This document shows positions 1 through 64,000 of a DNA stretch of 64,000 nt, piece by piece. The translations under genes were made by a program, and so were the position numbers. The DNA is from Amoebophrya sp. A120 (taxonomy: Eukaryota > Protista > Dinoflagellata), in assembly GCA_905178155.1 (NCBI GenBank), contig CAJINV010000005.1:5154667-5218666 (forward strand). The letters run 5' to 3'. Positions within the stretch are counted from its first letter, which is position 1. Every line of letters begins with the position of its first letter. The notes below the pieces were generated by a model. It was not told the DNA's origin. It did not search any database and was given only the letters and a program-made list of their open reading frames with translations.

Positions 1-1666
1 TGTCTTCGATTTTACCGAGGGACGGAGCACTACTGGGAACAATCCGGGAAGTTGTGGAGCGAATTTCAACAAAGCAGGACAACAAGTTCTTGTAAAAGAC
101 GACCCGTTTGCGCTTTCCCGGCAGCATTTCTCGTTCGGGAGCGGGACGACCTGAGAAAACTTTATTTATCCGACGACTAGCATCAGCGTTCAAGAAGCTA
201 GATCTGGAATGTGAATGAGTTTCAATTTCTGCGAAAGGTGGAGGCTCTGGGTTTTATGTACTTTTTACCTCAATAAACTACAACGCGATAATATTCGAAG
301 AATGAAAAATTTTGCATTTCCAACATCCAGAGGACAAACAATGCCAATTAAGTTTAAGAATACTAAGTAGTAGCATGATGCGGCCGTCGTGGTGGCTTTG
401 GCTTTTGCTCTTCCGAGAAAGGTTTTGCCGAAATAAACGAATCTTCGAGCGGGGCCACTGTATGCAGGCCACTGCTTATGGTCCACGTGCAGACTACTTA
501 GTTCGTCATGCAGACTTGACCGCTGCATGCAGATCGATCATTGTACACATGCAGTCCTAAAAATTGACATCTTCTGTTTCAAACTAAATCCTTTGTTTGC
601 TTAGAAAGGAAATGAAACTCAAGAGAAGAAAAAGGAGAGTGCTTAGTAGGTGGATGAATCTCCTGCTCTGCACCATTTCTGCCCGGAATCTGTCAGCGAC
701 TTTTCGCGACGACTAGAAATTTCAAGCTCGACGAGCAGGAAACGAACCGAAATTTTAGCATGACTTTACGCTTCTATAATCAGTTGAAGGAAGGTTTTAT
801 CGGGGAGGTCCCTTTCGTTCTAAAAAACGAAAAAAAGATTATGCTTTTACTTGTTGAAGAGTTCAAGAACATCGAAAGTTACGTCGAAGCATTTTGTAGG
901 TCCTGCAGTACGTAGACGTAGTTCATCTTTGAACTTACGTGAATAGATGGTCCTCGTCTCCGACTTCTTCGTAGATCTAGATGGCATGGTTCACTCGGTA
1001 ACTAGTCTAGACCGTGGCCGTGGGTTTTGTGTTATTTGTCTAGATCGTAGACATCGTCACCCAGTACCTCAAAGATGAAGTTCTCTCGTCCACTGTTGGC
1101 TCCGTGCATGGCCGCTCGTGTAGTTGTCCGGCAAGATTTCGTGGGAACATCCGATCAGGAAGGAAAGTCGAACTAGTACATCATCAACCAAGTTCGTCAT
1201 CGTATGCCAAAAATCACCACAGATGAAGTGGTGATCTATTACTCAGTACTTCGTTTATGTCGTAAAAATCTTCCGCACTTCAAGAAAATGAAAATCGTGC
1301 TGCCCGTCGTCGTCGTGATGAAAGACCCCGGCGGCGTATTTACTATTTCCAAGCTGTGGAATGTAGTTCTTCTTCTTTACGCCTCAAATCAACAAGACCT
1401 ACAACCAGTTGCAACCGTTTTTTTTTTGACATCTGACTTCCTTGAAAGAAGGGTGGAAGAATTGTTGTCTTCACGCTAAAAAGCTTATTAAGCTTTTCAA
1501 CATCATCAAGATCAATTGCGATCGAGAGATCTGCACACTGAGTACTGTACTTACTTACCACATCAAGTGGGCGGGGTAGAAGTAAACAAGAAGAAGTGTA
1601 GACTCGAGCTCGTACAACTACCAATCGCCTTGTTGTGCTGGAAGATTGTACAACGACAGCAAGAAA

Positions 1667-4600
1667 ATGAAACTCGCCAACAAGAATATGAAAGCTACCT
1701 TCTTCCTCGCCGTGGCTCCGTTTGGCGAGAAGTCGGGGACGAAGATGATGATGCAGATCGTTTCCGCCGTGGAGCAGGGTAAGAAGAAGAACACTAATGG
1801 TCCGGGTCGTGCTGGTAAAAAAGCTGCTGTGCCGGTCGTCGCGCCCGGAGGAGCTTCTGGCGGCCGTGGCGCGACCACGACTATGGCGTTCTCACCTGTT
1901 ACATTCTCAACTGTTACATGGGTTTATGATGCAAGAATGGCAAAAGTCAAAGCAGGGAGGTTGCAGCTGTAGCATTACAAATTCCGCACAGATTTAGGCG
2001 CTGTTTAGCCTTTCCAAAATTTGTCATGCGAAGACGCTTCACCTTGTGAGTGTTGATGTTCGTTTTGCATTGCAAATCATGTAACAGTTGAGAATGTAAC
2101 AGTTGAGAACGCCATAACGACGCACCTGTGGGTCGGGAGCGAGTTGGCCGGGACTGCCCAGTACGAGAGTTGGAAAAGCATCGGTGACTAGTAGAAATTT
2201 TTGCATTTATAAAAAATAGTACAACAAAAATCAAATATGCTTGTTGCTCACCAGCAAAAAAAATTTCTACGTAAGATTCGTTATGCGGATCTGACCTGGA
2301 GGAAAGAGGAAGATTTCGATTTGTCATGCATAAATAGCAGTACGAATACGACTACGAGTGTGCGATACTTTTTCACAGGATACAAAGGGATTCCTGCAGG
2401 TCGACCGTGCGACTGCGGCGGAGATGAAGCGGGTTGGCGATGACGACGACGACGACAACCCGACGGAGAAGGTAGCACCTAATTCATTCCCAACCTAGCC
2501 ATCGCATTTTTCGAGACACCAAATTGAAATTCTAAGCATCACAAATAGGACTAGGTCGCGCAGACCAGCGCGAACAGCGTGAGGGCCGGAATGGGTCAAC
2601 CACCTCTGTGGCCTCATTTTTGTTCTCCCATGGCCAGCGGCCCCTGCCTACAAAAATGGTCTACGCCGTGGGATTGCAGGAACGAGGCATGCAGGCTACA
2701 CAACCTGGTAAAGAAGTCGAAGATGGCGCGCGCGCATGCTAGAGAAGCATGCGCGGCTTACTGCTCACCTCTTTTTTATGTTCACACACTACAAAGGCAC
2801 ATCCTGACGTCTATGACGCGAATATGTAGAATCTAGCGGGCTCGCAGCCCCTCTCTCCGGCGACGTGGTGGCCGAGCAAGCTATGTGAGGGCACACGCCT
2901 CCCGTAGCGAGCCGTTACGCTAGCGACCTCTGCTGGGGAGGGTCCGGGGGGATTTGTTGCAGCCTGTGTTGCGTCCGGCGCTGTTACCTCTCGGCGCAGT
3001 GCTGGAGCACGGTTCGACCCACGTCTGTGGGCGCAGAGTGCGACGTCCCGCAGCCACCTCTGTGGCGCGGGCGTTGCGGTGCGGTCCCTGTTGCGCGCCC
3101 CGCGACTGTATGTAGCTGTACATAGGACGCTGCGACGAAGCAGCGCGGGTACACTTTTATACAGAAGCCTTGTCCGCCACTGAGAAGGGTGCGGCCCTTT
3201 GTTGTTGAGAACATAGATACGGACTAGAGCTACGACCCCATGCGCCCGCAGAGCTGCGGGGATTTGGGAAGGAGTTTGCGTTCGCCTCAGTATGATAACC
3301 AAAATGCTACCCAAATCACATCAACATGAATCAGGTACCAACAGGGCGGAAGCGGGTTGGCGATGACGACGACGACGACAACCCGACGGAGACGAGGGGA
3401 GCCGTTGCATATGAAATATCAAATGGAAATATGTCTTGGTCTGGAAGGTCGCAACTTGTCATGCTGTTTTTGGATTCTAAAAAAATTAGTATTGCATGAC
3501 CAGCAAGAAAGGTCCAGTTTGTGCTACGCGGAGAGGGCATTTCTCATGCGGAAAGCGCATCAGGAAGCCCTCTAAAAGTCTGTGGTGCTAGGTCATGCAT
3601 TACAGGCATCAGGGGTCATGAGAAATATGCGTGACAAGTCTTGCATTGTTCCAGACCCAGACATATTTGCATTTGATATGAACCCAAAGCCGTGACGGAC
3701 TGGGCGCAGGAGTGTGAGGAATTGAATGCGGAGTGGAAAGAACAAGCGGGACAATGTCCTCCTGATACCGCGTCAAAAGTAGTACTCGCACACATGATCG
3801 AGAAGGACTGTCCTCATGTGAGTCCCGACGTCAACAAGTGGCCGAAAATGCTTGGCCTCGAAAAAACCGACGCGACCGAAAAATGTTACCGCCTTCTCGA
3901 AGGTTACTCTCAGTTCTCGACTCTCATCCGCGGCGTCTTCAATATGGGACTCTCAAACGTTACACTCTCAAGTGTTTGATACATGACTTGTCATGCAAAG
4001 TTAGATGTGCCATAGATAATGATAACCCTAACCCTAAGCCGCCAGACGATCTTCAAGCTGCTTCGCATGACAAATTCTCGAAGGGCTAAACAGCGTCTAA
4101 ATCTGTGTCAAATGATGTGCGTCGCGAGAGCTGCAAGCATGTCCCTTAATATCTCACTGGTGCCTGCACCTGCTGTTGTTGCGTGACGAAAACAAATGGA
4201 TCGAACAGTTGGGACTGTAACGTTTGAGAGCTCTTGTCCCATACTCTAAGGCGGCATGTTGTTGAGCGCAGATACTTATGCATTGCAAAAGTATCGCACT
4301 CGTATAAATGCATTACAAATTTCCTCAGCATGAGAATTTGCAATGCTGATTTACCTGAAGCTGAAGAAAAAGACTTGTAATGCATGATTGCAATACGAGC
4401 GCGATACTTTTGCACAGGATAATACCAAGCTCATCCGCAACGTGACCGGCGACTCCGCCCCTTCCCCGGATCTGAGCGCTTGGGACGCTATCGCGAAACA
4501 CAAATCGGTGATCGACATGATCGAGGCCAAGAAAGAAATGTACCAGCTGTACATCGACCACTGGAAATTATGCCGTGTAAAAACATTTAAGTTTAACATT

Positions 4601-5013
4601 GCCACCCCAGAGTTGTCATACACGTCTGCAAGCCTCAGAGTCAGACGTTTCTCATGCGCAACCCCATGAGGAGCACTCTGTAATGCTGTCTGGCAGTTTG
4701 TCATGCTAGAATCAGGATCATGCCGCTACAATTATGTTGGCTAAAAAACGCGAGTTGTACACTCTGAGCCCAAAATTGTCATGCGCGACAGCCAAAAGAT
4801 GCTAGTTTATGTAGTAAAGTCACCATGATCTTGAGGACTATGGGGTGGGGACGTTTTTGCTCAGGATAGAAATGCGCGGAGCTGGGAAACGGCTGGCCGA
4901 AGGCCGAGGACTTTGTGGAAGACATCAATTTTCCCAGCAGCGAAATCGGCCAGGCCTGGGAAAAATACGTTGCCGATGCCGTGGCGGGTCTCGACAATTA
5001 TTTTACCAACTAA
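1667..5013 (+). CDS. Hypothetical protein; multi-exon gene interrupted by 6 introners and an 879-bp direct-repeat-flanked insertion (possibly a pseudogene)
   Basis: Removing 1882-2116, 2162-2382, 3417-3678, 3943-4243, 4277-4421 and 4569-4868 (each plus one 5-bp TSD) and the 2470-3392 insert gives one frame: MKLANKNMKATFFLAVAP...THLWVGSELAG...VDRATAAEMKRVGDDDDDDNPTETRGAVAYE...AVTDWAQECEEL...YIDHWKCAELGNGWPKAEDF...LDNYFTN*. No recognised domain. Confidence 0.65.
1882..2116. mobile_element. Introner family F (type copy; ~235-300 bp; TIR TATGGCGTTCTCAMCTGTTACATTCTCAACTGTTACATG)
   Basis: TSD ACGAC. Other copies: 3943-4243, 32514-33516 (expanded by an insert), 62607-62852. Confidence 0.92.
2426..3392. 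mobile_element. 879-bp insertion flanked by a perfect 44-bp direct repeat
   Basis: GAAGCGGGTTGGCGATGACGACGACGACGACAACCCGACGGAGA at 2426-2469 and 3349-3392, inside a coding exon. Confidence 0.7.
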
Positions 5014-6289
5014 ACATGTTGTTGAACTTAAACTTATTTACTTTTTTCGCTTCAGAATCAATCTTTCTCGCGATCTATTCCACCTCCGGTTTCAAGAGTA
5101 CACTTTTTTTGTTTTTGTTTACAGCTGCACATGTTGTTTCAATTTAATATTTCATTTCATACATGTATGTCAATCACCAGTTGGGTATTACTCATTTATT
5201 CATTCACTCGTCCACATGACAGCGATGCCTTTTGGTATTTATTGGGAAAACGAAAAGAATCTTACTCATCCACCATAATCCGCAAGATAGAAGCACAAGA
5301 ACCTGACAACTCCAAAAATGTAAATGTTAGTGCCTGTAGCTGTGCCGACGTACTTTCTTGCGACGGAGAGGGAGAGCTAGTACTTAGCAGTGTAAGAACT
5401 GCAACTGCCGTCAGCTTTCTCTCTCCTGTCGCAGCAGATTAAAGTGCTGTCCAGCCGTTGTACTAACAGAGTCGCGTATGTTGATACTGCAGTGGTTCTT
5501 TTTACAATTCACAGATCAAAGCTGCGTCTTCCCGCTCCAGCAGGAGAACAACAATAACGGCACACCAGTTACAAGAAGTTATTCGAACTTTTATCGCATA
5601 TAATTGCCGCTTGAGGATCGTCTTGTTTCAGGCAGGAATCTTGTCCCGCGGAGCTGTGGTGGTTCACGCGTACATTCTTTCCACACGAAAAATTGTTCCA
5701 CATTCATCTTTCCACATCTTGGTTCGATGGCGCTTTCCGCCTTTCAATCACTGTGCTGTAGATCATTATGTTGCTCCTGTCACGGAGGCGGAATAGCAAG
5801 AAGTCCTCGGGATCTTCTATGAAAAAAACGAAAAGTTTTCACCTCCCGTCGCTCTTGCTGCTGGATCTTCCCTGCGATAGTACTGATCGAAGCATATTAG
5901 AGTTCTTGTTGAAATGAATTCTTTGGTTAGAAATACCGCTTGATGCTGTTGTGCTTTTCGTTTCTGATTGGATTTTTTGGATCATACACTAATAGCGTTT
6001 ACTGATAGGTTACCTGTTTTCTGTAGTCGAAGAAAGAACTTGATAAGGGCAGTTCCTTCTCCTGCGGGCGCCGGTTTTGCGTAGCCTTCGTTTCGAGGTG
6101 GATTGCGCAAGAAGTGCTGGAAGCATTCACCCTCGTCATATGTTTTCCATGATGGCAGTTCGTGGTTAGTATGAAAATGTGTACAACGGTCATGAGCCAT
6201 AGATAATAAATAGCATCGATCGTGGTCCAGCATGAGCAATTAGAAGTGCGTTGAGTATACAAATTACCTTCGGCAAGTAGATGTAAAAG

Positions 6290-6852
6290 ATGAAGACCAT
6301 GGATTTCGAGTCGCGGCGGCGCGCGTTCAAGCAGACGCAGGATTTGAACGACGTGCGACGAAAGCGTGAAGACGAGGAAGTGCAGCTGCGGAAAACGGAA
6401 AAGGAGGTCCTGCTGCAGAAAAAGCGCCGGGATTGCCGCAGCGATGGTTGTAGTACTGCACCAGCAGCTCCGGCGTCCACCTCGACTTCCGCTGCAGCAT
6501 CCGCTTCCTCTTCCACCACGGAAAGCATGGGTAGTACTTCTACCCACGGTAATTATAACAGCGCGGCAAGTAGGACAACCTCTAACAACAGTTGTGCCAG
6601 TGCTACCAACTACACGGCTCAGAAGATTTTAGGGCAGAGGAACACGCTGCTTTCGACAACCGACGAAGAGCATAGCTCGGGAGCGATGAATTCAAAAATG
6701 AGTCTGAATCTGAATGCAAGTGCAAGTACGCATCTTCAACTGCAGTCGACAGATCAACATGGTGCAGCTGTTGGCAATAATATTAACTCGCCTTGTGTGT
6801 TCCGTGACCATCATGATCATGGCCCGCCAGAAGACTGCTCCCCATTACTGCA
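6290..6852 (+). pseudogene. Importin-alpha-like 5' fragment (IBB domain plus S/T-rich linker), cut off by the tandem array
   Basis: MDFESRRRAFKQTQDLNDVRRKREDEEVQLRKTEKEVLLQKKRR matches the importin-beta-binding motif (RRRR-E...LRK...L.KRR). The following introner (from 6853) loses its right end at 7080, and no ARM-repeat exons are seen downstream. Confidence 0.65.
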
Positions 6853-7080
6853 TATACACTGCAAGAGATATAATGTCTGGATTTGGAAGGTTGCAACTTG
6901 TCATGCTAAATCTGGATCGTGCCAAAAATATGTGTTGCATGATTACCAAAAGATGTCCACTTTCGGACAAGTTCAGAGGCAGTTTGTCATGCAGGATAAG
7001 TAGGGATGATAGCGGTTTCACAGAATCTGCCATGCTAGGTCCTACATGCCAGACCTCATGGGTCATGGAAAATCTGCATG

Positions 7081-10000
7081 GAATAAAGTGTCCAGCCGTT
7101 GTACTAACAGAGTCGCGTATGTTGATACGACTCGGGATTTTGATGTGCTACTTGTGCAAGGACGCGGGCAAAATTTCGCCCCGGATTTTTGAACATCTTG
7201 AAGATTTGGATGGTTGGGTAAGACCAAAAAAAAATTTCTTCCTCGGAGGACGACCTCTTGCATTTCTCAAGGAGGATGCAAGTGGCACGGTGAAAAATGT
7301 CGATTTTCAGAAATTTTTCTGTTGTTCACAGTTTGTCGTGCTTCCTGTGTATTGTTTCACAGACGGTTCAATTAGTTTTAGTGTTACAACTACCGTGTAC
7401 TTACCTTGTACTTTTTTTTGTTTTTCTACTCTGGCAGCTGAGGACGCGCTAGTAGTAAGTTCTCTCGCAGGTGCACCTCCTTGTTTTTCGACGGTCGTGC
7501 GAAATTTCTCTCACTTCGGTACAGGTTTCTATTTTAAGAAGCGCACACGTCATTCTATCTTTCTGCGCCCTCCCGTCGTTTTATGATTTATTAATACAAA
7601 TTTGTCACATCGATAGATTTTTGCTACGAGGTTTTTTCTTCATCTTCACCCAAGTTAGAAGACTACTGTCGTTTTGATTCTGTAATAGTGCAACTGCAAC
7701 AAATAGTACGTAGGTAAATTTTCTGAATCAGCAACAGCAACGACACGAGATGTTCACCTCTAGAACCCTGATCTCAGGTTCCGAAGACGCAGGGCCTCTG
7801 CTCGGCCCAACAAGTACGATGTTGTCCGACAGTCCTCCATTGAGACCGGGTTCAAACGATCCAGACCCGGATCCTCTTCTACGTGAAGATTTTCCTTGCA
7901 CCAGACCAACAGCACATGGGGCTCCCGAAGCCGCAAATGCGAAAAATGCAAAAAGGAAGAACACCAGCACGAGCACTAGCAGCTTGGGAGCGGCTACTAC
8001 TGGAGGTTCTTCTTCCTACAGCGGCCCAAGTAGGACATTGTCGTCTTCAACATCGTCGACTGGTGCGGGGTTGAGCAATGATAACAAACACCAGCGCATT
8101 ATCAAATGCAAATAAGTCTGGGTCTGGAAACTTGTGATGCTGAATTGTGGATGACTGAAATACTTCCCAATGCAGCTAAGCATGACAAGTTTCCCGCACA
8201 CTTTTGCATGCGCATTCCGCATGAAAAACTGCGCTTTTGTATGACAAAAGGAGGTATCTTCTTGCTAGTCATGCAACACAGATTTTACAGGAGTGCAGGA
8301 CTAGCATTACAAGTTCCATGCTTTCAGACCCAGACATATTTGCAATGCATACGCATTCTGAATTACCCGCTCACGCCGGAAGTTGGCCCAAGGGAAGTTG
8401 TGCTCCTAGAAGCTCCACCGATCGAGAAATTCGACGTAGCAACAAGACCCGACGGAGAAACGGGCGTGCTGGAACATGATAGGGAACAGCATCACGCCGG
8501 TATAATATCTTCAAACCAGGGCGGAGGAGGAGGAGGAGCATATCAGCATAATGGAAATGAGGGTCTTGTGGCAGGACCACGAGGAGCATCTTCTTCAAGA
8601 ACACATGAGCTGCGGAAGAATACTTCTAGTACGACGAGCATAAAAGATCTGTACAACGTCGTTCCAGCATCATCTGTGAATGATGATAAGCCCCAACAGA
8701 CGATGAAAACTCGCAAGCCGCGACATTCCTGGAGCGTGCACAACTATGACCCGCTCAGGTGTCAACTTACAGGCTACGTAAACGTTTACAATAGATGAAC
8801 ATGCAAGTCTGTGATGCAAAAGGTGATGCAAAAGGTAGCCTACTTGTACTCCTGCAGAAGTGCGCATGACAAGTTCTGGAGTTGTCCCAAACGACCGCAC
8901 TAGAATCGTGCGAAATTTGATTGTATTGCAGAAAGTGGAACGTTGTGCGAGTCTGTCATGCTCGTCATCATGCAATACAAAACGCAGACTCTATTGGAAC
9001 GCTTGAGATTGTAGTAACGTTTGAGCAGGTCATAACAACCTCCGGGATTTTCTTGCTGACGAGGAAGAAGTGGACTCGGATTCCTACACCCGCATTTATG
9101 GCCTGCTCAAGTTGTGTTACAATCTGTGATGCAAAAGGTGCATGATCCATCATCCTCTTCTCACAGGAGAGTGCATCACAAGTTCGGGACGAGTACTTCT
9201 TACCAAACCGCACTAGAATCATCCGGCTAAATTTGTATTGCAAAAAGCGGAACTACACGGCTCTGTGTGTCTCTTATGCTGATCAAGCAACACAAAATCC
9301 AGACACAGATTCTGTGTACTGTAACCACGTCTGAGATTTTTGTAATAGCTGAGCAGGTTATAGCATTCCCACCGCGTTTTTCTCTACTTCGTTGACATCG
9401 GAAGATGACGACCATAACAAATTCGACGATATTAGTCTTTTTCGCAGCTACGCTGCCGAGGACCCTCACGCGGCACTCTCCCCCTCTAGCCGAACAGGAC
9501 ATCATAACCCGGCCTCCTCAAGTAGCAGGCAGCAGCGCATGGCTATCCTATGTAAAAACGTCCCCAACCCATAGTCAAGATGGGGAATCGGCTACACAAA
9601 TCTACAAGTTTTGGCTGCTTTGCATGACAAATTTGGATTCGTAGTGTCGTGCTGTTTGAGCTAGCTCAGCAGCGTCACAGATCTAGTACATCAGGCTGAT
9701 TGAAGCATGACAGATTCCAAAACACGCCTAAACAATGCCTCTCATGGGGCTCCGCATGAGAAACAGTTTCAGCATGCAGATTTGCAATACAAATACAACT
9801 ATGGGGTGGGGACGTTTTTCAATACGATAATGGCCATGGCCTCCTTGCTCCTGGACCGGTGGCGTTTCGAGGTTCTATGACAATGCACAACTCCCCCTCG
9901 TCCCCCTCATTTGTCATGCAAAATACCAATTATACATCCCTTTCCCTTAAGCACTGCTTGCATGACAGGCTCCGGAAGCTGAAACAGCACTAGAATCGGT

Positions 10001-13000
10001 CGCTGATTTGTCATGCAAAAGCTGGATTTATGCCAGCACTTGTGTTGCTGCTTATGCACTTCAAATGAGGGGGGGGGTTGTGGACTCTCATAGGTTCCGT
10101 ACGGCACGTACAAACGCATCGCACTGTTTCTCGCCATTGAGTCAGAGATTGAACCAGAGTGCGGCGACTTTTGTTTTTGCATTTGCAAACAGGACGTCGA
10201 GAGCTCATAATTAGCCGCAGCTTTCGTGTGGATACAAATAGAATAAAGTGTCCAGCCGTTGTACTAACAGAGTCGCGTATGTTTAATATACGACTCGGGA
10301 TTTTGATGTGCTACTTGTGCAAGGACGCGGGCAAAATTTCGCCCCGGATTTTCGAACATTCATTTTGAAGATTTGGATGGTTGAGTAAGACCAAAAAAAG
10401 ATTCCTTCCTCGGAGGACGACCTGTTGCATTTCTCAAGGAGGATGCAAGTGGCACGGTGAAAAATGTCGATTTTCAGAAATTTTTCTGTTGTTCACAGTT
10501 TGTCGTGCTTCCTGTGTATTGTTTCACAGACGGATTACGGTGTATTTACCTTGTTGCACTTTTTTTGTTTTTCTACTCTGGCAGCTGAGGACGCGCTAGT
10601 AGTAAGTTCTCTCGCAGGTGCACCTCCTTGTTTTTCGACGGTCGTGCGAAATTTCTCTCACTTCGGTACAGGTTTCTATTTTAAGAAGCGCACACGTCAT
10701 TCTATCTTTCTGCGCCCTCCCGTCGTTTTATGATTTATTAATACAAATTTGTCACATCGATAGATTTTTGCTACGAGGTTTTTTCTTCATCTTCACCCAA
10801 GTTAGAAGACTACTGTCGTTTTGATTCTGTAAAAGTGCAACTGCAACAAATAGTACGTAGGTAAATTTTCTGAATCAGCAACAGCAACGACACGAGATGT
10901 TCACCTCTAGAACCCTGATCTCAGGTTCCGAAGACGCAGGGCCTCTGCTCGGCCCAACAAGTACGATGTTGTCCGACAGTCCTCCATTGAGACCGGGTTC
11001 AAACGATCCAGACCCGGATCCTCTTCTACGTGAAGATTTTCCTTGCACCAGACCAACAGCACATGGGGCTCCCGAAGCCGCAAATGCGAAAAATGCAAAA
11101 AGGAAGAACACCAGCACGAGCACTAGCAGCTTGGGAGCGGCTACTACTGGAGGTTCTTCTTCCTACAGCGGCCCAAGTAGGACATTGTCGTCTTCAACAT
11201 CGTCGACTGGTGCGGGGTTGAGCAATGATAACAAACACCAGCGCATTATCAAATGCAAATAAGTCTGGGTCTGGAAACTTGTGATGCTGAATTGTGGATG
11301 ACTGAAATACTTCCCAATGCAGCTAAGCATGACAAGTTTCCCGCACACTTTTGCATGCGCATTCCGCATGAAAAACTGCGCTTTTGTATGACAAAAGGAG
11401 GTATCTTCTTGCTAGTCATGCAACACAGATTTTACAGGAGTGCAGGACTAGCATTACAAGTTCCATGCTTTCAGACCCAGACATATTTGCAATGCATACG
11501 CATTCTGAATTACCCGCTCACGCCGGAAGTTGGCCCAAGGGAAGTTGTGCTCCTAGAAGCTCCACCGATCGAGAAATTCGACGTAGCAACAAGACCCGAC
11601 GGAGAAACGGGCGTGCTGGAACATGATAGGGAACAGCATCACGCCGGTATAATATCTTCAAACCAGGGCGGAGGAGGAGGAGGAGCATATCAGCATAATG
11701 GAAATGAGGGTCTTGTGGCAGGACCACGAGGAGCATCTTCTTCAAGAACACATGAGCTGCGGAAGAATACTTCTAGTACGACGAGCATAAAAGATCTGTA
11801 CAACGTCGTTCCAGCATCATCTGTGAATGATGATAAGCCCCAACAGACGATGAAAACTCGCAAGCCGCGACATTCCTGGAGCGTGCACAACTATGACCCG
11901 CTCAGGTGTCAACTTACAGGCTACGTAAACGTTTACAATAGATGAACATGCAAGTCTGTGATGCAAAAGGTGATGCAAAAGGTAGCCTACTTGTACTCCT
12001 GCAGAAGTGCGCATGACAAGTTCTGGAGTTGTCCCAAACGACCGCACTAGAATCGTGCGAAATTTGATTGTATTGCAGAAAGTGGAACGTTGTGCGAGTC
12101 TGTCATGCTCGTCATCATGCAATACAAAACGCAGACTCTATTGGAACGCTTGAGATTGTAGTAACGTTTGAGCAGGTCATAACAACCTCCGGGATTTTCT
12201 TGCTGACGAGGAAGAAGTGGACTCGGATTCCTACACCCGCATTTATGGCCTGCTCAAGTTGTGTTACAATCTGTGATGCAAAAGGTGCATGATCCATCAT
12301 CCTCTTCTCACAGGAGAGTGCATCACAAGTTCGGGACGAGTACTTCTTACCAAACCGCACTAGAATCATCCGGCTAAATTTGTATTGCAAAAAGCGGAAC
12401 TACACGGCTCTGTGTGTCTCTTATGCTGATCAAGCAACACAAAATCCAGACACAGATTCTGTGTACTGTAACCACGTCTGAGATTTTTGTAATAGCTGAG
12501 CAGGTTATAGCATTCCCACCGCGTTTTTCTCTACTTCGTTGACATCGGAAGATGACGACCATAACAAATTCGACGATATTAGTCTTTTTCGCAGCTACGC
12601 TGCCGAGGACCCTCACGCGGCACTCTCCCCCTCTAGCCGAACAGGACATCATAACCCGGCCTCCTCAAGTAGCAGGCAGCAGCGCATGGCTATCCTATGT
12701 AAAAACGTCCCCAACCCATAGTCAAGATGGGGAATCGGCTACACAAATCTACAAGTTTTGGCTGCTTTGCATGACAAATTTGGATTCGTAGTGTCGTGCT
12801 GTTTGAGCTAGCTCAGCAGCGTCACAGATCTAGTACATCAGGCTGATTGAAGCATGACAGATTCCAAAACACGCCTAAACAATGCCTCTCATGGGGCTCC
12901 GCATGAGAAACAGTTTCAGCATGCAGATTTGCAATACAAATACAACTATGGGGTGGGGACGTTTTTCAATACGATAATGGCCATGGCCTCCTTGCTCCTG

Positions 13001-16000
13001 GACCGGTGGCGTTTCGAGGTTCTATGACAATGCACAACTCCCCCTCGTCCCCCTCATTTGTCATGCAAAATACCAATTATACATCCCTTTCCCTTAAGCA
13101 CTGCTTGCATGACAGGCTCCGGAAGCTGAAACAGCACTAGAATCGGTCGCTGATTTGTCATGCAAAAGCTGGATTTATGCCAGCACTTGTGTTGCTGCTT
13201 ATGCACTTCAAATGAGGGGGGGGGTTGTGGACTCTCATAGGTTCCGTACGGCACGTACAAACGCATCGCACTGTTTCTCGCCATTGAGTCAGAGATTGAA
13301 CCAGAGTGCGGCGACTTTTGTTTTTGCATTTGCAAACAGGACGTCGAGAGCTCATAATTAGCCGCAGCTTTCGTGTGGATACAAATAGAATAAAGTGTCC
13401 AGCCGTTGTACTAACAGAGTCGCGTATGTTTAATATACGACTCGGGATTTTGATGTGCTACTTGTGCAAGGACGCGGGCAAAATTTCGCCCCGGATTTTC
13501 GAACATTCATTTTGAAGATTTGGATGGTTGAGTAAGACCAAAAAAAGATTCCTTCCTCGGAGGACGACCTGTTGCATTTCTCAAGGAGGATGCAAGTGGC
13601 ACGGTGAAAAATGTCGATTTTCAGAAATTTTTCTGTTGTTCACAGTTTGTCGTGCTTCCTGTGTATTGTTTCACAGACGGATTACGGTGTATTTACCTTG
13701 TTGCACTTTTTTTGTTTTTCTACTCTGGCAGCTGAGGACGCGCTAGTAGTAAGTTCTCTCGCAGGTGCACCTCCTTGTTTTTCGACGGTCGTGCGAAATT
13801 TCTCTCACTTCGGTACAGGTTTCTATTTTAAGAAGCGCACACGTCATTCTATCTTTCTGCGCCCTCCCGTCGTTTTATGATTTATTAATACAAATTTGTC
13901 ACATCGATAGATTTTTGCTACGAGGTTTTTTCTTCATCTTCACCCAAGTTAGAAGACTACTGTCGTTTTGATTCTGTAAAAGTGCAACTGCAACAAATAG
14001 TACGTAGGTAAATTTTCTGAATCAGCAACAGCAACGACACGAGATGTTCACCTCTAGAACCCTGATCTCAGGTTCCGAAGACGCAGGGCCTCTGCTCGGC
14101 CCAACAAGTACGATGTTGTCCGACAGTCCTCCATTGAGACCGGGTTCAAACGATCCAGACCCGGATCCTCTTCTACGTGAAGATTTTCCTTGCACCAGAC
14201 CAACAGCACATGGGGCTCCCGAAGCCGCAAATGCGAAAAATGCAAAAAGGAAGAACACCAGCACGAGCACTAGCAGCTTGGGAGCGGCTACTACTGGAGG
14301 TTCTTCTTCCTACAGCGGCCCAAGTAGGACATTGTCGTCTTCAACATCGTCGACTGGTGCGGGGTTGAGCAATGATAACAAACACCAGCGCATTATCAAA
14401 TGCAAATAAGTCTGGGTCTGGAAACTTGTGATGCTGAATTGTGGATGACTGAAATACTTCCCAATGCAGCTAAGCATGACAAGTTTCCCGCACACTTTTG
14501 CATGCGCATTCCGCATGAAAAACTGCGCTTTTGTATGACAAAAGGAGGTATCTTCTTGCTAGTCATGCAACACAGATTTTACAGGAGTGCAGGACTAGCA
14601 TTACAAGTTCCATGCTTTCAGACCCAGACATATTTGCAATGCATACGCATTCTGAATTACCCGCTCACGCCGGAAGTTGGCCCAAGGGAAGTTGTGCTCC
14701 TAGAAGCTCCACCGATCGAGAAATTCGACGTAGCAACAAGACCCGACGGAGAAACGGGCGTGCTGGAACATGATAGGGAACAGCATCACGCCGGTATAAT
14801 ATCTTCAAACCAGGGCGGAGGAGGAGGAGGAGCATATCAGCATAATGGAAATGAGGGTCTTGTGGCAGGACCACGAGGAGCATCTTCTTCAAGAACACAT
14901 GAGCTGCGGAAGAATACTTCTAGTACGACGAGCATAAAAGATCTGTACAACGTCGTTCCAGCATCATCTGTGAATGATGATAAGCCCCAACAGACGATGA
15001 AAACTCGCAAGCCGCGACATTCCTGGAGCGTGCACAACTATGACCCGCTCAGGTGTCAACTTACAGGCTACGTAAACGTTTACAATAGATGAACATGCAA
15101 GTCTGTGATGCAAAAGGTGATGCAAAAGGTAGCCTACTTGTACTCCTGCAGAAGTGCGCATGACAAGTTCTGGAGTTGTCCCAAACGACCGCACTAGAAT
15201 CGTGCGAAATTTGATTGTATTGCAGAAAGTGGAACGTTGTGCGAGTCTGTCATGCTCGTCATCATGCAATACAAAACGCAGACTCTATTGGAACGCTTGA
15301 GATTGTAGTAACGTTTGAGCAGGTCATAACAACCTCCGGGATTTTCTTGCTGACGAGGAAGAAGTGGACTCGGATTCCTACACCCGCATTTATGGCCTGC
15401 TCAAGTTGTGTTACAATCTGTGATGCAAAAGGTGCATGATCCATCATCCTCTTCTCACAGGAGAGTGCATCACAAGTTCGGGACGAGTACTTCTTACCAA
15501 ACCGCACTAGAATCATCCGGCTAAATTTGTATTGCAAAAAGCGGAACTACACGGCTCTGTGTGTCTCTTATGCTGATCAAGCAACACAAAATCCAGACAC
15601 AGATTCTGTGTACTGTAACCACGTCTGAGATTTTTGTAATAGCTGAGCAGGTTATAGCATTCCCACCGCGTTTTTCTCTACTTCGTTGACATCGGAAGAT
15701 GACGACCATAACAAATTCGACGATATTAGTCTTTTTCGCAGCTACGCTGCCGAGGACCCTCACGCGGCACTCTCCCCCTCTAGCCGAACAGGACATCATA
15801 ACCCGGCCTCCTCAAGTAGCAGGCAGCAGCGCATGGCTATCCTATGTAAAAACGTCCCCAACCCATAGTCAAGATGGGGAATCGGCTACACAAATCTACA
15901 AGTTTTGGCTGCTTTGCATGACAAATTTGGATTCGTAGTGTCGTGCTGTTTGAGCTAGCTCAGCAGCGTCACAGATCTAGTACATCAGGCTGATTGAAGC

Positions 16001-19000
16001 ATGACAGATTCCAAAACACGCCTAAACAATGCCTCTCATGGGGCTCCGCATGAGAAACAGTTTCAGCATGCAGATTTGCAATACAAATACAACTATGGGG
16101 TGGGGACGTTTTTCAATACGATAATGGCCATGGCCTCCTTGCTCCTGGACCGGTGGCGTTTCGAGGTTCTATGACAATGCACAACTCCCCCTCGTCCCCC
16201 TCATTTGTCATGCAAAATACCAATTATACATCCCTTTCCCTTAAGCACTGCTTGCATGACAGGCTCCGGAAGCTGAAACAGCACTAGAATCGGTCGCTGA
16301 TTTGTCATGCAAAAGCTGGATTTATGCCAGCACTTGTGTTGCTGCTTATGCACTTCAAATGAGGGGGGGGGTTGTGGACTCTCATAGGTTCCGTACGGCA
16401 CGTACAAACGCATCGCACTGTTTCTCGCCATTGAGTCAGAGATTGAACCAGAGTGCGGCGACTTTTGTTTTTGCATTTGCAAACAGGACGTCGAGAGCTC
16501 ATAATTAGCCGCAGCTTTCGTGTGGATACAAATAGAATAAAGTGTCCAGCCGTTGTACTAACAGAGTCGCGTATGTTTAATATACGACTCGGGATTTTGA
16601 TGTGCTACTTGTGCAAGGACGCGGGCAAAATTTCGCCCCGGATTTTCGAACATTCATTTTGAAGATTTGGATGGTTGAGTAAGACCAAAAAAAGATTCCT
16701 TCCTCGGAGGACGACCTGTTGCATTTCTCAAGGAGGATGCAAGTGGCACGGTGAAAAATGTCGATTTTCAGAAATTTTTCTGTTGTTCACAGTTTGTCGT
16801 GCTTCCTGTGTATTGTTTCACAGACGGATTACGGTGTATTTACCTTGTTGCACTTTTTTTGTTTTTCTACTCTGGCAGCTGAGGACGCGCTAGTAGTAAG
16901 TTCTCTCGCAGGTGCACCTCCTTGTTTTTCGACGGTCGTGCGAAATTTCTCTCACTTCGGTACAGGTTTCTATTTTAAGAAGCGCACACGTCATTCTATC
17001 TTTCTGCGCCCTCCCGTCGTTTTATGATTTATTAATACAAATTTGTCACATCGATAGATTTTTGCTACGAGGTTTTTTCTTCATCTTCACCCAAGTTAGA
17101 AGACTACTGTCGTTTTGATTCTGTAAAAGTGCAACTGCAACAAATAGTACGTAGGTAAATTTTCTGAATCAGCAACAGCAACGACACGAGATGTTCACCT
17201 CTAGAACCCTGATCTCAGGTTCCGAAGACGCAGGGCCTCTGCTCGGCCCAACAAGTACGATGTTGTCCGACAGTCCTCCATTGAGACCGGGTTCAAACGA
17301 TCCAGACCCGGATCCTCTTCTACGTGAAGATTTTCCTTGCACCAGACCAACAGCACATGGGGCTCCCGAAGCCGCAAATGCGAAAAATGCAAAAAGGAAG
17401 AACACCAGCACGAGCACTAGCAGCTTGGGAGCGGCTACTACTGGAGGTTCTTCTTCCTACAGCGGCCCAAGTAGGACATTGTCGTCTTCAACATCGTCGA
17501 CTGGTGCGGGGTTGAGCAATGATAACAAACACCAGCGCATTATCAAATGCAAATAAGTCTGGGTCTGGAAACTTGTGATGCTGAATTGTGGATGACTGAA
17601 ATACTTCCCAATGCAGCTAAGCATGACAAGTTTCCCGCACACTTTTGCATGCGCATTCCGCATGAAAAACTGCGCTTTTGTATGACAAAAGGAGGTATCT
17701 TCTTGCTAGTCATGCAACACAGATTTTACAGGAGTGCAGGACTAGCATTACAAGTTCCATGCTTTCAGACCCAGACATATTTGCAATGCATACGCATTCT
17801 GAATTACCCGCTCACGCCGGAAGTTGGCCCAAGGGAAGTTGTGCTCCTAGAAGCTCCACCGATCGAGAAATTCGACGTAGCAACAAGACCCGACGGAGAA
17901 ACGGGCGTGCTGGAACATGATAGGGAACAGCATCACGCCGGTATAATATCTTCAAACCAGGGCGGAGGAGGAGGAGGAGCATATCAGCATAATGGAAATG
18001 AGGGTCTTGTGGCAGGACCACGAGGAGCATCTTCTTCAAGAACACATGAGCTGCGGAAGAATACTTCTAGTACGACGAGCATAAAAGATCTGTACAACGT
18101 CGTTCCAGCATCATCTGTGAATGATGATAAGCCCCAACAGACGATGAAAACTCGCAAGCCGCGACATTCCTGGAGCGTGCACAACTATGACCCGCTCAGG
18201 TGTCAACTTACAGGCTACGTAAACGTTTACAATAGATGAACATGCAAGTCTGTGATGCAAAAGGTGATGCAAAAGGTAGCCTACTTGTACTCCTGCAGAA
18301 GTGCGCATGACAAGTTCTGGAGTTGTCCCAAACGACCGCACTAGAATCGTGCGAAATTTGATTGTATTGCAGAAAGTGGAACGTTGTGCGAGTCTGTCAT
18401 GCTCGTCATCATGCAATACAAAACGCAGACTCTATTGGAACGCTTGAGATTGTAGTAACGTTTGAGCAGGTCATAACAACCTCCGGGATTTTCTTGCTGA
18501 CGAGGAAGAAGTGGACTCGGATTCCTACACCCGCATTTATGGCCTGCTCAAGTTGTGTTACAATCTGTGATGCAAAAGGTGCATGATCCATCATCCTCTT
18601 CTCACAGGAGAGTGCATCACAAGTTCGGGACGAGTACTTCTTACCAAACCGCACTAGAATCATCCGGCTAAATTTGTATTGCAAAAAGCGGAACTACACG
18701 GCTCTGTGTGTCTCTTATGCTGATCAAGCAACACAAAATCCAGACACAGATTCTGTGTACTGTAACCACGTCTGAGATTTTTGTAATAGCTGAGCAGGTT
18801 ATAGCATTCCCACCGCGTTTTTCTCTACTTCGTTGACATCGGAAGATGACGACCATAACAAATTCGACGATATTAGTCTTTTTCGCAGCTACGCTGCCGA
18901 GGACCCTCACGCGGCACTCTCCCCCTCTAGCCGAACAGGACATCATAACCCGGCCTCCTCAAGTAGCAGGCAGCAGCGCATGGCTATCCTATGTAAAAAC

Positions 19001-20520
19001 GTCCCCAACCCATAGTCAAGATGGGGAATCGGCTACACAAATCTACAAGTTTTGGCTGCTTTGCATGACAAATTTGGATTCGTAGTGTCGTGCTGTTTGA
19101 GCTAGCTCAGCAGCGTCACAGATCTAGTACATCAGGCTGATTGAAGCATGACAGATTCCAAAACACGCCTAAACAATGCCTCTCATGGGGCTCCGCATGA
19201 GAAACAGTTTCAGCATGCAGATTTGCAATACAAATACAACTATGGGGTGGGGACGTTTTTCAATACGATAATGGCCATGGCCTCCTTGCTCCTGGACCGG
19301 TGGCGTTTCGAGGTTCTATGACAATGCACAACTCCCCCTCGTCCCCCTCATTTGTCATGCAAAATACCAATTATACATCCCTTTCCCTTAAGCACTGCTT
19401 GCATGACAGGCTCCGGAAGCTGAAACAGCACTAGAATCGGTCGCTGATTTGTCATGCAAAAGCTGGATTTATGCCAGCACTTGTGTTGCTGCTTATGCAC
19501 TTCAAATGAGGGGGGGGGTTGTGGACTCTCATAGGTTCCGTACGGCACGTACAAACGCATCGCACTGTTTCTCGCCATTGAGTCAGAGATTGAACCAGAG
19601 TGCGGCGACTTTTGTTTTTGCATTTGCAAACAGGACGTCGAGAGCTCATAATTAGCCGCAGCTTTCGTGTGGATACAAATAGAATAAAGTGTCCAGCCGT
19701 TGTACTAACAGAGTCGCGTATGTTTAATATACGACTCGGGATTTTGATGTGCTACTTGTGCAAGGACGCGGGCAAAATTTCGCCCCGGATTTTCGAACAT
19801 TCATTTTGAAGATTTGGATGGTTGAGTAAGACCAAAAAAAGATTCCTTCCTCGGAGGACGACCTGTTGCATTTCTCAAGGAGGATGCAAGTGGCACGGTG
19901 AAAAATGTCGATTTTCAGAAATTTTTCTGTTGTTCACAGTTTGTCGTGCTTCCTGTGTATTGTTTCACAGACGGATTACGGTGTATTTACCTTGTTGCAC
20001 TTTTTTTGTTTTTCTACTCTGGCAGCTGAGGACGCGCTAGTAGTAAGTTCTCTCGCAGGTGCACCTCCTTGTTTTTCGACGGTCGTGCGAAATTTCTCTC
20101 ACTTCGGTACAGGTTTCTATTTTAAGAAGCGCACACGTCATTCTATCTTTCTGCGCCCTCCCGTCGTTTTATGATTTATTAATACAAATTTGTCACATCG
20201 ATAGATTTTTGCTACGAGGTTTTTTCTTCATCTTCACCCAAGTTAGAAGACTACTGTCGTTTTGATTCTGTAAAAGTGCAACTGCAACAAATAGTACGTA
20301 GGTAAATTTTCTGAATCAGCAACAGCAACGACACGAGATGTTCACCTCTAGAACCCTGATCTCAGGTTCCGAAGACGCAGGGCCTCTGCTCGGCCCAACA
20401 AGTACGATGTTGTCCGACAGTCCTCCATTGAGACCGGGTTCAAACGATCCAGACCCGGATCCTCTTCTACGTGAAGATTTTCCTTGCACCAGACCAACAG
20501 CACATGGGGCTCCCGAAGCC
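7081..20520. repeat. Head-to-tail tandem array, 3147-bp unit, about 4.3 copies
   Basis: Identical ORFs recur at 7750, 10897, 14044, 17191 and 20338 (period 3147). Copy 1 has small differences at 7081-7420 and ~7686; the last copy stops at ~20520. Confidence 0.97.
7750..10136 (+). pseudogene. 3'-truncated paralog of the 20954-26331 gene (repeated at +3147 steps)
   Basis: MFTSRTLISGSEDAGPLLGP...HQRILNYPLTPEVGPREVVLLEAP...RWRFEVPYGTYKRIALFLA is colinear with 20954-23885, then jumps into sequence homologous to 26815-26910. The membrane-spanning C-terminal half is missing. Confidence 0.8.
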
Positions 20521-20953
20521 GTGTAGCTAAATCTATGTTCACTTTTTTGTTTTTCTACTCCGGCGGCAGGAGAGCTGAGCAGTCGCTAGTAAGTAGCTCT
20601 TTCGCAGCATGGTCGTGCGAAATTTATTAAATTTCTGGCATTTCCTCGGTCATGGTCTGTCTCTTTCATCTGCGTCCCCTCCTCGTCGTATAAATTTGTG
20701 GTAGAGCTTGCCACTGGCACACTAGATCATTTTTGCTTGTCAGGGCTTCATCAATCTGCCTTCATTCCTCCCAAGATTCGGCTTTCGTCTTGTTTCCACC
20801 GCGTTCACGAGATTTTTTATCTTCGGCTAACTAAAAAGAAGAACTGCTTGCTTTGTATAATTCAAGAGTAGAGCAACGCGTTCTGGAGCGTACCATATAT
20901 ACTTAAACTACTTTCTCTAACTATTTTCTCTTTTTGGGAAAGTAAGAAGCAAG

Positions 20954-23900
20954 ATGTTCGCCTCGTCTAGCAATACCCTGATCATGTCTTCGAATTCCGA
21001 AGACGCAGGGCCTCTGCTCGGCCCAAGAAGTTGTACGATGTCCGACACCAGTATGGAAGTGTCAGAATCGAAATCGACAAAATCGAAAAATTTGTGATGC
21101 GCAAAATCGTAGCCAGTTAGAGCCACAGTTTGGAGTCGGCGCATGACAAATTTTCCCCGTCCTGGAAGCGAGTCTGTCGCGCGGTTTAGGGCAAAAGAGC
21201 TGCCTTCTGTCATGCTAGTCAGCAGCCCAACATTTGACCCTTACCAGGACTATAGTCCTCCTTCCTTGCATCCTCTGCAATAGAGTCGCTTTCTGTGTAG
21301 CATTTCATGCATTACAGATAATCTCGATTTTGACGATTTCGATCCTGACACCCCCATAACCAGTCCTCCATTGAGGCCCGGTTCAAATGATCCAGGACCA
21401 GGAGTATCCTGAGTAAAATCGTCCCCACCCCATAGTCAAGATGGGGATTTTGCAACACAAACCTGGAAGTCTTGGGACTCATGCATCACAAGTTGCAGTC
21501 CGTAGTGTAGTGCAGGTTAGCAAAGGCAAACGCATCAGAAATCCACCTGCTTATCCTGGTTACAGCATTACAAATTCCAAAACACGACTAGAAACTCCTC
21601 TCATGGAGATGCCCATTACAAATGGTCCTGTCGTTGCAAATCTGCATGACAACTCTGGGGTGGGGACGTTTTTACAAATGATAAGGAGAACCGGACCCTC
21701 TTCCCCCTGATTTTTCTTGCACCAGACCAACAGCACATGGTGCTCCCGTAGCCGCAAATGCGAAAAATGCAAAAAGGAAGAACACCAGCACGAGCACTAG
21801 CAGCTTGGGGGCGGGTACTACTGGTTCTATTTCCTGCAGCGACCCAAGTAGGACATTGATGTCGTCCTCAACATCGTCGACTGGTGCGGGGTTGAACAAT
21901 GATAACAAACACCAGCGCATTCTGAATTACCCACTCACGCCGGAAGTTGGGCCAAGGGAAGTTGTGCTCCTAGAAGCTCCAGTGATCGAGAAATGCGACG
22001 TAGGAACAAGACCCGACGGAGAAACGGGCGTGCTGGACCTTGTTGATAGGGAACATCATCATGCCGGTATAATATCTTCAAACCACCGCGGAGGAGCACA
22101 ATATAATGGAAATGGAGCATATAAAGGAAATGAGGTTGCGGCAGGACCACGAGGAGCATCTTCTTCAACACATGAGCTGCGGAAGAATACGTCTAGTACA
22201 ACGAGCATAAAAGATCTGTACAACGTAGTTCCAGTAACATCTGTGGATGATAAGCACGACCAGCAGACGAAGACTCGCAAGCCGCGACATTCCTGGAGCG
22301 TGCACAACTATGACCCGCTCAGGTGTCAACTTGCAGGCTACGTAAACGTTTACAATAGATAAATATGCAAATCTGTGATGCAAAAGGTGCATGATTTAAG
22401 TTAAGTAGCCTACTCGTACTCCTGCAGGAGTGCGCATGACAAGTTCTGGAGTTGTCCCAAACGACCGGACTAGAGTCGGGCGAAATTTGATTGTCTTGCA
22501 GAAACTGGAACAGGAACGTTGTGCGAGTCTGTCATGCTCGTCATCATGCAATACAAAACGCAGAGGCAGACTCTATTGGAACGCTTGAGATTTTTGTAAC
22601 GTTTGAGAAGGTCATGACAACCTCCGGGATTTTCTTGCTGAAGAGGAAGAAGTGGACTCGGATTCCTACACCCGCATTTATGGCCCGCTTAAGTTTTGTT
22701 AGAATCTGTGATGCAAAAGGTGCATGATCCATCCTCTTCTCACAGGAGTAAGTACGCATGATAAGTTCGAGACGAGTACCAAACCGCACCAGAATTATTC
22801 GGCTCAATTTGTATTGCAAAAAGCGAAACACAACTACTCTGTGTGTCTCTCATGCTGTTGATCATGCAACACAAAATCCAGACACAGACTCTGTGTACTG
22901 TAACCACGTCTGAGATTTTTGTAACAGCTGGGCAGGTTATAAAATTCCCACCGCGTTTTTCTCTACTTCTTTGACATCGGAAGATGACGATCATGTATGA
23001 ATTGCAAAAGTATCGTACTCGTAGTCGTATAAATGCATTACAAATTTCCTCAGCATGAGAGATAAAATTTGTGATGCTGATTTACCTTAAGAGAAAGATT
23101 TTTAAATGCATGACTGCAATACGAATACGATTGATACTTTTGCACAGGATATCACGACAAATTCGACGATATTAGTCTTTTTCGCATCTACGCTGCCGAG
23201 GACCCTCACGCGGCACTCTCCCCCTCTAGCCGAACAGGACATCATAACCCGGCCTCCTCAAGTAGCAGGCAGCAGCGCATGGCTATCCTATGTAAAAACG
23301 TCCCCAACCCATAGTCAAGATGGGGAATCGGCTAGACAAATCTACAAGTTTTGGCTGCTTTGCATGACAAATTTGGATTTGTAGTGTAGTGCTGTTTGAG
23401 CTAGCTCAGCAGCATCACAGATCTAGTATATCATGCTGATTGAAGTATGACAGATTCCAAAAAACGCCTAAACAATGCTTCTCATGGGGCTCCGCATGAG
23501 AAACATTTTCAGCATGCAGATTTGCATATACAACTATGGGGTGGGGACGTTCTTCAATACGATAATGGCCATGGCGTCCTTGCTCCTGGACCGGTGGCGT
23601 TTCGAGGTTCTATGACAATGCACAACTCCCCCTCGTCCCCCTCATTTGTCATGCAAAGTACCAATTATCCATCCCTTTCCGTGAAGCACTGCTTTGATGA
23701 CAGGTTCCGGAAGCTGAAACAGGAACAGCACTAGAATCGGTCGCGAATTTGTCATGCAAAAGCTGCATTTATGCCAGCACTTGTGTTGCTGCTTATGCAC
23801 TTCAAATGAGGGAAAGGGGGGAGTTCGTTGTGGACTCTCATAGGTTCCGTACGGGACTTACAAACGCATCGCATTGTTTCTCGCCTTGCTGGCGAGTGGG

Positions 23901-26331
23901 TATGTTGTGGTCGTGTTTTTCGCTGGAACAACGTCGAGTGCCCTGGCGTCTGGCGAGCACTATTCGGGAACCTCCGCCGCAGCTTCATCTTCTAGCCGCA
24001 GTGCCGATCATACCAGAGGTGATACATCAACCGGGGAGTACTATGGCGCGGGTGGCGCACATGGCGCGAGTGCGGATAGCACATCATTGCACGGAATCGC
24101 AACGACCGTGGATAGCAGTGCAGGAGGTACAGGGGAGAAAGGGATGCAGGTACACAACAAGAAGGATCTCGCTTGTGTCTCTGCGCACCGAACAGTTGAA
24201 AATCATGCGGATCTTACATAATTTCCCGCCCATGTTCTTCTACAGAACAGCATTAGCCGATGCTGTGGAACCAAAATCAAGAAAAAAAATATCAACAGGC
24301 CATCTGCTGCGACCTGCGGCAGCTGATTTTCCTCGGTTTCCTGTTAGCGCACCTTGCGTCCCTGCAGGACAAAGTGCGTTTTTATCCCAATGCAAAAACG
24401 TCCCCACGACCCCAGATCCAAGACAAGGATTCCGCTTCACAGAACCAGCATCTTTTGGCTGTCGCGCATGACAAGTTTGGGCTCGCCGTTTCATCGCGTT
24501 TACGTTTAACTATTGTACTAGCTGCATCACAAATCGATCCCCTTATGCTGCTTCTAGCATGACAAAGTGCCAGACAGCATTACAGGATAGTACTCATGGG
24601 GCTCTGCATGACAAACATTTGAGGCTTGCGGATTTGCACGACAGCTCTGGGGAGGCCGCGGGGACGTTTTTGCTCTGGATAGCTTCGAGTACTTGTTCAA
24701 GTTTTCCGAGAAAAAGCCGCGGGGCTACATTTTCGTGTGCATCTTTTATGAACTGCAAAAGTATCTGATACTCGTACTGCAATCATGCATTACAAATCTT
24801 TTTCTTGAGGTAAATCCGGATTACAAATTTTATTTCTCATGCTGTAATTTGTAATGCATTTATACGAGTACTACGAGGATACTCTTGCAGTTCATATCTT
24901 TTTTCTCACGGCAACTGACTTTTTCACCAAGATGTACGACAAGCTCTTCAGTGGTATCAAATGCGAAAATGTCTGGGCCTGGAAGAATGCATGTTTGTCA
25001 TGCTTGTATGGCATGACTCTTAAATCTGTCATGCGCCTTACCTAATAGCCCCATTCTTCTGTCATGCAGAAACGCAGTTTGTCATGCAGAATAGGCAACA
25101 CCTAGGTAGAAGCTCAAAAACTTGTCATGCTGAGCCAGCATTTGTGGCCTCCTCATGATACGCCACCCAGCGTCACAAGTTTCCAGACCCAGACATATTT
25201 GCAATGCATAAGTGGCGTCTTCGGACTAATTTTCTCGATACTCCACTCCGTCGCCCGGTTCTGCCTCCCCGGGTTTATCGTTCGAACTTTTTCATCTTCT
25301 TCTTCAAGCACCTCGGCTGAACAAGAAGCATCCTCGCACGCTGGTGTTTCAAAGTCAGAGCACCTCCGTGAAGATGGACAACAACCCACTTTACTGGTTT
25401 TACTCTGCGCCGCACCGTTGATCCTGTGGCACATCTACATTGCGCGGAAAGCAACGACGAAGACCGGATTTCTGTGCTATTTGATGTGGAAGTGCTTCTT
25501 CGTTCTGGTGATCGTGTTGCCAAAGACCATATGCATTGCAAATATGTCTGGGTCTGGAAGGTGGTAACTTGTCATGGTAAATCTGAAGCATGCAAAAGTC
25601 TGTGTTGCATGAGTGCTAAAAGCAGCTGTCCACTTTCGACCAAGTTGGGAGGGAGTTTCTCATGCAGGATAGGCATGGCGGAGACCTCGCAGAGTCTGTC
25701 ACGCTAAGTCCCGCATTCCAGACCTCATGGGTCATGGAAAATTTGCATGACAAGTTTACACTCTTCCAGACCCAGACATATTTGCAAGGCATAGACCAAT
25801 TTTCTGGAGTCGATCGGGTTTCTCCTGGCGCTCTTCGTATGCATTGCAAAAGTATCGTATTCGTATAATTGCATTACAAATTCTTTCAGCATGAGAAATA
25901 AAATTTGTAATGCGGATTTAGCTTGAGAACAAGATTTGTAATGCATGTTTGCAATTGCTACGAGCACGATACTTTTGCACAGGATACTTCGGCGAGTACA
26001 ACCATCCCTTGTCCGTAATCAGTCTGGCGTTTGGCTGCGGGTTGTGGGTTATCAAATGCAAATAGGTCTGGGTCTGGAAGGATGCAAGATAGATTCCTAA
26101 ATCTGTAATGCATGAGCAGGAAGGCAGCCTCGTACCTGTCATGCAAAAATGCAGTTTGTCATGCGGGAAGCGAAACATATAGGACCTCAGAAACTTGTCA
26201 TGTGTGGCTGCGTAACGCAGTGCACCCATCATTCACAAACTGGCATCACAAGTTTCCAGACCCAGACATATTTGCAGTCCATATGGGTCCGGGGCTTGGG
26301 CATTTACAGGACCGACCACTTACTGTATTGA
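20954..26331 (+). CDS. Hypothetical multi-pass membrane protein with long low-complexity N-terminus; about 13 introners
   Basis: Frame restored across introners: MFASSSNTLIMSSNSEDAGPLLGP...KRIALFLALLASGYVVVVFFAG...LIFLGFLLAHLASLQDKVRFEYLFKFSEKKPRGYIFVCIFFLTATDFF...CFFVLVIVLPKTNFLESIGFLLALFGEYNHPLSVISLAFGCGLWVRGLGIYRTDHLLY*. One probable GT-AG intron near 24150-24256; junctions at 22340-22900 are degenerate and uncertain. Confidence 0.75.
21052..21358. mobile_element. Introner family D (type copy; ~310 bp; TIR TATGGRRGTGTCAGRATCGAAATCG)
   Basis: TSD ACCAG. Other copies: 36755-37061, 40881-41190, 49031-49342. Confidence 0.92.
25530..25793. mobile_element. Introner family A (type copy; ~230-280 bp; TIR TATNNNNTGCAAATATGTCTGGGTCTGGAA)
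   Basis: TSD GACCA on both sides. Other copies: 3417-3678, 6853-7080 (truncated), 8100-8351 (+3 array copies), 24955-25210, 26050-26283, 27615-27866, 28523-28772, 33603-33855, 37150-37405, 37916-38177, 38930-39198, 40130-40395, 41238-41482, 42127-42381, 42708-42969, 44918-45154, 47159-47409, 48179-48435, 48741-48999, 54100-54359, 54503-54761, 55069-55334, 55407-55658, 56219-56501, 60463-60727, 60790-61053, 61557-62459. Confidence 0.95.
25838..25986. mobile_element. Introner family B (type copy; mostly ~140-170 bp; TIR TATNNNNTGCAAAAGTATCGTACTCGTA)
   Basis: TSD CTTCG. Other copies: 2162-2382 (degenerate), 4277-4421, 22996-23151, 24747-24896, 36542-36690, 39505-39668, 41528-41665, 41952-42103, 43050-43202, 44595-44744, 47712-47856, 49915-50082, 53892-54041, 61135-61284, 61340-61498, 63349-~63480 (interrupted). 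Confidence 0.95.
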
Positions 26332-27242
26332 ATGGCGATGGTGCAGCTGCAGCAGCTGGACCGAATCGAGAAGTGGAGCACAAAATTGCTGTTCTTGGTG
26401 GACGAGGGAAAATCTTCTCGGGTCAGAAAGAAACTTCTTCTTCAGGAGCAACGACGTGCTGAATAAAGATGCGAGCGCAACATGTCACTGACATTGTCAG
26501 TTCCCTGGACGTCGATTTAGCACGACTAACGTGTTACAACGCCTGGACCTCATTGGTAATTAGAAGGGTGTGGTTGTAAATGTTCTACGAGACGGAGACA
26601 TGTTTTTCTTTTTTCTCGATGGAGTTGATTATGATTTCAAATTTGCTTTTCCGCACCCTCAAACTCGCTGAGAAATAAGCGCAAGAAAGAACCCGAAGAG
26701 GTCATCAAGAAGAAATGTATTGTCCTGCTGGTGTATATTCGAGGAGGGAAAAAAACAAGAACTCTCGTAGCTTACACCGACATCTTCACACGTCACACGA
26801 CGACCTGGCGCTCTTTGAGTCAGAGATTGAAGAAGTAGAGTGCGGCGACTTTTGTTTTTGCAAACAGGACGAGAGCTAAGGCTAACCGCAGCTTTCGTGT
26901 GGATACAAACGAACAAATTAACGGCCTACTTCGAACGACGTCGTGATAAAATCTTTCGTGTGGATTTGTTTTTGTTTAGTACTGTACCTCCTGCGGTTAG
27001 TTTACGAACTACCCCTTCATATCTTTCCGTTAAGACTTAATGCAACAACGCTTTGGAAGTCGATAGTTCGACAAAGAAAAAGACTAGCATGTTGTGCCGG
27101 TGCACTCCCACTCCGCCCGCGCCTCCTCCTGGTCTCCAGCAATTGAGGTAGAGTGTGCAGCGCAGAACTGCTAGTAGACCCCAACTGCAGAACCTCTTGG
27201 AGGTCCGTTTGAATAAAGTAGGACGAGAGCCAGCTAACAACT

Positions 27243-30200
27243 ATGGGCGAGCGGCAGCAGCGGATCCGGGATCCGCGGTCGGTGCCGCTCACAGGGGTGG
27301 TTGTTCCAAGCGGGGAAGGAAATCAGCAGGACTCTGTGGCGGCGAGGACATCCGGTGAAAGTAAACTAGCAAACGTCGACGATTCCTTGCCGCCGAAGAG
27401 AAAAGTATATCTCGTTTTATTTAAGTGTTGTGCAGGTACTATGTGAATGTGCATGAGCATGTGGCAGAAAAAAGAGATGAAAAGAAATGTTGATGCAATA
27501 AATGCGTTCACATCTTCCACACCCAGTTGCCACATTTGTACTAAACGCAGAAACATTTATTTCGCCACAGGTGATTTTGATCACTCTCGCCATGTTCTCT
27601 GGGTACGCTGCGACTATGCATTGCAAATATGTCTGGGTCTGGAAGGATGCAAGGTTTGTCATGCTTTTCTGGCATGACTGAAGAGTTTGTGATGTGTGTC
27701 CAAGAAGACACACTTTCGTTTGTTATGCAAAACGCAGCTTGGCATGCGGAAAGCGCAACACTAAGCAGCGCAAATATTTGTCATGCTTGGCTGTGCATTA
27801 CAGAGAGTTCACTACTCGCAACTCAGCATTACAAGTTTCCAGACCCAGACATATTTGCAATCCATAGCGACCGTGACGATGCAACACGAGCTGCAACTGC
27901 ACTTGAAAATTCCCAACGACCCAAATTCACCCGAGAAAAAAGCCTTCACGATCGCCGTTACCTGCCAATACCTGGGCAACCTGATTTTCCGGCTGGGGCA
28001 CAACGTCTTCTACTGTTTGTCCGCCAGTCAGCGGGTGTCGCTCTCCCAACTGGCTATGATGGTGGCCATGTCCTTGATTCTCCTCCTCTTCTACTATCCG
28101 ATCAGTAGCTTCGTGCTGCTCTCGCCCCTGTATCATGAGTAAAAACGGCCCCACCCCATAGTCAAGATGGGAAATTTGCTACAGAAATTGCTAAGCTTTG
28201 ACTGGCGCGCATGACAAATTTTTGGGGCTCGCAATTTATAGTCGTTTTGAGCTAGTGCAGCAGCGTTACAGATCCACCTTGTGATGCTGAGTCGAGCATG
28301 ACAAACACAAATCTTAAATCACCACTAGAAAACGCCTCTCATGTTGGGTCTCCGCATAAGAAACATTTTAAAAAGCATGCGGATTTGCATTACAACTTTG
28401 CGGTGGGGACGTTTTTGTACAGGATACCCTGTCCATCGTGATTATCGCGTACTTGCTCTCCGGTTTGGCCATCGGGACGTTTGAATCCAACTGCATGGCG
28501 AGTCTGGCGATTCTAGGACCGATATCACCTGCAACTATGTTTGGGTCTGGAAGAAAGCGGACACTTTTCATGCATATTTTGCATCCGCAGGAGGGTCTAT
28601 CATGCGTGCAGAGCAGGTGCATGACAAATGGCACTTCTACTCTGCATGAGAAGTGCTCTCTCCTGGACGCAAAACCACACATGACTCACTGACTATGCAA
28701 GTCAGAGTTCCTTTTTTTTCTTTCAAAATGAGCATGACATCCTCCCAGACCCAGACATGTTTGCAATGCATAACCGAACACGAAGCTGTGGGCGGTGATT
28801 GGCTTGCCGTTGGGCTTCAACATTATCTCCGTCGGGGGAATGGCGCTGCTGTCTTTCGGCATGCCGCGGTACGGCGTGTATCTGTTTGTTCTGGTGATGA
28901 ACTTCTTCGGTTTCTTACTGTACAAGTGCGGACTGCCGAAGGGGGTGCACATCGACAGAAGTGTAGTTCTTGTTCCCAATACGATTACGAGCAGCACTGG
29001 AGATCATGACCATGCCACCAATTTCGTCGAGAGCGCAGTACCAACATCTTCGTATGCGGTAAGAACTACTGGTGCACGTGAAGACCAGTCAGCAATGGGA
29101 AACCGGCAACAGGATCATGGTGCTCATATCACGACCGAAGTTGCAGCGGCCAGGACCACTACTTCTTCCCCTGTGGATTTGGAAGCCGTGCCAGGTGCTG
29201 GGGTGGTATTACAATGAAAAATGCCACCACCCCAACATATTCAAAAGACAATTTGTGTTGCTGGATTTGTGTACACAAATGATCTTTGTATTGCAGCAAG
29301 AACTTCTTGTCAACCTATTCTAAGCCCATTTGGGTACGCATCCGGCTAGCAGCTCCTGAGCATGAGAAACAGGTCTGACGTAGGCGAAAACGCATGACAG
29401 ACTCGCTGCACAGTGCGCCACATGGGTGCCGGTTGCCTTGTGCGCAAGGCAAAGCTGATTTGTGTTCACAAATCAGCATCACAAATTCCTTTTCGATATG
29501 GGGAGTGGGGATTTTTCCTTACGATAGGCGGTCCGCTTTAACGACGCAGTGATAAGTCGGAGAAGTGGTGCTGGGTGTTGTGGCAAAGCAGTGCGGCAGG
29601 GGATAAGAAGTACTTACTTACTACTTTTTTCAGCATCTGTCGCAAATAAAGTTTCATTTTGTCACACGATATTATGGCCATTTTGTACTTCGCCACCTTC
29701 CGTCTGGCGATCAAACATTCTTGCAATTATTTGAAGACCACACAAAAACATCTCTCTCCACCGCAGGTCTGTGCAACTATCTCCCAAAAGTTCTCCCGCA
29801 CTCCCTCGCGCTTCTCGTGGCCATGTTTGGCGTATGACAGGGCACAACTCGTCCCCCTCGTTCTCATTTCTCATGCAAAATACCAACTCCACGCTTTATT
29901 CCCTCCTGTCACTATTATGCATGACAAGTTCAGGTAGCCTAAGAAAATAGCACTACACTCCAGTGCAAATTTGTCATGCAAGAAAACCGGCATGCTTGCT
30001 GATGTGTTTCTTGCCGTTCATGCTATACAAATGAGGGGCACGAGGGAAAGTTGTGCACTGTCATATGGCGTCGCTTCCTGCACTGGGATTACCACGAACA
30101 TTTTTAGCGGAAAGAAGGTCCCTAGGCAAGAAAAAAACTGTGTAAGTGTAAGTCTGTGATGCAAAGGTATGTAACACAATTATCACTTGTCATGCTACCA

Positions 30201-31514
30201 ACCATGAAGTCCTATTTCATTTGTTTTTTCACTTACTAGCTGCGCATGACAGGTCTTGTCATGCAGAACAGATTTGTCGTGCCGTCACCTCAAGACACCT
30301 ACACTAACACAGCTTTTTTTTTTTGGATAGTCCCGCTGTTCGCCGACACTCCCGACTCCGCTTTTCTCATCGACCAGCACTTATTTTTGTCCATCCTGAA
30401 CGCGTTTGTGTTCCTGGGCGACAGTATTGCAATGAAAAATGTCCGCCCCACGACCCGAGTAGAACTTGGCAGCATTTGTATTGCAAACCTCTCCCGTGGA
30501 AATAGTTGCCATCTTGCATGTATCAGCATCATAAATTTTATTCAATGCTGAACAGCTGAAATTTCAATTTGCGTTGCAAAGGAACGCAGCAAGAACTCGC
30601 CGGCCCTGTGATGCAAAACATGCCTAGCGCAGTCTAAGTTCTGCTGCACCAGAAAGACTCTTAGTCCTTTCATGCATAGATAAAAAGTTTTTCACTTGAA
30701 AACCTTATATGCATCAGAAAATTTTTTTGCTGCAACTATGAGGGTCCTCGTGCGGGCGCTTTCCATTGTGACAGAGAGCGTAAGCAGAAAGATCGCCTAC
30801 TTGATCCCCGCGTTTCCGAAAACAACGAGTGCGGAAGTAGAAACTGGCGCAGAAGAAAATCCTGTGGCATCGATGTCAACATCAAGACGGATAAATCGGA
30901 AGATTTTTCTGCGGCAAATCATCCTCCTGCTTTTCTTCAACGTGTTCTGCACTCTCTCCGGGCTGTATTTTCTCTCCCTGAAAATGGGCTTCTTCGCGAT
31001 TATCGGAGCTTTCCTGATTTTCTACGGTAACGTATCCTGAGAGACAACGTCCCCACCTCATAGTCAAGAAATGGGAAGTTTGCAGCTACACAAACCAACA
31101 GCGTTTGGCTGTTGCGCGTGTCAAATTCGTGCTCGCAGCGTGAGATTACGTAGCTATTGAAGCTGCATCACAATTTGATCCTTTCTATTCTGATAATTTT
31201 AATTGTAGTATGACAAACTGCCAGACAGCACGAAGAAATGCTTATCATGAGAAGCATTTGAGGCTTGCAGATTTCTTTGCATGGCAAGAATTCTGGGGCA
31301 GGGGCGCCTTTACATCGGATACAACGGCTCAGTCTACGCGACGACCACCCGGTTTGTCGACAAGCAACTCGCTATGGAGTTTCACGTTCGGGCACTGTCC
31401 GTCTGGCTTTTCGTCGGCGATTTGGGGAGCGTTTCCGGGAGTAGTTTGACGGATGTGTTTCATCGGCACTTGTGCGGCTGCGGGAGTGTGAAGCACTACT
31501 GGATTTGCAAGTGA
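27243..31514 (+). CDS. CLN3/battenin-like (MFS-type) membrane protein; 8 introners plus a few conventional introns
   Basis: Reconstructed segments VILITLAMFSGYA, YLGNLIFRLGHNVF, AYLLSGLAIGTFESN...LGPNTKLWAVIGLPLGFN, FLGDSVSRKIAY, FYGNGSVYATTTRFVDKQ...ALSVWLFVGDLGSVSGS; many hydrophobic helices; recalled resemblance to protist CLN3-like proteins. Start codon uncertain; GT-AG intron 27436-27570. Confidence 0.65.
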
Positions 31515-32744
31515 TCGATGTTGTTGTGCGTCGAAGCCTGATCTGGGAAAGAAATGCTCACAACCGCGAGCTCATCCGCGAAGGCGAACTCATGATTTAA
31601 ACTCGCCACACCCTGTTTTAAGTATCTGTCTCAGACAGAGTGAGCTGCTTTGACTCTTCGAAGATCCCAATGTTCTTGCGTGGTCGTGCCTACGTTATGC
31701 TGGTATGTTGATATGTCAGCACCGGAGGTGTAAGTGCTTTTACAAAAGTTTCGCACTGTAAGATTTTTCAACGCTCCGGATGGCGTTCATGATTCGCCCA
31801 CCGTTGTAGTGTCAGGACGATCGTCATGATGATCCTGCTGCTGCTCACAGGTGTGAGTCTTGTTCTCCTCTCGCCTCGATCATCTATATTTTTGTCTACA
31901 TCAACATCTTCATGCCCCAATGGCGGCGACAGATTATCTTTTACAAACAGAAACATAAAAGGTGCCTCCCGTTCTCCCCTCTGAGCGAGATCATGGAGAG
32001 CTAGCAGAGGAGCGACTGAATTTCAGGGTTGTTTTTCTGTTCTTGGTCTGCTGGTAGTCGTAGTTGTCGTGAACCGATGTCTTCATTATAATCGCCGTCA
32101 GTAGGTACCACCGGCCTCAAACCTTTTTCTATTAGGTGAGCTTCGTCAATCTTCTGAAATAAAGAGGATCTGTGCACCAGCGGCCTTGGAGAGAAGGTAA
32201 GAGGAGTGAGAAAGGGATAGGGGTCGTGAATCATCTTAGCAAGAAGACCGAAAATATTGCACGTATAGTAAAGCGAAACCTGCTCGGTGGCGTCATGATA
32301 AGCAAACTGGACGACGTTTAGAAGACGGGGCTAAGTACACAAAAACTGAAATATGCAAATGAGATGACGGCAGTGATGCATTACTTTAGATAGAAATTCC
32401 AATTCTTCCAGAATTCGGTTACCGAGCCGATCACCTTTCTCAATTGAAACAACTGGTCAACATAGGAAACAAATAGTCGTTGGATTGGTATCAAGCTAAG
32501 TTTTGATAATTTCTATGGCGTTCTCAATTGACAAATCATATTATACAGTTAAGAATGTAACATTTGAAATGTTACATTCTTAACTGTATAATATGATTTG
32601 TCATGCAAAATGACCATGATCCGCAAGACGATCAAGCGGCTTCGCATGACAAATCATCGAATGGCTAAACAGCATCCAAATCCGTGCCAAATTTGTGATG
32701 CAAGACTTGCAAGCTTTCCCCTTTCCCTATTGCTGTTTTTGTAT

Positions 32745-33448
32745 GTAGTGAGGTCACCGAACGGTTCTAACCTGGCAGTTTTCTTGACATGAAGCGCCAA
32801 AAACGGCCGGCAGTTTTCAAGCCTATAGAGAGTTTTTTTCCCTGAAAAAGTTCGCAGCGTGCAAGCCTGTTTGGCTTTGTTATCAACGAATCTCCGGCGG
32901 ATTCTATCGCTCGCCGCTGGATAAAACGACGCAAGGGAGCCGGCAAAAGGGGCGCCCTTCTGAGGCGCCCACCGCCTTAGTTTCTGGCGATTTGAGGCGC
33001 CCAAAAGGGCGCCCCAAAAAAACGAGCCCAAAATCAGAACAGCGAAACCGCATGGCACGGCCTCGATTTCGGAGCATTTTGGGCGGCCGCGAAAGCGGCC
33101 GCCTTTTCGCCGGTTTCAGAGCCTGGGAAGCTTTGCAAAAAGCGCCGGCGCGAAAAATAAAAACGCAAAAAAGAAAAAGCGCGCGAGACGCGCGAAGCCA
33201 ATCCGCATGCTATGGGCCCTATTTTTCTTTGGTTTTTGGGCGCCCCCCGTGGCGCCCGGATCGGCCCCATAGCGTCGGGGCTGGCTTCCGGACAGGAATT
33301 TCGGAAATTTGCCAAAAATCTGACATGTTTTTCAACCGGCCGCCATGCCGTGCGGCATAACCTTACCCACGGCGGCACGGCGGGCCCAGAAAAAGCAAAG
33401 CCGTGGCCAAGGCAACGGCCGGCAAGAAAACGCCACCGACCTCACTAC
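32745..33448. mobile_element. GC-rich insert with 11-bp inverted ends inside an F-family introner
   Basis: GTAGTGAGGTC at 32745 and GACCTCACTAC at 33438-33448. It interrupts the F element 32514-33516; no TSD is visible. Confidence 0.5.
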
Positions 33449-33572
33449 CTCCGCCCCGGCGGCTATCATGACAAATCCATGTAACAGTTGAGAATGTAAC
33501 AGTTGAGAGCGCCATAATTTTCGTTTGCCTTTGACCAGACTCGCCTTTGACGAGTTGTTCTCCACCTGCAAA

Positions 33573-34174
33573 ATGCTGCCTTACTGGTGGAGGCGGAAGC
33601 CGTATCAAATGCAAATATGTCTGGGTCTGGAAACCTGTGATGCTGTATTGCGCATGACTGCAACGCTTGTTATGGCAGCTAAGCATGACAAACTTTCGGA
33701 ACGCTTTCTGCTGCGTGTTGCGCATGAGAAATTGCTTCTTTGCGTAACAAAGAAAGCTGCTCATTTGCTGCTCATGCAGCACAGATTTTCCGGGAATGCA
33801 AGATACGCATTTACGAGTTGCAACCTTCCAGACCCAGACATATTTGCAGTGGATAGGCCGCTCATTGCTGCCCAACTGGTGGCCACGTCCCAGATCGCAG
33901 GCGCGGCTGGGTACGAGGACGCGAGCAAGAACTTCCGCGGGGGGGGGGGCAAAACCAAAAGCCCTCCTCCTTGACCCTCAATCACGACGGCAGTAACTCC
34001 GGCGACGCCATGAACCCCGTCACGAAGGACGAGGAGTCGTCCTCTGGGACGAGCTTCATGTCGCGGGCCGCAGTTCTTAGTAACCCTCACCTTATTAGTA
34101 GCCCTCATGCCCGCGAGCAAGCTGCAAAGAAGGCGTCTCAGTCGCTGAACAGTACTCACATACATACGCTTTGA
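33573..34174 (+). pseudogene. Possible short gene or gene remnant with one introner and a G-run frameshift
   Basis: MLPYWWRRKP|LIAAQLVATSQIAGAAGYEDASKNFR joins in frame across element 33603-33855. The frame ends soon after a G run near 33940, and another frame continues to 34174. Confidence 0.3.
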
Positions 34175-35470
34175 CTTTGCCGATTGCTCCAACTTCGCCG
34201 ATTAAGTAGTGGCTGTTGTGTGCAGCTTACGTAGTTACTCTGCATGGTTCTTACGGCCATAAGTTTTTTTCTTGAGACAAAAATACCAATACAACTCATG
34301 CAGGTGAATGCTACATCGAGGTCCGTTGCGTAGAGTGGCGTCCTAAGCAGTGCTCAGCAATTGCCTATTGGCAGCCCGAAACTGTGTTTTGCGGAAACCC
34401 AAACTCGCACGTCCTGACGGGCAGTCGCCAAACCTACTGTGACGCGGCCTGCAAACCGCTCCCGAAACCAAACTGGTCCACCCCAACGGAACAAACCAAT
34501 CACTGGAACACCCTGGTGGTGAACACCGTTCCGCTTCCGCGTTCCTAGGAAAGATAAAAAAGTAGCTGAGAGAAGATCGCAAAAATCAAATTCATGCTCA
34601 GACCAAAGAAGATAAAGATAGATAAGCTAGTTGAAATAAGGTCGGAACCTGACCGTTAAAAAATGGAAAGTTGTTGTGCGACGGTCGAGGTGGAGGTGAT
34701 GAAGTTGAAGCCTCGTTATCGTTTGACACCAAGAAAGCTGTTGGCTTTGATGTGCGATTTTATTTCCACAATGACGGCGTGCTACCGTCCACCAGGCCAT
34801 GGTCTTCTTGTTCACCAGTGTGAGTTTTGTTCTCGTCTCGATCATTTCCTGTGCTTTTATATGCTCCAAAGCGCGGGGACGGAAGATCATCTTTTGCAAT
34901 CAGATCACATGTGAGTGTGTTAAATCGCCTTCCTCTTTTTTGGCATAAATTGGTGTTATATATTCTAGTGCCTCACGTTCCACCCTCTGACTCTGAGCAA
35001 GATGGAGACAAATCTTGCCGACTAGCTGCTTCTTTCTACGGAGATCTCCTTTCTGATTCTGACAACCGTGAAGATCATCCTTTCATTCTGTATCTGTTTG
35101 ACTTTCAAAGTGGTCGTTACTACTGAGTGAGGTAACAAATTAATCGCTTAAGTTACCGGGTAACTTAGCGTCCGGCCGGCCGCCGGACGCTAAGTTACCC
35201 GGTTCCCAGCCGCCAGCCCGTTCCAGCGGATCGGATTCAAAATAGTCTGCTAAGAAGTGGTATTTTTTGGACGTTGGAATCTTAAATAAGACCATGTGGT
35301 TTATTTAGTCGCCGTAGTTGCACTTGTAAAAAGTGCAGACGGTGAGAGAGAGCCCCTTTCACACCGTGCGATTTCTGGTTCGGACAAGCAGTTGCTTACT
35401 GTTACTCCACATAAAGATAAACTCGAAGTTGCTGTGTAGTTGGTTGTGGGGCCAAGTTTTTCATCACGCA

Positions 35471-38400
35471 ATGATGTCGCGCTTCTCGCCCGCAGGCACA
35501 GTCTACCTTATGTCGGGTCGACTCCCGTCCGGTCGTCCCAGGCGTCAGCACACAGCGTTCTCGCACTACATCCGGGCCGCGGTCGCTGTGCTTTCCCTGT
35601 TAATCTTCGAGCCCCACAACACCTACAACGCTAGCGCGAAGCTCTGGATGGCACGGAATTTACACCAGTATCGTACGTAAAAAGTGTTTCACTGTAAGGA
35701 TTTTGCAAGTTTTGCATCACAAGTTTGCTTTACATGACAACGGAAATTTGCCATGCGAGGTTTCCTAAGAGAAAAAGGCTAGACATCCATTATCTTGCAC
35801 GTGCAGCATTGCATACACTTCTGCGATCCATTTTCTGCATCACAAGTTTACAGTGAAGCAGTTTTTTCTTGCGATGGCCAGCCCTTGTCCTGCACAAGAC
35901 GGACGAACGTGGACACCGCGTTGAAATGGATCGAGTCTCGCGACGTGCTCATATCGTGAGAAAAAGATGTAGTTACAGCTTACACACTCTGACGCAAGAC
36001 CAGCAAGACAGACATTTTTTGTCATGTGGGCAATGCTTTCCAGTCTCACTTCCTGCGTGTTTACTTCCCTAATTGATCATGTCTGCGCATTACAAGTTTT
36101 CGTTGCCATGCAGAGCAACTTTGTTATGCTGAAAGTGCAGCAAGTGTGTAGTAATTGTAACACTTTTATTTTCCTGCGATAGCTCGACACGTTCCTCCAC
36201 TATCCGCTAACCGAGGAACTGGTAAATAACTACCTGAAGCCCCGGCAGTGGACGCTGTCCAACTGCGATTGCAGTTGTGGCAACTGCCACCAGGACCTGC
36301 TCGAGTGCCCTATTGGGCATTTTGTTAACGTGCTTTACTTGGCGATCTTGTGCACGACGGACATCGCCCGCGAATCGTTGATTCTGTCCATTCCCCCCCA
36401 CGGCGATATGGGCCGGACGTTTCTCCGGCTGGTGCGGGCCTTGGGCGGGCTCAATTCGGTCATGTACTCGGGCTGGCCGATTTTCGAAATTTGGTTTTCC
36501 ATCAGCGTCATGACGGAGAAGATTCGGGAGAGACGCACGTGTATCCTGTGCAAAAGTATCGTACTCGTACTAATCGCAGTCATGCAAGACAAATTTCTTT
36601 TTCAAGCTAAATCAGCATGAGAAATTTCATTTGTCATGCTGAGCTAATTTGTATTGCAACACTAGAAGTACGATACTTTTGCAGTTCATAACGTGGCAGG
36701 TCCGAATGGACTGGCTGCACCGGGAGGTGGACCCTTTATTGGAGGTACTGTCCATATGGAAGTGTCAGAATCGAAATTGACAAAGTCGAAAAATTTGTGA
36801 TGCATAAAATCGGCACCGGCTGGAGCCTCAGTTGGTAAGTGGCGCATGGCAAATTTCGGGAGCGCCCAAATCCGGTCTGTCATGCGGTTTGGGCAAAAAA
36901 GACTGCTCCTGTCGTGCTACTCTGGCAGCGCATTGCATACCCGTAAGCAGGCTTGCAATCGGTCTCATTTGCCTCCTCCCCAACACAGGCCAGGCGTGCC
37001 CTACATTTTATGCATTTACAAGTTTTTCGATTTTGTGGATTTCGATCCTGACACTCCCATACTTCAGTCCGAAATACGGGATTGAGCGGGACGCCTGGAA
37101 GGAAATCGAGGTGGACGTACCGGTGGTACTATTGGCGGCTGGGAATCATTATCAAATGTAGAAATGTCTGGGTCTGGAAGATTCCGGGATTTGTGATGCA
37201 TATTTTGTATGATCCATGATTCATGTAATGCATGATCTAGCATCACAGACTTTTAGAGGGCTTTCTGATGCCTATTCCGCATGAAAAATGCCGTCTCCGC
37301 GTAACACAAACTGGACCCCTGTTGCTGGTCACGCAATACAGATTTTTTTAGAGTCCAGAGTTAGCATCACAAGTTCCAAACTTCCAGACCCAGACATTTT
37401 TGATAATCATGACAGGGCAAGAACCTCCGCCGGTCCTCGTGCTGTACTTGATAAGGTTGACCAATTATTGAGAGGAAAAATCCCCCCTCCCCATATCGAA
37501 GCGGTATGCTTCCGAAAATTTGTCTTGCTGATTTGAGACCACAAATCACGTCTGTCTTGCCAGAAGACAACTCCACAGGCTCTGCCGCATTACCCAGGCG
37601 GTTTGTGATGCTGTTGGGCCTACAGCATAGACGTTTCCCATGCTAAGCACCTAGGCAAAAACCTCTCCGCTCAGGCTTGGCAGGAGCTTGCAGTCAGCCA
37701 CTGCAAGACAGATCTGATTTGTGTACGCAAATCCAGCATCAGAAACTTCCTTTTGATATGGGGAGGGGGGATCTTTCCTTTTGATACCAATATGTTGCTC
37801 ACGATCAAATTACAAACACCGCTGATACAACAACAACGGTCAGCACTGGGCTCTCCATTCCGGGCTTACCGGATGCGTTCGTTACTAGCGAGCGGACCTC
37901 TACCGAGGAAGTGCTTAAGCATTCGCAAATACCACTGGATGTCTGGAAGATTCAGATTGCAAGACTTGTCATGCAGGTTTGCCATGATCCACAGGACTTA
38001 GCATGACAGATTCCGGGAGATCTCTAGCATGCCTCTGTGCAAGATGAGGAACAGCCTCCAATAGACTTGGTCACAAGAAGTGGACACCTCTTTGTAAATA
38101 ATCATTCAACACAATTTTTTGCACGATCCAGACCTAGGATGACCTTCCAGACATCCAGGGATATTTGCGAATGCATAGTGCTGCGCGGGCTGGAAAAGGT
38201 GGCACTGATGGAGAAAGGTCAGGACGTTGATAGGTGGAAACAAGCCGCACTTGAAATTACCGACGTCGTCGGGTTCGCAATAACGGGCACCAGCAGCGCG
38301 ATGAAAATGCTGAATCACGATCCGACCGAGCTCCTCCATGCGTTGGAGAGGAAGTTTGGGTTGCAGTTGCAGTCGAAAATGGAAAATGAGAACGCAGCCG

Positions 38401-41400
38401 CTGACTTTGATAGTGAAGAACATGATGCTGGCAAAAAAATGGGCTCAGCAGTACAAGTGCCTGTCGTCACGACCAGCTTGGAGAAGACGAAAAAAGTGAA
38501 ATTCAAGTTCTTCTACACCTGGATCAGCGCAACGAATTCAGGTACGACCAGGGAAAAGTTCTGACCGTCCTGTAGCCGTCGGTCGTCAGCAGGAAAAATT
38601 TGTGTATGCATTCTTGCAATTGTTGAACAGAACACGAGACTAACCTATGGTAGAAGTTTCTATGGATAATGCAAGCTATCGTGCTGTTCCTTCTCCTGCT
38701 AGAATGCAGAAGCTTTACCTGGTCAATACCTCGCTTGACGGATAATTTCCACGAGATTCTTCACCCCGCAACCACGCCGGCGCATCTGTTCAAAGACCCG
38801 GACATTCTTTTCCAGGATTTCCAGGCCAAAAGAGAAGTGAAAATCTTCGTGTGCGCGCCGGTCGAGGACTTTGTCAACGAGGTGCTCTCGCTCTTGCGGA
38901 ACCGCTGGCTCTTGCAGGGGTTCATCGGCTATGCACTGCAAAAATGTCTGGGTCTGGAAGGATGGAACTTGTAATGCTAATTCTGGATCGTGCAAAAATC
39001 TGTGTTGCATGAATGCCAAATGTTCTCCACTTTTGACCAAGTTGAGAGGAAGTTTCTCGTGCATGATACATAGGCATGATAGGGATCTCGTCACAGAATC
39101 CGTCATGCTAGGTCCTGCATTCCAGACGATATAGCTCATGGAAAATCTGCATGACAAGTCTCACAATCTTCCAGACCCAGACATTTTTGCATTTGATATC
39201 GGCCTGATTTTCCACGACAACTTTGATGTTGACCACAGGAGGACTTCTAGTACAACAAGTAGTCGCGATCACGAAACCAATCCTAATGGTAATGATCCGG
39301 ATCCCGGCGATGGGGAAAACCAAAACCAAAACGACGGAAGCCACGGAGAAATCCCCACTGACAGAAATTTTTTCCTCCACACCCTGCACCGGTTCCAGCA
39401 AATGTCCCTGCCGTCGCAGTTTGCCATGCTGGTGCCCCGGTGGACAAGTTTTTTGGAACACCCGGTCGAGCAAAGCATCGAGGAGATCGCGAAGAAAAGG
39501 AAAGTATCCTGTGCAAAAGTATCGTACTCGTAGTAATTATCGCAATTATGCATTGCAAATCCTTTTCTTAAGGTAAAGCCGCATAACAAATTTTATTTTT
39601 CATGCTGAGGAAATTTGTATTTGTAATGCATTTATACTTCGAGTGCGATAGTACTTTTGCAATTCATAGAAGCTGTTTTACTCCAGTGTCATGCTGGATG
39701 ACAAAACCGATACTACAACTACTTCAGGGGGCAGCACAAGTACGAGAAACCACATCCGTATCCACAGGAAATTTCCCGTACACGACGTACAAATGCGGTT
39801 TCTGCATGACAAAACTTTCGTTCAATTCTTTCTTTCAGCATGACAAGTGGTATGCTGCAAGTTGATGAAATTTGTGATGCATTTTGTGCATGTACTTACA
39901 GGAAATTTGTATTGCATGATCCGGCGGCGCATTCGCGAAGCGAGTCTCGGGCTGGGGACGACCTGCTCGCTATTCCAAGCGGCAGCGATTGCGGAGGGGG
40001 TCGTCTCCGTCGGTCTAGGGATCGAGCCGGAGCTGGTGTATCAGGCGGAAAACATCGGCCGGGACCAGTGGGACGAATATGTGCCGACGCTGCGGTCGCG
40101 AGTGGAGGTGTTGGTCACAAAGTACGTGCTATGAAATGCAAATATGTCTGGGTCTGGAAGATAGCAAGATTTGTGATGCAGTTTATCCAAGCTCCACCAA
40201 GAAGTCTGCAATGCAGGGTCTAGCATCACGGGATCTGCAGCCCCTTGGTGATGCCTGTTCTGCATGACAAATGCCCTCTCAGCATGGCCAGAAGTGGGCA
40301 CCTTTTGCAAGTCACGCAACACAGATTTTTGTACGATTCGCAACATGCATCACAAGTTCGAATCCTTCCAGACCCAGACATATTTGCAATGCATACGTGC
40401 TGGAAGGGTACCAAACGCCAGCACCGGCGAAAGAACAGGAGGATGAAAATACTCAATCCACTTCAGAGCATATGCAAGAAAAAAACTGTGTAATTGTAAA
40501 TCTGTGATGCAGAAAATGCAAAACAGTTACACTTGTCATGCCAGACAGCCATGAAGTCCTCTTTTCATGTGTGTTTTCCCTTACAAGTCACGCATGACAG
40601 GTTTTCGCTGTCATGTAGAGCAAATTTGTGATGCTGTTAGCCAAAGAAAGTTACACTTATACAGTTTTTTTCCTGGATAGAGCAAGATCTTCACGACGGG
40701 GAGATTGATGAAGAAGCATCGTCCGGAGGAACGGAAACAACAACCTCCAGCGCGGCCAAATCGCTGCTGCAAAAAATTGACGGAAGCAAGAAGGAGCACA
40801 TGTTACGATACTTCTACAACCGCTTTCTCATCTGGATGGAGTCTTTCGTGGAGGAGATCTTCTATTTGATCCACTCCTGGTATGGAAGCGTCAGGATCGA
40901 AATCGTCAAAGGGGAAATACTAGTTTGTCATGCATAAAATAGATGCCAGTTGGAGCCCACTTTCCACGTTACGGATGACAAATTTTGGCGGTGCCTAAAT
41001 CCAGTTTGTAATGCTGTTTAGGCAAAGAGGAATGATTTTCTCATGCTACTTTAGCAACTCGAGCGGTAACCACAAACACGCTTACAATCGGCCTCACTTA
41101 CCTGCTCTGCAACACACGCACCTCGCGTCATGCATTTTATGCATTACAAATTATCTCAACTTTGACGATTTCGATCCTGACACACCCACTCCTGGTCGTC
41201 GATCTACGGCAAGGCAAACTGGTTCTCGGGCTTGATTTATCAAATGTAAAAATGTCTGGGTCTGGAAGATTCTGCGACTTGTCATGCATGTCTGACGTGA
41301 CTCGAGAATCTGTAAGGCGTGGGAGCGAACCGGCTGTCCTATCTGTCATGCAAAAACGCAGTTTCTGATGCGGAATACGCAACACGTAGCCGCTCAAAAA

Positions 41401-44400
41401 TTTGTCATGCTTGGCTGCGTATTGCAGTCCGGCGATCATCCACTTTTAGCAGCATTAGACCCAGACATTTTTGCATTTGATATGATTCAGTTGGAAGAAG
41501 GCCGGCGACTGGTTCGCGCGTTGTCGATATGAACTGCAAAAGTATCGTACTCGTATAAACTCGTTACAAGTTTCCTCCGCGTGAGAAATAAAATTTGTTA
41601 TGCGGATTTACGATAAGAAAAGCAAGACTTGCATTTATACGAGTGCGATACCTTTGCAGTGGATAGTCGATTATCCAGCGGGCGCTGACGAAGGAGTTTT
41701 TCTGCAAGCGGTACGAAGTATCACACAGAAAAAAGCCGGCAGGTCAACATTTGTAATGCAAAAATAGATACACAATTAGATCACGAAAAAATCTGTATTG
41801 CGTTGTATCCTAAACAGCACGCTATGGGGCCGCGCATGACAGATTTTTCTGCGTCTTTATTTTTGCATTACAAATGTGCCCTGCCAGCTTTTTTCTCTGG
41901 GATGCGAAAAGTCTGCTGTCGCGTTTCAGGGCGAGTGGACCACGGTGGAGATATCCTGTGCAAAAGTATCGTACTCGTATCAATGCAAGTCTTGCATTAC
42001 AAATTTTCTTCCCAAGGTAAATCCGCATGACAAATTTTATTTCTCATGCTGAGGGAATTTGTAATGCATTTATACGAGTGCGATACTTTATTTGCAATGC
42101 ATAAGAGATGGCCCAGGTGGATGTGGTATAAAATGCAAATATGTCTGGGTCTGGAAACCTGTGATGCTGAATTGAGCATGATTGAAGCGCTTGCAACGGC
42201 AGACAAGCATGACAAGTTTTTGACACACTTGCTAATGGTGCCTGGCACGCATTAGAAGTCGCTTTTTTGCATGACAAAGGAAGCTCCTCTTTTGCTGCTC
42301 ATGCAACACAGATTTTCCAGAAATGCAACACACGCATTACAAGTTCCACTTTTCCCGACCCAGACATATTTGCACTTCATATGTGGTATATTGGGCGGTG
42401 TTCGGTCCCCGGCGTAGTCCTAGTCGCGTCACACCTGCTTCAGCTTCTGTAGGAACTACTCCATCCTTTCATCAGAGCGCTTCTGAAACCGTGGAGCACG
42501 ACGACGGGGGCAAAACCAAAAATGCAGGCTCCGCATCAACATCCTTTCTCACTTCCTTCCCCACAGCGGCCGCCATCCCGAAACTGCTTGAGCAGCTGGA
42601 GCTGCAGGAAAAGCGGCAAAACCCCTTTTACTTCAACATGCGCAAGGAGCTGGAGCGGTTTAAAAAACAAGAAGAAAGCACTAGGCGGACAACAACTACA
42701 AGAACTCTACGCATTGCAAAAGTGTCTGGGTCTGGAAGAGTTTCAGGTTTGTCATGCAGGTTTTCCATGACCCATGAGGGCTGGAGTGCAGGCCCTAGCA
42801 TGGCAGATTCAGTAAGATCTCTGGCATGCCTGTTCTGCATCAGAAACTCCCTCTCAGTTTGGTCAAAAGTGGACAACTTTTGGCAGTCATGCAACACAGA
42901 TTTTTGCGTCATCCAGACTTAGCATGACAAGTTGCAACCTTCCAGACCCAGACGTATTTGCAATGCATAATCTCCTATCGTGTACAAGAAGTTCGCTTTT
43001 CTCACCGTGCTCTGGTCAAATTCTCCGAAGATCTACATCGACGCCGTCCTATCCTGTGCAAAAGTATCGTATTCGTATCTATAAATGCAAGTCGTGCATT
43101 ACAAAACTTTGTCTTACGGGAAATCCGCATTACAAATTTTCTCTCTCATGCTGAAGAAATTTGTAATGCATTTATACGAGTACGATACTTTTGCAGTTCA
43201 TACGTCCGGACGCTAGCCCACTCGGCGTACCGGTTGCACGACAGAAGGTACCGATTTCTGGTGATCGTGCCCCCGGCGGATGAGACGAAGAAAAGAGAGG
43301 CATCAAAAGGAAAAATCCCCCCTCCCCATATCGAAAAGGACATTTGTGATGCTGGATTTGCGTACACAAATCAGATTTGTCTTGTAGTGAAGGACTGCAG
43401 GCCCATGGCAATCCGGCGTGGAGAAGTTTTGGCCTAGGCGCTCAGCATGACAAAAGTCCATGCTGTAGGCCCAACAGCATCACAAACCGCCCGCATAATG
43501 CGGGAGGCCTTCTGAGTTTGCCTTCTTGCAAGACAGACACGACTTGTGACCACAAATCAGCATCACAAATCTCCAATAGTATACCTTTTCAGTGTAGGGA
43601 GGGGGAATTTTTCCTTACGATAAGAGGACGATACGGCTAAAAGCGAGTCGACGTCCGCCGCAGCTGCGTCGGCTCCCGCTGAAGACAGCAGCAACAAGGA
43701 AGCAAACGCTGAACATCAAGACCCAGCAGCAGACTCAACATCTGGCTATGAGAGTTGTGCACAACTCCCCCTCCCCCTCATTTGTATGGCATGAACAGCA
43801 ATACAAACAGCAGCACACATGGAGCCTGTGCATGACAAGTTTACTTCTTACCTGGGTAGTGTTGTAGTACAACTATTTGGGCTCCTTCCGGAATTTGTCA
43901 TGCAAACAGTGCCACAAGGCACCGACGGGATTTGGGATTTTGCATGACAAATGAGGGGGACAGGGAGTTGTGCACTGTCAAACTGGCGGTAGTAGTTCAA
44001 GTTCTATCGACACCGCATACCTGCTTCGCGAACCGAATTTCAATTTGGAAATCTACCCGGTTTCGGAATCCATGGTCGCACCGCCGAACTACGGAGGCGG
44101 AAAGTCTTCCTGGTCTTGGTTCAAAGAGAGGAACATCGCGAAGTCGGCCATCGGGTTTTACATGTGGAACATGACCGAGTTCGATGCGCTGGTGTATCTG
44201 GATGCAGACACACTGCTTATCAAAATGAAAAATCCCCCCTCCTCATACTTGAAGGAAGATTTGTGTAGCATGATTTGTGATCACAACAGACGCTGTCATG
44301 CTAGAAGGGAAGAGATGCGGAGTTTTGTAGGGCTGGCTGGCGTTGGTGTTGGAAAGCCTTGCGGCTTCAGCATGACAGGAAGCAAGTGGAAACGGGAAAC

Positions 44401-47400
44401 AGCATGACAAGTTCCCTGCAAACTACGAGGGCGGAGCAACTACTGCGTCTCTTGATGGCCTTCTAGCAATACAAGACGACTTGTGTACTGGAACACTGCA
44501 AGACAAATTTTGTTGTCGATACGGGGAGCGGGGGGGATGTTTCTTCGCAATACTGCTGGTGGAACCGATCGACGAGTTGTTTACTCTCGTGACGTATCCT
44601 CTGCAAAAGTATCGTACTCGTAGTAATCGCATTTATGCATTACAAATCTAGTTCCTAAGGAAAATCCGCATTACAAATTCAACTTGTAATGCTGAGCCAA
44701 TTTGTATTGCAATCTATACTAGTACGATGCTTTTGCAATTCATATGACGGACAGCAACGGACGGGGCCCGGAGGACTATGAGATAAATCAGGGAACAAGC
44801 ACCAAGAAGAGTGCAACAGCTGAAATAAATTCTTCTCCATCTTCATCTACTACCACGAGCGGAAAGCCGTCCTTTGCTGTGGCGACCAATCTGATGGCGC
44901 GGTTCTCTACTGGCGGGTATCAAGTGCAAATGTGTCTGAATCTGGAAGAGTCATGCTGCTTTTGCATGACACAGAAGGTCTGGCATGGAAGCTCTAGCAT
45001 CACAGGTTTTACTTCGCATGGCAAATGCCCCACTTTGGTGGCAAAAAGCGGGCAACTTATGCTGCCTATGCATGAGAGATTTTTATGTGTTGCGAAATGC
45101 GCGTCACAAGTTTATTGCACTCTTCCAGACATCCAGGGATATTTGCAATGCATAGCGGGTTGACCAACCCACGGGGGAATTTCGAGAACAACGTTCGCTC
45201 GCTTTGGTTTCCGTACATCAACATTGCGTGTATGGTGGTACGCCCGGACACGGAGGTTTTTCAGCACATGATGAAGGTCATGCGGTTATCATGTGTAAAA
45301 ACGTCGTCTCCTCCCAACACGACTAGTTATATGCAAATCTGGATGCCTAAAATAAATGTTTCTCTTGCTCAACCCCATGAGGAGAGTTCTCTCCTGCTGT
45401 CTGGGACTTTGTCAACATGCTCCCATCAGTATAGGGACCTAGATTTGTGATGCGGTTCCACTAGCCAACCACGACTACACTAAAAAGAGAACTTGTCATG
45501 CGCAAGAACAGCCGAGCCTGGTTGAGTTGTGTTGCCGAGTTCCTAACGAAGTTGACTCTGGGGCGGGGACGTTGATGTTACACAGTATAGCGGGAACGGG
45601 AGTCCGAGCTGGACGTCATACCGCAAGAACCTGCTGCTCCCGCCGCCACTTCAGTAGAAGTTCTCTCGTCCTCCTCGTCGGCCACCGCAGAAGCCGCAGC
45701 AGTGTCGGCTGCGGGGGCTCTAGAGGAGAACATCAAAGCTGATAATGCTTCTAGTCCTGCTCTTGTCAGCAGCACTAGCCCACCAACGACCCCCACCACT
45801 GCAGAGCATGTTTTTAATGTTGACACCACAGCAACACCTTCCCCATGGTCCTCCTCCTCGTCCCAGCAAAGCCAAAGCAACCTGGGGCAGTTTTTCGAGA
45901 AGGGTATTCATCAACCGTGGCTGGATCACTATCTGATGAAATTTTCTGTGCGAGCTGGGTATGCGGGTTGGGAGAGGCGCCACACTGGCGAGGGGAAGAC
46001 GAGCATAATGGAAACGAGCGGTGGAGCGTGGACAAGATCCTCAGCGAGGAGAGCTACAGCGAGCACATCGGATGATCACGTCGAAGAAGTAAAGCACTCA
46101 ATCTCAAGTAGAAGAAGTACCACTTCTAGTGTCGTAAAAAAAGAAAATCAAAATGAACCTTTCACCCCCGTCTCCAAACTTTCGTTCGCCGGGTGCGAAA
46201 AGGACTTCCACGCCGAATATTTTTTGTCCGAATGGCTCCAGAAGCAGAAACGACTGCACGCGACGACAGCAGCCGCGACGCCCCAGCAGGGTACTACAAA
46301 AACTTCTGAGGCACCAGCAAGAATAGATTCTTGGCCGCATGACGTCGACCTCCAGCAGAGATCTTCCAAGATAAATCGCACCAGCATGATATCCTGAGTA
46401 AAAACGTCCCCACACCATAGTCAAGTTGGGGAATCGGCTAGACAAATCCAGAAGTTTTGGCTGTTTTGCATGACAAATTTGGATTCGTAGTGTAGTGCTG
46501 TTTGAGCTAGCTTAGCAGCATCACAGATCTAGCATACCATGCTGGTTGGAGCATGACAAATTGCAAAACACGAGTGGAAATTTTCTCATGGGGCTCCGCA
46601 TGAGAAACATTTTCAGCATGCAGATTGGCATTACAACTATGGGGTGGGGACGTTTTTAAATAGGATACATGATGGTGTTTTCCACGCAGCACGGCCACCG
46701 GACGGTGAAAAGTCTACCGAAGACGGGGAAAGCAAACGACTGGCATATTACAATGAAAAATGCCCCCACCCCTGAACGTGGCAGCATTTGTATTGCAATC
46801 CTTTCATCCAGTAGAAACATTGTCCGTCTTGCATATATCAGCATCACAAATTTGCCATGCTGAATGGCTCAAATTTGTGTTGCGCAAGAGCCCAGCAGCA
46901 GCCTGGCCTGTCATGCAAAAGATGCCGTAACCGCCTAGACTCTGCAACAGAAAGATTCATACTCCTTTCATGCATGACAAAAAGTTTTCATTTGGAAACT
47001 TCGCATCGCAAATTTTTACAACTTTGGGGGTGGGGGCATTTTTCCTCGCGATATGGCAAGTCCGCGTTTTGCAGGAGGATCTGAAGAAAGAAGATATCAA
47101 CCGCTGGGCGCGATTCAAATGGGTCACCGCCAGCTCTAGCGAGTACTACGACTCGGATTATCAAATGCAAACAGAAACATGTCTGGGTCTTGGAGGTTGC
47201 AAGACTTGTCATGCAGGTTTAAGTATTTCCATGACGCATGTTGACGTCTGTCATACATGTATGATCTAGCATGACAGGTTCTGTGCGACCTGTCTCGTGC
47301 CTCGCCTGCATCAGAAAGCGCCTCCCGGTTTGGTCAAAAGTGGACAGCTTTTGGTAATCATGCAACACAAGTTCCAGCGTTCCAGACCCAGAGATCTTTG

Positions 47401-50400
47401 CAATGCATACGGACTTCGAGTTCACAACGAGCGACGGCATGTATGACAGTGCACAACTCCCCCTCCCCCTCATTTGCATGGCATGAGCAGCAATACAAAC
47501 ACCAGCGCACATGGAGCCTATGCATGACAAATCCATGTACCTAAATGTAGTACTGTTTTGGCTTCCAGAATTTGTCATGCAAGCAGTGCTACAAGGCAGC
47601 AGCTGGATTTGGGATTTTGCATGACAAATGAGGGGAAGGAGTTGTGCACTCCCATAGCATGACCACCAGGTTCCACCTGCACGAGCTCTACCAGATGCTG
47701 GGAGGGCTGGATATGCATTGCAAAAGTATCGTACTCGTATAAATGCATTACAAATCTCCTTAGCATGGGAAATAAAATTTGTAATGCGGATTTGACTTGA
47801 CAAGAAAATTTGTAATGCATGACTGCAATACGAGTACGATGCTTTTGCACAGGATACTGGACGTTGGGAAACAAAGATTGAAAGAGGCGACCACACTCGT
47901 GGTGCAAGGGGTAAAATTGAATATTATCCCACAAGAAAAGTGTTTCACTGTGATGATTGTGCAAGATCTGCATCACAAGTTTCTTGCACATGACACAGAA
48001 AATTTGCCATGCGCGCTTCCAAAGGGAAAACACCGTTAAAGAGACAAGGTCTTGCAGGTTTAGCAAGACAAATAGTTCTGTGTTGCATTCTATGCATCAC
48101 AAGTTCACAGTGAAACAGTTTTTTCTTGCGATAAATATTTCGGGAAGTGTACTGCTCCCGCCGCCACATGATCTTCAGTATCAAATGCAAATATGTCTGG
48201 GTCTGGAAGATTCCGTGATTTGTCATGCTAGTCTGGCATGACTCTGAGCTCTGTATTGCGTGGCCGCGAATAGCTCCTGCAGCTCCCTGTCATGCAAAAA
48301 CGCAGTTTCTCATGCGGAATACGCAACTCAGAAACATGAAAAAAACCTGTCATGCTTGGGAGCGCATTGCAGTGAGCTCACTATTCCCTTCCTTGCATCA
48401 CAAGTTTCCAGACCCAGACATATTTGCAATGCATATTCAGAGGATTACATCAACAGATCCGCTGGACAAAGTGGACTTGAAGTCCATCGTATCACACAAA
48501 AAAAAGGATTACGTTTGTTTGCAATTTAGCAACACAAAGGTGAAGGTCTCTGCATGGGAGAGAAAACCTGTATTGCGGAAATCCTACGGGAATACACGTA
48601 CACAGCTTCTATGCATATCCGGCATGACAGGGCCTGTCTGTCTTGCTATGCCTGCAACATCACAATGTGTAACTGTAACACTTTTTTCTTGTTGGGATAC
48701 ATCAATCCGAACCTCGTGGCGTTCCATCGCCGCTACAAGATATGCCTTGCAAATATGTCTGGGTCTGGAAACCTGTGATGCTGAATGGTCATGAGTGAGC
48801 GCGGCTTTAAGTGCAGCGACGCATGACAAATTTCTCGAACGCTTTCTAATGCGTAGTGCGCATTACAAACTGCGATTTTGCATCACGAAAGAGTTGTGGC
48901 GCTTTTGCTGCTTATGCGCAACACAGATTTTTCACGAATGCAAGGCACGCAATACAGGTTCAACCTTTCCAGACCCAGACAACATATTTGCATTTGATAC
49001 AAGAAAGCTGACTACCACTGCTTGCTCGATTATGGCGGTGTCAGGATCGAAATCGACTTCGACAAAATCGAAAAATTTGTGATGCATAAAATGTAGGGCG
49101 CGTATGGCCTGTGTTGGGAAGCAGGCAAATGAGACCGATTGTAAGCCTGTTGAGGGGTATCCAATGTGCTGCCAGGGTAGCATGACAGGAGCTACCTGCT
49201 TTGCCCAAACAGCATGACCGGCTTGATTTGGGTGCTCGCGAAATTTGTCATGCGCCACTTGGAAACTGAGGCTCCAGCTGACAGCGATTTTGTGCATCAC
49301 AAGTTGTTCGATTTTGTCAATTTCGATTCTGACGCCTCCATATCGACCACGCTTACAATTTTCAAGTGGAGGTAAAAACCGCGATGCAAGTTTTGGACCA
49401 AGCGGTGGAACCCTGGGGCCATTTGTCTTCCTGGGCGCGCAGCAACAGCGAAAAGGCAGAGGAGAATGTGATGAAAGGTGAGAATGGAGGTGGTGCAGAA
49501 GTAGTAGAGACAACGACAAGTGTAGTAAACGCGGAAGAAGCAGCTACTGTTGCAGCTACACCAACTGCACCAAATGACGTAGCGGAGCCAGCGCCGCAAG
49601 AGACCAGTAGTACACAGGAGGGGGTCCCCGTGCGGGAAGAAGATGCTCTTCAGGCAGGTGGAACATCTTCAACACCAGCGAAAATAACCTCTAGCACAAC
49701 TTCCACGATAGCTCCTTCTAGTAGCGCTCCAACGAGTAGAACAGGTTTTTCCCTTGAGCAGGTGCGGCGAAAGCGTCTGGTGAGGGAGCTCTTAGCTGTA
49801 CCTGAAACAACAAGAAATATAGTACCAAAAGATGATCATGAGTCAAAAAGAGGCACAGGAGAACCATCAACGACGACGAGCATCAACTTGGCAAGGCTGT
49901 CTTCCCTACTGCAATATGAATTGCAAAAGTACTTTTATCGTACTCGTATAAATGCATGACAAATTCCCTCAGTGTGAGAAACAAAATCTGTAATGCGGAT
50001 TGACCTTGAGAGAAAAATTTGTATATGCATGACTGCAATTACTACGAGTACGACTGCGAGTGCGATACTCTTGCACAGGATATGCAACTCAATGAGATCG
50101 ATGCAGTGGAGGAACTTTCCGCGAAGCAGCAGGACCTGGTATCAAGGTGAAAAAATCCCCCACCCCATATCAAAAAGGAAATCTGTGATGCGGGATTTGT
50201 GTAAACAAATCACATTTGTCTTGCAGAAAAGCACTGCACGCAGAGCGCAAGCCTAAGGGGGGGCCTTTTGGTGTAGGGGCCTAGCATGGCAGACGTATGC
50301 CCTGCAGGCCTTGCAGCATTACAAATCGCCTGCATATCGCGGCGGACTCTCTGGATTTGCCTTCTGGCAAGACAGACAGGCTCTGTGGTCCCAAATCTGC

Positions 50401-51121
50401 ATCACAAATCTTCGGAAGTACATGTTTTCCATATGGGGAGGGGGGATTTTTCCTTACGATACCTGGGGCCGGGGTTTGAGAATCGGCTCTTCGATCGCAT
50501 TCGCCAGCTGTACAGGTTGCAGAGAATCAACAACGAAGTCAACAGCGCGAGGACTTCCGTTAGTGAAGATGGACGAGGTGGTCTGACACATTATGGCGCA
50601 TCAAGATTAGACCACCCGCGATCTGATGATGTCATGCAGGGCGAGGCACCAGACAATCCTTCTGTGAGGATGCAGACTGAGAAGCAAGATGATTACAACG
50701 ACATCATGAAATATGGAAAGAAATCAGTTTGTCACAGTCACTAACGTGCAGGCTTTGCATGAGAAATTTTTCCAGCATCACAGGTTTTTTCTTGTATTGC
50801 AGAAACACTAGGGAAATCCCTCATGAAGTTCGGCTGTGATGCATTTTTACGCATGGCAGACAGTTTTGTATTGCAAAAATGCGCATGAGTGATCGTGACG
50901 AACTTTTTTTGTTTGATATGAAAGAACCTGCTCCAATAAAGCCCAAACTTCTCCACTGGGCCGGGGAAAACCGGAAGCCCTGGGAGCGTGTGCATTTCTA
51001 CAGTCGGAATGAGTTCGATAAGTTGTGGTGGCTCGAGTACGAGGTAATGATGTCCTACAGCAGCGGTTCTGGAGCTCATTCTCACGCTCGACCAATAAGG
51101 TGCGAAGTCGACGACACGTGA
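35471..51121 (+). CDS. Large glycosyltransferase family 8 (glycogenin-like) protein; about 39 introners and one GT-AG intron (38542-38702)
   Basis: A continuous frame after removing elements contains GT8 motifs in order: KFAFLTVLW...YIDAVRTLAHS...FLVIV (~42990-43270), MWNMTEFDALVYLDADTLLVEPIDELF (DxD, ~44160-44585), YINIACMVVRPDTEVF (~45210-45260), CLLDHAYN (~49020-49360), KPKLLHWAGENRKPW...LWW (~50940-51030). Confidence 0.85.
39759..39918. mobile_element. Singleton introner
   Basis: TSD ATCCG, imperfect TIR, internal GCATGACAA/TTGTGATGC motifs; removal restores the frame (NHIR|RRIRE). Confidence 0.75.
41719..41904. mobile_element. Singleton introner
   Basis: TIR TATCACACAGAAAAAAGCCGGCAGG / CCTGCCAGCTTTTTTCTCTGGGATG; TSD CGAAG/CGAAA; frame restored. 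Confidence 0.75.
46390..46667. mobile_element. Introner family C (type copy; ~280-350 bp; TIR TATCCTGAGTAAAAACGTCCCCACCCC)
   Basis: TSD CATGA. Other copies: 4569-4868, 9544-9829 (+array copies), 21405-21683, 23284-23564, 24383-24681, 28131-28426, 31033-31321, 45287-45589, 62938-63285. Confidence 0.93.
46746..47053. mobile_element. Introner family I (type copy; ~310-350 bp; TIR TATTRCAATGAAAAATGCCCCCACCCC)
   Basis: TSD TGGCA. Second copy at 30425-30773. Confidence 0.85.
47442..47656. mobile_element. Introner family E (type copy; ~215-235 bp; TIR TATGACAGTGCACAACTCCCCCTC)
   Basis: TSD GCATG. Other copies: 9876-10092 (+array copies), 23611-23842, 29833-30065, 43747-43982. Confidence 0.92.
50140..50461. 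mobile_element. Introner family H (type copy; ~320-335 bp; TIR TATCNNANGGAAAAATCCCCCCTCCCCATAT)
   Basis: TSD CCTGG. Other copies: 29207-29526, 37466-37786, 43301-43622, 44218-44552. Confidence 0.9.
50712..50918. mobile_element. Singleton introner
   Basis: TAT...ATA ends, TSD TGAAA, shared 9-mer motifs; frame restored (DIMK|EPAPIKPKLLHW). Confidence 0.8.
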
Positions 51122-51933
51122 CATGCTGAAGCTGATTATCCTGCTCGTCTCGCGTAAAGGACCACGACGTGCAACATCATCTTCACACAAGTATAAAAAA
51201 GCGCTAGCAATAAAGCTGCCTGTGGAAACTCCTGCGAGAGAATTTTTGCACAGGAGCAACGAGCACTCCTCGCGATAAGAATCCACCTACGTTTTAAGTA
51301 CAAAAATCAATGCGCTGCAGTACTGAACGCACTACCAGCGCATTCGTCATTCTGTGCATCAGACGGACATACAAATATTAGAGTTCCCTGCTTCTGTCGC
51401 AAGCAGTGCTTCTGTCCGAAGCAGGGCTGTACAAGTGAAGTTTTAGACCTGTCGTCGGTCGAGTGATAAGATGAGTCGGTCGAAATACGTTCACACAATG
51501 TCAATCTCGTCCTAAATGTCACGCGAACTACTTTCGGTAAAAAATACTAGTTTTCATCATACAGATGAGGAACCGTCGGAAATAAATCAAGGACTTTTAA
51601 TATTCGTACAAGAAGTAGACCTTGAGTAGTAGACTAGACAGAGACAGTGGTCTGAACCGACCCCAGCAAAGGTTGTTGTGCTCGGTTGTCGTGTGGAAAG
51701 TAAAAGAACTTCGGTGCCCTGGTGGATGTGCTCGGTTTTCGTCCGTGTTTGCTGGAAAGGAGTCCGTTACGTTTAAAGTAAAAGCATCGCAGCGCTCGGT
51801 CGTCGTGTGGTAAAAAATGCTTCGGTGTAAAAAGAATTACAAAGGTCAAAGCGTTATTTGCTTTGCTAAAATTCTTGCATTCGTCTCTGTATCTTTACTT
51901 CGGTGCAGTACTAGACTTTGCAAGTAGAAGAAC

Positions 51934-53079
51934 TACAACTATCGGTCCGCCTCGCTTGGTCGTACAAATACCCTATATACTATACGGCAAGGAAAGTGAT
52001 TGGCGCCTAGCTCGATTTCTACTAGTAAAATCTTACTAGTAAGGAAAATCCGAGAATTTTATTAGTACACAACGTTGCTAGTAATCTTATCCGGACAAGC
52101 AAGCAAAAAAACTACTAGTAAGCGTACTAGTAGAGAGTTTACTAGGAGAAAGCTTACTAGTAGAAAACTGCCTCGCGGGCCGGCTCGCCCCGAGCTTGCG
52201 CCACAGAGCTCGCCCGCACTGCTTGCTTCCTTTGCCCCCTGTGGAGAAACTAGCGCCGAGCAAATAGTACCTGTGTGGTAGCGCGGGACGTGGCGCTCCT
52301 TCCCGGGAAAAGGGGGCGCAGCCGTGGGAGGGAAAGGACTTATTTGTCTGACTGAGGGTGGCGCGCTACGCGCTGGCGCGCCCGCAGGTTCAGGCGAACT
52401 AGCTCCGGCCCCGCCACGGTGCCGGTAGGGGGTTTGCGCTTTGTTTGGGTGGCCATGTTTTGCCTCGCGGGGGCGGCCCCCTCTTGGTGTGGATGCTCCG
52501 GCCGCCCTGAACGAAGAAAAAAGCGCCTTTTCTCAGTGCCCTAAATGGTTACTCCACACAGCGCGCCCAGTCCCATTGTGCTGGTTGCACCTGGCTGGCT
52601 GGCCAGGTTCTTTGTCGCGCAGTTTCCCCAGCTGCGCCCCTGTGGGCCCCGTCAAAAGCACCCCCACCGCCCTGGAAGCGTATACTAGAATGAGGAGCAG
52701 CCGCCCGCAAGGCTCGCAGCTTGGGGGGGTGCTCGCAAATTCATTCTTGGGAACCGCCCGGAAGGCTCTCCCCCTCCCACGTTGGGGCGGCCCCGGGCGT
52801 TTTTTCTGTTTCCCGGAGCTTCTCCTGCTCCTGGGGCCCGGGGCGGGCGGCTGTCACGCATTTGTCTTTCTCTAGGGGCGGGGCTCAGGCGCCCGGAAAA
52901 GCCCTGCGCCTGTAGAGTTTTCGCCCCCTCCTCTCCCCTTCCCCGCGACTGAGGACGCAGCCTTCCTAGTAGGAAATCGGGCCCATCTTCTTCTTGTCTA
53001 CTCCATACCTTTCCGGCGGTCGCGGAGCGACCGCCCGTGCTAGATACAACTATCGGTCCGCCTCGCTTCGTCGTGCAAA
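51934..53079. mobile_element. ~1.08-kb GC-rich insertion flanked by a 35-bp direct repeat
   Basis: TACAACTATCGGTCCGCCTCGCTT(G/C)GTCGT(A/G)CAAA at 51934-51968 and 53045-53079; repeated TACTAGTA motifs near the left end. Confidence 0.65.
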
Positions 53080-53686
53080 AAATTGCAGTTACGCAACATG
53101 TGTTTTTTGTACTCCTGTAGTCATCAATAAAAAACCGAAGCTTTTTCCGTTCATCCCCACAGGTACAATATCTTCCTGTACTTTCACAACACCCGAACGA
53201 CTTATTTTGCCTTTCATCTGCACGACGAAATTCAAATTATACCTCAAAATATCTCCCCCAAGAACGTACGAAGAAGAACTACGAAATTCAATCAACTTGC
53301 ACCATAAAAATGTGGAACAACATCGAAATACTATAGCGACTTGTTTTGAACGAAGACCCCATCTTAATTCGAGACAGCACAAGATCATATTAAACTGTGA
53401 CACTGGACGAGGTGCAGTGGTGGTGCGCGTGCTCAAAATATACTTAAGTAGAGGTACTAGACCCAGCAAGAGCAACAGGGTTTTCGTGCATAGTATTATC
53501 GACTCCTTGCGCCAAAATAGAGCGACGACTCCTGCAACGAACGCGGCTCCTGTGAGGAAGGAAAGACGGCACGATACCAAGAACGACCCTACGTCGAGCA
53601 CTGGGTTCTAGTACGTGTCCCCGGCAAGAACTATCCTTGACATCTTTCCACCAAACGAGTTGTAGTGCTTGCAGTTGGCCGCAAAA

Positions 53687-56210
53687 ATGTGCTGCCATCG
53701 CGACGGTGAGACGACCACAGCGGGCGAGGAGGAGAAGAGTAGCATGACCTACCGCAACTCGGCGGGGCGTACGGAGCGGCTCTCTTCTAGCCGCGAACTG
53801 CGGGGGTCCATCGAGTCGGATTCTACCTACTCCAGCTACTCCTCTGAGGCCCTGCCGTACGACGAGGATTTGGTTGTCATCTCGAACAAGCTATGAAATG
53901 CAAAAGTATCGTACTCGTAGTAATTGCATTTATGCATTACAAATCGCTTTGTCGAGGTAAATCAGGATTACAAATTTGATTTGTATTGCTTGGCTAACTT
54001 GTAATGCAATTTATACGAGTAGTATGCTTTTGCAATGCATACAAGCACGTTGGGTGCTGCTACTGCCTGAACACCACGGTGTGGCTCTTGCTGGGGGGGT
54101 ATCAAATGCAAAAATGTCTGGGTCGGGAAGAGCCAAACTTGTGATGCTGCATTTGGATGCTAAAAAAAGCTGTATTGCATGACCAGCAAGAGAATTCAAA
54201 TTTGGCTACGCGGAGAGGGCATTTCTCATGCTGGATGCGCATAGATAAGCGCTCAAAACATCGGTGATGTTATGGCATACATCACAGACATCATGGATCA
54301 TGGAAAATGTGCATGACAAAGTTGTGCTCTTCCAGACCCAGACACTTTTGCATTTGATAGTGGGTTGGAGATGTTCATTTTCTGGTGCCTTGCCGGCCTG
54401 GCTTGCGCCCTCAGCATCGTGGGATTTTCCTGGGCCAAGAAGTGCTTCAGCATTGCCTGCATCGTTCTCATGCCGTGGAAAAAGTCGGGCCGCGGGGTCG
54501 TCTATCAAATGCAAATATGTCTGGGTCTGGAAACTTGTGATGCTGTTTGGCGCATAATCATGTGGACGCCTTCATTGACAGCCAAGCATGACAAGTTTCC
54601 GAGTCACTATAATGTTGCCTATCCGCATGACAAACTGCGTTTCTGCATTCGAGAGAAGTGTGGCTTTATTTGGGTGGCGTGCATGACAGACTTGAGAGCC
54701 ATGCTAGCCGTGCATGACAAGCCTTGCATTCTTCCAGACCCGGACATATTTGCAATGCATATCGTCAAGAAGCACATTTACTACATCCGGAACGTGCGCT
54801 ATCGCAAGAAAAAACTGTTTCACTGTATTAAACTTGTGATGCATGGAATGCAACGCAGACGCATTTGTCTTGCTACTCATGCAAGACATTGTCTTTTTCA
54901 ATGTGTTTTCCCTTAGGTAGTACGCATGGCAGGTTTATTCCCTTGTCATGTGTAACGAACTTGTAATGCAAAAGTTGCAAAGTCCTCACAGTGAAACAGT
55001 TTTTTCTCACGATATGCGCCCAAATTACTGCGGGATTTTCATGTGGTACGTGTTTCCGCTGTGTGCTCTATCAAATGCAAAAATGACTTGGTCTGGAAGA
55101 GTGCAGACATTTGTGATGCAGTTTTTGCCTAGCCCAGATCGTCTGGCATGCAAGCCCTAGCATCACAGATTCCGAGCAGATATAATCCCAATGCCTAATC
55201 CGCATGAAAAGTGCCGCCTTTCTGTAACAGGAAGCGAGGCCTTTTGCTGACCATGCATGACAGATTTTGTCATGATGTAGAATTCGCATTACAAATTCGA
55301 ATCCTTCCAGAGCCAGACATATTTGCAATGCATATGCTCCGATCCTGAGCATTCTGCACCTGGTGTTTGCCCTCTTGAACCTGCTCACGCTGATCGGCAT
55401 TCCCTTTATCAAGTGCAAAAATGTCTGGGTCTGGAAGAGTCCGTGTTTGTCATGCTTGTCTGGAGTGACTCTTAAATCTGTCATGCACGTTACCCAAACG
55501 CCCCATTTATCTGTGATGCAGAATCACAGTTTGTCATGCAGAATAGGCAACACCTAGAAGCTCAGAAACTTGTCATGCTGAGCCAGCACTTGTGGCCTCA
55601 TCATGAGACGCCACCCAGCATCACAAGTTTCCAGACCCAGATATTTTTACATTTGATTCCCTTCGCCTACCAGCATTTCAAGTGGGCCGCGATGGTGTGG
55701 CGGTGCGGGGCCATCGCGCTTACCCTCGATATCAATTGCAAATACTGAATATCCCCCCTTGATGCTGTAGTGGTGGTCTGGAACAAGAACATTTATTTTG
55801 CCACACCACTTGTCGTTGTCCACCTCACATGCAGCTCATCTGCTGGCGCGGACAGGAAAAAAAGACCTGTCATCGACATGTAACGCTACCGCGCTATTCT
55901 TTTGTGATGCAAAAACGATGTTTCTTTGATGTGTTTCTCATGCATTTTACGCAAGTGACCTAGGCTTAGCACTAGCTGCTCAGAAATTTGTCAACTACAT
56001 GCGTGTCCTCGGCCCCATGAAAATATTGGAGGTTGGTTGTTAAGTATGATGCGCATCAAAGTCAAAGAAACTAGCACGACAATCGTTTAATATTCCAGAC
56101 GTCCAGGGGGATAGTACTTATTTGCACTCTCGATACTCGAGGAGGCCGAGCAACTGACTGGGAGCTACGCGAAAGCGGGATACGACTCCGAAGAAAATGA
56201 TGACTACTAA
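53687..56210 (+). CDS. YccF-domain (DUF307, inner-membrane-component) protein with two repeats; 7 introners
   Basis: Reconstructed LNTTVWLLLGGLEMFIFWCLAGLACALSIVGFSWAKKCFSIACIVLMPW and ILSILHLVFALLNLLTLIGIPFAYQHFKWAAMVW match the YccF repeat pattern (W...GG ... TIIGIPFA.QH.K). Ends ...EENDDY* at 56210. Confidence 0.8.
54800..55014. mobile_element. Introner family G (type copy; ~205-230 bp; TIR TATCGCAAGAAAAAACTGTTTCACTGT)
   Basis: TSD TGCGC. Other copies or relatives: 30123-30329, 35669-35876, 35952-36181, 40471-40679, 47925-48133, 48490-48699, 60114-60322. Confidence 0.9.
55730..56135. mobile_element. Diverged, expanded A-like introner (406 bp)
   Basis: TAT...ATA ends, TSD CTCGA, decayed TIR; frame restored (LTLE|EAEQ). 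Confidence 0.75.
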
Positions 56211-58199
56211 GAATGTAGTATCAAATGCAAAAATGTCTAGACGTCTGGAAGGTTGGAACTTGTGATGCTAACTTTGGACTCTACAAAAATCTGTATTGCA
56301 TGACGGACCAGCAAGAGGAGTCTACTGTTTGTGCTACGCAGGGAGGGCTGCATTTGTCATGCGGCGTGGGTACTATCAGGAAGCCCTCTAAATAAAATCT
56401 GTGATGCTAGGTCGTGCATTACAGACATCCATCCTGGGTCATGCAAAATATGCATGACAAACCCGGCAACATTCCAGACCCAGACGCTTTTGCGTTTGAT
56501 ATGTAGTGTAGTAGTACTTACTACAACCGAAGCGACGACGAGGAGAGCGACTGAGAAGAGACGACTCGCCTAGGAACTACTGCTACAAAAAAACGCGGAA
56601 AAGAATATTATGGATTCAATCATTCAAGTTATTGTTCATCTTCATACGCAAGTAGATCAAGTCCGCCGGCGCAGCACCATCAATCCGGAAGTTGTACCAG
56701 ACCTCCACTCGGATTTTTTACTATTTTCACCAGATGTACCACTACATCAAACGACTGAGCAGCAGCAGCAGTCCACCAAAGTGCATAGTTTACTAATGTC
56801 TGTGTTATCTAAAAGTAGTTCTACTAAGTGCAGCGGACTGTTCTGAAAATGAATTAAAGAGCAGGTTCATTTTATTTTGGTTTTGCATTTTACTTTTTGT
56901 TTTTTATACATTTAACATTTTCATCATCCATTATTGTAAAAATTGTTCTACGAAAATAGAGTAGCGAAGATTTTGAATATCCTTATAATTGCCTATATAA
57001 TTAAGTTTAAAACTCACTACACGAATGTTCTTGTAAGTATGTTTTCGGTTTTTTAGCATTGAAGACGAAGAGGAGAATTTTTTGCACTTTTGTTCCCGCT
57101 TGCCTGCGAGATTTTATACCTGAATACTACTTCAATCAGCTTCAGAAGTCGCCGCTGAATGTGTTGTCTTCGTGGTGGCTGCTTACTGAAATATAGTACT
57201 TCCGTCGAGGCGCGGCAGGGAGGACCACCTGAAGCAACGTACAAACAAGCTGCGTCGAGGTTGTAGTGTCGATGGTACTATCATCTCGAGGAAAGTTGGG
57301 TAAGAAGTCATTCGAGTAGAAACAATAAACAAAGTACTTTGTACCAGCTAAAAATGTCACTAAATTTTGTATTGCCGGCAAATTGTTTATACGACCGGCG
57401 CTCCTGAGCAAGAGACTATCAGGCAGCAGTGTCCGCTAGCGAGGAGGACGTGCAGATCATGGACCACTTACAAGACACAAAATGCAAACAGCATCAAGCG
57501 GCCTGTTGCCCGCAGCTGCGCGCATTGAATAAAGACCGTGGTTGTGATTCAGATTGTAATCGACCCGAGGAGTGGTCCAACTTGTTGTACTAGCGAAAAC
57601 ACATTTGAAGACGATGCTGCTGCCATCAGGATGAACTGTACATTCATAAAACTACCGGCGAGCCACGGCGGAGGGAGCGGTCGATTGTTTTGGAGACCAC
57701 TAGCGTGACGCCGACCTTCCGTGAGTACAGGGAGGACAGACACCTCCTAAGTTGTTCGAAAGATCGTGAAAGGCCACGGAAGATGGTGCAGCGGGTTCTT
57801 CGGCTTCCCTCACGACCCTTTTGGTGCATCGTTGAGTGGTTCGTTTTCCCAGTAGTCGTGACCACAGGTGCATCAAATACAAAACAGTGCCAGAAGTCGG
57901 GCAAATGAATACGAGGGTGCAGCTGGGACGTACTTGTAGTTACCCCAAGCAAGCAAATAAGCAAGGAACCACAGTGGAGGGCGTTGTAGTATCTCTGTCT
58001 GAAAAATCCGATTCCTAGCTCTTGGTCTTGACTCCAAAAGTAGACGTAGCATGTCGCATTTGCATTGCAAAGCAGCGAGCATAAAGAACGCCCGACCTGT
58101 GCCTGTCATCCTGGCGCAAGGCAAGGGCTCTTGCAATTATATGGCAAGCGAAAAATAGATAAGATCGGTAATGGTACGACGGCTCACTGTCACTCGGTC

Positions 58200-59202
58200 G
58201 ATATTGCAATGATTTGTAAAAGCTATCGGTCCGCATCTTCGCTCGGTCCATCTCTGATTGGCGCCCGGGAGGGCTTTTCGGCCCACCTGCTGTGGCTATC
58301 CCGCATGCTATGGTGGGTCGGAAGGTGCCAGAAGGTGGGGCCCAAAATGTGGCCTGGGGCGGCTTTTTGGGCACCAGCTGGAGGCTTACCCGCCCGCTAT
58401 GGTGGGCTGGAGGCCTCCCAAAACGGGTCCGGGGTGCAGATAGGGGGGGTCCAGCGGGACTTTGGCGGGACTTGGATGGCCGACCGTTTTTCTGGTCGGA
58501 AAATCGGCCATTTTAGCTCGAGCGAGCCGCTTCAGAAACCAAGTCCCGCTGAAGTCCCGCTGAAGTCCCGCTGGACCCCCCCTATCTGCACCCCGGCCCC
58601 GTTTTTGGGAGGCCTCCGGCCCACCATGGCGGGCGGGTAAACCTCCAATTGGTGCCCAAAAAGCTGTCCGCGGCAACATCTGCGGACGCGGGCCATACCA
58701 TGCGCCCTCGCGCCAGCACCGGGCGGATTCCGGCTCCTCCGGGAGACAAATTGGGGGGCCTCCACGCCCTCGGAAAAAAGTGCGCGGACTCCCGGGGGAG
58801 ATAGGCGAGGCAGAGGGCCCGTTCCGCTGTACCGAAAAGGCCGGCCCCCGGGCCACCCTTCCGGGCCGCCGCCCCCTTCCCGGCCCCCCCTATAGGCCCT
58901 CCGCCTTCCCGCCAGCTTCCCACCCCCTCTCTCTTCCTTTCCGGCCCCCATCCCGGTCCGGAATGGTCCTCCGGCGGGCCGCACGCAGTCGCTGCGCATC
59001 TGGTCTGATTTCTTCCATCTTGCTTTGGCAGATGGAGAACCAACGCAATTTGCTGCCAATTGACGCACCTACTTTCCGCATACTTTGCAAGTACCGCACG
59101 AGACCCGGAAGGCTTCACATTAACGACCCTTCCAGCTCTAAGATATTGCAATGATTTGTAAAAGCTATCGGTCGGCATCTTCGCTCGGTCCATCTCTGAT
59201 TG
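58200..59202. mobile_element. 881-bp GC-rich insertion flanked by a 61-bp direct repeat
   Basis: GATATTGCAATGATTTGTAAAAGCTATCGGTC(C/G)GCATCTTCGCTCGGTCCATCTCTGATTG at 58200-58260 and 59142-59202; internal ~100-bp inverted repeat (~58360-58470 versus ~58550-58665). Confidence 0.7.
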
Positions 59203-60004
59203 TTGCTCGGTGCTACGGTTATCGGAGTTTGATTCTTGTACCATAATCCGAAGCGGAACAAACACAAACTTTGACTTTCTCATCTTCATCAATCTTGTTG
59301 ACGTCGTCGGTCGCGAAGAACAAGTTCTGTGTGAAGAGTCTTCGGGATCAAGATTTACAAGAAATTCGCTGCAGCAGAGTCGAAGCTAAGCTATGATCAT
59401 TTAGTTTCGAATATTTAGTTGTGAAAAAGATTTCATCTTCATAATTCTGACGTTTCTTTTCAATACCGCTTGCTACAGTGCAGCTCCTGAAGGTTGTAAA
59501 TAGAGCCACAAACTGCCAACTTCTCCTCCTCGCGACGGGGCCTCCCGTTCTTAACCGAAAACTACTAAATCGAAGACTTTTATTAACGTGGTCTGTTGAC
59601 AGATCACGCAACTATTTCTACAATCTCTAGTACCTACTTGAGGCGACTCGAAAATAGATTTTTGAGGAACAACTCGAAATAAGTGCAAATGTTTCTTTTT
59701 TTGTCTTCGCGTTCGCATAGTGTTTGTGGTGTAGTAGTGCTGTACCACACGACGACGTCGACCCAGCGTGAAGTACAACTATTTCGTGGAATAAGTACGA
59801 GTCAACGAGCAGGAACAAGTACTTAGACGAAGAGCTGCACCGCCAATCTAAAAATCGTCAATAGAAATAGAAAACAAGTCGAAGAACTATAGCTACAGGT
59901 CACAACTACAGATCTATCACAAGGAACTACAGAGCCGCGCCAAGATCAAAAAAAAAATTGGAGGCAAGGCAACTTTACAACTCGTCCGTAGGACAGCACC
60001 TACT

Positions 60005-63000
60005 ATGTTTTCGCAAGTGAAGAAAACCTCGGGCCTTTTGGCCACTGTTCTGACCGCGGGGGAGCTTCCTCACCCGGGTGCGGGACTTCTTGTACTAGAG
60101 CAGGAACAGCAGGCATCCCACGAAAAAACTGTTTCACTGTGGTGATTTTTGACGATCTGCATCACAAGTTTGTTACACATGACACAGAAAACCTGCCATG
60201 CGCACTTCCCCAGGGAAAACACGCTTAAAAATCCAATGTCTTGCAGGTGTAACAAGATAAATAGTTCTGTGTTCCATTCTATGCATCACAAGTTCACAGT
60301 GAAACAGTTTTTTCTTGCGATAGCAGGAGATGGAAAACACCAAGGCCCCTCAACCGCCGCCGGGGATCATGCGTGTACTCGGCAAATTTGGTCCTTGGGC
60401 GATGAAAAACATTGCTGACATGAAGGCGGCGATCGTGGAGCGGCAAGTGGTGGAGAAAATCATATCAAATGCAAAAATTTCTGGGTCTGGGAGATTGCGA
60501 GATTTGTCATGCTAGTCTGGCATGCGCATGGCTCTCAAGTCTGTCATGCGCGCCACCCAAAAGCCACATTTCTATGTCATGCAGAAACGCAGTTTGTCAT
60601 GCAGATAGACAAGACTATAGCTTAGCAACCCCAAAACTTGTCATGCTTGGCTGTCAATGAAGGCGTCCACATGATTCTCCAAACAGCATCACAAGTTTCC
60701 CAGACCCAGACATATTTGCATTGGATAAATCAAGGACAAGTACCAGACATTTCACGAAGACAACATGGAGTTCATTTCTAGCGGGCTCCTATGGATTGCA
60801 AAAATGTCTGGGTCTGGAAGAATGCAGGAGTTTGTCATGCAGATTTTGCATGACCCATGAGGTCTGTGATGCATGCCCTAGCATCAGAGATTTTGCGAGG
60901 GCTTTCTGATGCTCATACCGCATGAGAAATGCCCTCTCCGCGTAGCACAAAATACACCTCTTTTGCTGTTCATGCAATACAGATTTGACGTAGAGTCCAG
61001 AGGTAGCATCACAAGTTGCATCCTTCCAGACCCAGACATTTTTGCATTTGATAGCTCCTGGGAAACGAGAATTGGACGGGGCTACAGCCGGGCACGATTG
61101 TTCTGGGGAAAACTACCCTCGCCGGCGCGGCCCATATGCATTGCAAAAGCATCGTACTAGTAGAAATCACATTACAAATTCGGCCAGCATGACAAATGGA
61201 ATTTGTCATGCTGTTTTGCCTTGAAAAAGAGATTTGCAATGCATAAATGCAATTACTACGAGTACGATACTTTTGCAATGCATAGCCCAGGGGCCGGTGC
61301 AAGATGCATTCCCGAATTACGACGTCTACAAGGTGGTGGTATCCTGTGCAAAAGTTGTATCGTACTCGTACTACTTGCAATCTTGCATGACAAACTTACC
61401 TTTTTAGCTGAATTAGCATTACAAATTCCATTTTTCTTTCTGATAAAATTTGTAATGCAATTTATACTACTAGTACGATATTACTTTTGCAATGCATAGG
61501 TGGAAAATAACGGCAACGTCGGTGACGCGGTCAAGTTCTTGCCCGTGTTCCGTCATTATCAAATGTAAAAATGTCTGGGTCTGGAAGAATGCAAGACTTG
61601 TGATGCAGGTTTTCCATGACCCATGAGGTCTGGAATGCGAGACCCAGCATGACAGATTTTTTGCGGTCTCTATCATGCCCTTCCTGCATGAGAAACTCCC
61701 TCTCAACTTGGTCAGAAGCGGACAGCTTTTGGTACTCACGCAACACAGATTTTTGCGTCATTCAGATTTAGCACGACAAGTTCCAACCTTCCGGACGTAG
61801 GCCGGATCATCCCCCTCAAGATAAGATCACCCCCCTCAAGTTTCCAAGATCACCCCCCTCAAGGGCATAGGGTTTAGGTTTTAGGGCTTAGGGGGTAGGG
61901 TTTCGGCGGTGTCGTCTGGGCCAGCCGTCGCGACGGCGCCGTCGCGACGGCTGGCCCAGACGATTCCCTCTTTCCTGTTCCGGGCCCGGGGCACGCACCG
62001 CCGTGCCGCCCTCGCCCCCCCCTTTGTTTGTTTCCCCTTCCCTTCCCCCTTCATTGGTTTGCCGTGACCCGGCTCGGGGGCGGGGACACGCTCACTGTGC
62101 CGCCTTTGTTGCCTCGGGGGGCGAGGCGCTAGGCGCTCCCGGGCTTCCTCGGGTGGCTGCCCGCCTGTGGCACATCTTGAGCCAGGAAACCTATTGGAAG
62201 GCCTTCCAGCAAATAGACACCAACGCCGCCCCGCCCTGCCCCCGGTCTGCCTGCCGCCGGCCCGCCTGCCCTTGTCCCCCCCCGTAGCCTGGCTGCCTGC
62301 CCCTGGCCTCGCTCGTGGCCCCCTTCCTACCTTCCTGCCCCTGGCCCACCCCCTGGCCCCCCTCAACCCCCCCCCCTGCATCTTGAGGGGGGTGATCCTT
62401 GGGGGGATGATCCTGCCTATGTCCCAACCTTCCAGACCCAGACATTTTTGCACTTGATAGTCATCCCAACCCGGACACCAACGGCGCGGCGCCACTTGTT
62501 CTCCCGACGGGGCCCCCGGTGGGTGAACAGTCGCCCGTTGGGGATGCGGCGACGCCGTTCGAGCTGCCGGATGACATGCAGCTGTTCGAAATGCCTCGCG
62601 CCACCTTATGGCGTTCTCAAACGTTACAGTCTCAGCTGTTACATGAATTTGTAATGCAAGAATGGCAAAAGCAAAAGGGGGAAGATAAAGATTGCAAAAA
62701 TTGCATGAGGACAAATCCCGCGCAGATCTAGGTGCTGTTTAGCCCTTCGCAAATTTGTTATGCGAAGCCGTTTGATCTTGTGGATGATGGTGGTAGTTCT
62801 GCATGACAAATGCATGTAACAGCTAAGAGTGTAAACGTTTGAGAACTCCATACACCTCCAAGTTCCGGGCCATGGTGCGAGCGAAGGACGAGAAAAAATC
62901 CGGGCTTTACTGGGTTACCGTGCCCGGTGACGCGGGTTATTCTGAGTAAAAACGCCCCCACCCCAGAGTTGTCCCAAAGTTCGAAACTTCTCTGTGCTTT

Positions 63001-63348
63001 AAATTTGGTCTTTTCCAGTACATAAAACACCCCAGAGTTGTCATGCAAATCTGCATGCCAAAAAAGTTTCTCATGCGGAGCCCCATGGGAAGCATTTTCT
63101 AGTCGTCTTTTGGAGTTTGTGATGCGAGAATCAGCATGATGTGCTAGATCTGTGATGCTGCTGAACTAGAAAAACAGGATCACACTATGAGGGCAAACTT
63201 GTCATGCGAAACAGCGAAAGCTGGTTGCTTTGTCTAGCAGATTTCTCATCTTGACTCCAGTGTGGGGACGTTTTTACTCAGGATACGGGTGAAGATCTCA
63301 CCTTCGCGCCGGACTTCACGTTCGAGCAGGTTACGGCGTCTCTCTTGG
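60005..63348 (+). CDS. Hypothetical protein, 5' part (3' end not in the window); 9 introners
   Basis: In-frame joins across all elements: MFSQVKKTSGLLATVLTAG...EKIKDKYQTFHEDNMEFISSGLLGNENWTGLQPGTIVLGK...YDVYKVVENNGNVGDAVKFLPVFRHPNPD...KSGLYWVTVPGDAGEDLTFAPDFTFEQV. Confidence 0.7.
61793..62424. mobile_element. Non-autonomous TIR element with 9-bp TSD (Mutator-like), nested in an introner
   Basis: Left end GGACGTAGGCCGGATCATCCCCC versus right end reverse complement GGACATAGGCAGGATCATCCCCC; subterminal GATCACCCCCCTCAAG repeats; perfect TSD CAACCTTCC at 61784-61792 and 62425-62433. Confidence 0.85.
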
Positions 63349-63479
63349 TATGAATTGCAAAAGTATATAATCTTGCTAGTAGAAAAAATCGCATGACAAA
63401 TTTTCTCAGCATGAGAACTGGAATTTGTAGTGCGGGTTTACCCAAAGAAAAAGATTTGTAATGCATGACTGTAATAATT

Positions 63480-64000
63480 AGAGAAAGTGACGCTGTGAGA
63501 CCCAGAAATCAATGGACTCCGCCCGTGCGGACTCGTTTCAGGTTTCCCGGGAAACCTTCGGCTTAGCTCGTGCTAAAGTGTGTTGCAACGCAACTTAAAA
63601 CGCGGCGCGCGCATGGACTCCGCTGCTGTTTGTGGGCACAACCGCGCCGCGTCTGTGTTGCAGTCTCTTGTGCCCAAAGCGCCGCAGTCGGCTGCGGATT
63701 GCGAGCAACCTGGCGGCCCCGGCAAACCGGCGCACATTTTCGCCTGGCCTAACTTGGGCCGCTTCAGACGATCTTCCGCCGGTGGCACGGCCTCGCTTTG
63801 CCGTTTTCGGAAGAGGATTCCTCAGAGGATTCCAAAATCCTCTCAGGAATCCTCTGGCCCAATTTGGGCCGTCTTCCGCGCCCTTCCCCCGATGGCACTG
63901 CCCCGATTTCGGGAGAGGTTTCCACAGAGGATTCCTCAGAGGATTCCTCAGAGGATTCCAAAATCCTCTCAGGAATCCTCTGGCCCAATTTGGGCCGTCT
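63480..64000. repeat. GC-rich repetitive insert interrupting a B-family introner; runs off the window
   Basis: The B element starting at 63349 lacks its right TIR. Tandem GAGGATTCCTCA units and a duplicated ~50-bp block occur at ~63822-63872 and ~63950-64000. Confidence 0.55.

Follow-up and report, generated by a model that had tools for sequence, protein, structure and literature searches.

The hairpin elements of the window (the whole 64,000-nt stretch of Amoebophrya sp. A120 DNA analyzed here) are absent to the base from transcripts and are kept in the DNA. Each element with transcript support is lost together with five flanking nucleotides, and duplications with mismatched copies indicate where the cut probably falls.

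Elements and genes of the window

A strict search (exact 5-bp duplication, TAT...ATA ends and complementarity at 15 or more of the 30 terminal bases) returned 69 elements from 80 candidate pairs; shuffled windows gave 0.75 each (20 shuffles). Manual placement followed by refinement with a script added 36 elements whose ends or duplications are imperfect, the weak ones being 2162 (terminal inverted repeat [TIR] 6/30, target site duplication [TSD] 3/5) and 63349 and 3943 (TSD 3/5 each). The resulting total of 105 bore out an earlier note that had counted about 100 TAT...ATA elements with 5-bp TSDs. Independent sites number 86, since 15 elements are copies within a tandem array of 3147-bp period and 4 are common to a paralogous gene; end-base counts in the window use 90 nonredundant elements. 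The duplication is exact in all 69 strict and in 10 of the 36 relaxed elements. Across all 105, length ranges from 128 to 1003 bp (median, 256), with 102 between 128 and 350 bp. Together they occupy 43% of the window, and 102 lie in coding spans. The genes and elements are as follows.

1882..4868, plus strand: two short gene models with elements 1882-2116, 2162-2382 (weak), 3417-3678, 3943-4243, 4277-4421 and 4569-4868
7750..19651, plus strand: four tandem gene copies, period 3147 bp, five elements per copy (in copy 1, 8100-8351, 8745-9034, 9097-9362, 9544-9829 and 9876-10092, repeated at +3147, +6294 and +9441)
20954..26331, plus strand: paralogous gene with transcript joints, GT-AG intron 24150-24298 and 13 elements (21052-21358, 21405-21683, 22309-22616, 22679-22941, 22996-23151, 23284-23564, 23611-23842, 24383-24681, 24747-24896, 24955-25210, 25530-25793, 25838-25986 and 26050-26283)
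27405..31514, plus strand: membrane-protein gene with transcript joints, GT-AG introns 27405-27570 and 29610-29766, and elements 27615-27866, 28131-28426, 28523-28772, 29207-29526, 29833-30065, 30123-30329, 30425-30773 and 31033-31321
32514-33516, no strand: 1003-bp element with a GC-rich interior, outside gene models
33603-33855, no strand: element outside gene models
35471..38564, plus strand: gene with seven elements (35669-35876, 35952-36181, 36542-36690, 36755-37061, 37150-37405, 37466-37786 and 37916-38177)
38654..51121, plus strand: 1604-aa frame with a YLDAD motif, weakly glycogenin-like, 32 elements (first 38930-39198, last 50712-50918)
53687..56501, plus strand: YccF-domain gene with elements 53892-54041, 54100-54359, 54503-54761, 54800-55014, 55069-55334, 55407-55658 and 55730-56135
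56219-56501, plus strand: element directly past the stop of the YccF-domain gene
60006..63498, plus strand: gene with nine elements (60114-60322, 60463-60727, 60790-61053, 61135-61284, 61340-61498, 61557-62459, which is a nested insertion, 62607-62852, 62938-63285 and the weak 63349-63476)
1882..63476, no strand: inner motif shared by all 90 nonredundant elements, TGT(C/G/A)ATGC together with its reverse complement

The elements form noncoding repeated families, mostly shorter than 350 bp and found in both orientations; the 69 strict ones fall into 13 BLAST clusters, 8 of them with at least two members. Most carry TAT at both ends, with A at positions 11 to 14. At an empty paralogous site (21905) there is a single copy of the duplication that flanks element 8100, indicating that the elements inserted with a 5-bp duplication. 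The inner motif TGT(C/G/A)ATGC, often in inverted arrangement 30 to 45 nt inside each element end, has 284 of its 289 window matches inside elements and none in the three GT-AG introns. The TGTNATGC motif is seen in both orientations and is absent from the GT-AG introns, and for these reasons it was rejected as a branch site; it may be a transposase-binding site. No transposase was found among the eight window open reading frames (ORFs) checked or among seven long candidates in further loci. Two of these seven were chance pairings spanning several elements, four were elements with extra interior and without a long ORF, and the last (L072) had a 415-aa ORF with no Pfam match. An Rfam search of the window gave no match, and the TIR pattern had none in viral contigs.

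Intact YccF and GT8 motifs had also been read from these genes. The YccF domain held up (Pfam E of 2.9e-6 on one exon). The assignment of GT8 depends on the YLDAD motif plus weak similarity to glycogenin (E of 0.97), and Pfam searches of single exons gave no match backing GT8 or transporter identities.

Removal from transcripts and position of the cut

Restoration of the frame by excising each element with one duplicate was confirmed. Removing element length plus five (L+5) opens the 1604-aa frame across its 32 elements, and with L+0, 1, 3, 4, 6, 7 or 9 the longest frame is at most 486 aa (L+2 and L+8 are frame-equivalent). Transcripts were compared in two stretches of the window, giving spliced transcripts for five gene models; the raw-read run X9 placed 8 reads. 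The predicted loss of exactly L+5 was seen at 33 of 33 RNA-supported removals (13 elements singly and 20 in sums), all from contigs of one sample labelled "RNA?", in which RNA is a guess. All 12 element joints among the 15 joints listed (10 more lie beyond these) skip exactly L+5. The arithmetic of transcript pieces is exact for 19 plus 2 further elements, covering 19 of the 32 in the 1604-aa frame. Ordinary GT-AG introns coexist with the elements in the same genes, and three were seen in RNA; the element-free contigs also lack these three introns, which identifies the contigs as spliced cDNA. DNA contigs of X1 keep the elements, crossing them and their junctions unbroken at a depth of 23 to 33. 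Contigs that retain elements 22309 and 22679 with their flanks are present in the transcript runs.

Where the two copies of a duplication differ, the number of bases retained from the left copy (k) can be bounded. Transcript joints gave k of 2 to 4 at element 24383, 3 to 6 at 29207, 3 to 5 at 30425 and 1 to 5 at 31033. Piece ends gave k=4 at 39505, k of at most 4 at 35952, 45287 and 49031, and k of at least 2 at 42708. Elements of note for the register:

24383..24681, plus strand: register-informative element, TSD GTTTT/GCTTC, joint 24379-24684
39504..39672, plus strand: register-pinning intron G-TAT...ATA-GAAG (element 39505-39668, TSD GAAAG/GAAGC)
43301..43622, plus strand: element with CAT start, TSD AGAGG, a GC-AG intron at k=4
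60114-60322, plus strand: element with CAT start, TSD GCAGG, GC-AG at k=4

At element 39505 the mRNA keeps GAAA+C, pieces stop at 39503 in X3 and X4, and the removal sum is 334 (169+165). All nine informative window sites admit k=4, which is fixed exactly at this site only; without this site a single register could be 3 or 4. In a minus-strand gene of a further locus (L048:6418-6676), k of 3 or less leads to a stop codon; this was the one informative case among 40 imperfect sites, and since every window gene is on the plus strand, the polarity of the register rests on it. TSD mismatches per position in further loci were flat (17, 13, 12, 17 and 16), with no register information. From the nine mismatched duplications, one common cut for all copies, with the intron as N-TAT...ATA-NNNN, is likely.

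The terminal bases are polar with respect to the transcript. Among the 90 window elements, positions +2, +3 and -7 had 2 changes, against 13 at their pairing partners. This hypothesis arose from the window and was put to the test on a further set, collected without recourse to the end bases and given its strand by a codon model: it gave 1 versus 19 changes (336 of 381 elements; p=2e-5), and 1 versus 11 (p=0.003) in the 205 elements with their own strand call. Given k=4, +3A is present in 426 of 426 elements, +2T in 424 and A(-7) in 425. A mutational strand bias is disfavored as the cause, because it would have to flip between adjacent bases. Inner TIR positions 9 to 14 showed no polarity, and the first and last intron bases no constraint.

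These sequence data suggest a resemblance of +2U, +3A and A(-7) to a spliceosomal donor and branch point. The two exceptions at +2, window copies that changed TAT to CAT, both read as GC-AG introns when k=4. The three GT-AG introns begin GTAC, GTAT and GTAC; at +4 of the elements, T to C is the change tolerated most often. A is found at -7 in one of the three GT-AG introns, and the sequence around A(-7) pairs poorly, by eye, with the canonical U2 GUAGUA. GT-AG or GC-AG ends at k=4 occur in 3 of 90 elements, which as a set do not have U2-type GT...AG ends. In some equivalent register, 10 of the 90 can be read as GT-AG, GC-AG, GA-AG or AT-AC; the other 80 have no canonical-like reading at any. 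The statement that no GT/AG or AT/AC lies at the ends thus needs correction in detail, both for these 10 and for the strand-specific conservation of the three bases. Of the overall reading in the earlier note, noncoding TIR insertions and their exact L+5 loss from transcripts stand, and the lack of a signal at the ends does not stand in detail.

Elements fold strongly on either strand (z of -2.8 to -12.2 in 15 sampled). On the transcript strand, G-U and A-C pairs numbered 278 and 267 (38 and 37 in 49 of 85 window elements; 240 and 230 in 244 of 336 others). G-U is thus not preferred over A-C, and the counts do not show that the stem is under selection at the RNA level; the structure-guided excision proposed in the earlier note is neither demonstrated nor contradicted.

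A possible spliceosomal mechanism and its alternatives

We regard as somewhat probable the removal of the elements by a relaxed spliceosome in a fixed register, N-UAU...AUA-NNNN, with an NUA donor, a branch at A(-7) and no need of GT-AG. Its donor would consist of +2U and +3A, and the putative branch point of a presumed lariat would be the A located seven bases upstream of the 3' cut. The 3' cut would be set by distance, neither a first G nor a final AG being required, and every copy would share one register. The inner repeat (approximately positions 9 to 30), as a hairpin or via a TGTNATGC-bound protein, may draw the ends together, which would make removal independent of orientation. Spread would be via an integrase-like (Ginger-type) transposase encoded elsewhere, and since removal leaves any target sequence exactly as it was, exon insertion would cost little. 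More tentatively, with slightly less than an even chance in our estimation, the spliceosome would dispense with the first G, the final AG and possibly U1, and TAT...ATA would be shared by Ginger-like transposition and splicing. The symmetric TAT...ATA, from which both the NUA donor and the branch A would be drawn, would then be one three-base terminus for both processes in either orientation, and any exon insertion would become a perfect intron at once.

An unlikely but serious alternative keeps the RNA-level removal and the register and assigns them to a nonspliceosomal endonuclease and ligase measuring from the hairpin, a mechanism suspected for nonconventional introns of euglenids, with the polar bases as recognition bases. 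Strong hairpins on both strands and unconstrained first and last intron bases would suit such enzymes, as would the failure to detect U1 in A120 (Farhat 2021, PMC7789003) and the geometry of one unpaired base 5' and four 3', similar to the euglenid TIR offset of +4..6/-8..-6 (PMC11282704). However, the conserved bases coincide with the GTAY donor of the organism, the two +2 exceptions are GC-AG, pairing shows no transcript-strand selection, and mismatches in the terminal three pairs are tolerated on one side only. We consider it improbable that the cut slides within the duplication or uses cryptic GT/AG nearby, site by site. Splice sites were termed variable relative to the hairpin (Farhat 2021, PMC7789003), a frame-compatible GT..AG lies within 12 nt in 31 of 90 elements, and public annotation mixes GT, GC, GA and AT with AG and AC ends; such mixtures are expected, because aligners have to place ambiguous junctions. 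The uniform L+5 at 33 of 33 removals, the 80 of 90 elements without a canonical-like reading and the admission of k=4 at nine of nine sites all speak against sliding. Excision from DNA (programmed elimination or a transposase), with transcription from clean templates, would fit the transposon anatomy; in a separate table dominated by cross-locus DNA joints, 15 rows were listed and 1415 lie beyond these, and contigs lose rare variants. It is nevertheless very improbable, given the junctions crossed unbroken by DNA contigs, the element-retaining contigs with flanks in transcript runs, and an end-base conservation that tracks the transcript strand, a pattern not expected from a double-strand reaction. 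Dead genes with ordinary disruptive MITEs are hardly credible: few exons match known families, but transcript joints, spliced transcripts for five gene models, the 1604-aa frame over 32 elements and the location of 102 of the 105 elements within coding spans contradict this.

The 2021 publication left borders and machinery open; with a fixed register, three named bases take the place of "no signal." Such a register predicts lariats with the branch 7 nt upstream of the 3' cut and provides a simple reannotation rule for the approximately 30,000 such introns reported in A120. If true, the spliceosomal reading would show which parts of the GT-AG rule are dispensable for a spliceosome and how transposon copies can fill up exons with little penalty.

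Comparison with known systems

Ginger2/TDD elements (PMC2836005) have TIRs, and TDD-4 and TDD-5 show 5-bp TSDs, as do the window elements, which carry no integrase. Ginger termini are TGTNR, whereas ours are TAT (TGT was present in 3 of 381 elements of further loci, always at the transcript-3' end), and Ginger2 favors RTATAY targets, whereas our insertion sites show no clear preference. According to PMC13326754 and PMC11282704, Fritillaria borealis introns are transposon derived, with TIRs, TSDs, non-GT-AG ends and exact removal, as here, and the U2 spliceosome was shown to be needed for that removal. There, AG-AC and AG-AT prevail and U1 is kept, while the first and last bases are free in the window introns. 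Euglenid nonconventional introns, as described in PMC11282704, share a TIR hairpin offset 3'-wards, TSD-like repeats and noncanonical junctions. Their CAG/CTG at +4..6/-8..-6 and preference for a pyrimidine|purine junction are not found in the window elements, whose terminal consensus is NUA with A(-7) and no junction preference. In Stentor, the putative branch A is at position 10 of 15-nt introns, that is, at -6 (PMC9505925).

Within A120, the TIR DNA families in Gozashti 2025 (PMC12130899) measure approximately 149, 209, 252 to 260 and 305 to 320 bp, and our elements are of a similar kind, resembling especially family 38 (Ginger, 5-bp TSD, TA/TA termini, Copia/Gypsy-like ORF homology). For most families the superfamily is "Unknown," automated calling gave TSDs of 2 to 6 or none, and the annotated ends are mixed; no common register or branch point is given among 40 of its 58 rows. 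That noncanonical introns with repeats were already described in Amoebophrya is correct, as the same anatomy is found in Farhat 2021 (PMC7789003): inverted repeats that start with TAT followed by a later A run, direct repeats of 3 to 5 nt (a 5-bp example is in the legend of Fig. S19), a mean of approximately 240 nt, many families, RNA-seq validation and mixture with GT-AG introns. Borders were called "unknown" and "variable," with no clear splicing signature, and the top motifs in Table S4 begin with NT in 9 of 9 cases in A120 and TT in 9 of 9 in A25. The window elements share the TAT start, A run, direct repeats and non-GT-AG removal of these A120 introners, do not differ in kind and belong with them, so the system was already known. 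New with respect to the published work are the likely fixed register derived from nine mismatched duplications and the strand-polar end bases.

Element census and insertion origin

A strict search of the window for TAT...ATA sequences between exact 5-bp duplications, requiring complementarity at 15 or more of the 30 terminal bases, returned 69 elements from 80 candidate pairs, compared to 0.75 per shuffled window (n = 20). Another 36, a few of them weak, were found by terminus scan and BLAST, placed by hand and refined by script. The total of 105 (128 to 1003 bp; median, 256), occupying 43% of the window, agrees with the roughly 100 such elements proposed in the earlier note. They represent 86 independent sites, as 15 are copies made by a four-copy 3147-bp tandem array and 4 are common to a paralogous gene. 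The paralogue carries, at 21905, the empty site of element 8100 (elements are named by their start) with one duplication copy, so the elements are insertions. Coding spans of our own gene models contain 102 of the 105, the target being 17.4 kb of coding DNA and 18.7 kb elsewhere. Removal of each element with one duplicate, which had been claimed to restore the frame, gave open frames on the plus strand in all gene models, the longest of 1604 amino acids over 32 elements; this frame is broken when the removal length differs modulo 3. Noncoding DNA is almost devoid of elements (3 of 105) despite offering more than half of the target bases, which may reflect either insertion targeted to coding sequence or the loss of elements outside it.

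Loss from transcripts and the cut register

Four runs of one sample, whose RNA status was guessed, served as transcripts; the other runs were DNA-like. Between 20900 and 31600, among the 15 of 25 joints listed, 12 skip an element by exactly its length plus 5 nt and 3 are GT-AG introns, and two further elements are accounted for by sums. Between 35400 and 51400, gaps between transcript-contig pieces match the predicted removal sums for 19 elements. The predicted exact loss was therefore seen in these two stretches for at least 33 of the 105, 13 of them individually and 20 within sums, in one sample. Contigs of the DNA run X1 cross the elements and junctions of 35400 to 51400 unbroken among the joints listed, with rare empty sites possible, which favors removal from RNA over excision from DNA. 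Among the 32 of 397 pieces listed, transcript-run contigs retain elements 22309 (22279-22646) and 22679 (22649-22973) with both flanks, and may be unspliced RNA or DNA. Terminal pairing is weak in both elements (14 and 17 of 30), and one of them has an altered last base, a hint, from those listed pieces, that elements with weak ends are spliced less efficiently.

Where the duplication is perfect, the cut position cannot be read; where it is mismatched, the position shows and is expressed here as k, the number of duplication bases retained from the upstream copy.

Values of k at informative elements of the window
24383: 2 to 4, transcript joint
29207: 3 to 6, transcript joint
30425: 3 to 5, transcript joint
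31033: 1 to 5, transcript joint
39505: 4, transcript piece ends in two runs of the same sample
35952, 45287 and 49031: at most 4, transcript piece ends
42708: at least 2, transcript piece ends

All nine sites are compatible with k = 4 alone, or with 3 or 4 if 39505 is dropped. In metagenome loci fetched as a test set, one of 40 imperfect sites was informative, lying in a minus-strand gene that avoids a stop codon only with k of 4 or 5. The intron at k = 4 takes the form N-TAT...ATA-NNNN, with donors GT 29, TT 21, CT 20, AT 18 and GC 2 (n = 90, the nonredundant set) and AG at the 3' end in 6 of 90. The claim that the ends lack a GT/AG consensus holds for these mixed donors and few AG ends, but not for the conserved positions +2, +3 and -7, nor for both elements with C for the first T, which are GC-AG introns at k = 4 (chance of about 1 in 2000, a post hoc estimate). 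Phases at this cut were 105/47/53 in 205 fetched elements, a phase 0 excess dependent on our own frame calls, and 36/21/26 in the window (p = 0.12).

Strand-polar end bases and the removal mechanism

Constraint from a transposase or from base pairing alone would give equal change rates at paired positions. In the 90 window elements, +2, +3 and -7 showed 2, 0 and 0 changes and their partners -5, -6 and +4 showed 6, 3 and 4. For the test set, a metagenome scan by TIR pattern found 136 loci totalling 609 kb. All 80 of those listed belong to a single assembly, possibly of the same species as the window. Locating elements by TIR positions 4 to 30 only, in loci of at least 1.5 kb, yielded 381 distinct elements, of which a window-trained codon model oriented 336 (205 by their own score and 131 by locus majority); the 45 dropped include one with an odd end. 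Changes numbered 0, 0 and 1 at +2, +3 and -7 versus 6, 4 and 9 at -5, -6 and +4 (336 elements; p = 2e-5), and 1 versus 11 in the 205 own-score elements (p = 0.003). No strand polarity was found at inner TIR positions.

Bearing on the structure-guided excision that had been proposed, the 15 elements sampled fold far more strongly than shuffles, on both strands, and the terminal three pairs are open in the single element folded in detail. On the transcript strand, G-U and A-C mismatches at TIR positions 4 to 30 are equally common in the window (38 and 37; 49 of 85 elements with good stems) and in the fetched loci (240 and 230; 244 of 336). The TGTNATGC motif occurs in all 90 elements, with 284 of 289 occurrences inside elements and none in the three GT-AG introns. 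Three bases are too few to locate an intron, so another locator is needed; candidates are the stem itself, the sequence of the TIRs and a protein bound to the TGTNATGC motif.

We lean toward a relaxed U2-type spliceosome, which would read the donor as NUA, use A(-7) as a putative branch point and place the 3' cut by distance. The three GT-AG introns have the donors GTAC, GTAT and GTAC, and the commonest tolerated element variant is TAC. Splicing involves pairing between the first base of an intron and its last (PMC13326754), so a joint freeing of these two bases would be coherent. Against this reading, the bases surrounding A(-7) pair poorly with canonical U2; A is at -7 in only one of the three GT-AG introns, and U1 is described as not detected in strain A120 (PMC7789003). 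The main rival, removal by a euglenid-like nuclease and ligase, seems to us less likely. A single mutational strand bias is ruled out as the source of the polarity because T-to-C exceeds its mirror at +4/-7 whereas A-to-G does so at -5/+2, and one bias cannot yield both. Overall, the observation in the earlier note was upheld, while its interpretation is only partly supported.

Associated sequences, mobilization and known relatives

Other features of the window and fetched loci (L numbers)
2426-3392, 51934-53079 and 58200-59210: GC-rich stretches of about 1 kb (58 to 62% GC) flanked by direct repeats of 44, 35 and 69 bp
6293-7083: ORF with importin-beta-binding domain (Pfam E 2.5e-9), then a truncated element
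About 7100-20400: tandem array of one gene in four nearly identical copies, with a period of 3147 bp at which 9959 of 10200 bases agree
32514-33516: member of the TATGGCGTTCTCA family in none of the gene models; about 720 of its 1003 bp form a GC-rich interior
61793-62424: 632-bp GC-rich element nested in a 903-nt host (61557-62459) and having inverted ends (GG...CC) and a 9-bp duplication of its own
63481-64000: GC-rich end of the window, containing short tandem and inverted repeats (AGAGGATTCCTC units)
L018:632-1465, L019:6314-6770, L035:571-1051 and L036:3862-4492: elements with extra interior sequence
L072:1511-2758, minus strand: 415-aa ORF between two introner-like ends, without Pfam match

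The tandem array could include an assembly artifact; its diverged paralogue at 20954 has gained some elements and lacks others. At the edge of the array, the importin ORF looks like a truncated importin-alpha gene; the element after it starts at 6853 and breaks off at about 7083, where sequence from 5446-5490 appears again. The nested 632-bp element is presumably Mutator-like by its hallmarks. The three GC-rich stretches, without Pfam match in the ORFs scanned, are possibly another mobile-element class or duplication scars, and the interior of about 720 bp matched nothing else. Three of the four elements with extra sequence carry short-repeat tails (ATC or ATGA units) resembling retroposed insertions. 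Introners may thus give refuge to mobile elements of other kinds, and the 415-aa ORF may be part of an inserted retroelement.

No transposase was found in the window ORFs scanned or the long candidates of the fetched loci. T occurs at TIR position 5 in 1 of 842 ends across all elements, on either arm, a symmetric constraint that would suit a transposase. The literature suggests that a Ginger-type enzyme might mobilize the elements. A120 introner family 38 is classed as Ginger, with 5-bp TSDs and TA/TA termini, and is also described as having Copia/Gypsy-like ORF homology without the expected Ginger termini (Gozashti 2025, PMC12130899); TDD-4/5 produce 5-bp TSDs as well (PMC2836005).

Our literature search found no paper fixing the register or proposing a branch point for A120 introns; a fixed register and polar end bases make the excision chemistry directly testable. 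As a parallel to the putative A(-7) branch point, a branch A at -6 has been proposed for Stentor (PMC9505925). In Table S4 of Farhat 2021 (PMC7789003), the nine top A120 motifs all begin NT- and the nine motifs of strain A25 all begin TT-; as A25 repeats begin TTA (PMC7789003), N-T-A would be common to both strains. The anatomy of the elements is that of the A120 noncanonical introns described there (PMC7789003), and the system itself is therefore already known.

Follow-up and report, generated by a model that had tools for sequence, protein, structure and literature searches.

The window analysed here, a 64,000 nt stretch of contig CAJINV010000005.1 of Amoebophrya sp. A120, carries 90 distinct elements with TAT...ATA inverted repeats and 5-bp direct repeats. 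The genes that house them lie on the forward (+) strand. At the left end are host gene g1 (nt 1668-2500), with an F-type element (1882-2116) and a decayed one (2162-2382), and g2 (3299-5013, 228 codons), with elements at 3417-3678 (A-type), 3943-4243 (F-type, opposite in orientation to that at 1882), 4277-4421 and 4569-4868. A truncated gene follows in four tandem copies (7748-19533, period 3147) of five elements each, which in the first copy are found at 8100-8351, 8745-9034, 9097-9362, 9544-9829 and 9876-10092. Its full paralogue (20955-24221) contains 21052-21358 (D-type), 21405-21683, 22309-22616, 22679-22941, 22996-23151, 23284-23564 and 23611-23842. Two predicted membrane-protein genes (24257-31514) carry elements at 24383-24681, 24747-24896, 24955-25210, 25530-25793, 25838-25986, 26050-26283, 27615-27866, 28131-28426, 28523-28772, 29207-29526, 29833-30065, 30123-30329, 30425-30773 and 31033-31321. 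No intact gene was evident at 32514-33855, which holds an F-type element of 1003 bp with a nested insertion (32514-33516) and an A-type element (33603-33855).

Host gene g5 (35470-51121) has a 2012-codon frame with no internal stop once 40 elements are removed. These are 35669-35876, 35952-36181, 36542-36690, 36755-37061, 37150-37405, 37466-37786, 37916-38177, 38543-38728, 38930-39198, 39505-39668, 39759-39918, 40130-40395, 40471-40679, 40881-41190, 41238-41482, 41528-41665, 41719-41904, 41952-42103, 42127-42381, 42708-42969, 43050-43202, 43301-43622, 43747-43982, 44218-44552, 44595-44744, 44918-45154, 45287-45589, 46390-46667, 46746-47053, 47159-47409, 47442-47656, 47712-47856, 47925-48133, 48179-48435, 48490-48699, 48741-48999, 49031-49342, 49915-50082, 50140-50461 and 50712-50918. 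Gene g6 (53687-56501) is interrupted at 53892-54041, 54100-54359 (A-type), 54503-54761, 54800-55014, 55069-55334, 55407-55658 and 55730-56135, with an extra element (56219-56501) just after the stop codon; its exon 54365-54499 encodes a YccF domain. Overall, 2 of 12 exons received a Pfam assignment. The right end is occupied by g7 (59852-63476), with elements at 60114-60322, 60463-60727, 60790-61053 (A-type), 61135-61284, 61340-61498, 61557-62459 (nested insertion), 62607-62852 (F-type), 62938-63285 and, truncated, 63349-63476.

Nature of the elements

The elements are non-autonomous insertions of transposon type, with TAT...ATA inverted repeats, a 5-bp target duplication and, like MITEs, no coding capacity. 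An empty site is also present: element 8100 is filled, and the paralogous site in 20955-24221 is empty and has a single repeat copy. About 717 kb yielded 8 long TAT...ATA elements, none of which had an obvious transposase frame (one was inspected closely), and the motif was not present in viral contigs. In a larger sample, comprising the window and related public contigs, 446 copies were scored for their tips. TAT stands at 421 of the 446 5' tips, and A occupies tip positions 11-13 in 366, 394 and 401 copies. The 5-bp repeat, with at most one mismatch, flanks 402/446, a fraction that is not independent, as the detector required the repeat.

Elements of this kind are already known, and those of the window match the published introners of strain A120 (Farhat et al. 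2021, PMC7789003), described there as having TAT, 7 variable nt and at least three A, border-overlapping direct repeats of 3-5 nt and a length of about 240 nt. The window elements show the same motif, repeats and length, form hairpins, and likewise lie in co-oriented gene blocks. They also fall into repeated families (17 with at least three members) that are removed from RNA and are mostly non-GT-AG (G...AG in 9/446 copies), and the nearest named protein relative of one window exon is from Amoebophrya (taxon 88552, E = 1.7e-9). Other TIR/TSD introners, including those of Micromonas, Aureococcus and Symbiodinium, are likewise non-autonomous DNA transposons turned introns (PMC9860276, PMC12130899, PMC11282704); these bring GT/GC and AG sites with them or recruit existing ones, whereas the window elements need neither. 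How the tens of thousands of non-canonical A120 introns are removed is stated to be open in PMC7789003.

Removal from probable RNA

Contigs from runs X3-X6, which represent one sample, were treated as probable RNA, a status that is a guess and is on record for no run. In g5, 34 of the 40 elements are absent from these contigs (18 supported singly, 16 by summed length), and exactly one repeat copy is gone with each. All 15 joint rows skip the element length plus 5, and in X3 contig 11 four intervals are short by 1045, 2494, 500 and 212 nt, matching the prediction in 4/4 cases. When each element and 5 nt are removed in the window, 83/88 junctions lie within an open frame of 200 codons or more on the + strand, against 9/88 on the - strand and 34-49/88 for out-of-phase removals. 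From the raw RNA runs X9 and X10, 47 and 175 reads mapped, nearly all 90-95% alike, and gave a partial fit.

The contigs of DNA run X1 read through elements 37916 and 45287 and through intergenic DNA. Excision from the DNA itself, by a symmetric, transposase-like reaction resembling that of ciliate IESs, would make the spliced contigs rearranged DNA. The transposon anatomy with its empty sites would suit such a process, as would the guessed status of X3-X6 and the comparison with one DNA run, possibly the source of the window. We nevertheless consider it very improbable: X1 retains the elements, where a ciliate-type IES is absent from somatic DNA (one run compared), an X3 contig stops 232 nt past the stop codon while the DNA contig goes on, and both the cut register and the conservation of the tips track the direction of transcription (see below). 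Moreover, RNA-seq junctions served to define the introners of A120 (PMC7789003).

Orientation of the elements

A sequence-only reading had named nine elements as evidence that copies of one subfamily lie in both orientations within + strand genes. All nine have TAT...ATA tips and the flanking 5-bp repeat, and their opposed orientations were borne out by core identities, computed with the terminal repeats trimmed off. For the A-type, opposite- versus same-strand identities were 79.7 vs 58.9% (3417/37150), 79.9 vs 63.9% (3417/60790), 74.2 vs 57.4% (54100/37150) and 79.9 vs 59.3% (54100/60790). The D-type pair 21052/49031 gave 66.5 vs 59.5% (local score 156 vs 60), and F-type pairs were weaker in the same direction (53.7-61.1 vs 47.2-51.2%; local scores 155 vs 64 for 1882/32514 and 96 vs 31 for 3943/1882). 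The orientation graphs contain no inconsistent edges. A strand-bias check on the window and related contigs (the same reading had proposed one genome-wide) placed 165/394 copies in the minority orientation, about 50:50, the one leaning family (6:19, p = 0.015) being one of 13 tests.

Both orientations are removed: six families are missing from the RNA contigs in both orientations in g5, so that splicing of one orientation only was not seen. An example is the A-type pair 38930-39198 (- strand) and 42708-42969, which are reverse complements of each other (79.4% vs 54.8%). Each is missing from RNA contigs and forms a long terminal stem when folded, with z about -6.5. Among the nine named elements, 49031 has RNA cover, by summed length, 37150 has none in the region compared and the other seven lay outside the RNA comparison; other A- and D-family copies are covered in both orientations. 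The proposal that the frame is restored either way is supported by the 83 of 88 junctions given above, but not at 32514, across which only an 80-codon stretch is open. Element orientation is not discussed in the text and legends of PMC7789003 that were available, where the word refers to genes, while a 2022 introner survey used a method that permitted opposite-orientation matches (from PMC9860276, PMC12130899, PMC11282704). Neither orientation independence nor the tip code described below was found in the literature searched.

Cut register and conserved bases

The terminal dinucleotides are free. G at +1 (136/446) and AG at the end (31/446) are not enriched, both occur together in 9 copies against 9.5 expected, and the GT/GC...AG termini of canonical U2 introns are not the rule; this is unlike any spliceosomal intron class known to us. 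An ab initio search for canonical introns gave noise only, so a canonical branch consensus was absent as a comparator. Among 2009 6-mers and 512 5-mers tested inside the elements, the strongest strand biases (p = 5e-5 and p = 2e-4, respectively) did not clearly survive correction. In agreement with the sequence-only reading, neither GT-AG nor a branch motif tied to one strand could be identified within the elements. In the window, repeat mismatches had seemed to be in excess at position 5 and the ends to drift towards GT-AG; neither signal persisted in the larger set (44, 32, 30, 37 and 36 mismatches across the repeat).

A single register, N-TAT...ATA-NNNN, with cuts 1 nt upstream of the 5' tip and 4 nt downstream of the 3' tip, fits all junctions, and k = 4 alone is compatible with 16/16 junctions tested. 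One junction is pinned exactly: the intron 39504-39672 (+) has an imperfect repeat that fixes the cut between repeat positions 4 and 5, and its joint, 39503-39673, was found in three runs with zero slack. The intron of a decayed element, 38542-38732 (+), has lost 3/5 repeat positions and ends in GT..TC, and is still removed in register N-TAC...ATA-NNNN (one contig, run X4). No family is RNA-pinned in both orientations; for either orientation, a coding-likelihood test pointed to positions 2-4 of the upstream repeat copy as exonic (order 4: 15/19 and 13/19 by orientation, overall p = 0.001), weakly at position 4 and not significantly with orders 2 and 5 (p = 0.08, 0.06). A stop-codon test of the register had 2 informative cases among 84. 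Wherever it can be placed, the cut is staggered along the direction of transcription, a fixed 1/4 register where the available text of PMC7789003 calls splice positions variable or unknown.

The tips carry the same polarity. Among 402 copies, departures from TAT number 2, 2 and 16 at +2, +3 and +4, and 17, 8 and 4 at -5, -6 and -7 (Fisher 5e-6), so that T+2, A+3 and A-7 are conserved by gene direction while the mirror positions drift. The pattern is equal in the two element orientations (1,1,6/6,2,1 and 1,1,6/9,5,2), 15/16 informative loci agree with gene polarity (permutation p = 2e-4), and sorting by element orientation shows no polarity. The symmetric recognition envisaged by the sequence-only reading is therefore only partly retained. 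A terminal stem is present in 114/120 folds, and the A/U tract (tip positions 11-13) has mutation rates of 1.6-2.2% on either arm, compared with about 5% at positions 14-30, whereas the tip bases follow the gene. Compensatory double changes in the stem (18/25) are explicable by subfamily variation, and G-U wobble (0.024 vs 0.019) is not clearly above that of the interior (0.037 vs 0.033). Purely structural recognition also conflicts with arm-to-arm stem indels of 2-6 nt in 5/34 RNA-supported introns, which leave the removed length unchanged. Since the cut is transcription-directed, the tip bases gene-polar and the terminal dinucleotides free, a transposase-like reaction is unlikely, the more so as DNA contigs keep the elements.

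The paired 9-mer GCAT-G/C/T-ACAA, also cited as a symmetric feature, is indeed so (426 sense and 419 antisense copies, roughly one exact match on each strand of an element). Its sense copies peak 30-49 nt from the 3' end (159/426) and contain a TNAC core, so a spliceosome might use an A within it, 30-50 nt upstream, as a branch point supplied by the inverted sub-terminal repeats either way. We regard this as improbable, as the mirror copies peak equally at the 5' end (159/419), positions 30-60 show no excess conservation in the 3' role, and a transposase-binding role accounts for the symmetry.

Mechanism of removal

Removal in either orientation is probably possible because the few bases that the splicing machinery reads are present at both mirror-image ends. 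The most likely mechanism, to which we give a probability of about one half on sequence evidence, is a relaxed, U1-less spliceosome of the U2 type. The long terminal stem and the A/U tract (positions 11-13) would join the two ends in place of U1, U+2/A+3 would be read as a GUA donor with a relaxed +1 position, A-7 would be the candidate branch adenosine, and the 3' cut would be placed 6 nt behind it with no need for AG. As an end that reads TAT on one strand reads ATA on the opposite one, inverting a copy leaves its signals as they were; each end would supply both polar signals, giving orientation independence without symmetric chemistry. Donor positions +2 and +3 are those contacted by U6. 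Against this reading, A-7 has no U2-complementary context, and two of the four listed exceptions are clear A-to-G changes. In its favour, A120 keeps 83/89 spliceosomal proteins and U1 was not detected (PMC7789003); the U2 spliceosome of Fritillaria removes non-GT-AG introns (PMC13326754), and Trichomonas offers a case of a branch site fused to the 3' end (PMC12316389).

A non-spliceosomal RNA endonuclease and ligase, which would read the stem and a few tip bases, make a 3-nt staggered cut and join the exons as proposed for the nonconventional introns of euglenids, is a tentative alternative that we rate below even odds. It would suit the unconstrained dinucleotides, the stem and A/U tract conserved on both arms and a strain in which U1 was not detected. 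Euglena has a similar asymmetric code (N3-CDG...CHG-N5-6), circular products and machinery thought to be non-spliceosomal (PMC12501133; PMC12621601). Its nonconventional introns (Nomura et al. 2025, PMC12501133; Gao et al. 2024, PMC11170887) share with the window elements a MITE-like origin, terminal pairing, direct repeats, a longer 3'-side spacer and no terminal dinucleotide rule. The lineages are unrelated, however, and the Euglena code (N3-CDG...CHG-N5-6|R) depends on CAG-CTG, while the window ends read N-TAT...ATA-N4, or N-TA(T)...A(TA)-N4 in their constrained bases, with the partners of key bases free. Against an endonuclease, conservation falls on positions of the spliceosomal kind (U at +2, A at +3 and an A close to the 3' end) and not on the bases that pair with them, so that tip pairing is not the selected feature; no candidate enzyme was identified. 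The two copies with C at +2, 43301-43622 (+) and 60114-60322, are moreover both GC...AG (2/8 G...AG copies vs 0/394 others, p = 3.5e-4, a post hoc comparison with both copies in the window and none from related contigs).

For the U1-less spliceosome, the MITE-derived introns of Fritillaria borealis are a useful comparison, as they too have TIR and TSD and lack GT-AG and are removed by a U2-type spliceosome; according to PMC11282704 and PMC13326754 they prefer AG-AC/AG-AT ends and U1 is conserved, whereas here the ends are free and U1 is undetected. Relative to the A120 introner description in the available part of PMC7789003, the three gene-polar bases, the constrained A/U tract and the 50:50 orientation are additional. 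Together with the fixed register, the three bases give exact predictions for the lariat branch site, for point mutants that should fail and for gene annotation. They would also explain how a transposon can fill exons at random sites in either orientation, with 40 copies in one gene, without a target GT or AG.

A broader proposal, possible but short of an even chance, is that this is a genome-wide Amoebophrya code without terminal dinucleotides, in which the stem of the element itself would stand in for U1, and perhaps for the U2 branch helix as well, and would expose U+2/A+3 and A-7, so that any TAT...ATA transposon would be removed either way. If so, every insertion would be silent in the mRNA wherever it lands. 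The geometry of an exposed A-7 recalls the bulged A of group II introns.

Insertions and their host genes

Scanning for inverted repeats that have repeats on their flanks, supplemented by BLAST and manual curation, yielded 88 non-redundant elements in the window, to which two decayed copies were added afterwards; 15 further elements are tandem duplicates and lie outside the 88. The elements are 138–406 bp long (two are longer, each with a nested insertion), start with TAT, end with ATA and carry a 5-bp direct repeat on either side. These ends agree with the A120 introner signature in the available text of Farhat et al. 2021 (PMC7789003). In one paralogue pair of the window a site is filled and its counterpart is empty with a single repeat copy, so that the repeat is a target duplication; insertion was of the transposon type. 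Among named proteins, the nearest relative of a window exon came from Amoebophrya (2 matches among 3368 candidates). GC-rich insertions at 61798–62419 and 32745–33466 are nested within elements 61557 and 32514 (elements are named by their start), respectively. The former has inverted ends of its own and telomere-like repeats near 61867–61901, and nesting of the same kind occurs at L017 505–1608.

With each element and 5 nt removed, + strand frames of at least 200 codons run over 83/88 junctions (9/88 on the other strand). The sequence-only reading that the frame is restored whichever way an element lies stands overall, but not for element 32514, around which an intact gene was not demonstrated. 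The + strand gene at 35470–51121 hosts 40 elements and becomes a stop-free frame of 2012 codons once all 40 are taken out. Its exon 43988–44215 alone gave no Pfam match; it carries a YLDAD motif that resembles family-8 glycosyltransferases. Within the gene at 27502–31511 the frame shifts over 29531–29767, a stretch closing with a pyrimidine-rich CAG that is likely a conventional intron. A short acidic-run coding stretch, KRVGDDDDDDNPTE, is common to the end of one + strand gene (1668–2500; at 2424–2470) and the region near the start of another (3299–5013; at 3345–3391).

Removal from RNA in either orientation

Contigs of the DNA run X1, possibly the source of the window, pass through elements and intergenic DNA with no letter differences; excision at the DNA level is highly improbable. 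Contigs of runs X3–X6, a single sample whose RNA status is a guess, skip the elements. The joints listed number 15 and span 16 elements (at least 15 joints, with two more beyond those listed). All 14 single-element joints skip the element length plus 5, and the double joint is consistent with two such removals. Removal of elements 40130 and 50712 was seen from contig pieces, and in one 3546-nt contig three intervals are short by exactly the summed prediction for 16 additional elements. In the 35470–51121 gene, 34/40 introns are RNA-supported, those uncounted being 35952, 36542, 36755, 37150, 43301 and 43747. Removal is supported in both orientations for six families, three of them via direct joints; one repeat copy leaves with the element at the RNA level, in either orientation.

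After trimming of the terminal repeats, the relative orientation of family members is unequivocal, with 0 inconsistent edges, and the opposed same-subfamily pairs first noticed from sequence alone were confirmed, strongly for the A-type family and more weakly for the F- and D-types. For a larger sample, a motif scan of metagenome contigs gave 143 loci of the public contigs JACKZZ01 sharing window families, and 70 of these, each at least 2 kb, were analysed alongside the window. Strand-symmetric detection, which recovered 85/89 curated window copies and none extra, returned 579 elements (539 after duplicate removal), and 446 were kept after 91 without a gene-strand call and 2 at contig edges were left out; window copies were assigned to the + strand by curated genes. 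The minority orientation accounts for 165/394 elements across the 13 largest families. With copies oriented by family, the check for strand bias, proposed at genome scale and made here on this sample, came out at about 50:50, with no departure from it in 12 of the 13 and a lean of 6:19 in the other (p = 0.015, uncorrected). This sole leaning family (family 4; window copies 37466, 43301 and 50140) is also the most self-complementary.

Cut register and terminal bases

Imperfect repeats reveal which repeat copy remains in the exon. Element 39505 (39505–39668) fixes the cut between positions 4 and 5 of its repeat, while 38543 requires at least 4 upstream positions, 41719 at most 4 and 42708 at least 2. 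Since retention of 4 upstream positions is the only value that fits all 16 tested junctions, the intron reads N-TAT...ATA-NNNN and the cut is staggered. No single family has its cut pinned by RNA junctions in both orientations. When coding likelihood was tested on 81 imperfect repeats, the same register was favoured either way, with significance at Markov orders 3 and 4 and none at orders 2 and 5.

The terminal bases were compared in 402 copies whose flanking repeats differ at one position at most; the other 44 were dropped. Counted in gene direction, departures from TAT number 2, 2 and 16 at +2/+3/+4 and 17, 8 and 4 at the mirror positions -5/-6/-7 (p = 5e-6; p = 1e-4 without window copies). 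The polarity is present in both orientations, with agreement at 15/16 informative loci (permutation p = 2e-4), and vanishes once the element's own orientation, not the gene's, is used to sort the ends. A simple strand mutation bias does not fit as its cause because the excess reverses direction between neighbouring positions. Three tip bases, T+2, A+3 and A-7, are gene-polar; beyond the tips, to position 70, no polarity was found save at one position (p = 0.045).

The stem is symmetric. An A/U tract at positions 11–13 is about three times as conserved as the remaining stem in both arms, positions 4–7 are paired in just 41–66% of copies, and 5/34 RNA-supported introns have arm offsets of 2–6 nt deeper in the stem with the removal length unchanged. 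A role for symmetric features, as initially proposed, is supported for the terminal stem but not for the reaction, which is polar in its staggered cut and three tip bases.

Candidate mechanisms

The stem would bring the intron ends side by side, and the tips would be recognised as sequence. We give a probability of roughly 50% to removal by a relaxed spliceosome with the branch at A-7; a branch point within the paired 9-mer (GCAT-G/C/T-ACAA) is unlikely. The relaxed spliceosome is supported by U+2 and A+3, the donor positions gripped by U6, and by the only two +2 C copies, both of which are GC...AG (2/8 G...AG copies vs 0/394 others, post hoc). It is further supported by the available text of three reports, in which A120 keeps most of the spliceosome with U1 not detected (PMC7789003), the U2 spliceosome of Fritillaria can dispense with GT-AG (PMC13326754), and the branch site of Trichomonas is fused to the intron 3' end (PMC12316389). 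Against a spliceosome, and in favour of an endonuclease/ligase like that proposed for Euglena in parts of PMC12501133, PMC11170887 and PMC12621601, positions +1, -1 and -2 are wholly free and the U2-pairing context is absent, and for these reasons the endonuclease/ligase retains a sizeable though lesser share of the probability. Neither G+1 nor terminal AG is enriched among the 446 elements.

The elements themselves are already published. The literature searched does not state both-orientation removal or a fixed register for these introners; splicing of inverted-repeat introners in both directions may be treated in Huff 2016, Henriet 2019, Roy 2023 and Guminska 2021. Neither statement occurs in the portions consulted of PMC12130899, PMC11282704, PMC9860276 (whose method permits opposite-orientation matches) and PMC8469720. 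The accessible text of PMC7789003 gives no fixed register, and its Figs 3 and S19–S23 may show a dominant one. The phenomenon is real, the element class is known, and the splicing code is newly defined and testable.

Tandem array and other repeats

At 7413–20300 a near-identical 3147-bp unit, carrying a truncated copy of the 20955–24221 gene, is repeated in 4–5 tandem copies, either a recent amplification or an assembly artefact. Element 22996 is missing from the first tandem copy, as is element 8100 from the paralogue at 20955–24221. At 6290–7080 the N-terminus of importin-alpha is duplicated in part (187 aa, 94% identical), and this duplicate stops within a truncated element bordering the array; the full-length protein (P0001) ends at 2–151. 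Two GC-rich intergenic segments, 51936–53068 and 58200–59200, the latter with nested inverted repeats at 58387–58639, have direct-repeat flanks (exact matches of 22 and 32 nt) and a short core in common, and are possibly another class of mobile element.

Follow-up and report, generated by a model that had tools for sequence, protein, structure and literature searches.

The introners of the dinoflagellate Amoebophrya sp. A120, a parasite of algae, carry an internal motif, TYTGTVWTGC, that is arrayed under the same spacing rules in 12 families. On balance, this motif is likely to be where a single protein binds, one that recognises it by sequence and covers introners in their double-stranded DNA form; the shared mobilising enzyme, or a DNA-binding partner of it, is the most plausible candidate. 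The first-pass annotation of the window (the whole 64,000-nucleotide stretch analysed) had offered two readings of the array, a site for one trans-acting protein or a set of complementary RNA blocks. The first is supported by a common sequence and common spacing rules in families whose masked interiors barely cross-match, in a test that is itself insensitive (F0 recovered 2/25 of its own members). The 12 families may nevertheless share a remote ancestry.

The elements are known A120-type introners (Farhat 2021, PMC7789003), bounded by terminal inverted repeats (TIRs) and 5-bp target site duplications (TSDs). The following features introduce them:

1882..63480, unstranded: span with 103 complete and 3 partial TAT...ATA introner elements with 5-bp TSDs (element search and site calling)
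25838..25986, unstranded: F1 element of about 150 bp, the example of the first-pass annotation, with sites at 25871(-), 25889(-), 25905(+) and 25936(+)
1882..2116, unstranded: F7 introner with a TIR of a different type and sites at 1928(+), 1976(-), 2025(+) and 2071(-), about 48 bp apart

The elements fall into 13 multi-copy families and 22 singletons, with an exact 5-bp TSD in 408/522 stranded elements, and the element search returned no false element in 203 kb of shuffled sequence. All ends begin TAT[C/G], and most carry G at position 9 and an A-run at positions 11–15, which is missing in F6, F7 and F8. In the end logo of 595 elements, for which TAT was the search criterion and F0 is oversampled, A occupies positions 11–13 in 84–92%. 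The TIRs of F3, F4, F5 and F9 are alike and C-rich. The earlier description of the TIRs as unrelated was overstated, since the TAT[C/G] start is common to all families and the A-run to most; a shared end signature of A120 introners is already in the literature (PMC7789003). No base bias or spliceosomal signal was found in the TSDs and flanks.

The exact form of the motif, TTGTNATGC, occurs 210 times in the window (99 on the forward strand, 111 on the reverse), against a chance expectation of 3.46 ± 2.08 and a maximum of 10 in 100 dinucleotide shuffles. The 89 elements detected without the motif hold 179 of these matches. With the 14 further TIR/TSD-bounded elements that were sought around leftover matches, and 3 partial elements, 209/210 matches lie within 27.5 kb of element and a single one in the remaining 36.5 kb. 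The density of position weight matrix sites is 18.1/kb within elements versus 0.45/kb elsewhere in the window, and the motif is absent from two GT-AG introns and from four other repeat-like stretches of the window. The array inside elements and its rarity elsewhere, both previously claimed, are thus confirmed.

The 9-mer with a free central base proposed earlier is a real motif, but the free position (N) is A, C or G, with T avoided (1%), and 595 element copies give the fuller form TYTGTVWTGC. Degenerate sites of this form number about 3–8 per element in the window, while exact 9-mers average only ~2 and are lacking in 5/86 window elements. The F1 element has exactly the layout described for it, two sites pointing one way and then two pointing back, with centre-to-centre spacings of 18, 16 and 31. 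A recurrence every 15–50 bp describes 77% of 323 adjacent gaps (median 33 bp), but 19% exceed 50 bp, degenerate sites included. The motif may resemble the Oct-Sox composite site and the PUF element, but both identities were set aside on the avoidance of T and an unlike conservation profile. An Rfam search of the window gave no match.

Conservation of the motif above its spacers is visible when a consensus built from outside loci is scored on the window copies: cores match at 3298/3776 positions (87%), spacers at 5839/8523 (69%) and the N base at 310/472 (66%). Private substitutions, on terminal branches, affect 4.5% of core versus 10.3% of spacer positions. The spacers therefore diverge while the motif persists, as had been noted, and neither outcome named beforehand as fatal to the observation (a motif no better conserved than its spacers, or just as frequent outside elements) was seen.

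The arrangement of the sites is also constrained. A same-orientation pair 30–33 bp apart is present in 11/12 families, compared with a mean of 1.96 and a maximum of 8 families in 20,000 random placements. This spacing, about three B-DNA turns, is kept within ±1 in 89% of copies versus 75–76% for longer gaps, and is preserved while the spacer sequence changes. A degenerate inverted site lies midway, the best reverse-strand match falling at +15..17 in 14/18 modules versus 1/18 for the forward-strand control, as illustrated by an F2 element:

40502..40541, forward strand: three-site module, with forward site 40502-40510, inverted degenerate site 40518-40526 (+16) and forward site 40533-40541 (+31)

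The first inward site lies 35–36, 43–47 or 58 bp from the element end. These distances group at intervals close to one helical turn, and subfamilies of F0 and F4 are shifted by 9–11 bp. End phasing reaches R=0.58 at a period of 10.5–11; because 10.5 and 11 fit equally, dsRNA geometry stays compatible with it. Gaps of 46–51 bp are another recurrent spacing, and the adjacent-gap periodogram is significant but broad (14–19 bp), so that it does not fix the period. Taken together, the 30–33 bp pairs, the ~16-bp inverted site and the end phasing fit protein binding to B-DNA. Absent from the first-pass annotation were the 16/32-bp lattice, the phasing to the ends, the asymmetry between transcription strands and the fact that the element class is already published.

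If one protein does read these sites, its protomers would bind cooperatively on an alternating 16-bp lattice phased to the TAT ends and would help to bring the two element ends together. One integrase-like DDE enzyme would cut and insert with a 5-bp stagger, and a single enzyme of this kind would explain one end signature and one TSD length despite differing TIR interiors. After insertion, the host would select the same sites strand-specifically; under such selection the protein, or a second reader on nascent RNA, probably assists excision without being strictly required. One point against the favoured explanation is that a purely transpositional site should ignore host transcription, yet a sense-strand effect is clear.

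Core substitutions number 371/9278 at sites reading in the host-sense direction and 490/9790 at antisense-reading sites (ratio 0.80, permutation p=0.0008, 491 elements), with no asymmetry in spacers, N or TIR positions 4–15. At T/G positions, transitions and transversions are both lower on the sense strand (0.66 and 0.65), and the effect is carried by the two TG dinucleotides (0.56; chosen post hoc). In same-insertion paralogues (only 3 pairs), changes affect 0/40 sense-core, 4/56 antisense-core and 31/518 spacer positions. A general TG-context mutation bias was rejected, being absent from non-core DNA (301/6088 versus 281/6034; 229/6198 versus 252/6276).

These data, and the reported failure to detect U1 snRNA in either A120 or A25 (PMC7789003), suit a motif that acts mainly in splicing. 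On the pre-mRNA, UG-N3-UG would be read by an RNA-binding protein of the host or by a guide RNA, which would recruit a U1-independent excision machinery, both orientations being kept so that either insertion direction could be removed. We consider this the foremost competitor, although an unlikely one. A rigid 31–33 spacing with an alternating inverted site makes little sense on single-stranded RNA, and conservation at antisense-reading sites is still twice that of spacers. Insertion orientation is unbiased in every family, including the strand-skewed F3 (35 versus 22, p=0.11). Short branches show no stronger asymmetry (0.83, p=0.18), and in F0 taken by itself it does not reach significance (0.85, p=0.19). 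Furthermore, 35/523 elements have no called sense-reading site, and one such element is among those skipped in contigs presumed to be RNA. All eight elements tested were precisely skipped, with the loss of the element plus 5 bases, that is, one TSD (contigs of 4 runs from one sample, presumed RNA). They are listed with two control introns of the same gene:

27615..27866, unstranded: F0 introner, skipped, 257 bases (element + 5), in contigs of four runs
28131..28426, unstranded: F3 introner, skipped (301)
28523..28772, unstranded: singleton introner by clustering, with an F0-like TIR, skipped (255)
29207..29526, unstranded: F4 introner, skipped (325); imperfect TSD, left copy kept through the third base
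29833..30065, unstranded: F5 introner, skipped (238)
30123..30329, unstranded: F2 introner, skipped (212)
30425..30773, unstranded: F9 introner, skipped (354); imperfect TSD, left copy kept through the third base
31033..31321, unstranded: F3 introner, skipped (294), although all three called sites are antisense-reading
27405..27570, forward strand: canonical GT-AG intron without motif (control)
29610..29766, forward strand: canonical GT-AG intron without motif (control)

A contig of run X5 spans 30137-32565 without skipping, and just 14 raw RNA reads of run X9 map. A GT-AG junction can be placed in only 13/408 elements, which indicates non-canonical junctions. A further host gene carries introners:

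35669..38177, forward strand: host gene with 7 introners and a homologue in Amoebophrya sp. A25

The A25 homologue aligns across 35952-36181 and 36542-36690 after their removal, and the exon at 36189-36539 matches A25 at 70% identity (one of 2 matches).

Returning to a protein that binds the DNA, the candidate that moves the elements may also help to cut them from RNA, and a second role polarised by transcription is the best reading of its activity. In its fullest form, which we advance only tentatively, one protein would read the 16-bp lattice twice, first in a DNA transposition complex serving all families and then, handed over in transcription, marking the ends so that the element is excised precisely, without U1, together with one TSD copy. 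If this were true, the double-reading protein would represent a transposon-derived splicing pathway, with the motif as bait.

Any binder of duplex DNA would suit the B-DNA-like spacing, including a chromatin protein of the host recruited by the motif, whether DVNP, a histone-like protein or a silencing or modification enzyme; elements with the array would be tolerated. The strand effect would then reflect not selection but a bias of mutation or repair where the protein is bound. Transcription-associated mutation usually runs in the direction of C>T and A>G, and both are among the changes in excess on the sense strand (1.82x and 1.41x). DVNPs are, moreover, encoded by Amoebophrya (PMC7789003). 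We nonetheless find this reading improbable: the motif is nearly missing outside elements, its phasing to element ends points toward an end-directed reaction, C9 transversions are rarer on the sense strand (9 versus 25) and the central N is symmetric.

Complementarity between the copies could instead let the intron RNA fold into helices, nested or local, that join the ends for excision. Predicted folds are far more stable than those of shuffled sequences (mean z per family -5 to -13; 137 sequences, 6 shuffles each), in-register pairing with an opposite site is predicted for 41% of 632 sites (0.62–0.72 in F7, F11 and F1), and the inverted pair at +16 would form a short hairpin. The excess of C>U and A>G changes also resembles G-U tolerance, but wobble as the sole source of the asymmetry was ruled out by transversions, which show it as strongly as transitions do. 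Some modules are more complementary than expected, a point against the favoured explanation: N in the first module of F0 (0.84 versus 0.61 expected) and W in F2 (0.88 versus 0.46), with an overall tally of 303/912 versus 275. Apart from these few modules, no compensatory covariation linked partner blocks. Against helices, the free base N matches equally in opposite- and same-orientation pairs (0.384 and 0.384), symmetric pairs mismatch in F0 (0.25 versus 0.43 expected) and F7 (0.08), and predicted in-register motif–motif pairing is 0.03 in F3 and 0.00 in F10. Folding does not differ between the sense and antisense strands (p=0.52), and pairing by itself would not keep one sequence over all families. 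Nested helices are thus unsupported as a general rule, and we regard them as a quite improbable origin of the motif. Least credible of all, and already contradicted, is a motif without function left over from an ancestral element common to the families: the TAT signature and the similar C-rich TIRs would suit it, but terminal-branch core change is less than half the spacer rate, held-out copies are conserved, and spacing is retained where spacer sequence is not.

Farhat et al. found no transposase in A120 and argued against general mobilisation by transposase (PMC7789003). A120 family 38, filed as Ginger, resembles the introners in its 5-bp TSD and TA termini (PMC12130899, supplement file 8 row 580); it is ~810 bp long with Copia/Gypsy-homologous ORFs, whereas no such ORF occurs in the long elements checked here. 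Pfam searches that covered 108 of the 299 long raw ORFs and 65/92 frames of 9 long elements (~0.7 Mb of sequence surveyed overall) gave neither a transposase nor an integrase domain, and a 415-aa ORF matched only itself. Long TAT...ATA candidates for an autonomous element proved to be nested insertions or chance pairings.

Tn7 and Mu make 5-bp TSDs, Mu ends carry several spaced transposase sites near the terminus, and hAT and CACTA elements have subterminal repeats bound by a related transposase. The comparison with Tn7 and Mu drawn in the first-pass annotation holds as an analogy only: the introner sites are spaced and phased from the end, but they are ~10 bp long, bidirectional and fill the whole element. 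The TnsB ends of Tn7 likewise hold several weakly conserved sites near the terminus whose spacing matters, yet these are 22 bp, end-confined and set left/right asymmetry (PMC9308760). Termini differ too, being TGT/TG in Tn7/Mu-type elements and TAT in introners. Lemi1/Emigrant MITEs are non-autonomous TIR elements with internal repeats bound cooperatively by a trans-acting protein (PMC1636448); their motifs concern one family and its partner, whereas the introner motif and geometry are common to at least 12 families of elements that are removed from mRNA. Together with TnsB, Lemi1/Emigrant offers a precedent for transposase sites set at intervals inside an element. Euglenid nonconventional introns and Fritillaria non-canonical introns are also TIR/TSD-bounded and MITE-like with non-GT-AG junctions, but the signals described in the available sections are terminal, with no mention of an internal phased array (PMC11282704).

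Published A120 introners have an inverted repeat of TAT, seven looser bases and AAA, direct repeats of 3–5 nt and non-canonical junctions (PMC7789003, PMC12130899), and published families of 149–160, 208–227, 252–261, 273–279 and 305–349 bp match those found here (PMC12130899 supplement). The available parts of both accounts describe terminal inverted- and direct-repeat motifs and a hairpin, with no internal motif, lattice or strand-specific conservation. The fixed geometry, the lack of N complementarity and the sense-strand conservation appear unreported, no earlier report having been found in the literature.

About 30,000 introners populate A120, and their movement without a known transposase and excision without GT-AG ends or detectable U1 have been open questions since 2021 (PMC7789003). 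An internal site common to the families, with its strict geometry, offers a pull-down bait, a signature for an autonomous element and a variable for intron-retention regression. Its strand-specific conservation is the first sequence-level hint found of a reading beyond the terminal hairpin, in step with transcription. Motif pairs in viral contigs (26 loci, 2–5 matches each) were ascribed to chance, none being element-like in the inspected stretch; L131, one of the contigs scanned, resembles phage.

Exact matches to the 9-mer number 210 in the window (99 on the forward strand and 111 on the reverse), against 3.46 ± 2.08 expected. Elements with TAT...ATA ends and a 5-bp target-site duplication (TSD) were sought without reference to the motif. 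Of the 90 candidates, one (53309) was discarded as false, and 179 of the 210 matches fall within the remaining 89 elements. After 14 further bounded elements had been located around leftover matches, the resulting 103 elements and three partial ones contained 209 of the 210, with a single match in the other 36.5 kb. The 15 elements of three extra identical tandem copies were excluded from all statistics. The first-pass annotation had placed the motif inside the elements and described it as rare elsewhere, which is confirmed; the arrangement quoted for its example element (25838-25986), two copies pointing one way and two pointing back, is exact.

The carrier of the motif is an already known kind of element, as indicated by its A120-type ends, its precise skipping and a protein match in Amoebophrya sp. 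A25. The ends agree with the signature published for introners of A120 (PMC7789003), TAT-N7-AAA plus short direct repeats. A window exon matches an A25 protein at 70%, and the same protein aligns across two elements after their removal. Long frames, up to 2493 nt, return once each element and one TSD are deleted; the TSDs show no base preference. Between 26900 and 31900, all eight elements (six families and one singleton) are skipped by exactly the element plus 5 nt, alongside two GT-AG introns, in the contigs of four runs that come from the same sample and are guessed to be RNA; the contig of run X5 passes through two of the eight without skipping. At three imperfect TSDs (29202-29531, 30420-30778 and 31028-31326), where the two copies differ by a base, the joined contig always carries the base of the left (5′) copy; this locates the cut close to where the element starts and 3-5 nt beyond the final ATA.

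A scan with the terminal inverted repeat (TIR) pattern of family F0 recovered at least 133 stretches, representing 129 loci among the matches listed, all of them in a single public assembly (JACKZZ01). These outside loci hold 510 elements among the matches listed, in 664 kb, with no false call in 203 kb of shuffled sequence. The full set of 595 elements, including 86 window elements shorter than 450 bp and an outside part in which F0 is oversampled, sorts into 13 families and 22 singletons. Weighted by family, the motif is TYTGTVWTGC with A-rich flanks, its free base being T in 1%. A site at a PWM score of 7 or more is present in 595/595 elements, at about 4.9 per element, and occurs 0.78 times per kb outside them. 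The earlier statement that the motif persists while spacers diverge holds, with 87% conservation in cores versus 69% in spacers of held-out window copies, and 4.5% versus 10.3% change on terminal branches.

The sites are regularly spaced. A same-orientation pair 30-33 bp apart is found in 11 of 12 families (null mean 1.96, maximum 8 in 20,000). Adjacent consensus gaps, 44 in total, include 18 at 30-34 bp, 13 at 46-51 and 3 at 16-18, and within families the 30-34 gaps are constant to ±1 in 89% of copies. In 14/18 modules the reverse strand between the two sites of such a pair matches best at +15 to +17, versus 1/18 for the forward control, so the repeat unit is a forward, a weak inverted and a forward site at 16-bp steps. 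From the element end to the first inward site the distance is 35-36, 43-47 or 58 bp, and it shifts by 9-11 bp between subfamilies in both F0 and F4. B-DNA has 10.5 bp per turn, 31-32 bp making three turns; for the end phasing, periods of 10.5 and 11 fit equally. The families may have a common ancestry; the comparison of their masked interiors is a weak test. In F0 and F1 the terminal 13 bases (e.g. 25838-25850) resemble a degenerate motif copy, separated by about 3, 4 or 5 helical turns from the first site inside the element; in other families the resemblance is weak. Stretches between introners are shorter than 30 nt in 15/374 cases in the window and loci, peaking at 40-60 nt; this scarcity may reflect either a minimum exon size or insertion exclusion.

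The motif constitutes a real internal grammar within a known element class, so far apparently undescribed. No description of it was found in the available portions of the literature on Amoebophrya, introners and subterminal motifs, although Figs S19 and S25 of PMC7789003 might show it, and none of the three 9-mer spellings searched for is present in the introner papers retrieved.

The simplest account is a single sequence-specific protein that would serve all introner families and bind double-stranded DNA cooperatively, on a lattice in phase with the element ends; after insertion, the sites may help excision. An integrase-like enzyme is suggested by the 5-bp stagger together with the TA termini. 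Copia/Gypsy-like ORFs have been published for one A120 family that has a 5-bp duplication and TA ends (PMC12130899). No transposase was found among the ORFs scanned in the window and loci. At one outside locus (L045:476-2934), F0-type ends surround about 2.2 kb holding a 415-aa orphan ORF with no Pfam hit and no relative, probably a nested insertion.

Of the two readings first offered, one trans-acting protein stands as the simplest account, while complementary blocks folding the RNA into nested helices are unsupported as a general code. Element folding z-scores are strongly negative, as expected of TIR elements. In-register pairing is predicted for 41% of 632 sites, a share that falls to 3% in F3 and to zero in F10. 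The free base matches at 0.384 in both the 48 opposite-orientation and the 46 same-orientation pairs, and in F0 and F7 it mismatches in the symmetric pairs. Among 16-nt inverted pairs it matches in 303/912, versus 275 expected. The excess looks real in three modules, one of F0 and two of F2. Local hairpins are possible.

Host direction, from restored frames and locus majority, was assigned for 523/595 elements, and none of the ten families tested inserts preferentially in one orientation. Scored per copy against the five nearest relatives (491 elements), core substitutions are fewer where the motif reads in the host gene's sense (371/9278) than in antisense (490/9790; permutation p = 0.0008). 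No such asymmetry was detected in the same elements at spacers, the free base or TIR positions 4-15, and TIR positions 16-28 show a non-significant trend. The core asymmetry persists with directly called elements only (ratio 0.75) and without F0 (0.78), is non-significant in F0 alone and on short branches, and rests on the two TG dinucleotides (0.56, post hoc). It indicates that, once an element has inserted, its sites are further constrained at the level of the host and in a manner polarised by transcription, most simply because they would assist excision. The effect may alternatively come from biased repair where sites are bound. A strict splicing signal is argued against by one excised element with no called sense site, by the absence of a sense site from 35/523 elements and by complete site loss being equal on both strands. 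Wobble pairing is rejected as the sole cause, since transitions and transversions are lowered alike at sense-reading cores.

Indels between nearest introner copies are most often of 3 nt (223), followed by 1 nt (182), 2 nt (53) and 6 nt (50). Multiples of three are thus favoured in non-coding introners, with tandem duplications making up only 31/223 of the 3-nt class; element-plus-5 length modulo 3 is near uniform (126/129/153). The preference may stem from a mutational process that bears on how fast proteins evolve in this genus.

Other features of the window are as follows.
about 7080-19690 and 20500-23900: tandem gene array, four near-identical copies of a 3147-bp unit, every copy containing five introners, and a diverged paralogue with extra introners
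32745-33460: GC-rich repeat-like insertion without the motif
61787-62424: GC-rich repeat-like insertion without the motif
58190-59200: GC-rich repeat-like insertion without the motif
52140-53050: GC-rich repeat-like insertion without the motif
63481-64000: GC-rich repeat-like insertion without the motif

The tandem array, whether real or an assembly artefact, splits an importin-alpha-like gene (IBB domain 6287-6850) within an F0 element. Among the GC-rich insertions, two are nested in introners, one contains inverted repeats of its own and one lies between direct repeats; the stretch 32741-33466 is found again at 91% in another element-bearing locus (L071).
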